A DNA stretch of 64,000 bases from Candidatus Eiseniibacteriota bacterium (GCA_963717505.1 OY970342.1:4032001-4096000); one strand, 5' to 3'. Counted from the stretch's first letter, positions 1 through 64,000 are shown. A program made the numbers and translations. Notes: generated from the letters alone by a model not told the origin.

Positions 1-2318
1 ACCCGGTGCTTGCCCGGCGGCACCACCACCGCACGCAGCAGGTAGTCCGCCTTGAGCACGGGTACTGCCTTGCCGTCCACCGTCGCGGTCCAGTCCGGGT
101 ACCAGGCGTCGGCGAGACGAAGGATCGACTGGCCCGGAGTGTCCACGTCCACGATCACGTCGTTCAGTCCGTAGCGGCTGATGACCGCGGCCCCGCCTTC
201 GGCCGATCCCAGCTCCACCCCCGGATCCTTTTCGAGGAACGTGATCCGGGCCGGATCGGTGGCGCCGGCGCCCACCGAATCCAGGATCGCTCGGGCGGGC
301 GTGACCACTTCGTACTGATCGACGAGCGTGGCGCGCGGCAGCGCCAGCAGGTTCTCGTACACGTTCTGCGAGCCCGAGTATGCGACCCGCAGGTACGGAG
401 GCAGCGGATCCACGTTCTGCCGCGTGACGATGAAGCGGACGTTGAGCAGCCGCTGCCAGTCGGGGTTCATGATCAGGTTGGCCTCGATCAGGTCCTGAAT
501 CAGCCGCGGCTTGGCGGCGTGAGTGCCGCCCACCGATGCGATCCCGAATCCGGCGAATCGATTGTTCTGGAACTCGTCGAGCGGCAGGATGCGGAACGAT
601 CCGGGCGGCCCGGCCTGCTCGAGGAACTGAACCACGTCGTCCCGCCCGACGTCGAGATTGCGGCGCACCGGATCGCCGAGCACCGGCAACATGAGTTTTC
701 CGCCGATCGGCCACAGCTCGATCAGCACCAGCGCCAGAACCCCGATGCTGGCGATGCCGGCCGCCAGTCGCCCGCGCACCACGAGCAGAGCCAGGCCCAC
801 GGCCGCGAGCCCGTAGAAACACGCGCGCGCGAGATCTCCCACCCAGGCGCGGTAGGCCATCTCACCCAGCTCGGCGGTGTAGCCGGCGCCCGCGGCACTG
901 CGGGCCCGGAGCGCGCGGTCGACGTAGCCCGCGCGCCAGACGTCCTGGCGGAGCACGCCGCCGACCAGAATCACCACCAGCGCTCCGCCGAGAATCAGGA
1001 GGACCCGCGAGACGCGCGCCGCTCGTTCCGCTCCGGCGTCCCGGGCATCGAGCACGGCACTCCACCCCCACGCCACACCGAGGGCCGCGGCCAGCTGGAA
1101 CAGCAGGATGATCATCACCGGCACGCGGAACTTGTTGAACAGCGGCAGGTGCTCGTAGAGGAACCCGTAGAGCGGGAAGTAGCGGCCGAAGGAAATGACC
1201 AGCGCGACCGAAGCCAGCGCGACCGCGAAGCCACGCCGCCAGCCGGTGGCGAACCAGGCGAGCGGCGCCAGCAGCACGGCGACCATGCCGACGAAGGCGT
1301 TCGGATAGTCGGTGAACGGCATGCCGCCCCAGTAGGTCGCGCCGCCGAAGCCGACCCAGCCGGGCACGACGATCGCGGGCAGCTCGTAGGGCGCCATCGA
1401 CCAGCCGGTGGCGTACTCCATCCCGACGCCACCGCCGGCGCCGCCGCCGCGAATCGACCACTGCGCGTAGTCGCGCAGCGGCAGGTTGTAGAAGCCGGCG
1501 ATCCCGAAGGCGAACGCGGCCGCGCCGACGATCGCGACCGCGCGCACCGCACGCGTGGGCAGGGGTGCCGGCTCACGACCGGACTCCGGGGCGCGCAACG
1601 CCGCTGCGATCACGTCGACCATCGCGTAGAGCCCGACCGCCATCCAGGTGTAGAAGCAGATCTGGACGTGGCCGCGCAGCATCTGGAAGCCGCCGGCGAG
1701 CGCCAGCCAGCCGAGGTCGGTCCAGTTTCCCACGCGCGCATCCAGCGGGACGCGAGCCAGACCATGAGCGGCAGGTAGGCGGAGTTCACGAGCTGGCTGC
1801 CGTGTCCGTGCGAGCCGACCGCCACCAGGTTGGGCACGAACACGAACACGACGCCGGCGAGCAGCGCGCCCTCGGGTCGCGCGCCCCACTCGCGCGCCAG
1901 CAGGAACATGAACACTCCGCCGAGGAAGTAGTAGAGCAGCATCCAGGTCAGCTCGGGCAGCGGCAGCGACCTTCTGGAGCGATGCGCCACCGGCCAGTCG
2001 GGCGGGTAGATGAGCGGGTTGTACGCGCCGCTCGCGAACGACGGCATGCCGAGGAACACGTACGGGATTCCACAGCGGGTAGACGTGATCGTCGTAGAGC
2101 GACTGCTCGCCGATTCGGACGAACCCCGCGGGTGCCGTGGTGTCGGGCGAGACGAAGGTCTTGCCGCCGAGCACGACCTCGTGGAAGAAGATGACGACCA
2201 GCAACGCGAGGATGCCCGCGGCCCACGCGGTGCTCAGCGAGAAGCCGCGCCGGCTCGGGGCCGTTGCTCCGGTGGCGCTCTTGGCGCCGGACCGCTTCCC
2301 GGACTTGCGCTCGCTCAT
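1..2318 (-). CDS. YfhO-family (GT-C type) membrane glycosyltransferase; 3' end runs off the window; frameshifted around 1560-2070
   Basis: ATG at 2318 (MSERKSGKRSGAK...). Fragments contain FLGMPSFASGAYNPLIYPPDW and GSHGHGSQLVNSAYLP. The minus frame at the window edge reads VLKADYLLRAVVVPPGKHR, the typical YfhO C-terminal motif. Confidence 0.8.
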   Translation of the reverse strand, partial: MSERKSGKRSGAKSATGATAPSRRGFSLSTAWAAGILALLVVIFFHEVVLGGKTFVSPDTTAPAGFVRIGEQSLYDDHVYPLWNPVRVPRHAVVRERRVQPAHLPARLAGGASLQKVAAAARADLDAALLLPRRSVHVPAGARVGRATRGRAARRRRVRVRAQPGGGRLARTRQPARELRLPAAHGLARVPLDARVGNWTDLGWLALAGGFQMLRGHVQICFYTWMAVGLYAMVDVIAAALRAPESGREPAPLPTRAVRAVAIVGAAAFAFGIAGFYNLPLRDYAQWSIRGGGAGGGVGMEYATGWSMAPYELPAIVVPGWVGFGGATYWGGMPFTDYPNAFVGMVAVLLAPLAWFATGWRRGFAVALASVALVISFGRYFPLYGFLYEHLPLFNKFRVPVMIILLFQLAAALGVAWGWSAVLDARDAGAERAARVSRVLLILGGALVVILVGGVLRQDVWRAGYVDRALRARSAAGAGYTAELGEMAYRAWVGDLARACFYGLAAVGLALLVVRGRLAAGIASIGVLALVLIELWPIGGKLMLPVLGDPVRRNLDVGRDDVVQFLEQAGPPGSFRILPLDEFQNNRFAGFGIASVGGTHAAKPRLIQDLIEANLIMNPDWQRLLNVRFIVTRQNVDPLPPYLRVAYSGSQNVYENLLALPRATLVDQYEVVTPARAILDSVGAGATDPARITFLEKDPGVELGSAEGGAAVISRYGLNDVIVDVDTPGQSILRLADAWYPDWTATVDGKAVPVLKADYLLRAVVVPPGKHR

Positions 2319-2340
2319 CCCAGGCTCCAGCGCTCGCGGT

Positions 2341-3502
2341 TCACGCGGCGAGCCGCTCTTCGATCTCCGCGACCATGCGCGCCGCCAGCACCGACCAGTC
2401 GTGCGGCCGAGCCAGCGCGCGACAGCGTTCCGCGAGTTCGGCAGCCGCCGCCGAATCCCGGCGCGCGGCGAGTGCGGCGGCGACCGCGGCGGCCATTCCC
2501 GACGGGTCGGTGGCGAACGCCAGGGCCGGCGGATCCGGGGTCAGGTCGAGAATCGGCGTCGTGACCACCGGAATGCCGGCGGCCAGGTACTGGTAGACCT
2601 TGTTGGGATTGATACCCATCACGTACGGATCGCGCGCGCGAAACGGAATCACACCGACATCGAACGCCTGCATCACGGCGGGCACCTGGTCGTAGGGCAC
2701 GGCACCCAGCACGCGCACGCCGTCACGCCGAGCGAACTCGGCGAGCGCCCTGGCGGTCGCGGGCGTGCCGGGACCGACCAACACCAGGACGCCGTCGCCG
2801 CGGGCGCGCCGCAGGGCCTCGAGGGTTTCGAAGTCGAGGAAGTGCGACAGCAGCCCGAGGTAGCCGATCCGCGGGCGCGGCAGGTCGCGCAGCCGGTCGG
2901 GCTCGGGGACCGGGCGCGCGAAGTGCTCCCACTCGACTCCGTTTCCGAGCAGGACCAGCGGCCGGTCGGTCTCGCGGCTCAATTCGCGGCGGTAGTGCTC
3001 GGAGACCACGAAGAACAGGTCGACCTGGTCGCGGGTGCGCTGCCAGTACTCGCGGGCCCAGGACGGCGAGGTCGAGAACTGAAACGGGGAGTCATTGAAG
3101 TCGTAGAATACACGCCGGGCCGAGAGCCCGCGAAAGCGCGCGGGCGGCATAGATGTTCGACGCGAGCACCACCGGTGCCTGCTCGACCCCGAGTCGCTGC
3201 AGCATGCGCCGCAGGTGCGCTCGGCCGCGGCGCCCTCGATCAGGGATCGCGCCCGCGCCGGTCGCGGTCATCGCGTTGTAGAGCGGATTCCGGGTGCCGG
3301 GCTTCAGGAACGGCACCGTGAAGTAGGTGACGTTGCCCTCGCGTCGCGGCGTCCACGGATCACCTCGGCGTCCGCCCGGCGGCTGGGCGAAGAACACGCG
3401 CCAGCGCTCGGGGAAGCGCGACAGCAGGAACTGCTTGCGCGTGCGGAAGTATCCCCAGCGCACTTCGGACAGGACGAGCAGGTCCATGTGCGGGCGGGTC
3501 AC
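2341..3502 (-). CDS. GT-B glycosyltransferase (TuaH-like GT4), frameshifted
   Basis: N-part MDLLVLSEVRWGYFRTRKQFLLSRF (ORF 3092-3502). C-part LLGNGVEWEHF, IGYLGLL and NPNKVYQYLAAGIPVVTT (ORF 2341-3150). Confidence 0.85.
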
Positions 3503-3633
3503 GCGATCGCCGTCATCACCCGTGAGATCGGCGGCACGCCTACGCGGCGGTCACGCCCGCAGGAGTCGCGTTCGCACGGCCCGGCCAGCGTCGCGGCCGC
3601 GCGGTCGGCGCCGGCACCCGCAAGCCGCGCCGC

Positions 3634-5623
3634 TCACCCCGGATCCCCGCCGAGGAAGTGCCGCGCCCAGGCCTCGAGCGACAGCCAGCGCCAGACCTGG
3701 AGCCCGATCGGCGCGCCGGCCGTCGAGGTAGTCCTCGAGTTCGTCGCGCAGCGCCGCGGGGTCGACCCACTCGTGCAGCGGCCCGTAGAACAGCAGGCGC
3801 CGCCGCACCTCGCCCGCGTAGCGACCGCGCAGCCAGAGGTCGGTCGGCGTCTCGAACCCCATCTTGTCGCGGCGCGCGAGCATCGCGCGGCGGCACGCGA
3901 TCGGCGAGCGCGCGGCGCAGCGATCACCTTGGTGGTGCCGCCGTCCAGCTTCTGATCGTCGGGCAGCGAGAACACGAACTCGACCAGCCGATAGTCGAGG
4001 AACGGCAGCCGGGTCTCGATCGAGAACGCCATGCTGTTGCGATCCTCGTAGCGCAGCAGCGACGGCAGCAGACGTTGGAGCGTGTCGAAGGCGAGCTGGC
4101 GCTGGAGCCCGGTCGCGAAGCGGGGATCGGGGCGCGGCGGCGACGGTCGGCTCAGCCGACCGGAGCGCAACGCCGGGCCGAGCACGCGGTCCTTGCCCTG
4201 GCCGAAGTGCCGGCGCAGGCCCGCCACCAAGGGCGGCGGCAGCCACGGCTCGAACGTGAGCGCGAGCGTGGTCGTGAGCCCGAGCCGCGCGGCACCGCGC
4301 CGAGCAGCGCGGCGAACGCTCCCAGCTTGCCGTCGATCAGGTGGTCGCGCAGCCGCATCGGCAGGTAGCGGAAGTAGCCGGCCAGCGTCTCGTCGCCGCC
4401 CTGGCCGTCGAGCAGCACCTTGAGCCCGGCGCGTTGCGCGAGCTCCATCACCTGCCACTGGGAATAGAGCGCCGGGACCGGCGGTGGGCTCGTCCTGCGC
4501 CACCGCCAGGCGGTCGAACACGCCCCAGAAGTCGTCGCCGTCGCGGCACGACACGTGCGAGACGGCGCCGCTCGCCTCGCACACGTCGCTTCACGTATGG
4601 CCGCTCGTCGTAGTCGGGTCCTTCGTCGTAGGCGCAGGTGAACGCGTGGATCGGCTGGCTCGATCTGGCGAGCGGCCGTGGTCACCACCGCGCTCGAGTC
4701 GATGCCGCCCGACAGGCACGAACCAACCTCGACGTCGGCGCGCAGCCGGATGCGGACCGCGTCGGTGAACAGGCGCTCGAATTCGCGCGTCCACTCCTCG
4801 GGGTCGCCGTGAGCGCGGCGTGCGGGATCGAGACTCCACCAGCGTCGATCCGAACGCCGTCGCTCGGCCAACGTCAGCGAGTGTCCCGCCGGCAGCTGCT
4901 CGACACCCTCGAAGAACGTGGACGTCTCGTGGTCCACCCAGTCGAGCGCGAGCAGGTCGCGCACCGCCTCGAGACGCGGCGCGGATGCGGAAGCTCCTGG
5001 GTCAGGACCAGCGCCCGCGGCTCGGATGCGAACGCGAAGTTGCGACCGTCCCACTGGTAGTAGAACGGCTTGACGCCGAAGCGGTCGCGGGCGCAGAACA
5101 GCTCGCGGCGTGCGCGCGTCCCACAGCGCGAACGCGAACATGCCGTTCAGGCGACCGAGGCAGCTCGCGCCCCCACGCGCCGCCACGCCGCGAGCATCAC
5201 CTCGGTGTCGGTGCCGCTCTGGAAACGGTCGCCCAGCGCCTTCGAGCTCCGCGCGCAGCTCGACGTGGTTGTAGATCTCGCCGTTGTAGGTGATCCAACA
5301 GGTGGCGTCGGCGTCGCACATCGGCCCGTGGCCGGCGGCACTCAGGTCCACGATCGCCAGCCGGCGATTGACGAAGCCGAGCCGCAGCGGACGCGTGCCG
5401 GGATCGCCGTGCCGGCGTCCGGGGGCATACGGCAGGGAGCTGGCGAGCACTGCGTCCGGGGTGTCCGGCCCGCCGAGGGTGATGAAGTCGCCGGTCTCCG
5501 GCGTCGAGCAACACGATGCCCTCGTCGTCCGGTCCGCGGTGACGCAGCAGTCGACGCCATGCGGCGCAGCCGGTCCAGATCCGCTCGGCCTTCGGCCCGC
5601 AGCACCCCCGCGATTCCGCACAT
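3634..5623 (-). CDS. asnB: Asparagine synthase (glutamine-hydrolysing)-like amidotransferase, several frameshifts
   Basis: Ntn start MCGIAG; RRLAIVDLS; YNGEIYNHVELR; LNGMFAFALWD; SCLSGGIDSS; LDGQGGDE; LLRYEDRNSMAFSIETRLPFLD, spread over several frames. Confidence 0.9.
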
Positions 5624-5648
5624 CGGTGGATCGTCCTCCTGTCGTCGA

Positions 5649-7117
5649 CTAGCTCGGCCGCGGCCCCGTGCCCGGAACCGGCGCCGGTGCGGCCACTCCC
5701 GGCGCGATCGCGCCGGCGTCCCGATGAACTTTGAACACGATGCAGCCGGCGGCGAACGCGACCGCGATCGCCAGCTTCATCGCGGTGCCGAGAATTCCGG
5801 GCGGCGCCAGTCGCTGCGCGACGAACGCGAGCCCGAGCCCGACCGACACCAGCACCACCGCGCGTCCTCCCCGCAACGGCAACGGGTGCACGCGCTGGGC
5901 GACACCGTACGTCACGATCGCGGTCGCCGCATAGGCGGCGAAGGTCGCGAACGCCGCGCCCGGGGCGCCGAAGCGGGGCGTGAACGCGAACTGAGCCACG
6001 AGCGCAACGATCGCACCGATTCCCGCGCACCAGGCGAGCAGTGGCGTGCGCAGCGCCAGCCCGATCCCGAGCGAGGCGACAGTGTAGGCGCCGAACGCCA
6101 CGGCGGCAAAGCATAGCCACACCGCGGGCAGTGCTGCCGCCGCGTAGCGTGAGGGCACCAGGAACGCCAGCGCTTCGGGCGCGAAGGCGGCGACCACCAG
6201 CGCGCCCAGGGTCGCCACCGCCAGGTAGCCGAGGAACACGCGCGCGTAGAGCCGCGGCGCCTCGGGCGTCTCGGCGCGCGCGAACGCGAACGGCCCATAC
6301 GCCAGCTGGAAAGCCGAGGCCGCCAGCGACACGACCGCGAAGCACTTGAGCGCCACCGCGTAGATCGCGACTTCCTCCAGCGATTGCGTCCGTTGCAGGA
6401 CGAAGCGGTCGAGACCGGCGATCACCGCGAAGCCGAAGGCGGCCGGAACCGCCGGGATGCCGTACGAGAGCATGCGCGCGAGGCTCGCGCGACTGAAGGC
6501 GGGCGCCAGCGAGTGCCGGAGCAACACCAGCGCCAGCACGGTCGAGATCATGTCGCCGAGCAGGCGCCCGTAGAGCACTCCAACCACGCCCGCCTCGCGG
6601 ACCAGGACGAAGTAGAGCGAGAAGCCGGCCACCAGAACGGTCTGGGTCAAGTTGAGCGCGATGTACTTCCAGGGCTGGAATGTCACCCGCAGCACGTCGT
6701 TGCCGAACATCACCAGCAGCGTGAACGGCAGCGTCACCGCGCCGAGCAGCAGGTACTTACGGTAGGCCTCGCCGCTCATGAGCAACCCCGCGAGCGGACC
6801 CGACAGCAACGCGAGGAGGACGGCGAGCCCCGTGCTGGTCGCGAGGCGGAAGGCGAGTGACGACGACACCATGCGCACGCGCGCCTCGCGATCCGGCTCC
6901 TGATAGAAGAAGCGCGCGAGTGCGCCGTCCATGCCATGACCATCACCAGCAGCACGGTCTGCGAGTAACCGACCACCAGCTCGCTGACGCCGAACGCCTC
7001 GGGCGTCAGCGCCCGGGTGAGCACCGGCACCAGCAGCAGCTGGACCGCGCGTCCACCGACCTGGCCGAGTCCGTAGACCACCGACTCCGCGGTCAGCCGC
7101 CGCAGCGCTTCACGCAT
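5649..7117 (-). CDS. Wzx/MOP-family oligosaccharide flippase, one frameshift near 6935
   Basis: MREALRRLTAESVVYGLGQVGGRAVQLLLVPVLTRALTPEAFG, then a multi-TM 427-aa ORF with LDRFVLQ...EVAIYAVA. Confidence 0.85.
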
Positions 7118-7952
7118 GCCGGGTGGAACGCGGCCGGCCGAAAGCGTTTTCGCGCCCGCACCACGGGCATCGCCAGCGGTCCGGCCAGGGTGCCGCGGCG
7201 TCCACGATGCTGTGCTCGCCGCACTCACGGCACACGTGCGTGACCTGTCTGAGCCCGCGCACGCCGGTGCGGCGCAGGTGCAGGACGTAGTTCGCGTCGC
7301 GCGCGAGATCCAGCCCGAACGCCCGATGCAGCCAGGCGAGCGCGTCGGTGAACGGGTCCTGGAGCGGCTTGGTGCGCGCGTCGTTCATCCACGAGAACCC
7401 GGCCGGAACGCGCGCATGGGCGACCAGCTCCATGCCGCGCGCCTGGAACAGATCGAGGAGCTTCTGCAGATCGAAGCGCTGTTGGTGCTCGATGCGCTTG
7501 CCGAACTTGCCGAGCGCGTACTTGGCGAAGTAGCCGGCGAAGCGATAGAGCCGGTCGTCGAACGACGCCGAGCGCGGCACCGACAGATAGAGAGCGCCCC
7601 CGTGCCGGGTGACGCGCACCAGCTCGTCGCAGCAGGCCTCGAGTTCGGTGACGTGCTCGAGCACGTAGTGGCACACGGTGAGGTCGAAGGCGGCGTCGCG
7701 GAGCGGCAGCCGCGCCAGGTCGCCCCGGAACACGCGCACGTGTGCCGCCGGCGCCGGCGGGCCCGGCGGGAACTTGACGTCGAATCCGGTGATCGGGAGA
7801 TCGCTCCGCCGCGCGTACGGCCACGAACCGGGTCCGCAGCCGGCGTCGAGCACGCGCGCCCCGGGCGGCAGCGCGTCGATCATCTCGTAGAGAAAGAGCG
7901 GCGCTTCGTCTTCGGCGCGCACCGGTTTCCGCCCGTCGACGGATCGGCTCAC
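7110..7952 (-). CDS. Class I SAM-dependent methyltransferase with C-terminal Zn-ribbon-like motif
   Basis: VLDAGCGPG motif I; LPLRDAAFDLTVCHYVLEHV; C-terminal CRECG...RCPWCG. GTG start overlaps the upstream stop. Confidence 0.85.
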   Translation of the reverse strand: MSRSVDGRKPVRAEDEAPLFLYEMIDALPPGARVLDAGCGPGSWPYARRSDLPITGFDVKFPPGPPAPAAHVRVFRGDLARLPLRDAAFDLTVCHYVLEHVTELEACCDELVRVTRHGGALYLSVPRSASFDDRLYRFAGYFAKYALGKFGKRIEHQQRFDLQKLLDLFQARGMELVAHARVPAGFSWMNDARTKPLQDPFTDALAWLHRAFGLDLARDANYVLHLRRTGVRGLRQVTHVCRECGEHSIVDAAAPWPDRWRCPWCGRENAFGRPRSTRHA

Positions 7953-8857
7953 CACCGCACCTCCCCCGCCGGAAGCCCGCGCGCGGCGTCCGCGAAGGCG
8001 CGCGGCACCGCCAGGGCCGCGGTCCCGTGCCCACGCACCGCGAGCCACACCGCCAATACCAGCTGCTGCGCCGCGAACGCCGGCAGCCAGGTCAGCCGGC
8101 CGATCCCGCGCGCATGACGCGCGAACATCGTCAGGTTGGCGCGCAGACGCTGGTAGATCTTCCACGGACTCGCCGCCCCCGAGCTCGCCGACACCTGATG
8201 CCAGAGCCTCGCGGTCGGCACGAACCGCAGCCCGAATCCGGCGTTTCGCGCGCGCAGGCACCAGTCGCAGTCCTCGGCGTAGATGAAGTAGCACTCGTCG
8301 AGCAGGCCGACGCGCTCCCAGACTTCGCGGCGCGCCAGCAGGCAGCAGCCGGTCAGGTAGCCGGTCGACTCGACCGCCCGATAACGGCCGTCGTCGAGTG
8401 CGCGCAGTCCGCGATGGGATGCGTGCCCGAGCGCCGGAATACAGCGTCCGCCCGCGTACCAGATGCGCCGGGTCGGTGCCGCGAAATAGATGAGCGGCGC
8501 GGCCGCACCCGCGGCGGGGTCCTGTTCCAGCGCCAACAGCAAGTGCTCGATCATGCCGGGATCGGCCTGCGTGTCGTTGTTGAGCAGCATGATCGCGTCG
8601 TCACCGCGCGCGAGCGACCGCCTGAGTCCTTCGTTGTTGCCGCCGGCGAAGCGCCGATTCTCGCCGAGCGGCACCCACTCCACGCCGGGGAACTCCCGCG
8701 GAATCGCCTCGACCGAGCCGTCGGTCGAGCCGTTGTCGACCACCATCACCCGCATCCGCCAGCCTTCGGCGACGCGGCAGCGTTCGAGCGTGGGCAGCAG
8801 CGCTCGCGTGTCGGCGAGTCCGTTCCAGTTGAGGACGATCACCGTCAGCGTCTTCAC
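7949..8857 (-). CDS. GT2 family glycosyltransferase (WbbL/rhamnosyltransferase-like)
   Basis: VIVLNWNG, VVDNGSTDGS, NRRFAGGNNEG, LLNNDT, GLLDECYFIYAEDCDWCLR. Confidence 0.9.
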   Translation of the reverse strand: MKTLTVIVLNWNGLADTRALLPTLERCRVAEGWRMRVMVVDNGSTDGSVEAIPREFPGVEWVPLGENRRFAGGNNEGLRRSLARGDDAIMLLNNDTQADPGMIEHLLLALEQDPAAGAAAPLIYFAAPTRRIWYAGGRCIPALGHASHRGLRALDDGRYRAVESTGYLTGCCLLARREVWERVGLLDECYFIYAEDCDWCLRARNAGFGLRFVPTARLWHQVSASSGAASPWKIYQRLRANLTMFARHARGIGRLTWLPAFAAQQLVLAVWLAVRGHGTAALAVPRAFADAARGLPAGEVRW

Positions 8858-10526
8858 GTTTCCGCCTCGCGCCGCGCGGCGCGCCCGGCGCGCCGCCAGG
8901 CGCCCGCGGCGAGCACCGCGAGCGTCAGCGCCGCGATCGCCAGTGGCCAGGGGGCAAACCCGGCGTACCCGAGATAGGCCCACCAGAAGTCGAGCGCGTG
9001 CAGCAGTCGCTCCTGATCCTCGGCGCCGACGCCGATCCGGTCCGCGGCGGCGGCCGGATCGCCGGCGGCTCCGCCCGCGCTCGCGTCCCGCGCTCCGCCG
9101 ACTCGGAGCGACGGCCCCTCGCCGCGCACGAACTCGCCCGTGTTGCGAATCAGCATCCGCCAGTGATCGACGATCGGGGTGAAGCGCGGGTTGAAGTGAC
9201 TGTCGCTCATGAAGCGCGGATGCTCGAGCGGCAGCGTGTAGGGATAGTCCCCGGCCTCGCGCATCTGGGCGCCGAAGTAGACGCCGACCCCGCCGATCTG
9301 GACCAGGGTTCCGAGCACGCCGAGCGTCCAGGCCCAACGCCGCACCGCGCGGCTGCCGCGCTCGAGCACCAGTGCCGCGACCAGGAACGCGAGCGGCAGG
9401 ACCGGAATCAGGTAGCGCGGACCGAACGAGCCGTCGCCCGCCCAGTGCTGGAAGCGTCCATAGAGCAACAGCGCGGCCAAGCTCGCGGCCAGCGCCCCGA
9501 AGCGCACCCGCTGGACCGGGGTCATCGCGGCCGCGGCGCGCCGCCATCCGCGCGCGACGCGCACGTCGGGATCGCGCGATGGCGGCAGCTCGGCGAACGG
9601 CAGCGCCCCCGAGAGCCAGCGCGGCAGCGCCAGCCACAGGGCGGGCGCGAACCACAACACGCCCTTCCCCGACGACAGCAGCAGTCCGAAGAGCCCGACC
9701 CAGAGCGGCGTGGTGTAGGCCGAAGCCGTGGCCTGCGCCCCGTAGCCGGTTTCGAACGGGGTGCCGAAGCGCGCCAGGTTGTAGATCCCGTGCCCGGCGA
9801 GTGCTGCCGCCAGCCCCAGAATCGGCGCGCGCCACGCCCGCGCCGGGCGGCCGATCAGCGTGGTCAGCACGCGAGGGCGAGGGGCAGCATGCTGAGCTTG
9901 ACCGAAACCGCGAGCCAAACGCCGAGCCCGGCCATGCGTTCGGGCCGCGCATCACGACGCCCGGCGCCCACACCCGCACAGCCGGCGAGCGCCAGCAACA
10001 ATCCCAGCGCCTGGAGCGGCTCGGCCATGAAGCTCTTCGCGTACACCCAGAGCGGCGTCGATAGGCCGAGCAGCAGCGTCGCCCCGAACGCCGAGCGCGG
10101 ACCCACGTCCAGGCGCCGCGTCACGGTGTAGAACACCGCGAGCAGGATCGCGGTGACCATGGCGTTGAAGAACGACGCGCCGAAACGCTCGGCGAGATCG
10201 CGACGCGGCGCATCGATTGGCGCCGCGCGCACCGCGGCCTCGACCGCGGCCACCCACGGCAAGGCGATCACCGCCTGCGCCGCGGCGTTCTTCGTGTAGT
10301 GGCGGCCATCCGGCCCCTCGAGGGTCGCGCCCTCGGGCACCGCCAGATCGCCGCGCAGCATCGAGCGCGACAGCTCGAACATCGTGAGCTCATCGCTGCC
10401 GACGATCCGCCCGCCGCCGGTGAGCGCAAACAGGAGAGCCGCGGCGACGGCGATCCGCCAGGCCACGTCGCGGGTCGCGGGCCAGCGAATGGCGCGCGAA
10501 GGGCCCGCGCCCGGAGTCGCGCTCAC
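8854..10526 (-). CDS. GT-C fold membrane glycosyltransferase (PMT/ArnT-like), frameshift near 9880
   Basis: Acidic GSDE after TM1; WVYAKSFMAEPL; YNLARFGTPFETGY; LLSSGKGVLWFAP; WAGDGSFGPRYLIP; many TM segments. Confidence 0.7.
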
Positions 10527-11728
10527 GAGCGGGACTCCGACCAGCCGCGGCCCGGCGCCAGCGCGTCGATCAGCGACTCGGCGCCTCGGCCAGCGCCTGC
10601 CACGAGTGGGCGCTCTGGAGCGCGTGCCACCCCCGCGCGCATCCCGGGGCCGAGGTCCATGGCGAAGTATCGGACGATCGCGGCCGCGAGTACCTCCGGA
10701 TCTTCCGGCGCCACGATCAGCCCGGTCTCTCCCGTCGGTCACGGTCTCCGCCAGCCCGCCGACGTCCGTGGTGATCACCGGCACGCCCAGCGCGTAGGCG
10801 ACGTGCGGTCACGCCGCTCTGAGTCGCCGAGCGATAGGGCAGCACGACCACGTCCGCCGCCTTGAACACGGCTTCGACCTCGTCGTCGGGCAGGTAGCGC
10901 TCGAGCAGCCGAACGTGCGGCTCGCCGCCGGCGCGCACCGCCAGGTCGCGGTAGGGTGCGGCATCCTCGTAGAACTCCCCCGCCACGATCAGCGTCGCCG
11001 GCGCGCGCTGGGCGCGCACCGCGGGCCAGGCCGCGAGCAGCGTGTCGAGACCCTTGTAGCGACGCACGTAGCCGAAGAACAGCACCACCTCGTCGCGCTC
11101 TGGAATTCCGAGCCGCTGTCGCGCCGAGACCCGATCGTAGCGGCCGCGGTCGAACTGCGCGTAGAACGGATGCGGCACGCGGCGCCGCGGCGCTCCCGGC
11201 TTGAGCCGATCGAGGTCGCGCTCCACGCAGTCCGACATGACCAGGTAGCCGTCGGAGTTGCGCAGCATCCAGTGGGTGAAGGCCCCGTCGAATGGCCGCC
11301 GCTCGTGCGGCACCAGGTTGTCGCACACCAGAACGACGCGCGTACCCCGCCGGCGCAACGGACCGACCGACGAGGCGAAGGCCGGCGCGAAGAACGGGAT
11401 CCACCACTTGAGGATCACGGCTCCCGGCGCGAATCGTTCGAGCCGTGCGGCCACCTGTCGCCAGCTCCAGGGCGCGATCGAGTCGAGCAGCGATTCGACG
11501 GGAAAGGCCGGACGCGGAGCCTGCGGGTCGAGCTGTGAGCGTGCCCGGGAACAGGAATCCCGGATACTGGCGGGTGAAGGTGACGCCGAACACTTCGGCG
11601 CGCGCGCTCAACGCCTCGCCCAGCAACGCCAGGTACTGCGCGAGTCCGCCGCGCCACGGGGCCAGCGGCCCGAGCAGCGCCACGCGGCGACCGCCGGCCT
11701 CGCGACCCGCTCCCGTCGCCGGCGTCAC
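10523..11728 (-). CDS. GT4 family glycosyltransferase, frameshifted
   Basis: LLGPLAPWRGGLAQY; KWWIPFFAP; LFFGYVRRYKGLD; ADVVVLPYRSATQSGV; PVITTDVGGLAE across several frames. Confidence 0.88.
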
Positions 11729-11744
11729 CGGTGCCGTCCGCGCC

Positions 11745-12778
11745 CTATCGGGGCGCCGACCACGCCGTCAATCCACGCGGCTCGAACTGGAACGGCACCA
11801 CCTGGCCGCCGCGCTTCTCGAGCGCCGCCGCCACGCGATGCCGGCGATCGAAGCGCGTGAGGAACAGGAAGTAGCCGCCGCCGCCCGCCCCCGGCATCTT
11901 GCCGCCGATCGCGCCTTCGCGGCGTGCGGTGTCGTAGATGCGATCGATCTGCGGGTTCGAGATGCCGGCCTCGAGCTGCTTCTTGTCCTCCCAGGCCTCG
12001 TGGAGCAGCTCGCCGACCCGTCGAGGTCGCCCGAGCAGCAGCGCCTTCTTCATCTCGAGCGTCTGCCGCCTTCAGGCGGTGCAGCGCCTGCGACCGTCGC
12101 CCGGCGGCCACGCCGATAGTTCTCGACCTGCGCTCGATGATGTGCGCCGACTGCGCGCGTCTGGCCCATGTAGCAGAGCAGCAGTCGGTACTCGAGCTCG
12201 TGCAGCGACGTCGGGGCCGGATGCGCAGCGGATTGACCACGGTCGCGTCGCTGCGGAACTCGATGAAGTTGAAACCGCCGAACGCCGCGGCGTACTGGTC
12301 CTGGCGGCCGCCGGCGAGCCCCAGGTCCACGCGCTCGACGCGGTAGGCCAGCTCGGCGACGTCGTAGCCCGAGAGCGAGCGTCCGAGCCACTCGGCGAGC
12401 ACGCCGATCAGCGCCACGCACCAGGGTCGACGACGAGCCCAGGCCCGAGCCCGGGCGGCGCGTCGGAGTGCGCCCACAGGTCGGCGCCGCGCTTGACGCG
12501 CAGGGCCCGCACCGCGGCCTTGATCAGATCCAGGTTGCCGTCGAGCCGCATGCGCCGCGGGTGGTCGTACTTGGCGACCACGTGCCGTAGTCGAGGCTGA
12601 CGACAGCGTCCAGCGCGAGTCGCGCCGCGGCCGCAGCGACACGTAGGCGTACTGGTTGATGGTTGCCGACAGCACCATGCCGCCGTGCTCCTCGGGATAG
12701 GGCGAGACATCGGTGCCGCCGCCGCAGAACGAGAGCCGCAGCGGCGCGCGCGCGCGGAAGTAGCGGCGCGCCGCTCAT
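11745..12778 (-). CDS. hddA: GHMP sugar kinase, D-glycero-alpha-D-manno-heptose-7-phosphate kinase-like, frameshifted
   Basis: RARAPLRLSFCGGGTDV (broken), VLSATINQYAY, HSDAPPG, GGRQDQYAAAFGGFNFIEF, GAIGGKMPGAGGGG. Confidence 0.8.
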
Positions 12779-13468
12779 GCCGCGAACTCCCGCTCCGCCC
12801 GCTCCCACTCCTCCGGCGTGCCGATGTCGAAGAACACGCCCGTCGCAGCGATGCCCGGCCAGGAGCCCCTCGGCGGCGAGCTCGCGGCAGCACGTCGCGC
12901 TCGAGCGACGATGCTCCCTCCGGCAGCCGGCGCCACAGCGCCGGCGCGAACGCGTAGAGGCCGCCGTTCACCCACGCCGGGCCGCGGAAGTCTTCGTCCT
13001 TCTCGACGAAGCGGCGATCCGGTCGTCTGCGCCCAGCTCGACGCGCCCGCGCGACCGGGCATCGTCGACGCGGAACAGTGCGACCGCGCCGAGGGCGCCC
13101 GATTCCCAGCGCGCGCGCTCGAGCGCCCACGGGTCGCACCCGGGCAGCGTGTCGCCGTTGACCACCAGCGCCGGACCGTCGACGTGCGCAGCGGCGAGCC
13201 GCAGGGCGCCGCCGGTGCCGAGCGGCTCGGATTCGATCGAGTAGTGAAGCTTCACGCCCGAGGCCCGCCGTCGCCGAGCGCCGCGCGCACCTGCTCGGCC
13301 CCGTGCCCGACGCACAGCACCGCCTCACGGATGCCACGCGACGGCGAGCCATTCGAGCAGCCGCGCCAGAAACGGCCGGCCGCCGAGCGGCGCCAGCGGC
13401 TTCGGCAGTTCGCCGAAGCGCGGGCGCAGCCGCGTGCCCAGACCGCCCGCGAGCACGAAGGCCTTCAC
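12775..13468 (-). CDS. hddC: Sugar-1-phosphate nucleotidyltransferase, HddC-like, frameshifted
   Basis: [24 protein letters not shown]; ESEPLGTGGALR; VVNGDT; VNGGLY; FFDIGTPEE. Adjacent to the HddA-like kinase. Confidence 0.75.
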
Positions 13469-14424
13469 TGCGTCTCCGAGTCGAGGTTGAACCGACGCCG
13501 CACCGGGTAGTCGGCACGCGCGCCGAGGTGGGCGATCATCTCGCCCGAGCAGCCCCATGAGCGACGAACTGGATGCCGACCAGGACGAGTCCGGCGCCGA
13601 ACAGCATGAGCGGCCGCACGCGGAGCGGCTCGCCGCGCACGCACTGGCCGACGAAGAACACGCCGAGCAGCATGCCGAACACCAGGAACAGCGAGCCCGA
13701 TGCGCCCGAACACATGCAGCGGCTTGAGCGCTGAGGTCGAGATGAACGCGGCCGCCATCAGGTCGAGGAAGCCGTTGACGAAACGCGCCGCGCCGAACTT
13801 GCTGTGGCCGAAGCGGCGCGCGCGATGGTGGACCGGCACCTCGCCGACGCGGAACCCGCGCCAGTGCGCGAGCGCCGGCAGGAAGCGATGCAGCTCGCCG
13901 TAGACCTCGATCGACTCGACCACCTCGCGGCGGTAGAGCTTGAGGCCGCAGTTGAAGTCGTGGAGCCGGACGCCGGCGACCATCGAGGTCACGGCGTTGA
14001 ACAGCCGCGACGGCACGCGTCTTGGTGATCGGGTCCTTGCGGTTCTGCTTCCAGCCCGAGACCAGGTCCAGCCCGCACTCGAGCGCCGCGATCAGTCGCG
14101 GCAGCTCGGCCGGGTCGTCCTGCAGGTCGGCGTCGAGCGTGACCACGTAGTCGCCGCGCACCAGTCGGAACGCCGATCGCCAGGGCCGCGGACTTGCCGA
14201 AGTTGCGTCGCAGCGACGACGCCACGCACCCGCGGGTCGCCGGACGTCAGGCGCTCGAGCACCTCGTCGGTGCCGTCGCGCGAGCCGTCATCGACGTAGA
14301 GGATCTCCCAGGATCGGCCAAGCGCTTCGAGCGCCGCGACCAGCTCGCGGTGCAGCTCGGGCAGGCTCTCGGCCTCGTTGTAGGCGGGCACCACGGCCGA
14401 GATCGACGGCCGGACCGCCGTCAA
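13465..14424 (-). CDS. GT2 polyprenol-phosphate glycosyltransferase (DPM1/ArnC/GtrB-like), frameshifted
   Basis: [65 protein letters not shown], and two C-terminal TM helices. Confidence 0.88.
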
Positions 14425-15401
14425 CGCGCTCGTACCCGCGCTCCGTACAGCTCGCGCGCCCACTCGGCCTCGGCGCGCGAGCCCGTCGCTCGATCGGGGT
14501 GGTCGGCGTCGAAGCCGAGATCGCGTCCGATCCGGGTCGCGTCGGCGCGGGTGCGCAGCGGATCGCCGGGCGGGCGCGGCTGGAAGTCGAGCTTCGCACT
14601 CACGCCGATCAGCGCGTTCGAGCGATGCGGATCGCCTCGAGCACCTCGACCTGCGATCCGCCGCCGACGTTGTAGACCCCCTGCGGCGCGCTTCGGCGTC
14701 CAGGCGCGCACGTTGGCCTCGACCGCGTCGGCGATGAACGTGAAGTCGCGCGACTGCCGGCCGTCGCCGTAGACGGTGATCGGCTCGCCCGCGCAGCAGC
14801 GCGCGGCAGAAGCGATGAAACGCCATGTCCGGACGCTGGCGCGGGCCGTAGACGGTGAAGTAGCGCAGCGCGGCCACCGGCAGGCCGAAGTTGCGCCCGT
14901 AGAGCAGCGTCAGGTGCTCGCCGGCGAGCTTGGTGACGCCGTAGGGCGAGAACGGCCGCGGCAGCAGGTCCTCGTCGGTCGGGTATCGCTCGGCGTCGCC
15001 GTACACCGAGGACGACGACGCGTAGACGAAGCGCTCGAGCGGACGTCCGCGATACCGCTCGAGCAGCCGCTGGGTCGCGAGCACGTTGTGATGCGTGTAG
15101 TGCGCGAACTCGGCGCCCCACGAGGCGCGCACGCCCGGCTGCGCCGCCTGGTGGAACACGACGTCGACGTCGGGCAGCGCCGCCGAGGTCGTGACGGCCC
15201 AGGTCCAGCTCGAGCAGCGTGAACGCCGGGTGACGCGAGCGCGCCCTCGAGGTTGCGCCGCTTGAGCGCCGGGATCGTAGTAGTCGGTGAAGCAGTCGAC
15301 ACCGGTGACCCGCGTCGCCGCGCGCCAGCAGGCGCTCGCGAGCGTGCGAGCCGATGAAGCCGGCGCGCCGGTGACCAGCGCGTGCGAGTCGGTCGCGTCA
15401 T
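14421..15401 (-). CDS. NAD-dependent epimerase/dehydratase (UDP-glucuronate/UDP-glucose 4-epimerase-like), frameshifted
   Basis: HALVTGA; [10 protein letters not shown]; [13 protein letters not shown]; YASSSSVYG; SPYGVTK (YxxxK); [17 protein letters not shown]. Confidence 0.88.
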
Positions 15402-18172
15402 GCCTGGCGCCGTCGGCGTCCGTTCCGCGCGGCCGCGGCCGCGCGCGTCGGGCGGGCAGCCGAGTCGGTGCGGCGCCGGCTCGGCAGCCCCATGCCCTGG
15501 CGCTGCTGCTCCAGCATGGCGCGGGCCTGTGCGTCCTCGGGATGGCGGCGCACCCAGCGTTCGAGGTAGGTGAGCGCGCGCTCCGGCTCGTCCGATCTCG
15601 CTCAGCGCGTAGTAGGCCGCGTAGTAGGCCATCGTGTAACTCGGGATCCAGACGCGATCGACGTCCTCGAGCTCGCCAGCGCCGCGTCGACCTGCCCCTG
15701 ATAGGACAGCAGGACGCCGTAGTAGTAGCGCGCCTCCGGGTCGCGCGGATTGCGCTTCGCGATCTGTCTCGAACAGCGCCAGCGCCCGCGCCGTGTCGCC
15801 GCGCTCCATGTAGAAGCTGCCGAGCGGCACCAGCATCTCGGCGAAGTCCGGGAACATGCGCGCGACCCGCTCCATCTCGGAGATCGCGCGGTCCAGCTGC
15901 CCGAGCTGTGCGGTAGTAGAACGCGAGCTGCAGGTGGGCGGCGGCGTAGTTGCGCGACAGCGTGGCGGCGTTCTCGTCCTTGTAGACACGGTCGAGTCCC
16001 AGCTGCCGTCCGGCAGGAACAGGCCGCGATACTGGAACGTCTCGTACAGCGCCTTGCTGGTCAGTGGCTCGTTCACCACGACCTGCGACGGAGTCGGTGT
16101 TCACCTGGTAGCACCAGGCCCTCGAGCGAGAAGTACGGGTCGAGCCCCATGTGCTCGGGCACCGTGACCGCGAAGTAGGGCTGCTTGATCCAGCTGCCGT
16201 CGGGCTTGCGGTTCTCGCCCATGATGTGGCCGACCATGAAGTGGTTGGTGTAGATGAAATTGCCCGCGCTGTCGCGAATCGCGCCGGCTCCGAGCAGGTC
16301 GACCGTCCGGTCGTCGAGCGGTCGATCGGCACCTTGGGCTCCTCGTCGCGCAGCTGGCGGATGTACCAGTCGGTGTTGAGCAGGCTCAGGTTCACGACGC
16401 GCACGTCCTTGCGGAAGCCCTCGACCTGCTGCATGTACCAGAGCGGGAAGGTGTCGTTGTCGCCGTTGGTGAAGATGAACGAGTTGGGCGTCGAGCGGCG
16501 CCAGCATGTTGTAGGCGTAGTCGCGCGCCACGTAGTTGCCGCGGCGATCGTGCGTGTACCACAGGTTGCGCATCAGCAGGAACGGCATGCGCCAGCAGGG
16601 CGGCTCCGGCCAGGATCGTGACCCAGCGCCGGGACCCTGCCGGGCTTGAACGAATCGCGCACCCACGCGATCAGCCACGCCACGCCCAGCCCGATCCACA
16701 GATCGAGAATGCGTGGTAGCCGCTCTGGAAGAAGTAGTCGCGCTCTCGGACCTCATGATCGGTGAAGTTGAGGAAGACGATCATCCCGGCCGTGGTCAGG
16801 CCGAGGAAGCTCCCCGTGTACAGGAAGACTCGTGCCGTTGCGGCGCGCGAGCCAGGCGCCGCCGAGAATCCCGAGCAGCAGCGGAGCAGGATCGCACCCC
16901 AGCGCGTCGGGTCGGGGAACACCGGCCACTGGCGCCGGAAGTAGCGCCAGAACTCCTTGTTGAGCTGGCCGTCGAGCGATCCGCGACGCTCGAACATGTT
17001 CATCTCGCCGTACTGCTTGCGCTCGAGCAGGTCGCGCAGGCTGTTCCAGGTGGCGGGCGCGCCCTCGTTGATCGCCGGGTCGCTGCGCGGCGCGGATCGG
17101 CAGGTAGACGTGGGTCGAGTAGCCGGCGCACCATCAGGACCAGCGCCAGCGCGATGATCCGGCCCTCGCGATGGCGCCAGGCGAGGAAGGTCAGCGGCAC
17201 CAGGACGCCCAACAGCGCGAGCAGCGCCGTGCCCCAACCGAAGCTGGCATCGCCGAACGCCGTGCGGAGGGGCACGAGCACCGCCGCAACCCCTCCCCAT
17301 GCGACCACCGCCGGAATCTTCTTCTGCGCCCCGTAGACCAGGAACACCAGGGTCGACAAGACCATGATGCCGCCGGCCATGCGTTCGAGGCCCATGGTGA
17401 CCAGCAGCACCGACAGGAGCGGCATCAGGAACACGAGGGCCGCGCGGCGGTCGACCAAGGCGATCAGCAGCAGCAGCGGTATTCCCATGATGCCGACGCC
17501 GAGATGGAGACCGACGCACAGCCACATCACGTACACGGCGAGCAAAAGCGGACCGGCGGTCGGCGTGCGCTCGTGTTCCTCCCACCAGCGCAGTCCGAGC
17601 CAGAGCACCAGCGTCTGAGCGCAGCTGGCGAGGGCATAGACCTCGGCTTCGATCGAGTTCTCCCAGTAGGAGTCCGAGAACGCCAGCATCAGCGCTCCGA
17701 CGATCGCGCCCACGTGGGTCACGATGTGCTTCCACGTGTCGGGGTCCGCGGGGACGGCCGGGCCTGCGACCGGCGGCTCCGATCCTTCCGCATAGCCGCG
17801 CCGGGCCACCGCCTTCCAGCGATCCTTCGGATCCTGACCCGGAGCCTCGAGCCCGGCGAACGCCAGGCGGATCAGCTTGACCAGGGTCAGGTAGGTCAGC
17901 ATCACCGCCAATGCGGCCGGGATCGCCGACAGCGCGTTGACCCGTTCGGCCACCGTGTGCCACGGAATCAGGGTCGCCACGCGCCCGAGGATCACGTAGA
18001 ACGGAGTCCCGGGCGGATGAGGAATTCCGAGGATGTAGGAGACGCCGATGAACTCGCCCGCGTCCCAGAACGGGACGGTCGGGTAGAGGGTGATCAGGTA
18101 GACGGTCACGGCGACGATGAAGACCAACAGCGCCAGCAGTTGCGTGGGGCGCTTCGACCCCCAATCGATCAC
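15398..18172 (-). CDS. DUF2723 / TMEM260-like GT-C membrane protein with C-terminal TPR-like region; frameshifted below about 17120
   Basis: [32 protein letters not shown]; [15 protein letters not shown]; ERDYFF; [41 protein letters not shown]; helical repeats ([18 protein letters not shown]). 3' end approximate. Confidence 0.85.
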
Positions 18173-19215
18173 GTGGACCTCCGAAACGACGCCGCCTGGA
18201 ACTTGCGCCGGGGGATGCGAGCCACGACGACAAGTCCGCCGAGCAGGCTCACGACCACCGCCACCAGGTAGGTGGTGATTTGCAGCGAGAACGCCGGCGC
18301 TCGCGCGACCCCGACCAAACCGAACAACATCACCCCCGCACCTTCACGAACCCCGATGCCGTTGAGCGAGATGGGCAGCGAGACTATCACCGCCAGCAGC
18401 GGAACGAAAAGAAAGAAGTAGGTCACGGGCACCGTCAAGCCCAGTGCGCGCGACACCAGGACGTGCACGCAGACGCGCGCGACCTGAACCACGATCGCGA
18501 TCATCAGCAGACCGAGGAACATCTGGCGGCGGCCGGCGAACTCCCGGAGACGCGTGGTGAAATCCTCCAGATGCGGGCTCAGGCGAGACAAACCGAGCCG
18601 CGCGAGCAGCCGTTCGATCCGCGGCAGGGAACGAGGATGGAACACGGCCCAGACCATGCCGACGCTCAGGGCGAAGAACACGACCACCGCCCCATATGCA
18701 ACGGACAGGTGAAATCGGTCGATGGCCGGGACGGTCGTCACCAGGGCCAGCCCGGCGAGGGCCACGGTCCCGATCAACCGATCCATCAGCACCGTGGCCG
18801 CGGCGGTGCCGCGGCTCGGTCCGTAGCGCGAGGCGTCGAGCACGCGTGCGATGTCGCCGCCGATGTTCGCCGGCAGGAAGTTGTTGAAGAACAAACCGAC
18901 ATGATAGTAGCCGCACACTTTCCAGAACGGGATTTCGATCGACGCCGCGCGCAACAGGCGCTGCCACTGCCAGGCGCCGAGCACGTTGCTGCCCAGCATG
19001 AGTCCGAGCGCCGCGACCAGCCATTCCTTGCGCGCACCGAGGATCGCAGCGCGCACTTCGTCGAGAGGGATGCGCAGGACCAGGAAGGTCATGAGGCCGA
19101 TCGACAACGCGACCTTGGCCGCGAGCATCCACCAGCCGTGGGACTTGGACTCGGGTCGCGGCTCGGGTGCTCCGGCCCCCGGCCCGTTCGCGGTGGTGTG
19201 TTCGGGCGGCGTCAC
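18169..19215 (-). CDS. Lysylphosphatidylglycerol-synthase TM domain / UPF0104 (AglD2-like) putative flippase
   Basis: AKVALSIGLM; GLFFNNFLPANIGGDIAR; TVLMDRLIG; SLPISLNGIGVREG. Confidence 0.88.
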   Translation of the reverse strand: MTPPEHTTANGPGAGAPEPRPESKSHGWWMLAAKVALSIGLMTFLVLRIPLDEVRAAILGARKEWLVAALGLMLGSNVLGAWQWQRLLRAASIEIPFWKVCGYYHVGLFFNNFLPANIGGDIARVLDASRYGPSRGTAAATVLMDRLIGTVALAGLALVTTVPAIDRFHLSVAYGAVVVFFALSVGMVWAVFHPRSLPRIERLLARLGLSRLSPHLEDFTTRLREFAGRRQMFLGLLMIAIVVQVARVCVHVLVSRALGLTVPVTYFFLFVPLLAVIVSLPISLNGIGVREGAGVMLFGLVGVARAPAFSLQITTYLVAVVVSLLGGLVVVARIPRRKFQAASFRRST

Positions 19216-20342
19216 GCGCTCGCCTCCGCCGCGGGGGCGCCGATCAACGCGTCGAGCGAACGCCGCGCGCAGTCCCGCCAGGTGAAGCGCGCCGCCCATC
19301 GCACGCCGGCTTCGGCCAGTCGCGTGCGCAAGCCATCGTCCTCGAGCACGCGGACCAGCGCGCCGGCCAGTGCCGAATCGTCGCCGAATGGCACCAGGAG
19401 ACCGGTCTCGTCGCGGCGCACCGAATCCCTCAGACCCGGGCTGTCGGCGGCAACCACCGCCGTGCCGCAGGCTCCGGCTTCGACCACCGTCAGACCCCAA
19501 CCCTCCTTCGGCGAAGGCTGGACCAGCACCCACGACGCGCGCATCCGCCGTGCCTTCTCGATCCCGGGAACGAATCCCAGGAACGACACCGCGTGGGCCG
19601 CGCCACTGCGCTCGAGCTCGGCCGCGAGCCGCTGGCGATCGGGACCGTCGCCGAGCACCACCAGGCGCGCCGACTTCAGTCGTTCGAGGATTCGTGGCAT
19701 CGCGCGAATCACCCAGTCGACGCCTTTGTACCGGCGGAGGCGCCCGACGTAGAGGATGGTCGGCTCGGACTCCTTGGGCGTGCCATCGAGCTTGAAGGTG
19801 TCGTGGTCGAGCCCGCAATGGACGACGTCGATCCGCTCGCGCGCGATGCCGCGCGCCACCAGGTCGTCGCGCGTGCTCTCCGAGATGACCAGGAAGCGCG
19901 ATCGCCGGTAGCACCAGGGGATCAGCGCCTCGAGCAGCAGAACGTAGAGCGCGACCGGCAGCGATGCCTCGCGAAACGCGGTGGTGCCGAACAGGTGCGG
20001 CACGATGGCGCCGACTCGCGCGCGCGTCCACCAGGGGGTGAAGCATGGCACCTTGTTGATGTCCTCGATCACCAGATCGGGGGCGGGGCTCGAGAACTCG
20101 CGGCGGAGCACCGCCGGAACGATCAGATTGAAGTTCCACCACGCGCCACGGCGCACCACCCGGATGCCGCTGTGCTCGGCCTCGGCCGCCGCCCCGGGAA
20201 ACCCCGAGGCGAGCCAGGTGACCCGGTGGCCGCGCCGCACCGCTTCGAGCAGGATTTCCTCGAGGTGGAGCTCGGCGCCGCCCGCTTCGGGATGCCCGGG
20301 ATCGCGAAAGTTCACCGCGAGCAGGTCGAGCGGTCTTGTCAT
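19212..20342 (-). CDS. GT4 family glycosyltransferase
   Basis: NFRDPGHPEAGGAELHL; EDINKVP; YVGRLRRYKGVD; PSPKEGWGLTVVEAGACGT. Confidence 0.92.
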   Translation of the reverse strand: MTRPLDLLAVNFRDPGHPEAGGAELHLEEILLEAVRRGHRVTWLASGFPGAAAEAEHSGIRVVRRGAWWNFNLIVPAVLRREFSSPAPDLVIEDINKVPCFTPWWTRARVGAIVPHLFGTTAFREASLPVALYVLLLEALIPWCYRRSRFLVISESTRDDLVARGIARERIDVVHCGLDHDTFKLDGTPKESEPTILYVGRLRRYKGVDWVIRAMPRILERLKSARLVVLGDGPDRQRLAAELERSGAAHAVSFLGFVPGIEKARRMRASWVLVQPSPKEGWGLTVVEAGACGTAVVAADSPGLRDSVRRDETGLLVPFGDDSALAGALVRVLEDDGLRTRLAEAGVRWAARFTWRDCARRSLDALIGAPAAEASA

Positions 20343-21118
20343 GGCTTCTCGCCGACCGTCCCGATGACGTGGCAGGTGTAGAGCGCGAGCCGATGGCGGG
20401 CGAGCCCGGCGCGCAGCGACTCCCAGCCCCGCTCCCACCACGACGGACCTCGCGGGTGGAGCGGCAATCGCGCGCCGAAGCCGCGCTTCAGGAGTTCGCG
20501 CGCCACCCGATAGCCGAGCCCGGGCACCATCCACTCGCCGTAGGTGCGGCGCACCGCGAGCCCCGCCTCGCGCATCAGGCGCTCGAGCCCGGCCGGAGTG
20601 AACTGGGTCTCCCAGCCGGCGAACCAGCGGTTCATCGCGATCAGCGCCTGCTTCATCGCGGTGTACGGATGAACCGTCTGCGGCACGTCGACGATCACCC
20701 GGCCTCCGCGCCGGGTGACCCGGACGTTTTCGCGCAGCAGCGGGCGTGGATCGCGAAAGTGCTCGAGCAACCCCTGGTGGAACACGACGTCGAACGTGCC
20801 GTCGCGAAACGGCAGCGCCAGCGCGTCCGCGCGGACCAGATGCACCGCGAGTCCCGCCTCGCGCGCCAGCCGGCGGACGATGTCGAGCGAGGCCGGCGAA
20901 TAGTCGAGCACGACGGCGATCGCGCCATCGCGCGCCAGCTCGAGCGTGTCGCGGCCCGATCCCGCGCCGACTTCCATCACCCACCGGCCGGCGACCGCGC
21001 CTTCGCGCCGGACTTCGCGCGCGAGACGGCCTCCGGTCGAATAGGTGTCCTCGATCTGCGGGTTGCCGCGCCAGTAGGACTCCCAGTGCTCGCGCGTCGA
21101 GGCGCGCTCGCCGCTCAT
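20339..21118 (-). CDS. Class I SAM-dependent methyltransferase
   Basis: VMEVGAGSG; ADALALPFRDGTFDVVFHQGLLEHF. Confidence 0.88.
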   Translation of the reverse strand: MSGERASTREHWESYWRGNPQIEDTYSTGGRLAREVRREGAVAGRWVMEVGAGSGRDTLELARDGAIAVVLDYSPASLDIVRRLAREAGLAVHLVRADALALPFRDGTFDVVFHQGLLEHFRDPRPLLRENVRVTRRGGRVIVDVPQTVHPYTAMKQALIAMNRWFAGWETQFTPAGLERLMREAGLAVRRTYGEWMVPGLGYRVARELLKRGFGARLPLHPRGPSWWERGWESLRAGLARHRLALYTCHVIGTVGEKP

Positions 21119-21837
21119 TCGCCCCACCGCAGTCGCTCGCCGAGGAACGGCGGCAGCCCGGCCCCTCGAATCCGGCTGATCGCCGATTCGACGTCGTACT
21201 CGAGACGTACGAACTCGAAAGTGGTCGCCGGCTCGTCGACCAGCAGGTAGCCGGCGCGCGGATCGCCGTCGCGCGGCTGACCGACGCTCGGCACCGTCAC
21301 CAGATAGCGGCAGTCCGGCTCGACCGCGAGCGACGGAGCCCGCGTGTAACCGATCCCCTGGGGGCCGCTCACGAACGTGCCCGGGTAGTGCGAGTGGCCG
21401 ATCACGCAGATCGGCCCGGTGAACGCGTCCATCTCGTCCTGGGCGTCCTCGAGCGACAGCACGTAGCCCCAGGCCTTGGGGTTGCGCGGCGACGCGTGCA
21501 CCACGTGGAGCCCGCGCCACGCGACGCTCATCGGCAGCGCCAGCAACCAGTCTCGGTGCTCGGGGGCGAGCTGCTGATCGGTCCAGCGCGCCGCGGTCGC
21601 GGCCTCGTCGTGAAAATACTCGAGCCGGATCCGACCGACCGCCGCCAGATCGTGGTTGCCGGCCACCGCGACCTCGCAACGAGGCTTCAGCCGTGCGATG
21701 CACTCGTTGGGCGAGGCGCCGTAGCCGACGAAGTCTCCGAGGCACGCGACGTGCTCGACCCCGCGTCGATCGAGATCGGCGAGCACGATCTCGAGTGCTT
21801 CGAGGTTGCCGTGGATGTCGCTGACCACCGCGTTCAC
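21115..21837 (-). CDS. Calcineurin-like metallophosphoesterase
   Basis: SDIHGN, CLGDFVGYG, AGNHD, HASP, GHSH, SVGQPRDGDPRA. Confidence 0.92.
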   Translation of the reverse strand: MNAVVSDIHGNLEALEIVLADLDRRGVEHVACLGDFVGYGASPNECIARLKPRCEVAVAGNHDLAAVGRIRLEYFHDEAATAARWTDQQLAPEHRDWLLALPMSVAWRGLHVVHASPRNPKAWGYVLSLEDAQDEMDAFTGPICVIGHSHYPGTFVSGPQGIGYTRAPSLAVEPDCRYLVTVPSVGQPRDGDPRAGYLLVDEPATTFEFVRLEYDVESAISRIRGAGLPPFLGERLRWGE

Positions 21838-22256
21838 GCCTTGAACTCCTCGGGGCGCAGGTTGCGGGCGATGCGATCGAGCACGCCGTTGACGAATCGG
21901 GCCGAGTCCTCGCTGCCAAAGCGGCGCGCGATGTCGATGGCCTCGTCGAGCACGACCCGCGCCGGCGTGCCGGCGCGCTCGCTCAGCTCGGCCGATGCCG
22001 CGCGCAACACCGCGCGGTCGGTCGCCGACATGCGATCGATCGGCCAGTGCTCGGCTGCAGCCGCGATGCGCGCGTCGACCGCCGCCGGGTCGCGCGCCAG
22101 GGCGGCGACGATGTCGTCGACCAGCGCCTGGGGGTCCTCGCCCAGCGGCTCCTCGTCGCGCAGCCGCCGCCACACGACTTCGACCGCGTCGCGATTGGCG
22201 TCGGCCTCGTAGGCCACGCGGAACGCCAGCTCGCGCGCCCGCCGACGCGCGGTCAA
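21834..22256 (-). CDS. nusB: Transcription antitermination factor NusB
   Basis: RRRARELAF; HWPIDRMSATDRAVLR; VVLDEAIDIARRFG.EDSARFVNGVLD. Follows ribH. Confidence 0.95.
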   Translation of the reverse strand: MTARRRARELAFRVAYEADANRDAVEVVWRRLRDEEPLGEDPQALVDDIVAALARDPAAVDARIAAAAEHWPIDRMSATDRAVLRAASAELSERAGTPARVVLDEAIDIARRFGSEDSARFVNGVLDRIARNLRPEEFKA

Positions 22257-22729
22257 CGGACCCTCATCGCCCGGCGCACGCGCGCCATCTGGATCGCCGC
22301 CAGCGCGACCTCGGACCCGCGGTTGCCGTGCGACCCGCCGGTGCGCGCGTCGGCCTGTGCGGCGTCGTGCACCGCGAGCACGGCGTTGAGCACCGGCACC
22401 CCGGTCTCGAGGGCCACGCGCATCAGGCCGTCGGTCGCGGCTTCGGCGACCAGCCGGAAGTGTTCGGTCTCGCCGCGAATCACGACCCCGAGCGCCACGA
22501 TCGCGTCGAAGCGTCCGGTCTGCGCCGCCCAGCGACACGCGAGCGGCAGCTCGAAGCCGCCCGGGACACGAATGATCTCGAGGTCCGACGGCGCCGCTCC
22601 GCGCTGGCGCAGGGTCTCGAGCGCAGCGGTCAGCATGCGCTGGACGTGCGCCTCGTTGAAGCGTGAAGCCACCAGACAGAACCGGTGGCCGCGCGCATCG
22701 TGATCTCCGACGATTTCGCGAACGGTCAC
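22253..22729 (-). CDS. ribH: 6,7-dimethyl-8-ribityllumazine synthase
   Basis: VASRFN; VPGGFELP; [13 protein letters not shown]; [14 protein letters not shown]. Confidence 0.95.
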
Positions 22730-24042
22730 GTCTCCCCCAGGTCCACGCCGAGCAGGTGGCCGAGCTTGTCGCGTTTGGTCGACAGGTAGCGCCGATTGTG
22801 CCGCCCCGCGGGAATGCGGATCGGCCGCCGCTTGCGGATCGACAGTCCGTAGGCGCCAAGCCCCACGATCTTGCGCGGGTTGTTGGTGAGCAGGTCGATG
22901 GTGCGGACCCCGAGGTCGGTCAGGATCTGGGCGCCGATGCCATAATCCCTCAAATCCGCCGGAAATCCGAGTTTCACATTGGCCTCGACCGTGTCGTAGC
23001 CGCGGTCCTGGAGCGCGTAGGCACGCAGCTTGTTCGCGAGCCCGATACCGCGGCCCTCCTGGCGAAGGTAGAGGAACACGCCGCCTTCTTTGGAGATCAT
23101 GCGGAGCGCAGCATGCATCTGGGGGCCGCAGTCGCAGCGCTCGGAGCCGAACACGTCCCCGGTCAGGCACTGGGAATGAACGCGCACCAACGTCGGCTGG
23201 GTTGGGCGAATGCGGCCGCTGACCAGCGCCACGTGGTGGTCGCCTTCGTGGACGCTCTCGTACAGATGGAGCTGGAACTTCCCGTAGGGCGTAGGCAGCG
23301 GCACCGTGACCACGCGCCGCACCAGCATCTCGCGGCGGCGGCGATGGGCGATCAGATCGCGGATCGCGAGGATGCCGAGTCCATGATGCCGCGCGAAGCG
23401 CTCGAGCTCGGGCAGGCGCATCATGCGACCGTCGTCGCTCAGGATCTCGCACAGGGCGCCGACCGGGCGCAGGCCCGCGAGCCGGCACAGATCCGGCACC
23501 GCCTCGGTGTGCCCGGCGCGGCGCAGCACGCCGCCCGGTACCGCGCGCAAGGGGAACACGTGGCCGGGCCGGTCGAGGTCTTCGCTCCGGGTCTTGGGCG
23601 AGGCGAGCGCCTTGAGCGTTCTCGTGCGGTCGAACACCGAAGTGCCGGTGGTGGTGCCGCGGCGCACGTCCACCGATTCGGTGAACGGCGTGCCGAACCG
23701 TGCGGTGTTGCGCGACACCATGAGGTTCAACTCGAGCCGGTCGGCGATTTCGGGCTCCATCGGCGCGCACAGGATGCCGCGGCCGTGCTTGACCGCGAAA
23801 TTGACCTGCGCCGGCGTCGCCTTCTCGGCGGCGAACACCACATCGCCCTCGTTCTCACGCTCGGCGTCGTCGACCACGATCAGCATCTTGCCGGCGCGAA
23901 TCCGGCGCACGCCTTCCTCGACGGTGACGAACGCGCCCGAGCGCCGAGGCGTCCGCAGAGGACCATTGCGGCTCGGACGGCGCGCCGCGCGACTACTCGT
24001 CCGACCGGCCGCGCGCACGCGGCGGCCACGGGTCGGGCTCAT
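22726..24042 (-). CDS. ribBA: Bifunctional DHBP synthase / GTP cyclohydrolase II
   Basis: [12 protein letters not shown]; RPGHVFPL; RAGHTEA; [21 protein letters not shown]; [11 protein letters not shown]; LLTNNPRK. Confidence 0.97.
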
Positions 24043-24638
24043 GTCCGCCCTCCGCTCACGGCCATCAGGCGCGCGACGTAGCGCGCGACCAGATCGACCT
24101 CGAGGTTGACGCGCGTGCTCGCGCGATAGCCTCCGGCCACCGTCCGGTCCAGGGTGTGCGGAATCAACGCGACTTCGAACGATTCGCGGTCCGCGCGGGT
24201 GACAGTGAGACTCGTGCCGTCCACGGCAATCGATCCTTTCTCAGCGACGTAGGGCGCCAGACTTTCGGGCATCGTGAACGCGACCCGGCGCGACCCGCCT
24301 TCCTCGGTGATCGTGCGCACCGTGCCGACGCCGTCGACGTGACCCTGCACCAGGTGCCCGTCGAGGCGCCCGTCGAGGCGCATCGCCCGTTCCAGATTCA
24401 CGCGGTCCCCGGCCGAGAGGTCGCCCGCGGTCGAGCGCTCGAGGGTTTCGCTTACGACGTCGACCTCGAACCCAGCAGGAGTACTCGCGACGACCGTGAG
24501 GCAGCAGCCGTTGACCGCAACGCTGTCACCGACCGCCGGCGGGTGGGCGAACGACACCTCGACGCTCAGCCTGCGGCCCGCGGGCGTATCCTCGCGGCGG
24601 CCGACGCGGCCCACAGCTTCCACGATCCCGGTGAACAT
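24039..24638 (-). CDS. ribE: Riboflavin synthase (alpha chain)
   Basis: MFTGIVE N-terminus; [13 protein letters not shown]; VNLERAM; [10 protein letters not shown]; [13 protein letters not shown]. Confidence 0.97.
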
Positions 24639-24640
24639 GC

Positions 24641-25756
24641 TCAGCCCCCCGCGCCCGCGAATTCGACGACGATCATCGCGTCGTCGCCGGCGATGTCGGC
24701 CGCGACGATGCGCCCGGCGCGCGCCCGGGCGAGCGGCACTCCGGGCAGGTTGCGGCACCACGACAGACCATCGTCACCGATCACTCGCGCCGCGACGAAC
24801 AGCATCATGCGATCCACGCGCCCGGCCCGCATCCACGAGCCGCCGAGGTCGGGGCCCGACTCGAGCAGCACGTCGTGGCAGCCTTCCCGCGCCAGGCGAC
24901 TCGCCAGCGCTCGCGGCGACACGCCGCGGCGATCGGCGGGCAAGCGCCACACCTGCACTCCCCGGCGTTCGAGGGCTTCGGCGCGGGCTCTCGGCGCCCT
25001 CGGTCCACACGCGACCACCGTGCCACGCCCCAGGCCCCGGCCGAAGAGTCGCAGCGAAGTCGGCAGCGAGAGTCGCGTATCGCACACGACGCGCAGCGGT
25101 GCGACTCGGCCGCGCCCGACACCGCGCGCCGTGAGCCGCGGATCGTCGGCGCGCGCGGTGCCGGCGCCGATGACGATCGCGTCCATGCTGCTACGCAGGC
25201 GATGTACGCGCCGGCGCGCCACCGGCCCGGTGATCCAGCGCGAGCGGCCGGCCCGATCGGCGACCTTGCCGTCGAGTGTCGCCGCGAGCTTCCAGGTCAC
25301 GCGTGGCCGGCCCTCGGTGTGCGCGAGCCAGTAGGCGGCGAGCTGGGCGCGCGCTTCGGCTGCGAGCACCCCGGTTTCGACGCGCACGCCGGCGCGCGCG
25401 AGGGACCTCAGTCCGCGGCCATTCACGATCCGGTGCGGATCGCGCGTCGCGACCACGCAGCGGCGAATACCCGCGTGGACGATGGCATCGACGCACGGCG
25501 GTGTCCGGCCGTGATGCGCGCAGGGTTCGAGCGTCACGTAGAGCGTGGCGCCGCGCGCCCGCACCCCGGCCCGGCTCAGTGCCGCGACCTCGGCGTGGGG
25601 CGCCCCCGCGGCCCGGTGCCAACCCGAGCCGACGACGCGCCCGCCGCGCACAACGACCGCGCCGACCATCGGGTTCGGCCGGGTGCGCCCGCGCCCGCGC
25701 TCGGCCAGGCGCAGCGCCATGCGCATGAAGTGCTCGTCCTGTTCTCGTCGCGTCAA
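24641..25756 (-). CDS. ribD: Bifunctional deaminase/reductase RibD
   Basis: PNPMVGAVVV; HAEVAAL; TLEPCAHHGRTPPC; KLAATLDGK; WITG. Start TTG 25756, or an ATG slightly downstream. Confidence 0.95.
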   Translation of the reverse strand: MTRREQDEHFMRMALRLAERGRGRTRPNPMVGAVVVRGGRVVGSGWHRAAGAPHAEVAALSRAGVRARGATLYVTLEPCAHHGRTPPCVDAIVHAGIRRCVVATRDPHRIVNGRGLRSLARAGVRVETGVLAAEARAQLAAYWLAHTEGRPRVTWKLAATLDGKVADRAGRSRWITGPVARRRVHRLRSSMDAIVIGAGTARADDPRLTARGVGRGRVAPLRVVCDTRLSLPTSLRLFGRGLGRGTVVACGPRAPRARAEALERRGVQVWRLPADRRGVSPRALASRLAREGCHDVLLESGPDLGGSWMRAGRVDRMMLFVAARVIGDDGLSWCRNLPGVPLARARAGRIVAADIAGDDAMIVVEFAGAGG

Positions 25757-25817
25757 TCGGGTCTCGGCTCGGTGCGAGTGCGCGGCACGGGCCGACCGTC
25801 GGCTCCGCGCCGGGGCC

Positions 25818-25848
25818 AAGAAAAAAGCCCCGCGGATTCCCGCGGGGC
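25818..25848 (-). terminator. Intrinsic terminator, likely expression platform of the FMN riboswitch
   Basis: Minus strand GCCCCGCGG-GAAT-CCGCGGGGC-TTTTTTCTT: 9-bp GC stem plus U-tract, between the aptamer and ribD. Confidence 0.85.
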
Positions 25849-25890
25849 GAAATACGGCAGCGGCGGAACGCACCACGCGCCCGCGGCTTC

Positions 25891-26039
25891 CCCCTTCTTC
25901 CATCCCGACTGTAACGGTCGGCTCCGGAATCTCACCGGATCTGCGATCGGCCCCGCGCCGGGATGATCCGGCTGCGAACTGGGCCGCCCGCTCGCGGGCT
26001 CTACCGCCGGTGGGGACTTGTCACCCCGCCCCGAAGGAG
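25891..26039 (-). ncRNA. FMN riboswitch (RFN element)
   Basis: Minus strand CTTCGGGGCGGGGTGACAAGTCCCCACCGGCGGTAGAGCCCGCGAG...CAGATCCGGTGAGATTCCGGAGCCGACCGTTACAGTCGGGATG matches the RFN consensus; directly upstream of ribD. Confidence 0.95.
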
Positions 26040-26051
26040 TTCGAGCGAAGG

Positions 26052-26081
26052 AGGTTAGGGGCCGGGTAGGCGAGGTGTCAA
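26052..26081 (-). promoter_or_regulatory. Sigma70-type promoter of the riboswitch/rib operon
   Basis: TTGACA (26081-26076), 18-nt spacer, TAACCT (26057-26052), just upstream of the aptamer. Confidence 0.7.
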
Positions 26082-26109
26082 AGAGACCCCTCGGGGAAGC
26101 GAGAACCCG

Positions 26110-26700
26110 CTAGTAGTGGATCGCGAGCCGCGCGCTCGCCACCGTCCAGTCCTCTTCCTCGAGGAACAGGTGGCGCACTCCGATCTCGACACCGGCGCGC
26201 ACCGGTGGCCCGGGTTTGGGCATGAGCGTGACGTCGAACGCCAGGCCGGGCGCGATCTCCTCGACCGCAAGGCCGGTGAACGCGAGCCCTCCCCCTGACG
26301 TGGACAGTTCGGCGCGCGCAGCACCCAGCGTCGGCCCGAACGAGATGCGTGCGATCGGTCCGCGCCAGGCGGGCTCCAAGTGAGCCAAGAGCGTGGCTTC
26401 GAACATGCTGTAGTCCAGGTTGGCGACCGCGCTGCCCTCCTCGATCGTCTGGCTGCCCAGGAACGCGAAGCCGAGGTCGACCCCGATCCGCAGCTGCTTG
26501 CGCATCGGGTAGCTGAGCCCCGCGGTGAAGCTGATGTTGCCGCCGGGCGAACCGGGCAACGTGTCGGAGACGAACAGCGTCGAGAAGCCGATCGAGACGT
26601 GGCCGTCGAGCAGGTTCGCGAGTTCCGCACGCCCGGTACTCGCGCCCGCGACCGACGCCACCAGGACCGCGCCGATCAGCAATACGCGGGGGCTAGGCAT
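26110..26700 (-). CDS. Putative small outer-membrane beta-barrel protein
   Basis: Signal-peptide-like MPSPRVLLIGAVLVASVAGASTGRA; amphipathic beta strands; ends ARLAIHY (terminal aromatic). Overlaps the ychF stop. Confidence 0.6.
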   Translation of the reverse strand: MPSPRVLLIGAVLVASVAGASTGRAELANLLDGHVSIGFSTLFVSDTLPGSPGGNISFTAGLSYPMRKQLRIGVDLGFAFLGSQTIEEGSAVANLDYSMFEATLLAHLEPAWRGPIARISFGPTLGAARAELSTSGGGLAFTGLAVEEIAPGLAFDVTLMPKPGPPVRAGVEIGVRHLFLEEEDWTVASARLAIHY

Positions 26701-27718
26701 TGAAGCGAATCTCCATGCAGTCGCCATCCTTCACACGATACTCCTTGCCTTCGAGCCTCAGGGCCCCGGCGGCGCGGGCCGCGGGTGTCCCCCCGAGCGT
26801 CACCAGGCGCTCCCACTCGACCACTTCCGCGCGAATGAACCCGCGCGCCAGGTCCGAGTGGATCTCCCCCGCGGCATCCACGGCGCTCTCGCCGTCACGG
26901 ATCGTCCACGCGCGCACTTCGTCGGGTCCGACCGTGAAGAACGAAATGAGCCCCAGACGCTCGTAGCACGCGCGAATCAGGAGCGTCAGGCCGTCCTCCT
27001 CGATGCCCAGCTCGGCGCGAAACGCCGGGCGCTCGGCCGGCGGCAGCGCTACGATCTCGCGCTCGAGGTGGGCGCGCAACGTCACCGCCGCGACTCCCGG
27101 AGGCGGCGCCGGCGTGGCCACCGGCCCGTCGCCCACGTTGTACACCGCCAGCAGCGGTTTGAGCGAGAGCATCTGGAATCCGCGCAGGATCTTGGTCTGC
27201 TCGGCATCGAACGACTCGCCGCGCAACGGCCGCTCGGCCTCGAGCGCTTCGCGGCAGCGAGCCAGCAGCGTGTGCTCGCGCTCGCCCTGCTTCTTGCCGA
27301 CCTTGAGCTCCTTGGCGATCCGCTCCATTCGATTCTCGACGATCCCGAGGTCGTTCAGGATCAGGTCGGCGGTGACCGAGCGCAGGTCGCGGTCGGGATC
27401 GGGCGGGCCGGTCGCCAAAGGGCTCTCGAAAGCGCGGACCACGACCATCAGCATGTCGCAGTTACGCACGCTGGCGAACGGGTCGGTGCCGCGGGCGCGT
27501 CCGGACGCGGCCCCGGCGCTGTCGACGAACTGAATCTGCGTGTGCGTGGTCTTCTTCGGCTGGTAGAGCTGCGACAGCCGGTCGACGCGGTCGTCGGGCA
27601 CCCGCACCATGCCGACCTGGTCGCGCGCGCCGGGAGCGACGGCGGCACCCTGCATGAGGATCTCGAAGACCGTGGTCTTGCCCGCCCCGGGCAGACCAAT
27701 GATGCCCACCTGCTTCAA
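26693..27718 (-). CDS. ychF: YchF-family ATPase/GTPase with C-terminal TGS domain
   Basis: GLPGAGKTT; VPDDRVDRLSQLYQPKKTT; LISFFTVGPDEVRAWT; AAGEIHSDLARGFIRAEV; RLEGKEYRVKDGD. Confidence 0.92.
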   Translation of the reverse strand: MKQVGIIGLPGAGKTTVFEILMQGAAVAPGARDQVGMVRVPDDRVDRLSQLYQPKKTTHTQIQFVDSAGAASGRARGTDPFASVRNCDMLMVVVRAFESPLATGPPDPDRDLRSVTADLILNDLGIVENRMERIAKELKVGKKQGEREHTLLARCREALEAERPLRGESFDAEQTKILRGFQMLSLKPLLAVYNVGDGPVATPAPPPGVAAVTLRAHLEREIVALPPAERPAFRAELGIEEDGLTLLIRACYERLGLISFFTVGPDEVRAWTIRDGESAVDAAGEIHSDLARGFIRAEVVEWERLVTLGGTPAARAAGALRLEGKEYRVKDGDCMEIRFNA

Positions 27719-27811
27719 CCGCGCTCCCCCCGAACATGCGATCGCCCGCAGAGGTTGTCTCTGCGGGCGACGTCGATTCGCACCGAGTCTAGGATCGGCG
27801 CTCGCGCGGTG

Positions 27812-28048
27812 TCAATCCTTCCGGCCGTACTCCCGAGCCAGCGCCGCCTGAAGCTGGCTGCTGACCTTTACCGGCATGGCTACGGGCTCTCCGGCCTGAT
27901 ACAGCATGATCGTCTTGCGCACCGTGTCCACTTGGATCCGGCAGTCACGACACCGGTCGAGATGTTCCTCGATTGTTCGGCACAGATCCTCGCGCGCGTC
28001 CTCGTCGAGGAAATCCGCCAGCTGTTCGAGCACTTCGCTGCATTCCAC
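27812..28048 (-). CDS. zf-HC2 (ZAS, anti-sigma-type zinc finger) small protein
   Basis: CSEVLEQLADFLD...IEEHLDRCRDC (HxxxCxxC). Confidence 0.8.
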   Translation of the reverse strand: MECSEVLEQLADFLDEDAREDLCRTIEEHLDRCRDCRIQVDTVRKTIMLYQAGEPVAMPVKVSSQLQAALAREYGRKD

Positions 28049-28274
28049 CGTCAGGGCACTCCGGTTTGCGACCGGGGGGAGTCTAGTGCAGCCACGTTCA
28101 CAACGATCCCCACCGGCAGTCGGAGCCAAAAAGCACCCCGGGCGGGATCGAGCCGCCGGACTGCGGTTTTTCCGGCGTCCAGGGCTCTCAGATGCCGGGA
28201 CCCTCGTGGCAGATTTACAACGAGTTGACTGCCCCCCAAGATTTTTCCCATTCGGAGCCCCTGCGGGGGGTGGC

Positions 28275-28350
28275 TGGTGACCCGTGCTGGGATCGAACCA
28301 GCGACACCCTGCTTAAAAGGCAGGTGCTCTACCGACTGAGCTAACGGGTC
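28275..28350 (-). tRNA. tRNA-Lys (UUU)
   Basis: GACCCGTTAGCTCAGTCGGTAGAGCACCTGCCTTTTAAGCAGGGTGTCGCTGGTTCGATCCCAGCACGGGTCACCA: 76 nt, anticodon TTT, encoded CCA. Confidence 0.97.
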
Positions 28351-28429
28351 ACCTTGCACATTCGGGCAAACAACGATCGGCGTTGCGGAACGCCAGAACC
28401 AAGGGGCCGGGTCTTCTTCCGGGTCGTCA

Positions 28430-29695
28430 TCAACGGTGGATCTCGGCATCTCGCTCGGCCCCGACTGAAACCCTCGTGATCCTAACCCCCACCTCGCGTT
28501 CCACCCACTCGAGGTAGTTGCGGGCCGGTTCGGGAAGGTCACCCCACGTGCGAACGGCTCGGGTCGAGGTCCGCCAACCGGCAAACGTACGCCAGACCGG
28601 GGCGCAGAGCTCCAGTTCGTTTGCACGGGCTGGAAACGATTTTAGGATGCGACCGTCTCGGTCGTAGTGCTCGACCGCGCGGATCTCGTCGAACTCGTCG
28701 AGGACGTCGAGCTTGGTCACCACCAACTCATCGAGCCCGTTGATGCGCGCGGCATAGCGCAGCGCCGGGACGTCGAGCCAACCGCAACGACGCGGCCGTC
28801 CGGTGGTCGCGCCATACTCCTCCCCGGCCTCGCGCAGACGAGCCGCCTCGGCCTCCGGCATTTCGCTCGGAAACGGTCCGTTGCCGACGCGCGTCGCGTA
28901 CGCCTTGCTCACACCGATCACTCGATCGACCGCGGTCGGGCCGATGCCGACCCCGAGCGGCCCCCCCGCGGCACTCGCCGGCGACGAAGTCACGAACGGA
29001 TAGGTGCCGTGGTCGAGGTCGAGCAGCGTCCCCTGGGCGCCTTCGAGCAGCACGTTGCGTCCGGAGACCAAGGCCTGGTGGATCTCCTCCGACACGTCGC
29101 ACAGCATCGGCTCGATCCACTTCGCATGCGGCTCCAGCTCGCGATGGACCGACTCGCCGCTGAGCGCCGACAGTTCGGCGGTGGGAAACTCGCGGCGCAG
29201 GCGCGCGAGATTCCGGTCGACGGCGGCCACGAACGCGGCCCGATCGAAGAGATCCGCGAGGCGCAAGCCGACTCGTGCCGCCTTGTCGCGATAGGCGTAG
29301 CCGATCCCGCGCCCGGTGGTGCCGATCGCACCCGGTTCGCTTTCCGAGGTGGCTTCGACGGCGCGGTGGTGCGGCAGGATCAGATGCGCCGAGGGACTGA
29401 CACCGAGCCGACCGCGAATGTCGACGCCGCGCGCTTCGAGTCGTTCGACTTCTTCGCGCAGCCGGGCCAGATCGATGACCACGCCGTTCCCGATCAGGTT
29501 TCGGGTGCCCGCGTGGAGAATCCCGGAGGGAACGAGGTGGAGGACGATGGTCTCGCCCCGCCAGATGACGCTGTGGCCGGCGTTCGGGCCCCCCTGGTAG
29601 CGGGCCACGATGTCCGACTTCGCCGACAACGAGTCGACGATCTTGCCCTTGCCCTCGTCACCCCATTGGGCGCCGACCACGACCGTGCACGGCAC
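28430..29695 (-). CDS. purA: Adenylosuccinate synthetase
   Basis: GAQWGDEGKGK; RYQGGPNAGH; IGTTGRGIG; EGAQGTLLDLDHGTYPFVTSS; EYGATTGRPRRCGWLD; TKLDVL. Confidence 0.97.
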   Translation of the reverse strand: MPCTVVVGAQWGDEGKGKIVDSLSAKSDIVARYQGGPNAGHSVIWRGETIVLHLVPSGILHAGTRNLIGNGVVIDLARLREEVERLEARGVDIRGRLGVSPSAHLILPHHRAVEATSESEPGAIGTTGRGIGYAYRDKAARVGLRLADLFDRAAFVAAVDRNLARLRREFPTAELSALSGESVHRELEPHAKWIEPMLCDVSEEIHQALVSGRNVLLEGAQGTLLDLDHGTYPFVTSSPASAAGGPLGVGIGPTAVDRVIGVSKAYATRVGNGPFPSEMPEAEAARLREAGEEYGATTGRPRRCGWLDVPALRYAARINGLDELVVTKLDVLDEFDEIRAVEHYDRDGRILKSFPARANELELCAPVWRTFAGWRTSTRAVRTWGDLPEPARNYLEWVEREVGVRITRVSVGAERDAEIHR

Positions 29696-29729
29696 GAAGG
29701 TTCCCTCCCGCGATGTAAAAAGACGCGGG

Positions 29730-29758
29730 ACGCTATCAGATGGGGTCAGGGGGGGCAA
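29730..29758 (-). promoter_or_regulatory. Putative sigma70-type promoter of purA
   Basis: TTGCCC, 17-nt spacer, TAGCGT, with TG at the extended -10 position; GGGAGG ribosome-binding site before the GTG. Confidence 0.5.
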
Positions 29759-30003
29759 AAAGCGATCGCCATAACCGCACGAGCCCGGGGTCACCCCCGG
29801 GCCCGCTTGGGTCTTGGAAGCCCGCGGAAATCCGCGGACCGGCTTCGGTACGCAGCCACGCCTTGCGGCGCAACTTCGCCCGTGGTGCAAGGTCTCGTCG
29901 GTGGCGAGACCTCGCTGAGCCCGCTTCGGCGGCCGAACCTTGGGTCCGGTTCGCTTTCATCGGACACGAGTGATTTACCCGTGTCGTTGGGCTGGAGTTC
30001 CCA

Positions 30004-30106
30004 CGAGGTGCCCATTGTTCCAATGGGCACCTCGAGAAAGGGGTCGAGATAAGAATTGGTGCCCCTTCCAATGGGCACCTCGAGAAAAGAGGTCGAGACA
30101 AATATT
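30004..30106. repeat. Two tandem ~50-bp imperfect direct repeats, each palindromic
   Basis: GGTGCCCATTGTTCCAATGGGCACCTCGAGAAAGGGGTCGAGATAAGAATT and GGTGCCCCTTCCAATGGGCACCTCGAGAAAAGAGGTCGAGACAAATATT. A perfect 14-bp inverted repeat lies at 30004-30017/30021-30034. Confidence 0.9.
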
Positions 30107-30161
30107 TTGGAACCTGGGGCGAATTGCGTGGTACGCGGAGCCCCCGGCAGGCGCGTCGCGC

Positions 30162-31076
30162 CTATCGTCCGGCCAACAACTCGCTCACCCGGGCGGCGAC
30201 TTCGACCCCGGCGCGATCCTGCGCCTCGCGCGTTGCCGCACCCAGATGCGGCGTGGCAACGACATTGGCAAGACCGAGCAACGGACTCGCCCCGGGCGGT
30301 TCGGTGGCGAACACGTCGAGAGCGGCGCCGCGCAGTCGCCCGGTCGCCAGGGCATCGGCGAGTGCGGCTTCGTCGACGATGCCGCCGCGCGCCGCCTGAA
30401 TCAGCACGCCCTCGGGCTTCATGAGTCCCAGCGAGGCGGCGCCGATCAAGCCCCGGGTCTCGGGCGTCAGCGGCAGGTGGAGCGAAACGTAGTCGCATGC
30501 CGGCAGCAGCTCGTCGAGCTTGCACGATCGCACCCAGCCGAACTCGACGGGCCAGTCGACGACCAGCGGATCGCACGCCCAGACGTCCATCTCGAACGCG
30601 CGCGCACGCAGCGCCACCGCACGACCGATCGAGCCGAATCCGACCAACCCGAGCCGCTTGCCGGCGATCTCGCGGCCCGCGTACTTGGACTTTTCCCAGC
30701 GCCCCTGACGTAGATCGGCGCACGCCGGTCCGATGTGGCGTTCGAGCGCGAGGATCAGCGCGAACACCAGCTCGGCGACCGAGATCGTGTTCGCCGCCGG
30801 CGCGTTGACCACCGCGATGCCGAGACGCTTCGCTTCCTCGACGTCGACATTGTCGAGTCCGGTGCCGGCCCGCGCCACCACTTTGAGGCCGCGCGCGCCG
30901 CGCAGGACCTCGCCGGTCACCTTGGTGGCGCCACGAACGATGAGGCCGGCGCAGCCGTCGAGTGCGGCCACCAGGGCCTCGCCCTGCAGCCCTTTGTGTT
31001 CGACGACCTGGTGCCCGGCGGCGCGCAGCCGATCGAGTGCCGCGGGCGCCAGCGACTCGGCGACCAGGACCTTCAT
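30162..31076 (-). CDS. serA: D-3-phosphoglycerate dehydrogenase-like D-2-hydroxyacid dehydrogenase (short form, no ACT domain)
   Basis: ARAGTGLDNVD; NAPAANTISVAEL; LGLVGFGSIG; ARGGIVDE; ALDVF; TPHLGAATREAQ. Confidence 0.85.
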   Translation of the reverse strand: MKVLVAESLAPAALDRLRAAGHQVVEHKGLQGEALVAALDGCAGLIVRGATKVTGEVLRGARGLKVVARAGTGLDNVDVEEAKRLGIAVVNAPAANTISVAELVFALILALERHIGPACADLRQGRWEKSKYAGREIAGKRLGLVGFGSIGRAVALRARAFEMDVWACDPLVVDWPVEFGWVRSCKLDELLPACDYVSLHLPLTPETRGLIGAASLGLMKPEGVLIQAARGGIVDEAALADALATGRLRGAALDVFATEPPGASPLLGLANVVATPHLGAATREAQDRAGVEVAARVSELLAGR

Positions 31077-31107
31077 GCGCGTGGGTGCGGCCGGCGTCTC
31101 GAAAGGG

Positions 31108-32274
31108 TCACGCCGCGTCCCACGCGGCGCGCGCAGCTTCGATCGCGCCGGCGGCCCGATGCCCGTTCGCCGCCGCGCACTCTTCGAGCGCGGCGAGCAG
31201 GAGCAGGATGTCCGACAGGTCGTAGCCGCCCATGTGCCCAACACGGAAGATCTTTCCCTTCAGGTGGTCCTGACCCCCGGCGACCACCATGCCGTGCACT
31301 TCGCGCAAGCGCTTGACGTAGAACGAAGCGTCGCCACCGCCGGGCGGTATCAACGAGGTCACCGAGTTGGACGGGCTGCTCGAAAACGTGGAGAAGCCGA
31401 CCGCGCGCGCCCCGGCGCGGAGTGCCTCGCCCAAGCGGCGATGGCGGCGATGCACCTGGTCGAGCCCTTCCTCGCGGATCATGGTCAGCGCTTCCTCGAG
31501 CGCGAGGATCAGGCTCACCGCCGGCGTGTACGGCGACTCGCCGATCGGGGCGCTTTTGCGTGCCTTGCGCAGGTCGAAGTAGAAGCGCGGCAGTCCGCCT
31601 TCGATCGCCGAGGCCGCCCACGGCGCCAGACTCAGCGTGGCGATGCCGGGCGGCACCATCAGCCCCTTCTGCGAGCCGCACACGATCACGTCGACGCCCC
31701 ATTCGTCCTGCGGCAGCGGGTGAACCCCCAGGCTGGTGATTGCGTCGAGCACCAGACGCTTGCCGCGGGCGCGCGTGATCTTGGCGAACGCTTGCACGTC
31801 GTGGATCGCGCCGGTCGAGGTCTCGCTGTGGGTCGCGAACACGGTGGTGATGTCGGGGTCACGCTCGAGTGCCCGCTCGATCAGCCCGGGGTCGACCGCG
31901 TTTCCCCATTCGACGTCGACCGTGTCGTACGGCACGCCGTAGGCCTTGAGGATCGAAGCCCACCGTTCGCCGAACTTGCCGCCGATCACCGCCAGGGCCC
32001 GCTGCCCGGGCGCCATCAGGTTGGTGACCGCGGCCTCCATGGCACCGGTGCCCGATGCGGCGAGCAGGAACACTTCGCCTTGCGTGCGGTGCAGCTCGCG
32101 CAGGGCGTCGGTCACGCGCTTGAAGGTCGCGCGGAAGACGTCGGTGCGATGATGTGGCGGCACCTGCGACAGAGCGCTCAGGATGCGGACCGGGATCTCC
32201 ACCGGTCCCGGCGTGAACAACCGCGTCCGGGTGAACGTGCGCGTCGCGGGCGTGGCGGGAGTGGTCACGGTCAT
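31108..32274 (-). CDS. Class V PLP aminotransferase (alanine-glyoxylate/serine-pyruvate family)
   Basis: LFTPGP; SGTGAMEAA; GKFGERW; HSETSTG; DAITSLG; GSQKGLMVPPG; GGQDHLKGKIFRVGHMG. Confidence 0.92.
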   Translation of the reverse strand: MTVTTPATPATRTFTRTRLFTPGPVEIPVRILSALSQVPPHHRTDVFRATFKRVTDALRELHRTQGEVFLLAASGTGAMEAAVTNLMAPGQRALAVIGGKFGERWASILKAYGVPYDTVDVEWGNAVDPGLIERALERDPDITTVFATHSETSTGAIHDVQAFAKITRARGKRLVLDAITSLGVHPLPQDEWGVDVIVCGSQKGLMVPPGIATLSLAPWAASAIEGGLPRFYFDLRKARKSAPIGESPYTPAVSLILALEEALTMIREEGLDQVHRRHRRLGEALRAGARAVGFSTFSSSPSNSVTSLIPPGGGDASFYVKRLREVHGMVVAGGQDHLKGKIFRVGHMGGYDLSDILLLLAALEECAAANGHRAAGAIEAARAAWDAA

Positions 32275-32515
32275 GGGGCAGCGGCTCCGTTCGATGGGGT
32301 CAGCGTGCCGGAACCGGGTCATCATGCCCGCGGCGCGCCGCGCGTTCAACCGGAAGGCCGCCACCGGCAAGAGAGGGCGGTCCTCGCCGGACCGTGCGGA
32401 GACGCGCGCAGCCAGGGATGGCGGAGCGCGTCGAGCACAGAGCGAGGCGGAGCAGGATGGCGGAGCCGAGCGTGTCCGAGCGAGGACCGCCATCCTTGCC
32501 GGTGGCGAGGCCGAA

Positions 32516-35023
<2,508 letters not shown>

Positions 35024-35087
35024 GATCGAATACCTCCAGGTGCCTCGATGTGCGAAGGGCGGCCGCTGCGCGGCCGCCCCCGCTCGC

Positions 35088-36347
<1,260 letters not shown>

Positions 36348-36366
36348 GACGTCCTTCGGCCGGCCC

Positions 36367-36951
36367 TTACTTCCGTTTGTCGAGAATCTCGTCGATGAGA
36401 CCGTACGCCTTGGCTTCTTCGCTGGACATGAAATTGTTGCGATCGGTGTCGCGGACGATGGTTTCGATCGACTGGCCACAGTGACGGGCCAGGATGCCGT
36501 TCAGCTGGTCCTTCATCTTGAGCATCTCTTTGGTGTAGATCTCGATGTCGGTCGCCTGACCCTGGGTGCCGCCCCACGGCTGATGAATCATGATCCGCGA
36601 GTTGGGCAGCGCCGAGCGCTTGCCTTTGGCCCCGCCCGCGAGCAGCACGGCGCCCATGCTGGCCGCCTGGCCCATGCACAGCGTCGCGACGTTCGGCTTC
36701 ACGAACTGCATGGTATCGTAGATCGCAAGTCCGGCGGTGACACTGCCCCCCGGGCTGTGGATGTACAGGTTGATGTCGCGATCGGGATCCTCGCCCTCGA
36801 GGAAGATCATCTGGGCGATCGCCAGATTCGCGATCTGGTCGTCGATCGGTGTCCCGATGAAGATGATGCGGTCCTTGAGCAGGCGCGAATAGATGTCGTA
36901 CGCGCGCTCGCCCCGCCCGGTCTGCTCGACGACGATGGGAACCAGACCCAT
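36367..36951 (-). CDS. clpP: Clp protease proteolytic subunit
   Basis: [18 protein letters not shown]; SPGGSV; GQAASMG; MIHQP; DTDRNNFMS. Confidence 0.98.
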
Positions 36952-36973
36952 ATCCCGCATTCCTCCCTGAGGT

Positions 36974-38272
36974 TCAGCGACCTGCCGGTACTACGATCGG
37001 ACTCGCTCCGACGGCGTCTTCCTGAATCTCGGCGGCGTTGACCAGCCACTCGAGCGCCTTGCGCTCGCGCAGCGAATCCTGCAGCAGCTCCCGCCGCTCC
37101 GGCGTCTGATAATACGCGCGGACCCGCGCCGCACGGCGCGGATCCGACTGCACCATCCGTTGAATCTCGGCCGCGACCTCGTCCTCGCTCACCTCGAGCC
37201 CCTCCTGACGAGCCACGGCGTCCAGCAACACGGACCGGCGCAGGGATCGCTCCACCCCGGGACGATACCGCGGTTCCAGCTCCTGGCGCAGCGTCTCGGG
37301 CACCTCGCCCTCGCCCGCCGCCTCGGCGATCACCCGCTCGAGGGTCGAATCGACCCATCGCGACGGGAGATCGAACGAATGGCGCCGGACCAGCTCGGCG
37401 GCCAGAGCGTCCTCGACCTCGCGCTGCATTCGGACGCGCTCCTCGCCCTCGAGGTTCAAACGGATCCTGGACCGAAGCTCCTCGAGGGACCCTAGCTCGA
37501 ACACGTCCCGAGCCAGAGTATCGTCCATTTCTCGCAACTTCTTGTGCTGGATTCGCCGGATTTTCACGATATAGCGGACTTTCTTGCCCGAAAGGTCAGG
37601 AATCGCGTAGTCGGCGGGGTACTGTACCTCGAACGTCCGCTCCTGGCCCGCGACCGCTCCGAGCAGTCCGTTCTCGAGGTCCGGGAGCAAATCCGGAGCC
37701 CCCAGCTGGATTCGGCGGTTCTTGGCTCGGGACGACGGCAGGCGGCGGCCGTTGGCATCGAGGCGAGTCGAGTCGAGCAAGACCACGTCGCCGCGCTCGG
37801 CGGGGCGGTCCAGGTCGACGAAGACCGCGGACTGCTCGCGCAGATCCTCGAGCACGCGGTTCACCGCCGCCTCGTCCACCGGCTTCGCCGTGCGTTTGGC
37901 CGGCAGCCCGCGGTAGTTCTTGGCTTCGACCTCGGGCTTGACGTCGACCACGACTTCGAAGCGCAGCGGCTGGCCGGGGCCAAAACTCAGCTCTCGAACC
38001 AGCGGGGTGACGACCGGCGTCAGCCGCGCCTCCTCGATCGCCTCACGCGCGAGACGAGGAACGAACGTCTCCAGGAATTGCTGCTCGACGTGCTCGGCGA
38101 AGTGCTGGCGCACCATCTCGAGCGGCACACGGCCGCGCCGGAATCCCGGCAGGCTGGCCCGGTGCTGCACGTGGGTCGCGACTTCGTCGAGCCTGCGCTC
38201 GACTTCCTCGACCGGAAGTTCGAGATCGAGCGTGTGCTGCCAGGCCCCGGTCGCGCGGGACGAGACGTTCAT
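36974..38272 (-). CDS. tig: Trigger factor
   Basis: [10 protein letters not shown] ribosome-binding loop; FKBP-like middle domain; tRNA-Leu-tig-clpP-clpX-lon synteny. Confidence 0.93.
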
Positions 38273-38287
38273 GAAATCCCCTTCGTC

Positions 38288-38311
38288 AAAAAGGCCGGCG
38301 CGCTGCCGGCC
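38288..38311 (-). terminator. Terminator-like hairpin between tRNA-Leu and tig
   Basis: Minus strand GGCCGGC-AGCGC-GCCGGCC-TTTTT. Confidence 0.55.
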
Positions 38312-38333
38312 CGCATCGTTCGCGGTTCCGGTG

Positions 38334-38418
38334 TGGTGCGAGAGGGGGGATTTGAACCCCCACGAGTTTCCCCACTGGAACCTAAATCCAGCGCGTCTGC
38401 CAGTTCCGCCACTCTCGC
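38334..38418 (-). tRNA. tRNA-Leu (UAG)
   Basis: GCGAGAGTGGCGGAACTGGCAGACGCGCTGGATTTAGGTTCCAGTGGGGAAACTCGTGGGGGTTCAAATCCCCCCTCTCGCACCA: 85 nt, long variable arm. Confidence 0.97.
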
Positions 38419-38468
38419 ATCACGCGGCGAGCCCCGCAATCCGAACGGCGGCCTGCGGTTGCCGCAAC

Positions 38469-38474
38469 ATTATA
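38469..38474 (-). promoter_or_regulatory. -10 element upstream of tRNA-Leu
   Basis: Perfect TATAAT in a GC-rich context, about 50 nt upstream of the tRNA; no clear -35. Confidence 0.55.
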
Positions 38475-38538
38475 GCGCACCCGAGGCGCCACTCCCGACC
38501 CACCGCCGACGGCTGACGACTCTGCCAGCGGTGACTCT

Positions 38539-39702
38539 CTAGAAGTTCCCGACCACCGTGACCGCGAGCCGGTCCTCGTACGAAGTCGGGCTCGGGTCGC
38601 GCGAGATCGAACGGTGGAGCACGCCGATGTCGAGTTGTATCCCGCCCAGGAACCAACCGATGCCGAGACCCACCGAGCCTGCGTGATCCTCGGGCACGCC
38701 TTCCTCGGACTCGATTCCGAGACCGAGGCGCAGCGTCCAGGGATCGCGCACGTCGTGGAACTCGATCGCGAGCGCTCCCGAGGCCGCGGGCCCCGACTCG
38801 ACGCCGAATCCGCTCCACGCCGCGGCCGTTCGACCGCCGCCGCCGCCAACCACGCGCAGGGCCGACGTGGCCTGCCAACAGACCGAGACCCCACCTTCGA
38901 TCATCGACTCTCGTTCGCCGGAAATGACCGCCACGCTGTCGCCAGAAAGCAGATTGAAGCGCTGCTCGCCTTCGAGCGTCATCGCGGGAGTCCAACGTGC
39001 CTGAGCGCCCACCGAGAAGCCTCCGGCTTCGGGCATCTCGGCGCCCCAGCGCACGCCGGCCTGGAAGCCGATGCCATCGCCGGAAAAGTCCAGATGGCGA
39101 AATCCCATGTCGGGCGAACCCGAAGTCTCATCGACCTCGTACAGGTCGTCGCGATGCGTCCACTCGACGGCCGCACCCAGGCGCAGTGCACCGGAGCCGC
39201 CCGAGATTCCGGCGCCGCCCCGGACCTCGCGGGTCGTGCCGCTGCTGGCGATCACCGCCGGTTGCACCGGACCGCCGGGTTCCCCGCGTAGGAACGCATT
39301 CTCCTCGAGTCTCAGGACCGGCTGATGGAGGTAGACGACCAACATCGCGCCCCGGATCGGGAACGCGCCCCAACCACCACCCCAATCCAGGAAGAAGGAG
39401 GTCTCGTCAAACGTGCGCGCGTCGGTGCGCAGATCCTGTCGACTCACCCGGTAGAGCATCCCGGTGCCCTGAGCTCGGCCCTGCACCGGCAGCGCCGGAT
39501 TGTCGAACGGCTCGAGTCCGAGCCAGCGGTCGGCGAGCGCCAGGCCGGCGAGAGCTGCGGATCCGGGTGAGGCCATCGACCCCGGGAACGACCAGAGGCC
39601 TTGATCGAGGGGCGAGGGGGGTTGGGCCGCGCAGGGCAACGCGCCGGCAATCGACAACATCGCGGCCAGCGCCAGCGAGCGGCCGTTCGGGCGGAAATGC
39701 AT
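38539..39702 (-). CDS. Putative outer-membrane beta-barrel (FadL/PorV-like architecture)
   Basis: Signal peptide; N-terminal LGLEPFDNPAL plug-like motif; amphipathic strands; ends AVTVVGNF. Confidence 0.55.
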   Translation of the reverse strand: MHFRPNGRSLALAAMLSIAGALPCAAQPPSPLDQGLWSFPGSMASPGSAALAGLALADRWLGLEPFDNPALPVQGRAQGTGMLYRVSRQDLRTDARTFDETSFFLDWGGGWGAFPIRGAMLVVYLHQPVLRLEENAFLRGEPGGPVQPAVIASSGTTREVRGGAGISGGSGALRLGAAVEWTHRDDLYEVDETSGSPDMGFRHLDFSGDGIGFQAGVRWGAEMPEAGGFSVGAQARWTPAMTLEGEQRFNLLSGDSVAVISGERESMIEGGVSVCWQATSALRVVGGGGGRTAAAWSGFGVESGPAASGALAIEFHDVRDPWTLRLGLGIESEEGVPEDHAGSVGLGIGWFLGGIQLDIGVLHRSISRDPSPTSYEDRLAVTVVGNF

Positions 39703-39703
39703 G

Positions 39704-40921
39704 TCAGGCTCCGTACTTGTCCAATCGCCCGGCGTTGGCAAGCAATAGCGCCATCAGGTCACTGCTGGCAAGTGTCCCCAGGCTTCCGCTTCGACATGCT
39801 TTCTCGTGGAATTCGGGAGCGCCGTCGGCCCCGGCGTTGCGGGCGTGGATCAGGACCGGCACCGGATGCCACGAGTGGCCCTTGATTGCGACCGGCGTCG
39901 AGTGGTCGCCGGTCACGCACAGGACCTCGGGGCGCAGCTCCATCAGTTCCGGGAGCGCGCGGTCGACCGCTTCGATCGCCGCGACCTTGGCCTCGAAGTT
40001 CCCGTCTTCGCCCGCCATGTCGGTCGCCTTCATGTGGATGAAGAAGAAGTCGTGCGTGCTCCAGATCTGCATCGCCTGGGTGAACGCGGCCTCGGGCGGC
40101 TCGTCGACCGCGAACACGTCCATGCCGGCGAGCTGCGCCACGCCGCGATACATTGGATAGGCGGCGATCGCCGCGGCGCGCAGTCCAAAGCGCTCGGCGT
40201 AGGTGCGCAGCCGCGGCCGCGCGGAGAGTCCGCGCACCAGTGCGGCGTTGGCCGGCGTCTCGTCGGCCAGCACCTGCTTGGCGCGCGCGACGAAGGCGTT
40301 CACCAGTCGCGCGGTTTTCGCCGAACCCGGATCGCCGCTGCGCGGCGTCGAGGCGGGGATCGGGCGGCCTTCGTGGTGCGGATCGGCGTCGGTCACGTCA
40401 CCGGCGAGTCCCGGGCCGCGAAACACCGCGACGAACCGGTGCCCCTTCCCCGCCTGGAGCACGACCGTCGTGTCTTCGAAGCGCGCGGCGTCTTGCTTGA
40501 GTTTGTCGACCAGCCGCGCACACACCTCGCTCGCGATCCTTCCCGCGCGCCGATCGGTGACGATTCCCGCGCCATCGACGGTGCAGAAGTTGGCGCGTGC
40601 CGCGACGTCGCCCGGCTGAAGCTCCATTCCGGCACCGAGGGCTTCGAGCACCCCGCGTCCGACCTGGGTCGCGACTGGGTCGTAGCCGAACAACGCGAGA
40701 TGACCGGGACCACTGCCGGGCGTGATCCCCGGCGCCACCGGCGTCAGCCGGCCCATTGCCGAGTGCGGCGCCAGCGAATCCAGGTTCGGAGTGCTCGCCG
40801 CGGCCAGCGGCGTCGCCCCGTTGTGCCGCGGATGCGGCAGATCCCCGAGCCCGTCGAGGATCAGCATGACGATCCGGCTCTCGTTCTTGAGGACCAGTGA
40901 TTCGAAAGGATCGAGCGGCAT
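39704..40921 (-). CDS. apgM: 2,3-bisphosphoglycerate-independent phosphoglycerate mutase (archaeal type)
   Basis: LILDGLGD; TPNLD; TPGSGPGHLALFGYDP; GRGVLEALG; DRRAGR; HMKATDMAGEDG; TGDHSTP. Confidence 0.93.
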   Translation of the reverse strand: MPLDPFESLVLKNESRIVMLILDGLGDLPHPRHNGATPLAAASTPNLDSLAPHSAMGRLTPVAPGITPGSGPGHLALFGYDPVATQVGRGVLEALGAGMELQPGDVAARANFCTVDGAGIVTDRRAGRIASEVCARLVDKLKQDAARFEDTTVVLQAGKGHRFVAVFRGPGLAGDVTDADPHHEGRPIPASTPRSGDPGSAKTARLVNAFVARAKQVLADETPANAALVRGLSARPRLRTYAERFGLRAAAIAAYPMYRGVAQLAGMDVFAVDEPPEAAFTQAMQIWSTHDFFFIHMKATDMAGEDGNFEAKVAAIEAVDRALPELMELRPEVLCVTGDHSTPVAIKGHSWHPVPVLIHARNAGADGAPEFHEKACRSGSLGTLASSDLMALLLANAGRLDKYGA

Positions 40922-41082
40922 GTCGGCTCCGGGTGGCAAGCGGCCGGCGACAGTACGCGCCGGAGCCGCGAATCGCAACGCGGGCGTGACGCAGGGTGAA
41001 GGTTGGCCTATGCTGCCCGGCCGTCTTCCCGAGCACAGGCCGGCGCGCGCGCCGCCATCCCCATTACCGGAGGTTTCGCTTC

Positions 41083-41949
41083 ATGGCCATTCAGAAGGTC
41101 GGCGTCGTGGGTTGCGGACTGATGGGCGCGGGAATCGCCCAGGTCAGCGCACAAGCCGGATTCCCCACCGTGGTGCGCGAGGTGTCGAAGGACCTGCTCG
41201 ACAAAGGCATGGGTTCGATCATGAAGTTCCTGCAGGCCGGGGTCGAGCGCGGCAAGGTTGCGCCCTTCGAGCTGGACAAGGTGAAGCAAAACCTCAAAGG
41301 AACCACCGAGCTGAAGGACCTGGCCGGCTGCGACCTGGTGATCGAGGCGGTCACCGAGAATCTGGCGCTCAAGAAGGAGCTGTTCGGCGAGCTGGACAAA
41401 CTGTGCGGCCCGGACGCGATTTTTGCCAGCAATACGTCGAGTCTATCGGTCACGGAGATGAGCACGTTCGTCCAGCGCTCGGGGCGGATGATCGGACTGC
41501 ACTTCTTCAATCCGGTGCCGCTGATGAAGCTGGTCGAAGTCGTGCGCACCGTGCGCACCGCACCCGACGTGATTCCGGCCGCGAATGCGTGGTGCCTGGC
41601 GATCGGCAAGACCGCGGTCAACTGTGGCGACTCGACCGGGTTCGTGGTCAACCGCCTGCTGGTGCCTTATATGGTGGACGCAGTCCGCGTGTTCGAGCAG
41701 GGACTGGCGAGCCGCGACGACATCGACAACGCCATGAAGCTCGGCTGCGGCTATCCAATGGGACCGCTGTTCCTGACCGACTACGTCGGGCTCGACACCA
41801 CCGTGTACATCTGCGACATCATGTTCAACGAGTTCAAGGAGCCGCGCTTCGCCGCCCCACCGTTGCTCAAGCGCATGGTGCTCGCCGGGCTGCATGGACG
41901 GAAGACCGGCAAGGGCTTCTACGACTGGAGCACCAACCCGCCGTCGTGA
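41083..41949 (+). CDS. hbd: 3-hydroxybutyryl-CoA dehydrogenase
   Basis: GCGLMGAGIA; IEAVTE; ASNTSS; GLHFFNPVP; GFVVNR; GYPMGP; GRKTGKGFY. Confidence 0.93.
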   Translation: MAIQKVGVVGCGLMGAGIAQVSAQAGFPTVVREVSKDLLDKGMGSIMKFLQAGVERGKVAPFELDKVKQNLKGTTELKDLAGCDLVIEAVTENLALKKELFGELDKLCGPDAIFASNTSSLSVTEMSTFVQRSGRMIGLHFFNPVPLMKLVEVVRTVRTAPDVIPAANAWCLAIGKTAVNCGDSTGFVVNRLLVPYMVDAVRVFEQGLASRDDIDNAMKLGCGYPMGPLFLTDYVGLDTTVYICDIMFNEFKEPRFAAPPLLKRMVLAGLHGRKTGKGFYDWSTNPPS

Positions 41950-41962
41950 GGGCTCGCGTCAC

Positions 41963-42514
41963 TCACCACAGGTACGGCGGCTCGCTGCCCAGCATCCGCA
42001 GGTAGACGCCGAGCTGCGCGCGGTGGTGGATCTCGTGCTCGTGCACGCGATCGAGGATCCAGTGCACCGTGTATCGCCGTCCTTGTCTCGTCTGGGACAC
42101 GATTTCGCGCGCCAGCTCGGACTCCGGACGGTCGAGCCACGCCTGCGTGGGACGGTGCCACTCCTCGATCAGCGCGAGCAGGCTCGCGCGATCCGGCGCA
42201 TCCACGACGATCCGGAACCCCTGCGCCGGATCGTCGAGCGGCACGACCCACTCCTCATCCATGCCGCCGTCGATCTCGCAATGGACCCAGGCTCGCTCGG
42301 TTTCGGCGAGGTGGACGACCAGCTCGCGCACCGTCATCAGCTCCGGCCGCGGCTTGAAGTCCAGGTCCTTCTCGGGGACTGCCTCCACGAGTCGCACGAG
42401 CCCGGGGCGCACCTGAGTGTCCCACCAGGGGAAGTGCGCCCGGATCGTGCCGGCGTGCTCGGCGCCGGACCGCCGGCGTTCGACGAGCGGGTCGGGGGTC
42501 GTACTGCTGCTCAT
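41963..42514 (-). CDS. DinB/YfiT family protein
   Basis: LDFKP..ELMTVRELVVHL; HEHEIHHRAQLGVYLRMLG. Confidence 0.85.
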   Translation of the reverse strand: MSSSTTPDPLVERRRSGAEHAGTIRAHFPWWDTQVRPGLVRLVEAVPEKDLDFKPRPELMTVRELVVHLAETERAWVHCEIDGGMDEEWVVPLDDPAQGFRIVVDAPDRASLLALIEEWHRPTQAWLDRPESELAREIVSQTRQGRRYTVHWILDRVHEHEIHHRAQLGVYLRMLGSEPPYLW

Positions 42515-42563
42515 GACATCGAGCTCCTCGCCTCGCCGCCATGTCGATTGTCCACGAAGCCAC

Positions 42564-44609
42564 CTACCAGATTTGAACGTGCACCGAATCCGGGCGGTAC
42601 ATGCGGTCGCCGGGTTTCACGCCGAAAGCCTCGCAGAATTCGGTCAGGTTCGCGGCCGGACCGTTCACGCGCAGGAAGCTCGGAGCGTGGACGTCGGTCT
42701 TCACGCGAACCGCCAGCACCTCGGGACGCAGCTCGGTCATCCAGCCCAGCGACCAGCCGATGAAATAGCGCTGGGCCGGCGTGAACCCACCCATCGGCTG
42801 ACCGCTCCGGTATTGGTCGGTCTTGGTGAACGCATCCCAGCCGAGCTGCATCCCGCCCAGGTCCGCGATGTTCTCACCCTGGGTGGCCTCGCCGTTACAG
42901 TGCAGGCTGTCCACCACCACGTAGTCGTCGAACTGCGCCACGATCCGATCGGCGCGGCGGCGAAACTCCTTCTCGTCGGGCGGGGTCCACCAACTCTCGA
43001 GGTTACCCTTCTCGTCGAACTGCCGGCCCTCATCGTCGAAGCCGTGCGTGATCTCGTGTCCAATCGTGGTGCCGCCTGCGTACGAATAGACGATGGCGTC
43101 GTCCACCAGTGAATCGGCGATCCCAGGCAGGATGAAGATGGCGGCCGGCAAGACGATCTCGTTGTTCGACGGGTTGTAGTAGGCGTTGTAGGTCTGCGGC
43201 GTCATCTCCCATTCGGTGCGGTCCACCGGCTTGTACAGCTTGGCAATGTAGAAGTCGCTGAGCCAGGCGTTGCCGCGCATGCAATTCTCGAGAAACGAAT
43301 CGCGCTCGACGACGTAGGCCGAGTAATCGCGCCACTTGTCGGGGTAGCCCACCTTCTTCACCACCGACGACAGCTTGCCGAGTGCGCGCGCGCGCGTCTT
43401 CTCGCTCATCCACTCGAGGCGGCCGATCCGCTCGCGGAACGCGGCGAAGATCTCGTCGGTGAGCTTCTCGTAACGCTCCTTGGTGTGCGGCGTGAAATAC
43501 CTCGCAACGTAGAGCTGGCCGAGCGCATCCCCCAGGTAGTTCTCCTGGTGATCCAGCATCCGCTTCCAGCGCGGGCGCTGCTCGGGGGTGCCGTTGAGGA
43601 TGGTGCCGAAGAAATGGAAGTTTTCGGCCTCGAACCGACCTCCCGCCTGCTCGGCGAACGCATCGACCAGGCGCCAGCGCAGGTAGACCTGCCAGTCGTC
43701 GAGCGGCCGCGAACGCAGGGACTTCTCCACCTGGCGGAAGAACTCCGGCTGTCCGACCACGACGGTGTCGATGGTCTTGATACCACCGTCTTCGAACAAG
43801 GACCGCCAGCGGACCGAAGGTGCGAGACGCCCCAGATCATCCACCCGCATCAGGTTGTAGTTGGCCTGGGGGTCGCGCAGATCCTCGAGCTTCCGCGAGG
43901 CACGGGCCATCTCGGTCTCGAGCGCCATGATGGTCCCCGCGTGGGCACTGGCGGCGACCGAGTCGTCTCCCATCAGGACGAGCATCTTCGCCACGTGGAT
44001 GACGTACTCGCGGCGTAGCATCGCGGAGCGGGCGTCGGTGTCGAAGTAGTAGTCGCGGTTCGGCAGCCCGAGGCCGCCCTGGTACAGGTGCACCACGTAA
44101 CGGGCACTGTTCTTCTCATCCTGGGAGATGAAAGTGGCGCACATCGCGTCCACGCCGAGGTACTGGAGATGGCCGACCGCCGCCACCAGTCCCTCGAGGT
44201 CGCGGATCGCGTTGATCCTCGCGAATTCCTCGGCGAGCGGCGCGATGCCCTGCTGCTCGATCGTGGCGGTGTCCATCGCAGCGTGCCAGAAGGCGCCAAT
44301 CTTCTGGCGGTTGGTGCCGGCGGCCGCCTCCATGTCCCGCGCGGCGTCGTCACTGATCTCGACCAACCGGCGGTAGGTTTCCTCCTGCACCACCTTGGCG
44401 ACTCCCCACGAACGCTCACTAGGGGGAATCGGATGGTCCTTGAGCCACTTCCCCACGGAATAGCGGAAGAAGTCGTCCCGTGGTGAAACCGAGGGATCCA
44501 CGAACTGCGCGAGGTAGGTGTCGGCCGTGGCCAAACGCGACGACGTCCGCGGTTGGCACGCCAGTGCGGGCAGCGCGAGGACGAGCATGGCGGGCAGCAG
44601 GCGTTTCAT
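42564..44609 (-). CDS. M13 (neprilysin/PepO-type) metallopeptidase, probable lipoprotein
   Basis: ALAC lipobox-like; YNAYYNPSNN; GHEITHGFDD (HExxH); GENIAD; HAPSFLRVNG. Confidence 0.95.
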   Translation of the reverse strand: MKRLLPAMLVLALPALACQPRTSSRLATADTYLAQFVDPSVSPRDDFFRYSVGKWLKDHPIPPSERSWGVAKVVQEETYRRLVEISDDAARDMEAAAGTNRQKIGAFWHAAMDTATIEQQGIAPLAEEFARINAIRDLEGLVAAVGHLQYLGVDAMCATFISQDEKNSARYVVHLYQGGLGLPNRDYYFDTDARSAMLRREYVIHVAKMLVLMGDDSVAASAHAGTIMALETEMARASRKLEDLRDPQANYNLMRVDDLGRLAPSVRWRSLFEDGGIKTIDTVVVGQPEFFRQVEKSLRSRPLDDWQVYLRWRLVDAFAEQAGGRFEAENFHFFGTILNGTPEQRPRWKRMLDHQENYLGDALGQLYVARYFTPHTKERYEKLTDEIFAAFRERIGRLEWMSEKTRARALGKLSSVVKKVGYPDKWRDYSAYVVERDSFLENCMRGNAWLSDFYIAKLYKPVDRTEWEMTPQTYNAYYNPSNNEIVLPAAIFILPGIADSLVDDAIVYSYAGGTTIGHEITHGFDDEGRQFDEKGNLESWWTPPDEKEFRRRADRIVAQFDDYVVVDSLHCNGEATQGENIADLGGMQLGWDAFTKTDQYRSGQPMGGFTPAQRYFIGWSLGWMTELRPEVLAVRVKTDVHAPSFLRVNGPAANLTEFCEAFGVKPGDRMYRPDSVHVQIW

Positions 44610-44803
44610 GTCGGAAGGCTCCGGGTGGATGCGCGTCGGACCTGCCCGAGGAATGTAGCGGGCGGCGGCACTCTCGGCGCGATGACGCCGTCGGTCAAGC
44701 GTTCGCCCGCCAATTCGGCCGACAGCCGCCGAAGCGACGACCGGTGCGGCGCGGCCAACCCGGATGCCTTGCCGCGCTCGGGTCGTCTTCGTAGCCTACG
44801 TGA

Positions 44804-45384
44804 ATGGGCCTGACGCTGCGCACGATGTCCGAGGTGGGCTTGGACCTCGCCGCTGCCACACTCGACCGCGGGTTCTCGGACTACGTCGTCAAGGTCCCGT
44901 TCACCAGCGCGCTGCTGCTGCAGATGATCCGGCAGGACAGCGTGGACCCCGCGCTGAGCGCGGTGGTGATGGACGGAGAGGCACCCCTCGGCGCGGGGCT
45001 GGTCGCGCGCCGGGGCTGGACGTTGCGTCTAGCCGCCATGTCGATCGTCCCCGAGGCGCGGCGCCACGGCGCCGGGGCGTTTCTCGTGCGCGAGCTGCTC
45101 GCGGCGTCCGTCGCGCGCGGGGAACGCGCGATGGTGCTGGAAGTCATCGAGTCCAACGAACCCGCGCGATCGTGATCCGCACGGTGGTCACGCTGCCCGA
45201 GGCGCGGGGCCGCGGTCGCGCGCGCGAGCTGATCGAGGCGCTGGCCCGCGCGTTTCCCGATCGACCGCTCACGGTGTCGCCGATCTGCCCCGAGCCGTTC
45301 GCACCGCTGTTCGAGGGCGCGGGTTTCGCGCGCACGCCGCTCAGTCAGCTCATGATGCGCGTAGGCCTTCCTCACCAGCGATGA
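44804..45384 (+). pseudogene. Split or internally deleted tandem GNAT acetyltransferase (44804-45175 and 45172-45384)
   Basis: Two motif-A copies (IVPEARRHGAG; TLPEARGRGRA) in different frames. The first domain stops right after LEVIESNEPA. Confidence 0.6.
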
Positions 45385-45446
45385 AACACATCGAGTTCCC
45401 GAGCGAGCTCTGGACCAGGAACAGAACTTCCTAGGCGTCGTCGGGC

Positions 45447-46166
45447 TCAGTACACAATGTCTACGCCGAAGCGGACTCCCACGCCCTCGGCATCCACGGT
45501 CTCGCGCCAGGCGGCGCCCGTCTGGTCGGTCACATCCCGCGCCAGCAAAGCACCGTTGTAGAAGAGCTCGCCGTCCACACGCAGTCCCTTCGAGAGCTTC
45601 ATGCCCAAACCGGCATAGCTCTGCCATGCCCAGTTGGCATAGGTGGCGGTCCAACTCTCGGCGGTGCGGTAGTCGTTCGCCTGAAGGATGAGCCACTCGT
45701 AGCCGGCCCCGACACCGCCATACGGCACCACCGGGAACTTGTCCGTGAGCTTGACTTGCAGGAACACCATCGCGGGAACCAGGTGCGCGTCGACCTTGGC
45801 GAGCAGGATCTCGGGCTCGAAGCCCGGCAGAGCGCTGTCGACCGGCTGCAGCACCTTCTTCGACTTGTAGGACCAATCGCCCAGCACACCCAGCAACATG
45901 TGGCTGCCCAGGTTGATGCCGATGCGTGCCCCAAGGGTCGCGCTCGTCGCATCCGCATCGATGGGGGCGAACACGCCACCATGGAGGTGGAGCGTGCCCG
46001 TCTGTTCGCGTGCGGTCCAGACTTCGGCGTAGGTGACGTTCGGGTCGTTCGGGGGCGGTTGCGCGGATCCATCGGTCGCAAGCAAGGACAAACCGAGGAC
46101 CGCCAGAAGCCAGGTGGCGAAGGCACGGCGAGACGCGGCGCAGGAAGCTGGCCGACAAAAGAACAT
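45447..46166 (-). CDS. Putative outer-membrane beta-barrel protein (OmpA/OmpW-like)
   Basis: Signal peptide; VPYGGVGAGY; WQSYAGLGMKL; ends GVRFGVDIVY. Confidence 0.7.
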   Translation of the reverse strand: MFFCRPASCAASRRAFATWLLAVLGLSLLATDGSAQPPPNDPNVTYAEVWTAREQTGTLHLHGGVFAPIDADATSATLGARIGINLGSHMLLGVLGDWSYKSKKVLQPVDSALPGFEPEILLAKVDAHLVPAMVFLQVKLTDKFPVVPYGGVGAGYEWLILQANDYRTAESWTATYANWAWQSYAGLGMKLSKGLRVDGELFYNGALLARDVTDQTGAAWRETVDAEGVGVRFGVDIVY

Positions 46167-46679
46167 TCATTTCTCCTTAAGAGGGATCATGGGCAAGGTC
46201 GAGGGCCGAAACCAATCGCCGAGTCCCCGCCACCGGGTGCGTTTGATTCAACCTCCCCCGGGGAGGTCCACGCTGGGCGTACCTACGAACAAACGGGTAT
46301 CAGTCTAGGGTCTTTCTGACCGCCGCGACAATCGGATGTCAGGAAGATAACAAGAGTCACGCCTGGACGTTGCAGAGGCGCACGACCCACCGTGCAGGAT
46401 GCGGCTACAGGCCCCTCCGCCTACCGGTCTGGTGCACGATTGTCGTCGTGCGCACCGAGCATGGTTGCCCCATCTCTCCACTGAAATCTGCGGGCACTGG
46501 ATTCCGCGTGCATATCTCCACCCGGGGCCCGGATTGTGCATGGCCGCGCCTTCGCTGCGGCCCGCCGCACGCGGCAATGCAGCTCCGCTCCGGTACACGG
46601 GAGGTAGTCCTCTGTGCCGGAATGCACGTTTCCCTCGATCGTCCCCGTCAGGGGACTCGCCCCATCGCGGAGACCATTC

Positions 46680-47255
46680 ATGAAACTTCGCCGCCATATC
46701 TTCGTTTCCCCGAGGTTGGTCAGCCTGCTTCTCAGCACGGTCTCGATCTTCTGGGCTTGGTACGTGTTCGCCTATGGAAATGGAAGGACCGGCGATTCGA
46801 CCGCATCGACCGGCTGCAGCTGCCACGATTCGACGCCCAACGCCCACGGCGTGATGTCGGTATCGATCACCGGGCCACAGGTCGTCCAAGTCGGATCGAT
46901 CAGTGACTACACGATCTCGGTCACAGGCGACCCGGCCGGGACCACCGGTGGGTTCGGTCTGACCTCGAGCGGTGGCACGTTCACGGCGGGAACCGGCGAC
47001 AAGGTCTCGAACGGTGAACTCGTTCACTCGGACAAGACGCGGCGGAGCTGGAGCTTCAAGTGGACAGCCCCGACCACTCCTGGGACGTATAACTTCTATG
47101 CCGTCGGGATGACCAGCAACGGATCCAGTGACAACAACGACTCATGGAACTGGTACGGCAATGCCCCCTCGACGGCGTTCCCGGTCAAGGTCGAATCACA
47201 AACGCCGACAGTTCACACTTCGTGGGGACAGGTCAAAGCACGCTTTCGCAAGTAG
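46680..47255 (+). CDS. Secreted Reeler-like (choice-of-anchor V type) protein with C-terminal SWG..K tail
   Basis: Signal/TM segment; GCSCH; GGFGL; WSFKWTAP...YNFYAVG..SNG; ends TPTVHTSWGQVKARFRK. Confidence 0.7.
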   Translation: MKLRRHIFVSPRLVSLLLSTVSIFWAWYVFAYGNGRTGDSTASTGCSCHDSTPNAHGVMSVSITGPQVVQVGSISDYTISVTGDPAGTTGGFGLTSSGGTFTAGTGDKVSNGELVHSDKTRRSWSFKWTAPTTPGTYNFYAVGMTSNGSSDNNDSWNWYGNAPSTAFPVKVESQTPTVHTSWGQVKARFRK

Positions 47256-47305
47256 GGGCGCCCCCCGGCTGCTTATGAAGTGTTCGGAGCCTGACCGATT
47301 CCCGG

Positions 47306-48643
47306 TCAGGCTCTGGGGTCACGTGTCGCGGGCCCCGGGCCCAACCTGACGCGAAAACCCGCGCGGCCGGGCGCGACCGTCTCGAGGCTGTAGTCGAATC
47401 CGTGGGCGATCAGGATTTCCTGGACCAACGTCAGCCCGATGCCCTGGCCGTTCGGCTTCGACGTGAAGAACGACGTGAACAGTCTGGGTGCCACCTCGGG
47501 CGGGATGCCGCCCCCGCTGTCCTCGATCAGCAGGACCGGAACGCCGTGCTCCTTTGCGAGGGACGCGACGATCTCGCCCTCCTCGCCGATGGCGTCGATG
47601 GCGTTGCGGGCGATGTTGACCAGGGCCTGCTCCATCTGACCCCGATCCAGACTGACCGGGCTCACGCCGTCCTCGAGTCGCCATCGCCATGCGATCCGAC
47701 GGCGATGGCACTCGGGCTCGAGCAGGCGCGCGACGTCTCGCAGCAGCGCCTCGACGTCGCACGGCTTGAGATCGGGGGCCGGCAGCCGCACCACGTCGGC
47801 GAAACTCTTCATGAACTCGTTCATGTGACGGGTTCGCGCCACGGCCACCCCGATGCCGCTCTCGAAGTCGCCGCGGTCGCCGGCGCCGATCTGCGCCCCG
47901 TAGGCGAGACAGCTCTCGAGCAGTGAGATCACGGCGCCACTGGTGTTGTTGACCTCGTGCGACATGGTGCGGATCAGCTTTTCGTAGGCGGCTTTCTCGC
48001 TGGCATGCAGCTCCTTGGTCAGCTCCTCGAGCATCAGGCAGGTGCGTGCGAAACCGCGATCCATGAACGACAGCCGCCGGCAGCGCACTTTGCGACGCCC
48101 GCGAATGGTCACCAGTCGCGCCTCGCCCTCGCCGAGACCGTCGAGCTCGCGGGCCAGGGCGCCACCGAGCCACTCTAGCGCTTGCCCCCGGGCCGCCTCC
48201 TCCGAGACCCCGAGAATTTCGCACGCGCCCGGATTCATCGACTGGATCCAGCCGTCGTAGTCGAGCTGGACGACCCCGGAGGGCGACAGCGCGATGATCC
48301 GCCGGAGCAGCGAATCCTGCTCCTGATTCGCGGCCCGCTCGTCGCGCAGGTGGTCGACCATGCGATTGTAGAGACGGATGAGCCGGTTGACCTCCGGCTC
48401 GTGGGTCTCGCGGAAGCGCGTCATCAGGTCGCCGGAGGCGAGCAGCTCGATGCCGGTGCGCAGCATGTCCGCCGGTTCGCTGAGTCGCCGCGTCAGCCAC
48501 CAGGCGAACCCAAAGGAGGCGGCGAAGAACAGTTCGACCAGCAGCAGCCACAGCCGTTGTTCGCGCAGGAGTGCCCACGCCACGACGACGAAGACCAGAT
48601 GGACGAGCGCGAGGTAGAGGAGAAACCTCGCTTTCAGGCTCAC
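47306..48643 (-). CDS. Membrane sensor histidine kinase (HAMP/PAS)
   Basis: Two TM helices; MSHEVNN H-box; NIARNAIDA; EDSGGGI; FFTSKPNGQGIGL. Confidence 0.93.
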   Translation of the reverse strand: MSLKARFLLYLALVHLVFVVVAWALLREQRLWLLLVELFFAASFGFAWWLTRRLSEPADMLRTGIELLASGDLMTRFRETHEPEVNRLIRLYNRMVDHLRDERAANQEQDSLLRRIIALSPSGVVQLDYDGWIQSMNPGACEILGVSEEAARGQALEWLGGALARELDGLGEGEARLVTIRGRRKVRCRRLSFMDRGFARTCLMLEELTKELHASEKAAYEKLIRTMSHEVNNTSGAVISLLESCLAYGAQIGAGDRGDFESGIGVAVARTRHMNEFMKSFADVVRLPAPDLKPCDVEALLRDVARLLEPECHRRRIAWRWRLEDGVSPVSLDRGQMEQALVNIARNAIDAIGEEGEIVASLAKEHGVPVLLIEDSGGGIPPEVAPRLFTSFFTSKPNGQGIGLTLVQEILIAHGFDYSLETVAPGRAGFRVRLGPGPATRDPRA

Positions 48644-50004
48644 GCTTCGATTCCGTACTTCTCGAGTCGCCGGTACAGAGCGGGGCGGCTCATGCCCAGC
48701 GATTCCGCGGTCCGGCTCAGGTTGCCGTCGTGGTGCTTGAGCGCCTTGAGGATCATGGCGCGTTCGATCTCGGGCAGGGTCATGCTGCCCACGCTCGGCA
48801 GCGGGTCGTCCCTCCCGGGCCCCAGGTCCATCGCGAGCGTGCGGCGGAGATCGTCGACGCTGATGCGGCCCGATGTGCCGGTGAGCAGGGCGCGCTCGAC
48901 CACGTGCTCGAGCTGGCGGATGTTGCCGGGCCACGGTTGCTCCTGGAGCCACTCCAGCGCCTGGGACTCGATCGCCGCGTCGCGCCGTCCATGGGTCGCC
49001 GCCGCCCGCTGGAGGAAATGCGCCGCCAGCAGCGGCACGTCAGTCGCGCGCTCGGCGAGGGTCGGCATGCGCACTCGGATCAAGTTGATGCGGTAGTACA
49101 GGTCCTCGCGGAACGCGCCGTCCCGGATGGCTTGTTCCAGGTCGATGTTGGTCGCCGAGATCACGCGCACGTCGAGCGGCTGTGGGCGGTTCGCGCCCAC
49201 CAGTTCGTAGCTGCGGTCCTGGAGCACGCGCAGCAGTTTGATCTGGCAGGCCGGATCGAGGTCGCCGATCTCGTCGAGCAGGATGGTGCCGTTCTGCGCG
49301 GCCGCGAACCGGCCGGTGCGATCCGCGAGCGCGTCGGTGAACGCGCCGCGCACGTGTCCGAACAGCTCGCTGTCGAACAGACCGACCGGAAGGGCGGCGA
49401 GGTTGACCCGGATGAACGGTTTGTGGCGTCGCGGGCTGTTGCGATGCACCGCCGCCGCGAGCACCTCCTTGCCGGTGCCGGTATCGCCCGAGATCAGGAT
49501 CGATGCGTCGGTGGGCGCCACGCGCATCAGCAGCTCGAGGACTTCGACGAACCGCGGATGGCGGCCGATGACCCCGTCGAGGTCGTACTTCGCGTCGAGC
49601 GCTGCGCGTTCCGTGGGCGCATCCGGGCCGCGAGTCGCCGCGAGCCCGAGGGCGGTCCGCACCGCTTGGTGGACCTGCTCGTTGCTCCACGGTTTGGTGA
49701 TGAAGTCGGCTGCCCCCGCCTTCATGCCATCGACCGCGAGCTGAATCGAGCCCCAGGCGGTAATGAGGATCACCGGCAGGCCGGGCCGCGTCGCACGGAT
49801 GCGGCGCATCAACTCCAGGCCCTCGGCGCCGGTGGTCTCGCGCGAGAAGTTCATGTCCTGCAGCACGAGATCGACGTCGGGGCGAGCCACTTCGGCCAAC
49901 GCCGACTCCGGCGTGGTCGCGGCCACCGAGGCGAATCCCTTCTGCTTGAGCAGCAAACCGAGCGACGCCGTCACCGAATAGTCGTCGTCGACAATCAGGA
50001 TCAT
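48640..50004 (-). CDS. NtrC-family sigma54-dependent response regulator
   Basis: REC domain (VDDD, LQDMNF); GDTGTGKE; ELFGHVRGAFTDA; LLDEIG; FREDLYYR; WPGNIRQL; Fis-type HTH. Confidence 0.95.
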   Translation of the reverse strand: MILIVDDDYSVTASLGLLLKQKGFASVAATTPESALAEVARPDVDLVLQDMNFSRETTGAEGLELMRRIRATRPGLPVILITAWGSIQLAVDGMKAGAADFITKPWSNEQVHQAVRTALGLAATRGPDAPTERAALDAKYDLDGVIGRHPRFVEVLELLMRVAPTDASILISGDTGTGKEVLAAAVHRNSPRRHKPFIRVNLAALPVGLFDSELFGHVRGAFTDALADRTGRFAAAQNGTILLDEIGDLDPACQIKLLRVLQDRSYELVGANRPQPLDVRVISATNIDLEQAIRDGAFREDLYYRINLIRVRMPTLAERATDVPLLAAHFLQRAAATHGRRDAAIESQALEWLQEQPWPGNIRQLEHVVERALLTGTSGRISVDDLRRTLAMDLGPGRDDPLPSVGSMTLPEIERAMILKALKHHDGNLSRTAESLGMSRPALYRRLEKYGIEA

Positions 50005-50007
50005 CCG

Positions 50008-51243
50008 TTACTCGTATTGGAGCGCCCGCGAGGGTTCCACCTGGGTGGCCAACCAGCCGGGATAGAGTCCGCACAGGATCACGAACGGAACGATGACCAG
50101 GCTCGAAGCCACGATGGCCGAGACGAATACGCCGACCCCGACGAACGAGAGCGCGCCGAGCAACGGCAGCTGCAGGAACAGCACCGTACCCACGAACAGG
50201 GCGATCGCGGTGAGCACGACGATCTCCCCGATGATCTGGTTGCGCACCCCGCCCGCGGTAGCACCGAGCGCGCGTCGCAGACCCAGCTCCTGGGTCCGGC
50301 GGGTCACATTCTGCCAGAGGACGCCCATGAGGCCCATCCCGACCATGAGGACCAGGAACCCGGCCAGCATGCCCCCGAACAGCAGCGGCAGGAGCCGACC
50401 GCGAATGTAGCGTTGCCGCTCGAGCTCCACCGACTGCAGGGCGAACGTCCAATCGGGGGCCTCGGCATGCAGCGTTTTCATCAGCGTCTCTTCGAACGCA
50501 GCCGGCGTGCCGGGATGGACGCGGATCGCGTAGCTCCACGGCGCCCACCCGCGCTCGGGATCCGTCAGTGTCTGCGGCCGGAACGCAGCGTAGGGCATGT
50601 CCGTGAACTCCCCCGCCTTGCGGTAGTCGCGGATCACCCCCACCACCCGGCGCACCTGCCAGCCCTCGTCGGGCGTCTCGAGCTTGCCGTCGTCGGTGTA
50701 GCCGTCGATCGTGCGGCCGATCGGGTTCTCACGCCCGAACAGACGCCGCGCGAGATCCTGGGTGATGACGTGCGGAATGAACGCCGCCGCGTCGTCACCG
50801 GGCTCGAGCCAGCGGCCCGCCACCAGCTCGAACTTGAGCACGTCGAGCGACGCAGGCGTGGTGGGACTGGAGAGGAACTGCACCAAACCGCCGTCGGCCA
50901 GGCGGATGCCGGTGCGGCTCATGCTCCCCGAGTAAGGCGTATTGGGCATCGGCGCCACCGACTCGATCTGAGGATGGTCGCTCAAGGTCGCGAGGAGGCG
51001 TTGCGAGGCGGCCAGGGCGCGCGCATTGGCCTCTTTGTCATCGAGCGTGGCCTGAGGAATGTCGACCTCGAGCGTCCACACATTGCGGTAATCGAATCCC
51101 AATGGGCGGCGCCAGTTGGCCGCGTAGTACGCGCAGACGCTGAAGACGGCGCACAGGACCAGGAAGCTGACCAGGATCTCCACCAGGATCAGGCCGTTCG
51201 CGCGCCGCCGGTTCCACACCAGCTTGAGGTAGTGCGTGATCAT
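50008..51243 (-). CDS. MacB/FtsX-like ABC permease
   Basis: MITHYLKLVWNRRR; LGFDY; RRTQELGLRRALGA; ends PSRALQYE. Confidence 0.92.
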   Translation of the reverse strand: MITHYLKLVWNRRRANGLILVEILVSFLVLCAVFSVCAYYAANWRRPLGFDYRNVWTLEVDIPQATLDDKEANARALAASQRLLATLSDHPQIESVAPMPNTPYSGSMSRTGIRLADGGLVQFLSSPTTPASLDVLKFELVAGRWLEPGDDAAAFIPHVITQDLARRLFGRENPIGRTIDGYTDDGKLETPDEGWQVRRVVGVIRDYRKAGEFTDMPYAAFRPQTLTDPERGWAPWSYAIRVHPGTPAAFEETLMKTLHAEAPDWTFALQSVELERQRYIRGRLLPLLFGGMLAGFLVLMVGMGLMGVLWQNVTRRTQELGLRRALGATAGGVRNQIIGEIVVLTAIALFVGTVLFLQLPLLGALSFVGVGVFVSAIVASSLVIVPFVILCGLYPGWLATQVEPSRALQYE

Positions 51244-52481
51244 CGGTGACCTCCTCTCAGGGCCTCGACCGGATCGAGCCGGGCCATGCGCCACGCCGGA
51301 TACGCGCCCGAAAGCACGCCGAAGAACACCGCCAACCCCAGACCGTAGAGGAAGACCCGGTGGTTCAAGTGAAAGTCCGCGTTCGGGATCAACCCGCTGC
51401 CGTTGATCAGCTGCAGCGCCCACAGCGACAGCACGAAACCGATCGCGCCACCGATCACCGCCAGAACGACGTTCTCGACGATGAACTGACCGACCAGGTG
51501 GCCGGTCGAGGCGCCGAAGGCTTTGCGCACGCCGATTTCGGGAACGCGCTCGAAGATGCGACTGATGTTCATGTTCACCAGGTTGATCGCCGGCAGGAGC
51601 ATGAACAGCAGGGTCAGCAGGGCGAGGACGGCGATGAACAGGCTGGTCCGGGGCATGTCGTTGGTGGTGCCCACGGCTTCGGCGGCCACGTCTTCGAGCC
51701 GCGTGCGCGGAGATCCCGACATCCGGTCGTAGCGATCGGGTTCGGTCATCTCGACGTGAGGCAGGCGTGAGGCGAACTCCGCGCGGATCGCGCCGAAGTT
51801 TCGCGGCGAATCGGCGAGCAACATGGCATTGAAGTCCCCCATCAGTCGCGTCTTCCAGACGTCGGTCGGCAGGGTCGTCACCGGCACCCAGATGTCGGCG
51901 TACGCGCAGTCCCGGTCGCGCGGGACATTGCGCACCACGCCGATCACCGTGAAGGTCTGGCCGTGTGCCTCGAAGCTTTGGCCCAAGGCAGGACGATCGC
52001 CGAACAGGTTGCACGCGGCGGACTCGCTGAGCACGGCCACCCGACTGCCGTCGGCGACTTCGGCCTCGCCGAAGCCGTGGCCGGCCACGAACGCAAAGTC
52101 GAGGATGGTCCAGTACTCGGCGTCCGTGCGGCGCATCTGCGACACCACCTTCTCGCCGCCGACGAAGCTGAGGGCGGCATGAGCGCCGGTGAAGATCGAC
52201 ATGCGTTCGACGTGGGGGATGTCGCGACAGTAGCGGTCGAGAAAACCGTACCCCGGATCGCCGCTCCACTCGTTTTCTGCCCCGCGCATGGCCATGTAGG
52301 TCACGTGCAGGGTGCGATCGAGTCGGACCTCGGGGGCCATCGGCGAGAAGGCGTGGTCGAGCATCGCCGAGGCGATCACCAGCACCAGCAGCGTCACGCT
52401 GGTTCCGAACAGGCTCACGAAGGTGAAGAACTTCCGCCGCAGCAGAACCTTGAAGGCGAGTTTGAGGTAGTTGGTCAGCAT
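51240..52481 (-). CDS. MacB/FtsX-like ABC permease
   Basis: YLKLAFKVLLRRKFFTFVSLFG; ERVPEIGVRKAFGA; PAWRMARLDPVEALR. Confidence 0.92.
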   Translation of the reverse strand: MLTNYLKLAFKVLLRRKFFTFVSLFGTSVTLLVLVIASAMLDHAFSPMAPEVRLDRTLHVTYMAMRGAENEWSGDPGYGFLDRYCRDIPHVERMSIFTGAHAALSFVGGEKVVSQMRRTDAEYWTILDFAFVAGHGFGEAEVADGSRVAVLSESAACNLFGDRPALGQSFEAHGQTFTVIGVVRNVPRDRDCAYADIWVPVTTLPTDVWKTRLMGDFNAMLLADSPRNFGAIRAEFASRLPHVEMTEPDRYDRMSGSPRTRLEDVAAEAVGTTNDMPRTSLFIAVLALLTLLFMLLPAINLVNMNISRIFERVPEIGVRKAFGASTGHLVGQFIVENVVLAVIGGAIGFVLSLWALQLINGSGLIPNADFHLNHRVFLYGLGLAVFFGVLSGAYPAWRMARLDPVEALRGGHR

Positions 52482-52488
52482 GCGCGCC

Positions 52489-53214
52489 TCACTCGACCTG
52501 GCGGCCGTCGAACAGCCGAACGATGCGTGCCGTCCGCGAGGCGAGACGCTGATCGTGCGTCACCATGACGACGGTGGTTCCCGCGCGGTTCAAGTCCTCG
52601 AGAATGGCGATGATTTCGTCGCCCATCTGGCTGTCGAGATTTCCCGTGGGCTCGTCGGCGAGCAGGATGCTCGGGCGGCCGACGATTGCCCGGGCGATGG
52701 CGACCCGCTGCCGCTGGCCCCCCGAGAGCTGCGACGGGAAGTGCGTGGTCCGCGCCGACAGGCCGACGCGTTCCAGCGCCTCCTGCGCCATGGTGCGGCG
52801 CTGCCCGCCCGGCAGACGGCGGTACAAGAGCGGAATCTCGACGTTGTCGAGCACGTTCAGATCCTGGATCAGGTGGAACGTCTGGAACACGAAACCGATT
52901 TCGCGGTTGCGCTTGACCGCGAGCTGCCGGTCAGACAGCGCGCCGACACTCTGCCCGCCGACCTCGATCGTGCCCTTGCTCGGGCGATCGAGCAGTCCGA
53001 TGACGTTGAGCAACGTGCTCTTGCCCGAACCCGAAGGCCCCATGACGCTCAGGAACTCGCGGTCCTTGACTTCGAGGTGGATTTGATTGAGCGCCACGGT
53101 TTCGATCCGGTCGGTGCGGTGGATCTTCTCGACGCCGGTGAGACGAATGGCGGCGCGGCCGTTGGCGCGGGCGCCGGCCGCCGTCGCGCCGGCTTCCAGG
53201 GTCATGGTGCTCAT
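52489..53214 (-). CDS. ABC transporter ATP-binding protein (MacB/LolD-like)
   Basis: GPSGSGKST; GFVFQTF; LSGGQRQR; LADEPTGNLD; VTHD. Confidence 0.96.
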   Translation of the reverse strand: MSTMTLEAGATAAGARANGRAAIRLTGVEKIHRTDRIETVALNQIHLEVKDREFLSVMGPSGSGKSTLLNVIGLLDRPSKGTIEVGGQSVGALSDRQLAVKRNREIGFVFQTFHLIQDLNVLDNVEIPLLYRRLPGGQRRTMAQEALERVGLSARTTHFPSQLSGGQRQRVAIARAIVGRPSILLADEPTGNLDSQMGDEIIAILEDLNRAGTTVVMVTHDQRLASRTARIVRLFDGRQVE

Positions 53215-54455
53215 CGGATGCGAATCTCCTTCCGGTTGGCGTAGTCGCTCATGTCGGACAGTATGACCTCGTCGCCTTCTTCCAGGCCCTCGAGGATTTC
53301 GGTGCTCTCGAAGTTGGTGATGCCGAGTTTGATGTTCCGCCGCACTCCTTCGTTGCCGCGCACCCGGAACAGGGCGTGGCCGCCGTCGATCACGATGATG
53401 CTCCCGCGGCGCACGGTGAGCGTTCCTTCGCGCCGCTCGGTGATGACGTGGACGTCGACGCGAAGATTCGGCCGCAGCAGCGCGTGATCGGGCTTGCCGA
53501 GCGCGACGTCCAGCCGCACGATACCGTTCTCCACCTTGGGGTGGACTTTGGATACCGTGCCCGGCAACGAAAGATCGCCGACCTGAACTAGGACGGGTTG
53601 CCCGGCGCGGATCCGCGCGGCGTGCACGTCCGAGATCGTGGCCTCGACCTTGAACGTGGACAGGTCGGCGACCCGCGCCAGCTCGTCGCCGCGCACTACC
53701 GACACGCCTTCGCCGGAGAGCACCCAGGTCAGAACGCCGCCGCGAACGCTGGCGGCCGAGCCCTGAAGCAGGGCGCGCTGCGCGTCGCGCCGCTCGTGGA
53801 CCAGGATGTCGTGCTCGAGATCGAGGGCGCGCAGGCGGACCTCGAGCCCACGCTCGGCGTTCTTGATCGCCGCCGCGAGCTGTTCGACCTCGATTCGGCA
53901 GCGCTCGAGATCGGTGTCGCTCTTCCTCGCGGCATCGCCGCTGATCACTCCGGCCGCGGCCAGCTTGCGGTTCCGTTCGGCTTCGAACGTCAGCGATTCC
54001 AGCTCGAGCTTCTTGATCGCCGCCTGTCCGTTCAGCTCGTTCAAGCGATTCTCGAGATCGACGCGGGCCTGGGCGCGCTCGTTGTCCTTGAGCGCCACCT
54101 GGCGCTCGAGCCGCTCCACCAGCAGGCGGGCCTCGCCTTGATCGAGACTCAGGATCGGTTCTCCGGCAGCAACCGTGTCTCCGGGCTGGTGCAGCGTCTG
54201 GAGCACGCGCGACGGCCCCGGACTCGTGACCACGAACTCGTGCTCGGGCAGGACCAGCCCCGACGCCGTGAGGGTGGCGTCGATCGCGCCGCGCTCGACG
54301 ATGGCGGTGCGGAGTTGGGAACGAGGGAGGGACAGCGTCACCCAGCCCGGGAGAATGAAGGCGAGGGCGAGCAGGGCCACGGCTCCCGCGATCCAGCCGA
54401 AGAGACGACGACGAGCCTTCTGCAGGAGTTCACGAACGGGGATCGGGCGGTCCAT
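53211..54455 (-). CDS. Periplasmic adaptor / membrane fusion protein (MacA/HlyD-like)
   Basis: N-terminal TM; lipoyl halves (PGDTVAAGEPI; GVSVVRGDEL); long coiled coil; LEGLEEGDEVI. Confidence 0.9.
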   Translation of the reverse strand: MDRPIPVRELLQKARRRLFGWIAGAVALLALAFILPGWVTLSLPRSQLRTAIVERGAIDATLTASGLVLPEHEFVVTSPGPSRVLQTLHQPGDTVAAGEPILSLDQGEARLLVERLERQVALKDNERAQARVDLENRLNELNGQAAIKKLELESLTFEAERNRKLAAAGVISGDAARKSDTDLERCRIEVEQLAAAIKNAERGLEVRLRALDLEHDILVHERRDAQRALLQGSAASVRGGVLTWVLSGEGVSVVRGDELARVADLSTFKVEATISDVHAARIRAGQPVLVQVGDLSLPGTVSKVHPKVENGIVRLDVALGKPDHALLRPNLRVDVHVITERREGTLTVRRGSIIVIDGGHALFRVRGNEGVRRNIKLGITNFESTEILEGLEEGDEVILSDMSDYANRKEIRIR

Positions 54456-54468
54456 GCGCCCGGTCAGG

Positions 54469-54483
54469 GCAAGCCGAATGCCA
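54469..54483 (-). promoter_or_regulatory. Sigma54 (-24/-12) promoter of the exporter operon
   Basis: TGGCATTCGGCTTGC has exact GG-N10-GC spacing, 14 nt upstream of the ATG, and the operon encodes a sigma54 activator. Confidence 0.75.
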
Positions 54484-54535
54484 GACGCGTGGTGTTGCGA
54501 GCGAAGGGTTTATGCCGGCCGAGGGCTCGGAGCAC

Positions 54536-54571
54536 CGTCCGATCCCGTGTGGCACTGTCCGGAAGCGGACC
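54536..54571. promoter_or_regulatory. Putative upstream activator (enhancer) sites
   Basis: Palindrome GTCCG-GAAG-CGGAC (54557-54570) about 100-115 bp upstream of the predicted TSS; a second GTCCG half-site 20 bp away (54537). Confidence 0.5.
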
Positions 54572-54621
54572 ATGGCTCGGAGCGTGAAACAGAGATGCGT
54601 GCGCCGGAGCGCGACCCCGGA

Positions 54622-55527
54622 CTAGCGCGTAAAGACCACCCGATGCGAGATCGGCTGCTCGCTGCCGGGAATTGTCAGGCGAGCGAAGTAGACGCCTGAC
54701 GTCACCAGCGTCCCGTCGTCCATCCGTCCGTCCCACGAGGCCAATCCCCGCCCGGCGGGCTGGTCGCCAGTCACCAGCGTGCGCACGCGCCGGCCCTGTG
54801 CATCGAACACCGACAGGTCCATCCAGCCGCCTCGGGCGAGCGTGAAGTCCAGGGCCGTCTGCCCGCGGAAGGGATTGGGGCGCGCGGGCGCGAGGTCGTC
54901 GAGTGTCGCGATCGGACCGGCCGGCGCGTCGAGCGGCGGTTGAAAATCGGTGAAGGCCTGCTGGGTGTAGATGTGATCCCCCCCGAGGCCGTTGTTGTTG
55001 TTGGAAGCGTTCCCCGCGGCGAAGAAGAAGATCCGACCGATATCGACATTGGGCGCCAGCCACCGGATCGTCCATTCGATCGGCCCGTTGTCGCCGGCGT
55101 ACGTGCCTCCGGGAGTGTGCTGAACGTACCGTCTCGTCGCATAGACTCCCGTTCCGGGGACGATCTGGATGCCCGTGGTCCCGGTGACGGTGAACGTGCC
55201 CGCGCCTTGACCGTTGACCTCGCGTATCGCGGTCATTTCGAACCCCCATCGCCTCGGCGGATTGAAGTTCGAGGTCATGCGCACGCGCAGCCTGTAGATG
55301 GAATCGGGAACATAGAACTCGGGAACGTCGAGGAACTCGAGCGTGGCGCCCGGGCTGTTGAGCGGGAATGAGCCATGGCAATCCGTACAGTTGTCTTCAG
55401 CCGGCACGCCGCCGATCGCCGGCGCTCCGGTAAGGCTGGCAGGCGGCCCGGTTGAGAACGCGACGGCCATTGAAGCTCCGGTCACCAGTGCGATGACCGA
55501 CGCGAGTCGAACGATCCAGAGTCTCAT
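54622..55527 (-). CDS. Secreted Reeler-like (choice-of-anchor V type) protein with CxxCH and C-terminal FlgD-Ig domain
   Basis: AFSTGPP..LTGAP; NCTDCHG; WGFEMTA; WTIRWLAP; FFAAGNASN; tail ARPNPF...VFDAQGRRVRTL...WDGR...SGVYFARL. Confidence 0.8.
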   Translation of the reverse strand: MRLWIVRLASVIALVTGASMAVAFSTGPPASLTGAPAIGGVPAEDNCTDCHGSFPLNSPGATLEFLDVPEFYVPDSIYRLRVRMTSNFNPPRRWGFEMTAIREVNGQGAGTFTVTGTTGIQIVPGTGVYATRRYVQHTPGGTYAGDNGPIEWTIRWLAPNVDIGRIFFFAAGNASNNNNGLGGDHIYTQQAFTDFQPPLDAPAGPIATLDDLAPARPNPFRGQTALDFTLARGGWMDLSVFDAQGRRVRTLVTGDQPAGRGLASWDGRMDDGTLVTSGVYFARLTIPGSEQPISHRVVFTR

Positions 55528-55573
55528 GGACCCTCCAGAGCTCATCCAGCTGGAGCACCACCGAGTTCGTCGA

Positions 55574-57577
55574 TCATCGCACGACCAGGATCATCCTGGA
55601 TCCGCTGTCGTCCCCAGTGCGAACGCTCCAGAAGTATGCACCGGGCGCGACGCGGCCGCCGTGATCGTCGCGACCATCCCACGAGACTTGGTGCGTCCCG
55701 GGAGCGCGCGCCGCGTCGTCCAGCCGCCGCACGATGCGCCCCGCGAGGTCCCGAATCTCGATTCGCGTCCTGGCGGCCCGCGGGAGGGCGAACTCGAGTC
55801 GACCACCCTCCCGCATCGGGTTGGGCGCGCAGGTGAGCAGGTTGATGCCGGTCGCGGCCCCGTCCGGGACCGGACGCTCCCCGGGTTCCACGGCGAGCGG
55901 CACCGTTTCCGAGTTCCAGTGGCGCAGGAAACGACCGCTCGTGCTCGGGTAGTCCCACACGCCGGTGCAATAGTCGCAGTCGAAGTCGAACCAGGTGTAG
56001 CCCTGATCGGTCACCTGTCGGACCACGCCCATCTCCAGGTCGCGACAATCCGCTGCGAAGAGCGGTGGCCCCCCGAGCGGTGCGATCAGCGGGGTTTCGC
56101 GCCCGTGGAAGTCGGGGACCGGCTGGCCGAACGACGTCGAGTACTCCCCATCGTGAAGCGTCTGAACGTTGTATGCGTCGCTGAGCGTTCGATGCTTGCC
56201 GAACAGTTCCGCAACCTCCAATGCCCCCGACTCATACTGGGCGTAGTCGGATTCGTACTCCAAAGCAACGTCGTAGCTGCCGACTTGTACCGCAAAGGCG
56301 ATCGTGGCCTGGACCGTCCCGCCGTCCGGCACGTTTCGGAACGGACCGATCGAGCACCATGCCTGCTGATCGCCGATGACTCCCGACGGAGAGACGGAGA
56401 TGAAGCCCGATACGCCATCAATTCCCTCGGTACTGCTCATGAGCTGGAAGCGCTCGAGATCGTTGATCGGATTCCCGCCGGCGTTGAATGGAGTGCCCGC
56501 GAGGTAGCGCCGGAACGATCGGAAGCCCACGCGCGGAGGACCGCCGACTCCGGTCGGATCCACCGTGTGCCCCAACAACAGGAAAGTGGCCAGACCGCGG
56601 GTGGCCCCCGCGTCGCCGTTGTCGTCGGCGAACGAGAATCCGTTGATCCGCACCTTGACCCGTGGGCAGAGCGCCGAGTCGGGGGGCACGTCATAATTCA
56701 GGCTCGGGTGGTGCGGGTACTGGCGGCGGACGTCATCGACGTCGAGTGCGCGCACGAATTCTCCGCTCGGGAAGTTCGGCAGGTCACGATCGTCGGTGTA
56801 ATACAATGCTGTGGTGATGGGGCCGGCATCGGCGTCAACGCGCCAACCCAAGCTGAGGCTGTCGAGAACGTGTCCTGACTGGTTGATCACCGTGTACTCG
56901 ACGACGATGACGTTCGTATAGCCCGGCACGTCGTACGCCCAGGCGCGTTGGCGACACTCGAGCCCCAACGGCAGATGCATCGGCCCTACCGGGGGCTCCG
57001 AGAAGGACCCGTCGTCCCGCATGACACACGAAAACATCTGCTGACCGAGCGCCGCGTGATCTTCGTCGATCACTCCGTCGACATCGTTGTCGCGGCCATC
57101 CAGAAAGTCCTCGTCAATCAGCGGATGGAGGCCGCCGTAGTCCCCATCGTCGTTGCCGTCTGCCCAACCGTTGATCGCACCCTCGAACGTGTCGTAGATC
57201 CGGTCCGCGGGGTCGATCGTGGCCGGCCCCCACTCCCGGGAATAGCTCACGCGCCGCATGAGCGACGGGTTGGGCTCGAGGAGATCCACGGCGGCGACGG
57301 CGAACAGGACGGAATTGAGATACTCGATGCCCGAAGCCCCGGGCCACTGTGCGGAGGGATCGGCGGAGATGTTCGTGAACGGGTTGCCGATGATTCCCGC
57401 GTTCGTGACCTTGGCCGCCACGCGGCCCACGCTGAGCACATGGCCGGGCCCGAAGATGTCAGGCGGAGTGTTGATCGACGGTGGTGAGAGCGGGGTCGCG
57501 GCGGTGGCGAGATCCGCGGCCACCAGGATCGCGAACCATGCCGGCAGGTTTCGCTTCGAGACGAGCGGTTGGATCAC
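55574..57577 (-). CDS. Large secreted protein with acidic Ca-binding-like motifs and C-terminal FlgD-Ig domain
   Basis: VTNAGIIG; SAQWPGASGIEYL; DEDFLDGRDNDVDGVIDED; tail APNPMR...DLAGRIVRRL...WDGRDDHG..VAPGAYF. Start codon uncertain. Confidence 0.75.
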   Translation of the reverse strand: MIQPLVSKRNLPAWFAILVAADLATAATPLSPPSINTPPDIFGPGHVLSVGRVAAKVTNAGIIGNPFTNISADPSAQWPGASGIEYLNSVLFAVAAVDLLEPNPSLMRRVSYSREWGPATIDPADRIYDTFEGAINGWADGNDDGDYGGLHPLIDEDFLDGRDNDVDGVIDEDHAALGQQMFSCVMRDDGSFSEPPVGPMHLPLGLECRQRAWAYDVPGYTNVIVVEYTVINQSGHVLDSLSLGWRVDADAGPITTALYYTDDRDLPNFPSGEFVRALDVDDVRRQYPHHPSLNYDVPPDSALCPRVKVRINGFSFADDNGDAGATRGLATFLLLGHTVDPTGVGGPPRVGFRSFRRYLAGTPFNAGGNPINDLERFQLMSSTEGIDGVSGFISVSPSGVIGDQQAWCSIGPFRNVPDGGTVQATIAFAVQVGSYDVALEYESDYAQYESGALEVAELFGKHRTLSDAYNVQTLHDGEYSTSFGQPVPDFHGRETPLIAPLGGPPLFAADCRDLEMGVVRQVTDQGYTWFDFDCDYCTGVWDYPSTSGRFLRHWNSETVPLAVEPGERPVPDGAATGINLLTCAPNPMREGGRLEFALPRAARTRIEIRDLAGRIVRRLDDAARAPGTHQVSWDGRDDHGGRVAPGAYFWSVRTGDDSGSRMILVVR

Positions 57578-57689
57578 GGCGACGGCCTCCTTCGATCGCC
57601 AGGTTGGCCCGGTCGCCCTCGATGCTACACCCGTCGCGAGCCCGTCACGAGCGCAATCACGCCCGGTGGGGCAGCCCACCGCGGGGTGA

Positions 57690-58445
57690 TCAGTTGCACT
57701 TGCCGATACAGAAGAATGGCGGCGAAAACAGCATCATGCCGATCTCCCATCCCGCGCCGGCGTCGCCTTCGAACTCCTGGTCGTAGGTGATTGCGAACAC
57801 GGCGTACGGGTTAGGCTCCCAACGGAAGCCTACGCGGTACTCGGGCGGCGCCGTGCCCTCGCCTTCTGCGCCCACCACCTCGCCGACGATCGACCAGGTC
57901 GGGCTGGTCGGATACCAGGCCAGGCGGGTGGCGTAGGTGAAGACCCACTCAGTGCTGTTCTCTTGGCCGAAGTCGGTCGTCATACTCGCCCCGGGCATGA
58001 CGTCCAACGACAGCTTGTTGTCGAACATCGGGATGGTGGCCGGGGCGTTCGTCCAATACGTACGGAAAGCGTCCTTCAGCCGGTTCTCCTCGTTTTGGTA
58101 GCCGGGATCGAGTCCGGTCCCCGCCTTCATCGCGAAACCTCCCGTCTTGGCTGCGTTCTCCAGGAACATGTATTTCGCATAGAAGGACGTCGAGTAACCG
58201 TCGTCGGTCGAGGGATCGCGATCGTCGTCGTAGATGTAAGCAGCCCCGGTGAACTCCCAGCGCGGCAGCAGCGAGAACGTGTTCATGAACATCGAGTTGC
58301 GCTCGCCATAGGTCATGATGATGGTGGCCATGCCGTGAGGTTTCGAAAGATAGCTGTCGGAATTGAACTGCTGTGCGTCGGCACGGCCTCCGATCAGCGC
58401 CGCGAGGGAAAGGGCAAGCGCCATCGTGAGCTTCAACCGGTCCAT
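57690..58445 (-). CDS. Secreted hypothetical protein, probable beta-barrel
   Basis: Signal peptide ending ADA|QQFNSD; aromatic amphipathic strands (EYRVGFRWE, WEIGMMLF). Confidence 0.65.
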   Translation of the reverse strand: MDRLKLTMALALSLAALIGGRADAQQFNSDSYLSKPHGMATIIMTYGERNSMFMNTFSLLPRWEFTGAAYIYDDDRDPSTDDGYSTSFYAKYMFLENAAKTGGFAMKAGTGLDPGYQNEENRLKDAFRTYWTNAPATIPMFDNKLSLDVMPGASMTTDFGQENSTEWVFTYATRLAWYPTSPTWSIVGEVVGAEGEGTAPPEYRVGFRWEPNPYAVFAITYDQEFEGDAGAGWEIGMMLFSPPFFCIGKCN

Positions 58446-58610
58446 CACCGCCTCCGTTTTCGTGAATCTTGGCCGCGCGAGGGTTCGGGTCATGTCCTGC
58501 GAGGCAGACCACGACTGTAGCGGCTTCGTCTCTTGGAACGGAAGCTAGCACGCGCCATCAGACACCAGCCAGTATCTGCGCCAACGCGCGAGCGGGACGC
58601 CGCTTGAACT

Positions 58611-59294
58611 TCATCGCCGCACGAAGGTAAACGTACCCAGAATCGGCACGACCCCGTTGACCTTGAAGATCCCTTCCTCGAGCGCAGCAACCGGCACGTG
58701 CGGCATGGATGGCGCATTCATCGCGATGTAGGTCGTGCCGTCGTCGGTGCCGGCGTCCCAACCGCGCAGGTCGACGACCAACGAGTCGACCCAGCCGTCG
58801 TTCACCAGCAGTGGCAGTCCGGCGACGCCCACGAACCAGTCGGGGCTCGGCGCAACCATGGTGACGAGCGTCACTCGTGGATGGCTGACCGCGATTTCGA
58901 AGTCGAGCGATACGCTGCCCGGCGATCGCGCGACGGCGCCGCCCGAGAGCGTGTCCTGCGCGGTGCCCGCCGAGATCGCGGTGGAGACTTCGGTGTCGAG
59001 CGGGGTCTTCGATCCCAACTCGGCCATGTCCTGGATGCCGCGAGAGGCCTGAGCGCCGCTCACCCAGAAAGTGACACGGTCGTCGTGCGTTGCGCCGATG
59101 AGGCCCGAGAAATGGGCGCTGGCGGGGAAGTCCTGAGGGTGGGTCGTGGCGCTCCACGTGGCGGTGAAGGTCACGGTGTATCGGGCTACTGAGTCCGGTT
59201 GCGGCATCGAGGCGACCGGGTTGTCGTCGGGCGAGCAGCCGCCCGACACGGCGGCGAGTCCCAAGAGCAGGATGGTCGTGGTGCGCAGTTTCAT
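58611..59294 (-). CDS. Spondin_N domain lipoprotein
   Basis: Lipobox-like SGGC; ARYTVTFTATWS..THP; HFSGLIGATH; ASRGIQDMAELG; TMVAPSPDWFVG; WDAGTDDGTTY. Confidence 0.88.
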   Translation of the reverse strand: MKLRTTTILLLGLAAVSGGCSPDDNPVASMPQPDSVARYTVTFTATWSATTHPQDFPASAHFSGLIGATHDDRVTFWVSGAQASRGIQDMAELGSKTPLDTEVSTAISAGTAQDTLSGGAVARSPGSVSLDFEIAVSHPRVTLVTMVAPSPDWFVGVAGLPLLVNDGWVDSLVVDLRGWDAGTDDGTTYIAMNAPSMPHVPVAALEEGIFKVNGVVPILGTFTFVRR

Positions 59295-59586
59295 ACGCCC
59301 TAGGGTACGCCAGATGCGATACGGCGTGACGCGCCCGCGGACGACCTCCGTCGAGCTCGACCGCACCCCGAGAAGCCGACGCCGGTGGAACGCGTGACCG
59401 GCGGCCTCGCGCGAATCTACGGCACGGATTCCCTTGCGACCGGTTCCAGAATCCGGCATCGTTGCGCCGCGCGCAGGGCGCCTCCCGTCCGTGGAAAGGG
59501 ACTCTCCCACCTGAACCGCTGCACCATCGACAGCTACGAACCCCCAGCCCAAACGTGCGGACACGGGCGACCTCGAGGGTCGTAGT

Positions 59587-61209
59587 ATGTCCACTCCCGA
59601 TCGGGAGCCCGAAGCTCCCTCGTTCGAGCGCGTTCGCGAAGCCGCCAAGGCGCTGACCCGAGCCTGTCGTTCCGGTGACGCCGCCGCACTGAAGCGCGTG
59701 CAGGCGCAACTCCCCCGACTCTCATCACTCGATGCCCCCACCGCCGCCTCGCGGGTCCGACTCGCCGACGTCCAGCATGCGCTGGCGCGCGAGGCCGGGC
59801 TGGAGAATTGGGCGGCGCTCAAGTCCCTGGTTCAGTCGCAGGAGCCTCTGATCGCCCAGGTCGCGCGCTTCCTGCGCGCGCTGCCCGAGGGCGACCTCGC
59901 GACCATGCGACGTGTGATCGAGCACTTCCCGCAGGTGGCAAAGTCGAGCGTCCACGCCGCGGCCGCCGCGTGCGACACCGCCGCGTTCGAAGCATGGATC
60001 GCGCACGACCCGGCTTCGGCGCTCGCCAAGTTCCGCGACACCGGCTGGACGCCCCTCGACTGCCTTGCCGCCTCGCCCATGTTCTCGATCGACGACACCT
60101 ATCGCGATGCGAGTGTGGCGATCGGGCGACGGCTGCTCGAGCGTGGCGCCGACCCCAACACGTTCACCACGTTCGAGGGTGACGGAAAGTCGAAGCTCAC
60201 GGCGCTCTATCGCGCGAGCGAACAGGGCAACACCGGACTGGTGCGGCTGCTCCTCGAGGCGGGCGCAAAGCCCAACGACGGCGAGTCGGCCTATCACGCG
60301 GCCGAGCGCAACCATCGCGACGTGCTCGAACTGCTGCTCGCCCACGGTGCCGAGATCTCGGCGGCGCATCAGCCGTGGAACAACACCATCCTCTATTTCC
60401 TCGCCGGCTATCGCGACGACCACTTCCGTGCGCGCGAAGCGACTGCCGGCATGCAGTGGCTGCTCGAGCACGGCGCCGATCCGAACGTGCCGAGCTACGA
60501 TCATCGGGAGACGCCTCTGCACCGGATCGCCGCGTTCGGACGTGGCGTCGCGATCGCCGAGCTGCTGCTCGCCCACGGCGCCAATCCACGTCAACCGCGA
60601 GCCGACGGCAGGCTTCCCTACGAGCTGGCGATGCGCGTGGGCAACGCGCCGGTCGCCGACCTCCTGCGCTCGCTCGGCGCCGGAGTCGAGGCGCTGCGGC
60701 CGGTCGACGCGCTCTTGCACGCGTGCGCGACCGGCGATCAGGCCGCCGCGCAACACAGCATCGAAGCCAATCCTGGCGTGCGCGCCGAGCTGCTCGAGAG
60801 GGAGCATGAGGCGATACTGCGGGCAGTGGAGTCGGGTAACGCCGGCGCGGTCGGCGTCCTCGCGACGTTGGGATTCGACCTCGGCGCCGAGGGTCCGTGG
60901 GGCGGCACGGCGCTGCACTGGGCGTCGTGGAACGGCCGCGTCGAGCTTGCGCGCGCACTGCTCGCGGCCGGCGCGCCGGTCAACGTGCGTGACAAGACCT
61001 ACGGCAGCTCACCGATCGCGTGGACGGCGCACGGCTCCGTTCACTGTCGCCCGGCGGACGACGAGTACATCGCGATCATCGACCTGCTGCTCGAGGCAGG
61101 CTCCGAGCGCGAACCGTCCTACAACAAGTGGAACGAGCCACCGGAGTCGCTGGCGAGCGAGGCGGTTGCGGATCATCTCAGGGTTCGTGGGTTCGCTCCC
61201 CCGGATTGA
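59587..61209 (+). CDS. Ankyrin repeat protein
   Basis: Repeated LLERGADPN, LLEAGAKPN, LLEHGADPN, ETPLH, GGTALHWASWNG motifs. Confidence 0.92.
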   Translation: MSTPDREPEAPSFERVREAAKALTRACRSGDAAALKRVQAQLPRLSSLDAPTAASRVRLADVQHALAREAGLENWAALKSLVQSQEPLIAQVARFLRALPEGDLATMRRVIEHFPQVAKSSVHAAAAACDTAAFEAWIAHDPASALAKFRDTGWTPLDCLAASPMFSIDDTYRDASVAIGRRLLERGADPNTFTTFEGDGKSKLTALYRASEQGNTGLVRLLLEAGAKPNDGESAYHAAERNHRDVLELLLAHGAEISAAHQPWNNTILYFLAGYRDDHFRAREATAGMQWLLEHGADPNVPSYDHRETPLHRIAAFGRGVAIAELLLAHGANPRQPRADGRLPYELAMRVGNAPVADLLRSLGAGVEALRPVDALLHACATGDQAAAQHSIEANPGVRAELLEREHEAILRAVESGNAGAVGVLATLGFDLGAEGPWGGTALHWASWNGRVELARALLAAGAPVNVRDKTYGSSPIAWTAHGSVHCRPADDEYIAIIDLLLEAGSEREPSYNKWNEPPESLASEAVADHLRVRGFAPPD

Positions 61210-61278
61210 GGCTGTTCCATCAGAGGAAAGCGATCGGCTCGATGGTCCTTCCGAGCGAGCCGTCGTAGAGTGACGGAC

Positions 61279-62154
61279 ATGAAGACTGCGCAAACACTTG
61301 TGGCGAGATTTCTCTCGCCGGTCATGGTCGGCGCGGCCTCCATCCTGCTCGCGACCACCGCCGCGGCCCAGAGCGCATCCGACACCTTCACCCGCAACCA
61401 CGAAGACGGCGAAACGACGCTGCGCTTCCACCGCGGGCGCTTCCACTACGCGCTGATCCTCGATGGCCGCCCAAGCGTGAACGCGGGACGCGATCTGGTG
61501 ACCGCTGGGGGTCGCCGCATCCCGCTCAATTCGAGCGGGCGCTCGATCTGGATCGACGGAGCCAAGTTCGAGCTGCCGTTCGGCGCGGTGTTCCTGGTGT
61601 CCACCAGGGATTCGACGCCGGCGCGCCAACTCGAATTCAATGCCATGCGCGGCCGGCTCCTGCTGGATCAGGCGGCGGCCTCGCCTCTCGTCACCGAATG
61701 GCTCCACGAGCTCGGCAACCCCAGCGACACAGTGACCCGCGGCGCGGTTCAGGCGGCCACCTACCCGCGCCACACGCTGGAGCTCACCGAGTGGTCGTAC
61801 CACGGCGTGCATGCGTTGACCTGCGTGGTGAGTGGCGAGCCCCTGTTCGTCCTGTACTCGCAGGCATCGCTCCATGGTGGCAGCTCGACGCAGACTTTGT
61901 TCGGAAACCTGGCCTCGGTGGATGTTCAGGTGGGCGACAAGGACGACCGCCGAACCTGGCGCGCGACGCCCTCGCAAGCCGCCTTCGCCAACCGCACCTA
62001 CGAGTTCTCGAGGGGACGTGTCTTTTTGATCGCGAAAGGCGGCGAGGTCACTCAGGTGCCGGCCGCTCTCGACCTGGGACCGGCGTCCGCCAACCGGATT
62101 GCTGACGAGATCGAACGCATTCCCGAGGTTCGGGCGTTTCTGCGGCTGAAGTAG
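61279..62154 (+). CDS. Secreted hypothetical protein with an apparent internal duplication
   Basis: Signal peptide (ILLATTAAA|Q); two similar halves. Confidence 0.65.
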   Translation: MKTAQTLVARFLSPVMVGAASILLATTAAAQSASDTFTRNHEDGETTLRFHRGRFHYALILDGRPSVNAGRDLVTAGGRRIPLNSSGRSIWIDGAKFELPFGAVFLVSTRDSTPARQLEFNAMRGRLLLDQAAASPLVTEWLHELGNPSDTVTRGAVQAATYPRHTLELTEWSYHGVHALTCVVSGEPLFVLYSQASLHGGSSTQTLFGNLASVDVQVGDKDDRRTWRATPSQAAFANRTYEFSRGRVFLIAKGGEVTQVPAALDLGPASANRIADEIERIPEVRAFLRLK

Positions 62155-62224
62155 CCGGGGCCGTCGGTTTCCTTGGCGGCCGCTACCGGATCCGTCGCGT
62201 GGTAGCATTCCGACGTCGAAACCT

Positions 62225-62797
62225 ATGGCGCATCCGCAGACCAAAGCAGAGATTCTCGCGGCCCTCGAGTCCAACGCGTCGACCATTGTCGAGTTCTTTT
62301 CGACGCAGCCCGAAGCGAGGCTGCTGGGCGGCGACTCGGACCACTGGGGGCCGCTCCACCATCTCGTCCACCTGACTCGGACCAGCGCCGCCATCCAGCG
62401 CGGCCTGCGGTCCAAATCCCTGCCCACGCATCCCACCCGGCGATCTCGCCCCTACGCCGAAGTACGTGACGCCGGCGCAGCCTCGTTGGTCGCCACCCCC
62501 AAGGAAAAGCTGCTCGAGATGGGCCGCGTCGTCGAGGTTGCGCCGGACGCCGATCGAGCGCGGCTGGTGGGTGACTACTTGCAGGCGAGCGCGGACCTCC
62601 GCACCGCTGCCGCGGACTGGTCCGAGGACGCCCTCGATCTTCAGGCGATGCCGCACCCGCTCATCGGGCTATTGACCGTGCGCGAGATGCTGCTCTTCTG
62701 CGTGTTTCACGAGCGACATCATCTGAAACAAGTACGAACCAGGCTCGATGCATCCACTGAGGGCGAAGCGGGGTCCTCGGCCAAACCCTCGGCTTAG
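62225..62797 (+). CDS. DinB family protein
   Basis: WGPLHHLVHL; PHPLIGLLTVREMLLFCVFHERHHLKQV. Confidence 0.88.
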   Translation: MAHPQTKAEILAALESNASTIVEFFSTQPEARLLGGDSDHWGPLHHLVHLTRTSAAIQRGLRSKSLPTHPTRRSRPYAEVRDAGAASLVATPKEKLLEMGRVVEVAPDADRARLVGDYLQASADLRTAAADWSEDALDLQAMPHPLIGLLTVREMLLFCVFHERHHLKQVRTRLDASTEGEAGSSAKPSA

Positions 62798-63273
62798 GGA
62801 TCTCCGCGCCGGTCCCGGTGGCGATCCGTCTGATCCCACTGGGGCGCAAAGCAGGAGACCACGACCGCGCCCTTGTCGCCGGCCAGCGCACCATGCGGCA
62901 CACCCGCGGGAATCAGGACCACCGAACCGGGCTGAAATTTGATCAGGTCCTCGCCGAGTTTGAACGTGCAGGATCCACTCACCACGTGAGCGATCTCATC
63001 GTGCGTCTTGTGGACATGGCCCAGGATCCGGGTATGGGGCCCGAGCTGGGCCAACGCCACCGTGACGTTCTTGCCGTTTCCCAGGGGAACGACCTGCAAG
63101 GAGCTGTCCTTCACGACCGGGAGCTTCTTGAGCATCGAGCCGATGTCCATCCAGGAAGGGTCGTACTCCTTGTTGGGGACGACCTTCACCACCTCCTGAC
63201 CACCGACCATCGGGGGAATCAGGGACAGCATCACGACAGCCGCGCCGGCCACCAGCACAAGTGGAACCCTCAT
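62794..63273 (-). CDS. Cupin domain protein with signal peptide
   Basis: HVHKTHDEIAHVVSG and PGSVVLIPAGVPHG cupin motifs; hydrophobic N-terminus. Confidence 0.85.
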   Translation of the reverse strand: MRVPLVLVAGAAVVMLSLIPPMVGGQEVVKVVPNKEYDPSWMDIGSMLKKLPVVKDSSLQVVPLGNGKNVTVALAQLGPHTRILGHVHKTHDEIAHVVSGSCTFKLGEDLIKFQPGSVVLIPAGVPHGALAGDKGAVVVSCFAPQWDQTDRHRDRRGDP

Positions 63274-63355
63274 CGCAGTCCTCCTTTCGCAGATTGAAAG
63301 ACCTAAAGCTAACACGCTCTGGAGCTAGCTACTTTAGGCAAGCCTGACGCGACAT

Positions 63356-63460
63356 CCCAAATGCCTCGACGTCGCTGCGCTCCTGGGTCCACGCCAGATA
63401 GAGCGCCGATCCGGTCATGTGCTCCCAGCGGAACACGGCGTTGCCTCGCAGTGACTTGAA
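63356..63460 (-). pseudogene. Isolated fragment resembling the C-terminal part of DUF5916-type outer-membrane proteins
   Basis: FKSLRGNAVFRWEHMTGSALYLAWTQERSD resembles the N.V.RWEY.PGS.LY.VW.Q motif; no start or upstream body. Confidence 0.5.
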
Positions 63461-63584
63461 CCTCCCCGAGGACATGCCGGCCGAGATTCCGATTGATGGG
63501 GGCAAGGTGCGGGCGTAGCCTTTTAGTGCGCCGCCGGAGGTAGTCCGCCTCTTTCCACGGCGCCCAGCCAGCGCGAGGTCCCCC

Positions 63585-64000
63585 ATGATTGGCGTCAAGC
63601 GCTCTGCCGCTCCGCGGTTCGCCTCGAGCATCCTGCTCCTCATCGCAATCCTCTTCTCGACCACCTCGCACGCGCAGATCCTGCGCGAGAACTTCTGGGC
63701 GCCCGACGGCAACGTCTACGCGATGGCGATTTCGGGGAACACGCTGTACCTGGGCGGGTTCTTCACGCAGGTGGGGCCCGCAACCGGGGCGGGAGTGGTC
63801 TTGAATGCCACGACCGGCGCCGCCGTCCAGCCCTATCCCATGGTCTTGGGAGACGTAAGAGCAGTTGCCCCCGACGGCAGCGGGGGATGGTTCATTGGCG
63901 GGGACTTCACCCATGTGCGCGGAGTGGCCCGGCAGAATCTCGCCCAGCTCGATGCGGCCGGTAACGTGACGTCCTGGAATCCGGGCGCCGACGGCGAGGT
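63585..64000 (+). CDS. Secreted beta-propeller repeat protein (delta-60/Rax2-like repeats), partial
   Basis: Not in the ORF track because it is open at the window end. MIGVKRS...TTSHA|QILRENFWAPDGNVYAMAISGNTLYLGGFFTQVG...GWFIGGDFTHVRGVARQNLAQLD...WNPGADG. Confidence 0.8.
   Translation, partial: MIGVKRSAAPRFASSILLLIAILFSTTSHAQILRENFWAPDGNVYAMAISGNTLYLGGFFTQVGPATGAGVVLNATTGAAVQPYPMVLGDVRAVAPDGSGGWFIGGDFTHVRGVARQNLAQLDAAGNVTSWNPGADGE

Follow-up and report, generated by a model that had tools for sequence, protein, structure and literature searches.

What does a bacterial relative of the human protein transferase TMEM260 glycosylate: exported proteins, or a glycan or lipid of the cell surface? 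Such an enzyme is encoded in a window of 64,000 nucleotides from Candidatus Eiseniibacteriota bacterium (by window, we mean the whole stretch of DNA that was analysed). The sequence-only reading had described one co-directional locus at 1..21118 with several GT-C enzymes, a polyprenol-phosphate GT2, a UPF0104 protein, a Wzx flippase, soluble glycosyltransferases (GTs), and tailoring enzymes. All of these components are present, and all of them are on the minus strand. The extent was too short at both ends: the conserved block begins one gene further upstream, with a metallophosphoesterase (end at about 21,924), and continues for ~8.2 kb past the window start, up to mraZ. Most of a ~30-kb, 23-gene envelope-glycosylation locus (G000:C1, about 4,053,924 down to 4,023,789; flanked by ribH-nusB and mraZ) lies in this region, and window positions 1-21,924 (minus strand) are its upstream two thirds. 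We recovered this locus in every Eisenbacteria member examined. The genes of the window part are as follows; counts use one locus per Eisenbacteria species, and the denominators differ gene by gene.

21115..21924, minus: metallophosphoesterase (YfcE-like), with which the conserved block opens; Metallophos_2 5.3e-13; tblastn match to the G017 ortholog spans 21831..21118; upstream in 52/53 Eisenbacteria loci with sufficient flank
20339..21283, minus: SAM-dependent methyltransferase MT2; Methyltransf_11 5.8e-22; tblastn 21208..20345, 65% identity; 53/54 loci
19212..20438, minus: GT4 glycosyltransferase GT4c, tightly packed next to UPF0104; Glycos_transf_1 8.1e-39; tblastn 20423..19236, 70% identity; 57/59 Eisenbacteria loci
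18169..19281, minus: UPF0104 / MprF-flippase-like membrane protein; LPG_synthase_TM 2.3e-38; ortholog has the TIGR00374 flippase-like domain (46.3 bits, cut-off 43.2)
15437..18172, minus: TMEM260-family GT-C, made up of a membrane domain (DUF2723), a periplasmic Rossmann-like domain, and TPR; PF11028
14430..15390, minus: SDR sugar-nucleotide epimerase/dehydratase (GalE-like); Epimerase 4.3e-29, with the C-terminal piece matched in a second frame; one frame change near 14789; ortholog Epimerase 7.7e-57, galE 9e-39, dTDP-glucose dehydratase 7.3e-44
13471..14421, minus: polyprenol-phosphate glycosyltransferase-type GT2 (ArnC/PgfS/AglJ-like); Glycos_transf_2 over two ORFs, internal frame change; ortholog GT2 5e-32, ArnC 5.5e-57 (193 bits, cut-off 529), PgfS 5.6e-45, AglJ 2.2e-21, with ArnC and PgfS both under equivalog cut-offs
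12778..13534, minus: sugar-1-phosphate nucleotidyltransferase (ManC/HddC-like), frame changes; NTP_transf_3; ortholog NTP_transferase 6.5e-22, mannose-1-P guanylyltransferase 3.6e-34, HddC 4e-24; 57/58 loci
11745..12777, minus: GHMP sugar kinase (HddA-like), frame change; GHMP_kinases_N and _C in separate frames; ortholog HddA 9e-93 (311 bits, cut-off 600); 54/55 loci
10538..11710, minus: GT4 glycosyltransferase GT4b, two frame changes; Glyco_trans_1_4 3.6e-12, ortholog 3.1e-26; tblastn pieces across three frames; 50/51 loci
8854..10604, minus: 546-aa membrane protein, PMT/ArnT/RgtA-like GT-C candidate (weak ortholog profiles); frame change near 9850; 40/43 Eisenbacteria loci
7949..8986, minus: GT2 glycosyltransferase GT2a, soluble type; Glycos_transf_2 5.2e-15; tblastn 8986..7961, single frame, 71% identity; 38/38 loci
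7110..7940, minus: SAM-dependent methyltransferase MT1; Methyltransf_23 4.3e-13; tblastn 7865..7275, 80% identity
5649..7117, minus: Wzx-type (MOP) flippase; Polysacc_synt_3 5.1e-10; frame change at about 6935, tblastn pieces in two frames; clean ortholog Polysacc_synt 2e-14
3490..5623, minus: AsnB/WbpS-like glutamine amidotransferase; GATase_7 and Asn_synthase over two ORFs, at least two frame changes; ortholog a single ORF, asn_synth_AEB 3e-124, XrtA amidotransferase model 6.5e-116 (under cut-off)
2341..3487, minus: GT4 glycosyltransferase GT4a; Glyco_trans_1_4 1.2e-12; ORF 3095-3550 carries the N-terminal half, and the frame changes at about 3127; one ~375-aa ORF in G008, G013, and G016; TuaH-like 2.1e-21
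1..2318, minus: YfhO-like GT-C, about 820 aa; YfhO 8.4e-4 in the window; extends beyond the window start by about 135-150 nt; frame changes near 1980 and 1620 that compensate each other; one frame in G008

The tailoring genes in the window are the two methyltransferases, the AsnB-like amidotransferase, the SDR epimerase, the GHMP kinase, and the NTP-transferase. Beyond the window start lie a PorZ-like propeller, a FemAB/VimA-like acyltransferase, two further GT4s, and a fourth GT-C-like protein. The whole locus encodes six soluble GTs (three GT4s and one GT2 are in the window), four GT-C-like proteins (the TMEM260-family enzyme and three more, with one of the four beyond the window), two polyprenol-phosphate-type GT2s (ArnC/PgfS-like and DPM1/PpgS-like), and two flippase-type proteins (UPF0104 and Wzx).

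That the central enzyme belongs to the TMEM260 family, as had been proposed from its DUF2723 and TPR domains, is well supported. PF11028 (DUF2723) matched ORF 17003-18343 at 129 bits (cut-off 24.2; E 1.8e-37), with TPR matches downstream. A profile built from nine orthologs over their N-terminal 620 aa had a single match among the PDB sequences, human TMEM260 (E 3.2e-25). In the alignment, the D of FWD[SA]GE corresponds to D52, the H of HPPG to H67, and the D of TNGDND to the catalytic base D441, residues whose functional roles are described in a preprint (10.64898/2026.03.17.711096) and in PMC10214176. None of these three positions varies among 25 close homologs or among 19 homologs with identities as low as 28%. 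The WDxGE motif is conserved along with further catalytic residues; the donor-contact residues R264, Y267, and R355 could not be placed in the alignments. The catalytic-position motifs are intact in the window DNA, and G017 has an intact ortholog of 935 aa. An AF2 model (pLDDT 80, pTM 0.76) predicts a membrane core, an alpha/beta domain (540-750), and TPR (757-916), in the same order as in TMEM260. A fold search with the model, in libraries that do not contain the TMEM260 structure itself, returned GT-C enzymes: ALG12 (Z 19.7), ArnT (19.5), STT3B (18.4), PglB (18.2), and Pmt1/2 (17.9). Protein-directed (OST, PMT, DPY19) and lipid- or glycan-directed (ArnT, ALG12, AftB) GT-Cs were within about 4 Z units, and the modelled fold does not separate the two groups. 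Overall, the bacterial enzyme and human TMEM260 have in common a GT-C core, an acceptor-side Rossmann-like domain, the catalytic Asp, and a TPR domain. No bacterial member of the family is known to have an assigned acceptor, and among the papers listed for TMEM260 and bacteria, none was about a bacterial homolog.

In this assembly, frame changes disrupt about 12 of the genes in the locus. At least four such changes fall in the window's copy of the TMEM260-like gene: WDAGE (18067) and HPPG (18019) are together in one frame, LPIRA (17103) and a 13-residue stretch at 16464 are together in another, and NEGAP (17069) is in the third. If these breaks were real mutations, then the locus would be decaying and non-functional, and the window's copy of the enzyme would be inactive. 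We consider this extremely unlikely. Essential division and cell-wall genes downstream (ftsW, murE/F, ftsI, and mraY) are similarly broken, the single-contig genome scores only 86.7% complete, and within each frame the amino-acid sequence of the conserved motifs is undamaged. Also, near-identical contigs from public runs, which are short, have low depth, and come from related strains, show mostly single-base gaps relative to the window, including gaps at the frame-break sites 17083, 16638/16589, and 15983/15908. The breaks are most likely assembly indels.

The locus is conserved across the phylum, with colinear gene order and 50-85% protein identity across genera and families; the epimerase is present in 64/64 Eisenbacteria loci, the polyprenol-phosphate GT2 in 59/59, and UPF0104 in 68/73. 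As reported earlier, the stop codon of UPF0104 (TGA, 18171-18169) and the start codon of DUF2723 (GTG, 18172-18170) overlap as GTGA, and the tblastn matches of the two proteins abut at the identical base in G016, G012, and G015. The module of enzyme and partners persists at 29-34% enzyme identity and survives rearrangement (L118, L120, L123, L122, and L186).

This conservation bears on whether the locus is an ordinary, strain-variable Wzx/Wzy O-antigen or exopolysaccharide cluster, in which the GT-Cs would be Gtr-like side-branch decorators. A Wzx-type flippase, several GT4s and GT2s, nucleotide-sugar genes, and methyltransferases are typical of such clusters. However, O-antigen loci usually vary between strains, and the locus lacks Wzy_C, WaaL, a chain-length regulator, an export protein, and a priming transferase. 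Pfam scans of the window gave no matches for Wzy_C, Wzz, Wza/Wzc, or Bac_transf, as the sequence-only reading had noted for Wzy, Wzz, WaaL, and Wza/Wzc, and no wzy or waaL lies past the window edge up to mraZ. The three Wzy_C and four Bac_transf matches in the genome are all outside the locus, clustered around 1.98-2.00 Mb and 3.26-3.28 Mb. Because Wzy, WaaL, and a priming transferase are missing and the locus is conserved phylum-wide, the earlier view that this is not an O-antigen cluster fits, and we consider the O-antigen explanation highly improbable.

The other GT-C-like proteins were also largely as described. The 546-aa protein is the "PMT/ArnT-like" GT-C, with weak profile support: its orthologs matched Pfam PMT (0.0087), GT22 (3e-4), and the NCBIfam LA_3751/2 family (6e-9), the window ORF itself had no Pfam match, and its Atlas neighbours have PMT_2/PMT in 10-44% of members. 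The YfhO-like protein has a clean 823-aa ortholog at 1.5e-6 (27.3 bits, cut-off 28.5), and the top 19 matches in a fold search with its model were GT-C enzymes only (AftD, Z 18.9; AglB, 16.3; STT3B, 15.6). A 522-aa protein had a weak AftB match (2.6e-6) and RgtA-D/PMT_2-like Atlas neighbours. Our analysis gave no support for the idea that these GT-Cs extend a protein-linked sugar. They look like glycolipid or polysaccharide assembly enzymes, as do Wzx, the six soluble GTs, and the AsnB-like, FemAB-like, and PorZ-like proteins.

Might the whole locus, then, build a conserved surface lipoglycan or a glycolipid-anchored glycan (the T9SS anchor), presumably much as mycobacteria assemble LM/LAM? 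The GT4s would make a lipid-linked core at the cytoplasmic face, which UPF0104 and Wzx would flip; on the periplasmic side, the four GT-C-like enzymes, including the TMEM260-like one, would then lengthen or decorate it with what the two polyprenol-phosphate GT2s produce. The AsnB-like and FemAB/VimA-like enzymes would yield an amidated, aminoacylated sugar, and the PorZ-like propeller would pass the glycan to the PorU-like sortase, where it would serve to anchor T9SS cargo. The inventory of soluble GTs, flippase-type proteins, GT2s, and GT-C-like proteins, without a priming phosphoglycosyltransferase, Wzy, or WaaL, is consistent with this, as are the AftB and AftD matches. The PorZ-like and FemAB/VimA-like proteins, two GT4s, the fourth GT-C-like protein, Wzx, and AsnB fit a lipoglycan or a T9SS-anchor glycan just as well as they fit a protein acceptor. 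The propeller protein has a T9SS sorting domain, is the best PorZ match in the genome, and matches the PorZ structure 5m11 at 9.6e-12; the genome also has an SprA_N match, a PorU-like gene, and 126 FlgD_ig-type CTD matches. According to PMC7468200, the linking sugar of the T9SS is made by WbpS (AsnB-like) together with VimA-related genes, and PorZ is part of the attachment complex. Similarly, the glycolipid operon gpgSDF is described as pairing a GT4 with UPF0104 (PMC12713373), which is the pattern seen here, and of 60 metagenome loci with distant DUF2723 homologs, 11 have a GT4c-like gene next to the homolog. However, the PorZ match is far under its cut-off (100.9 and 76.7 bits versus 260) and covers mainly the C-terminal part, and the AsnB and FemAB matches are under their specific family cut-offs. 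Furthermore, the similarity to the protein transferase TMEM260 extends to the Rossmann-like domain, the catalytic Asp, and the TPR. The genome also encodes two stand-alone paralogs that lack such partners within 15 kb, so an acceptor made by the locus would not explain the family as a whole. We view a lipoglycan or anchor glycan as possible but less likely than protein O-glycosylation.

If the acceptors are proteins, which ones? IPT/TIG domains are the target of human TMEM260, whereas the bacterial enzyme is kept in relatives in which no TIG domain was found. Because these domains were found in only 19 of 31 relatives, all of which have the enzyme, they are not a conserved target, and the implied IPT analogy does not carry over. 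Two near-closed genomes with the complete locus yielded none of them, and not one of 66 TIG domains examined here fits the strict human sequon. The secreted beta-rich proteins of the window, suggested earlier as substrates, are ordinary proteins with a T9SS-type C-terminal sorting domain (CTD), and we found nothing that connects them with the locus.

There are precedents for the core of the locus. In archaea, UPF0104 genes are reported beside PMT/STT3-like GT-Cs and an AglD-like GT2, and AglD is a UPF0104-GT2 fusion (PMC5898192), a comparative-genomic precedent for combining a charging GT2 with the flippase-like UPF0104 and a GT-C. A GT2, an epimerase, and a GT-C are described as O-glycosylating Ser/Thr-rich regions in streptococci (PMC12041528), and TfpW is described as a GT-C with a periplasmic TPR domain that is needed for pilin glycosylation (10.1101/2020.04.19.049825).

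Gene content, family membership, conserved residues, fold, and synteny are results of the analysis. We infer the donor route, the role of the flippase, and the acceptor as follows. The core of the locus would be a self-contained periplasmic glycosylation module. The GalE-like epimerase would supply a nucleotide sugar, with which the ArnC/PgfS/AglJ-like GT2 would charge polyprenol phosphate at the cytoplasmic face; the upstream GT4 and methyltransferase might elaborate the lipid-linked sugar. The translationally coupled UPF0104 protein would flip it, and the TMEM260-family GT-C would transfer it in the periplasm to a hydroxyl, most likely of Ser/Thr where exported proteins have an extended segment. 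If the enzyme works as human TMEM260 does, the donor would be positioned by the Asp and His of the first loop (WDxGE...HPPG), the base would be the invariant Asp in the Rossmann-like domain (FTNGDND), and the acceptor would be held by the TPR domain. The remaining genes (HddA/HddC-like sugar activation, Wzx, five further soluble GTs, the AsnB-like and FemAB-like enzymes, the second, DPM1-like GT2, three further GT-C-like proteins, and the PorZ-like propeller) would make a second flipped glycan with periplasmic decorations, somehow linked to type IX secretion. The charge, flip, and GT-C genes of the proposed protein-glycosylation assembly line are present, its catalytic residues and synteny are conserved, and its acceptor may be protein. 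Overall, we give a probability of roughly one half that the TMEM260-like module carries out protein O-glycosylation, probably on Ser/Thr of exported proteins, and the transferred sugar need not be mannose.

Because the window is 70% G+C, raw lists of open reading frames (ORFs) are unreliable. We called genes from GC content by codon position and from Pfam scans, using stop-to-stop frames of at least 100 amino acids in 1–26.5 kb of the window (148 frames), and we mapped the extent of the locus in its own genome with proteins from two related genomes, G017 and G008, as queries. The G017 contig is syntenic with positions 7,281–26,038 of the window at ~74% nucleotide identity and has clean frames. 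In the window's own genome (G000), the locus fills the window up to ~21,924 and continues for 8.2 kb past the window start, with nusB and riboflavin genes upstream and the genes within the window all on the minus strand.

Genes of the glycosylation locus. Genes 1–17 are in transcription order.
1, ends at ~21,924, minus strand: metallophosphoesterase
2, minus strand: methyltransferase
3, minus strand: GT4 glycosyltransferase
4, minus strand: UPF0104/LPG_synthase_TM protein
5, 15,437–18,172, minus strand: DUF2723/TMEM260-like enzyme with TPR
6, minus strand: SDR epimerase
7, minus strand: GT2 glycosyltransferase
8, minus strand: NTP-transferase
9, minus strand: GHMP kinase
10, minus strand: GT4 glycosyltransferase
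11, minus strand: 546-aa membrane protein
12, minus strand: GT2 glycosyltransferase
13, minus strand: methyltransferase
14, minus strand: Wzx-type flippase
15, minus strand: AsnB-like amidotransferase
16, minus strand: GT4 glycosyltransferase
17, runs off the window start, minus strand: YfhO-like protein
After the YfhO-like gene: DPM1/PpgS/AglJ-like GT2, 238 aa
Beyond the window, G000:C1:4,028,799–4,031,144 (window -3201 to -856): 786-aa PorZ-like protein, with Reg_prop repeats (double propeller) and a C-terminal sorting domain of the T9SS type
Beyond the window: FemAB-like GNAT (Acetyltransf_6)
Beyond the window: two GT4s
Beyond the window: 522-aa membrane protein, weak AftB match, RgtA-D/PMT_2-like Atlas neighbours
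End of the locus: mraZ, then the division/cell-wall cluster

The sequence-only reading had recognized neither Wzy nor WaaL in the window, and at the sensitivity of Pfam the same is true just beyond its edge: scans of the locus and its extension found no Wzy_C, Bac_transf, Wzz, or export protein, and the genome's three Wzy_C and four Bac_transf matches all lie outside the locus. A divergent polymerase may be present among the locus's unassigned membrane proteins. The Wzx-type flippase matches Polysacc_synt_3 (5.1e-10) in the window and Polysacc_synt (2e-14) in the ortholog.

The rest of the window (26–64 kb) contains housekeeping genes and, side by side at 54,625–57,733 and 58,614–61,206, two proteins with FlgD_ig-type C-terminal domains (CTDs; 54.6–57.7 kb), a Spondin_N protein (7.5e-44), and an ankyrin-repeat protein. 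Both Spondin_N domains and ankyrin repeats are more familiar from eukaryotic proteins. We found nothing that ties the genes of 26–64 kb to the glycosylation locus.

Many genes of the locus switch frame in the middle of a domain. The source genome, in which the window is C1:4,032,001–4,096,000, is a single contig of 4.16 Mb with a completeness score of only 86.7%, and the essential genes just downstream of the locus (ftsW, a mur ligase, ftsI, and mraY) are frame-broken likewise. At G000:C1:4,012,001–4,023,700 (positions 1–11,700 of contig stretch L015), mraZ, rsmH, ftsI, murE, murF, mraY, murD, ftsW, and murG are split over several frames. Together with the completeness score, these split genes suggest single-base indel errors throughout the assembly. 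The TMEM260-like gene retains its conserved motifs unbroken, but they are spread over three frames. When contigs from public runs of near-identical or related strains were aligned to the window, the differences were mostly single-base gaps, including gaps at the frame-break sites (17083, 16638/16589, and 15983/15908); these contigs are short and of low depth, and no run matched more than 0.16 of the sampled words. Given the broken essential genes, the intact motifs, and the single-base gaps, the frame breaks are very probably assembly indels. For this reason, every protein analysis was done on unbroken orthologs from related genomes.

By family and by modeled fold, the DUF2723 protein is a GT-C glycosyltransferase. 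It matches PF11028 with 129.3 bits in the window ORF and 127.2 bits in the intact G017 ortholog (gathering threshold 24.2), and the intact ortholog matches human TMEM260 (9rql) with a phmmer E value of 2.1e-17. Because a profile search of PDB sequences with the full-length protein was dominated by designed TPR proteins, we used a profile of the N-terminal 620 amino acids, for which TMEM260 was the sole match (3.2e-25). The newer Pfam family PF28495 has precomputed matches on all close orthologs of this enzyme (window 15,437–18,172).

According to the cryo-EM study of TMEM260, that enzyme consists of a GT-C "wrist," a Rossmann-like "palm," and TPR "fingers"; the donor is held by D52 and H67 and contacted by R264, Y267, and R355; D441 of the palm is the catalytic base; and the palm and fingers together hold an extended peptide (10.64898/2026.03.17.711096). 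The bacterial motifs FWD[SA]GE and HPPG align to residues 50–55 and 67–70 of TMEM260, which places the Asp on D52 and the His on H67, and TNGDND aligns to LRGDLP with its Asp on D441. The equivalents of D52, H67, and D441 do not vary among 25 close homologs, nor among 19 homologs whose identity goes as low as 28%. The sequence-only reading had singled out the acidic WDxGE residues for checking: the window retains WDAGE and HPPG, and TNGDND is intact at 16464, so all three residues are present both there and in the homologs. In the Rossmann-like domain of the bacterial enzyme, G564 and D565 are invariant to the same depth of 28% identity. The regions of R264 and Y267 (in the donor-loading loop) and of R355 fell outside the phmmer and profile alignments; the bacterial enzyme does have invariant arginines (R346, R471, and R473), which are candidates at most for equivalents.

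In the AlphaFold2 model (pLDDT 80), the domains follow one another as in TMEM260, with an alpha/beta domain at 540–750 and helical repeats at 757–916 that match TPR structures (Z of 12–14.5). TPR_14 and TPR_19 match the ortholog at ~2e-13, and there are TPR matches in the window at 15750–15905. A fold search, in libraries that lack the TMEM260 structure, confirmed the GT-C fold of the membrane core, with matches to ALG12 (Z of 19.7, with 408 residues aligned at an rmsd of 4.4), ArnT (19.5), STT3B (18.4), AglB (18.3), PglB (18.2), and Pmt1/2 (17.9), so that protein-directed GT-Cs and those directed at lipids or glycans were tied within a few Z units. Compared with TMEM260 (PDB 9RQL, 9RQM, and 9RQN), which is an O-mannosyltransferase for IPT domains, the bacterial enzyme shares PF11028, the domain order, and the D52, H67, and D441 equivalents, but it is ~200 residues longer, with additional membrane helices and an expanded alpha/beta domain.

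From the names on homologs and contigs, we judged the host lineage to be Candidatus Eisenbacteria. PF11028 is present in all 31 genomes of the order, including G000 and the unpublished G020. In all six relatives whose contigs are long enough, the genes are colinear all the way from the phosphoesterase to mraZ; three others (G018, G011, and G027) are colinear to the ends of their contigs, and G019, from a second family, is largely so. In contigs from one genome per species, we found 80 loci, 78 of which have a DUF2723 match over half of the query or more. Among the loci with enough flank, the recurrent neighbors were the epimerase (64/64), the ArnC-like GT2 (59/59), UPF0104 (68/73), the glycosyltransferases GT4c (57/59), GT4b (50/51), and GT2a (38/38), the methyltransferase MT2 (53/54), the phosphoesterase (52/53), the NTP-transferase (57/58), the GHMP kinase (54/55), and the 546-aa protein (40/43). 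The six long contigs and these counts bear out, across Eisenbacteria, the conserved synteny that the sequence-only reading had made a check on its proposal.

A search of genome contigs with highly specific patterns yielded hardly anything but Eisenbacteria orthologs, and for diversity we turned to metagenomes. These gave 78 loci at 25–55% identity, and in 60 of them the flank on one side reaches 3 kb or more. The module phosphoesterase–MT2–GT4c–UPF0104–enzyme–epimerase–GT2 is kept at 29–34% identity (L118, L120, and L123) and recurs in rearranged form in L122 and L186. Among the 60 diverse loci, 11 have a GT4c-like gene, 13 have an ArnC/DPM1-like GT2, seven have UPF0104, and 18 have a GT2a-like gene, usually directly downstream. 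This last is a second recurrent partnership, separate from the ArnC-like one: the GT2a-like gene follows the TMEM260-like gene within ~40–860 nucleotides, with the exception of L177 (~3.5 kb). The loci are L129–L141, L149, L151, L153, L161, L179, L183, and L189. Many of the metagenome homologs stand alone, as do two further PF11028 paralogs in G000 (C1:3,049,042–3,049,554 and C1:750,833–751,378), neither of which has a GT2, UPF0104, or epimerase as a partner within 15 kb. The family as a whole has 9,384 representatives in a 50%-identity library at E ≤ 1e-10, a count that may stem in part from the TPR tail.

The genes around the enzyme suggest how a sugar could be delivered to it. The ArnC-like GT2 adjoins the GalE-like SDR, and its ortholog matches the models for ArnC (5.5e-57, 193 bits), PgfS (5.6e-45), and AglJ (2.2e-21), all below the equivalog cut-offs. 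Pfam scans found no small flippase of the GtrA or ArnE/F type in the locus. The UPF0104 protein (TIGR00374, 46.3 bits, cut-off 43.2) occupies the flippase position, and from the literature we infer that it is a flippase. Its stop codon overlaps the start of the TMEM260-like gene as GTGA, and this arrangement recurs in relatives, which ties the two proteins together.

Similar sets of genes are found in other organisms. Archaeal UPF0104 genes are described beside AglD-like GT2s and PMT/STT3-like GT-Cs, AglD itself is a UPF0104–GT2 fusion, and comparative genomics has led to the proposal that this triad acts in protein glycosylation (Makarova et al. 2015, PMC5898192). In this locus, by contrast, the GT-C is of a different family and the genes are separate, with UPF0104 coupled to the GT-C and not fused to the GT2. 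Streptococci are reported to O-glycosylate Ser/Thr-rich regions by means of a GT2, an epimerase, and a GT-C, while the YfhO homologs of Bacillus and Listeria act on teichoic acids instead (PMC12041528). The streptococcal Pgf and GtrB/PgtC2 systems (with PgfS as the GT2, PgfE as the epimerase, and YfhO-type PgfM1) likewise combine a PgfS-like GT2, an adjacent 4-epimerase-type SDR, and an extracytoplasmic GT-C, and like Pgf, the Eisenbacteria locus has a YfhO-like GT-C beside a second GT2. It differs in that its PgfS-like GT2 is paired with a TMEM260-family GT-C instead of YfhO, UPF0104 is present, and the matches are below the equivalog cut-offs. Also, the T9SS genes make the host most likely a diderm, unlike the streptococcal hosts of Pgf.

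The most economical reading of the GTGA coupling, the type of GT2 with its SDR, and the archaeal and streptococcal precedents is that the ArnC/PgfS/AglJ-type GT2 would load a sugar onto a lipid phosphate, the UPF0104 protein would flip the lipid-linked sugar, and the TMEM260-like enzyme would transfer the sugar in the periplasm. The donor would be an undecaprenyl-type phosphate sugar, in contrast to that of TMEM260, and because the ArnC-like GT2 is paired with a 4-epimerase, the sugar is not necessarily mannose. ArnC is the best NCBIfam match of the GT2 (193 bits against a cut-off of 529), and the Arn pathway for lipid A modification also combines an SDR, a flippase-type protein, and a GT-C (ArnT, Z of 19.5). 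But the locus lacks ArnB, ArnD, ArnE, and ArnF, its GT-C is of another family, and ArnT lacks the Rossmann-like and TPR domains.

The sequence-only reading had counted three GT-Cs in the window, with the DUF2723 enzyme priming the protein and the other two extending the glycan. The DUF2723 protein holds up by family and fold. The YfhO-like protein, a single 823-aa ORF in G008, holds up by fold: it scores 27.3 bits against YfhO (PF09586; cut-off 28.5) over only its C-terminal 75 residues, it matches the PgfM1 model at 3.6e-4, and the top 19 hits to its model (pLDDT 67.6) are all GT-Cs, led by AftD (Z of 18.9, 565 residues aligned), AglB (16.3), and STT3B (15.6). A search of PDB sequences with this protein gave no useful match. 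For the 546-aa protein, which had been called PMT/ArnT-like, the support is weaker than for the other two, and a fourth GT-C-like protein sits outside the window. A second GT2 (PpgS, 2.3e-18; AglJ, 8e-18) adjoins the YfhO-like gene.

What does the TMEM260-like enzyme modify? We put the probability that the acceptor is protein at about 0.5, an estimate that draws on the acceptor-side architecture shared with the only characterized member of the family. TfpW of Pseudomonas aeruginosa, which is needed for O-glycosylation of pilin, is another bacterial GT-C with a periplasmic C-terminal TPR, although the likeness is one of architecture. tfpW adjoins pilA, whereas pilin-like ORFs lie near just two of the 60 diverse DUF2723 loci, a count from a crude pilin-signal motif that speaks neither for nor against a link to pilins.

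The comparison with TMEM260 also implied that IPT (TIG) domains might be the substrate. In G000, 66 TIG-domain matches fall within giant proteins, and several of these proteins carry a T9SS-type (FlgD_ig) C-terminal domain. Tandem arrays are at C1 ~3,497,900–3,523,700; 524,600–527,500; 626,500–629,300; 646,000–649,500; 3,268,900–3,276,200; and 3,455,800–3,459,400. Such arrays are abundant in G000 and in the related genome G007 and were not found in 12 of 31 relatives. All 31 (including G020) carry the TMEM260-like enzyme, and 19 have TIG domains; there were none in G012, G013, or G017, all of which have the locus. Genomes assembled from short-read metagenomes may under-assemble repeat proteins, yet G012 and G013 have no TIG domains in only 9 and 10 contigs. 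A regular expression for the strict sequon of human TMEM260 matched none of the 66 TIG domains of G000, which have in common only the general fold pattern P-x6-P-xxGP-xG[TS]-x-V-T. Given this distribution and the unmatched sequon, IPT domains are not the conserved acceptor, in contrast to TMEM260, and the analogy fails on this point. The abundance of TIG domains was dropped as a clue to the substrate, as was the sequon. These results lower the case for IPT specificity, not for membership in the PF11028 family.

The 786-aa protein beyond the window has Reg_prop repeats and Por_Secre_tail, and its gene is colinear in every relative whose contig reaches its position. It matches PorZ (NF052228) with 100.9 bits in the ortholog and 76.7 bits in G000, over profile positions ~593–742 and against a cut-off of 260. 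The phmmer E values are 9.6e-12 for its match to the structure of PorZ (5m11) and 1.3e-21 for its match to sensor domains with a double propeller. Elsewhere in G000 are a gene for a PorU-like sortase, in at least three pieces (C1:2,957,688–2,961,162), and a SprA_N match (2,400,064–2,401,320). Together with 126 matches to FlgD_ig-type CTDs, these indicate a putative type IX secretion system with a large set of cargo proteins.

These genes bear on a serious rival to a protein acceptor, namely, that the product is a surface lipoglycan or a glycan that anchors T9SS cargo. Overall, the locus looks like one for assembling a glycolipid or glycan, with six soluble glycosyltransferases, two flippase-type proteins, two GT2s for lipid-phosphate sugars, and four GT-C-like proteins; by Pfam, it has neither a priming transferase nor a polymerase or ligase. 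Its AsnB-like and FemAB-like genes are reminiscent of WbpS and VimA, by which the linking sugar of the T9SS is made (PMC7468200), and no other protein of the genome resembles PorZ as much as the propeller protein does, although its score is well below the cut-off. The A-LPS/Wbp-Vim system of Porphyromonas gingivalis with PorZ shares with the locus AsnB/WbpS-like and FemAB/VimA-like proteins, GT4s, Wzx, and a PorZ-like protein that joins a double propeller to a T9SS sorting domain, and with the host genome the SprA-like and PorU-like genes and CTDs. On the other hand, all of the matches are below the specific cut-offs, and we saw no genes of the WbpA, WbpB, WbpD, or WbpE type in the locus. In P. 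gingivalis, porZ is reportedly not within the glycan locus. A GT4 gene followed by UPF0104 is also the pattern of gpgSDF, a glycolipid operon of P. aeruginosa (PMC12713373), but the Eisenbacteria locus lacks the deacetylase and has a GT-C and a polyprenol-phosphate GT2 attached, and its GT4s match the model for GlcNAc-PG synthase weakly (1e-9 to 4e-15; cut-off 480 bits). We consider a lipoglycan or anchor glycan possible, at somewhat less than even odds.

A protein acceptor could be part of a broader pathway. The locus might encode general O-glycosylation of proteins in the periplasm from lipid-monophosphate sugars, a bacterial counterpart of O-mannosylation in the ER and of archaeal Agl. In such a pathway, the TMEM260-type enzyme would prime Ser/Thr on exported proteins, including T9SS cargo, with a sugar that the ArnC-like GT2 loads and UPF0104 flips, the other GT-Cs would extend the glycan from a second lipid-linked donor, and the PorZ-like propeller would couple the glycan to cargo attachment. 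We think it unlikely that this entire scheme is correct.

The family already bears the name of TMEM260 in Pfam and in some source annotations. A paper that names DUF2723 mentions only "distant homologs in bacteria" (PMC10214176), and a search for TMEM260 and bacteria returned no paper about a bacterial homolog among the matches listed. The present analysis adds how far the locus extends, that it is conserved throughout the phylum, and that the catalytic Asp of the palm is invariant, together with the PorZ-like protein and the link to the T9SS and the negative test of IPT domains.

The family is very large in bacteria, and this locus is a favorable case for finding its function because it offers a complete donor-supply module that is conserved across the phylum, invariant residues that are essential in the human enzyme, and clean orthologs. 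If the acceptor is protein, then this would be a new system for O-glycosylation in bacteria and an evolutionary root of an enzyme involved in human disease, as TMEM260 is mutated in a congenital disorder of glycosylation. If the general pathway is correct, human TMEM260 would be a descendant or a sibling of an ancient and widespread bacterial enzyme for protein glycosylation. If the acceptor is instead a lipoglycan tied to PorZ, it would be the first indication of the way in which organisms other than Bacteroidota anchor their T9SS cargo. Either outcome for the acceptor would be informative.
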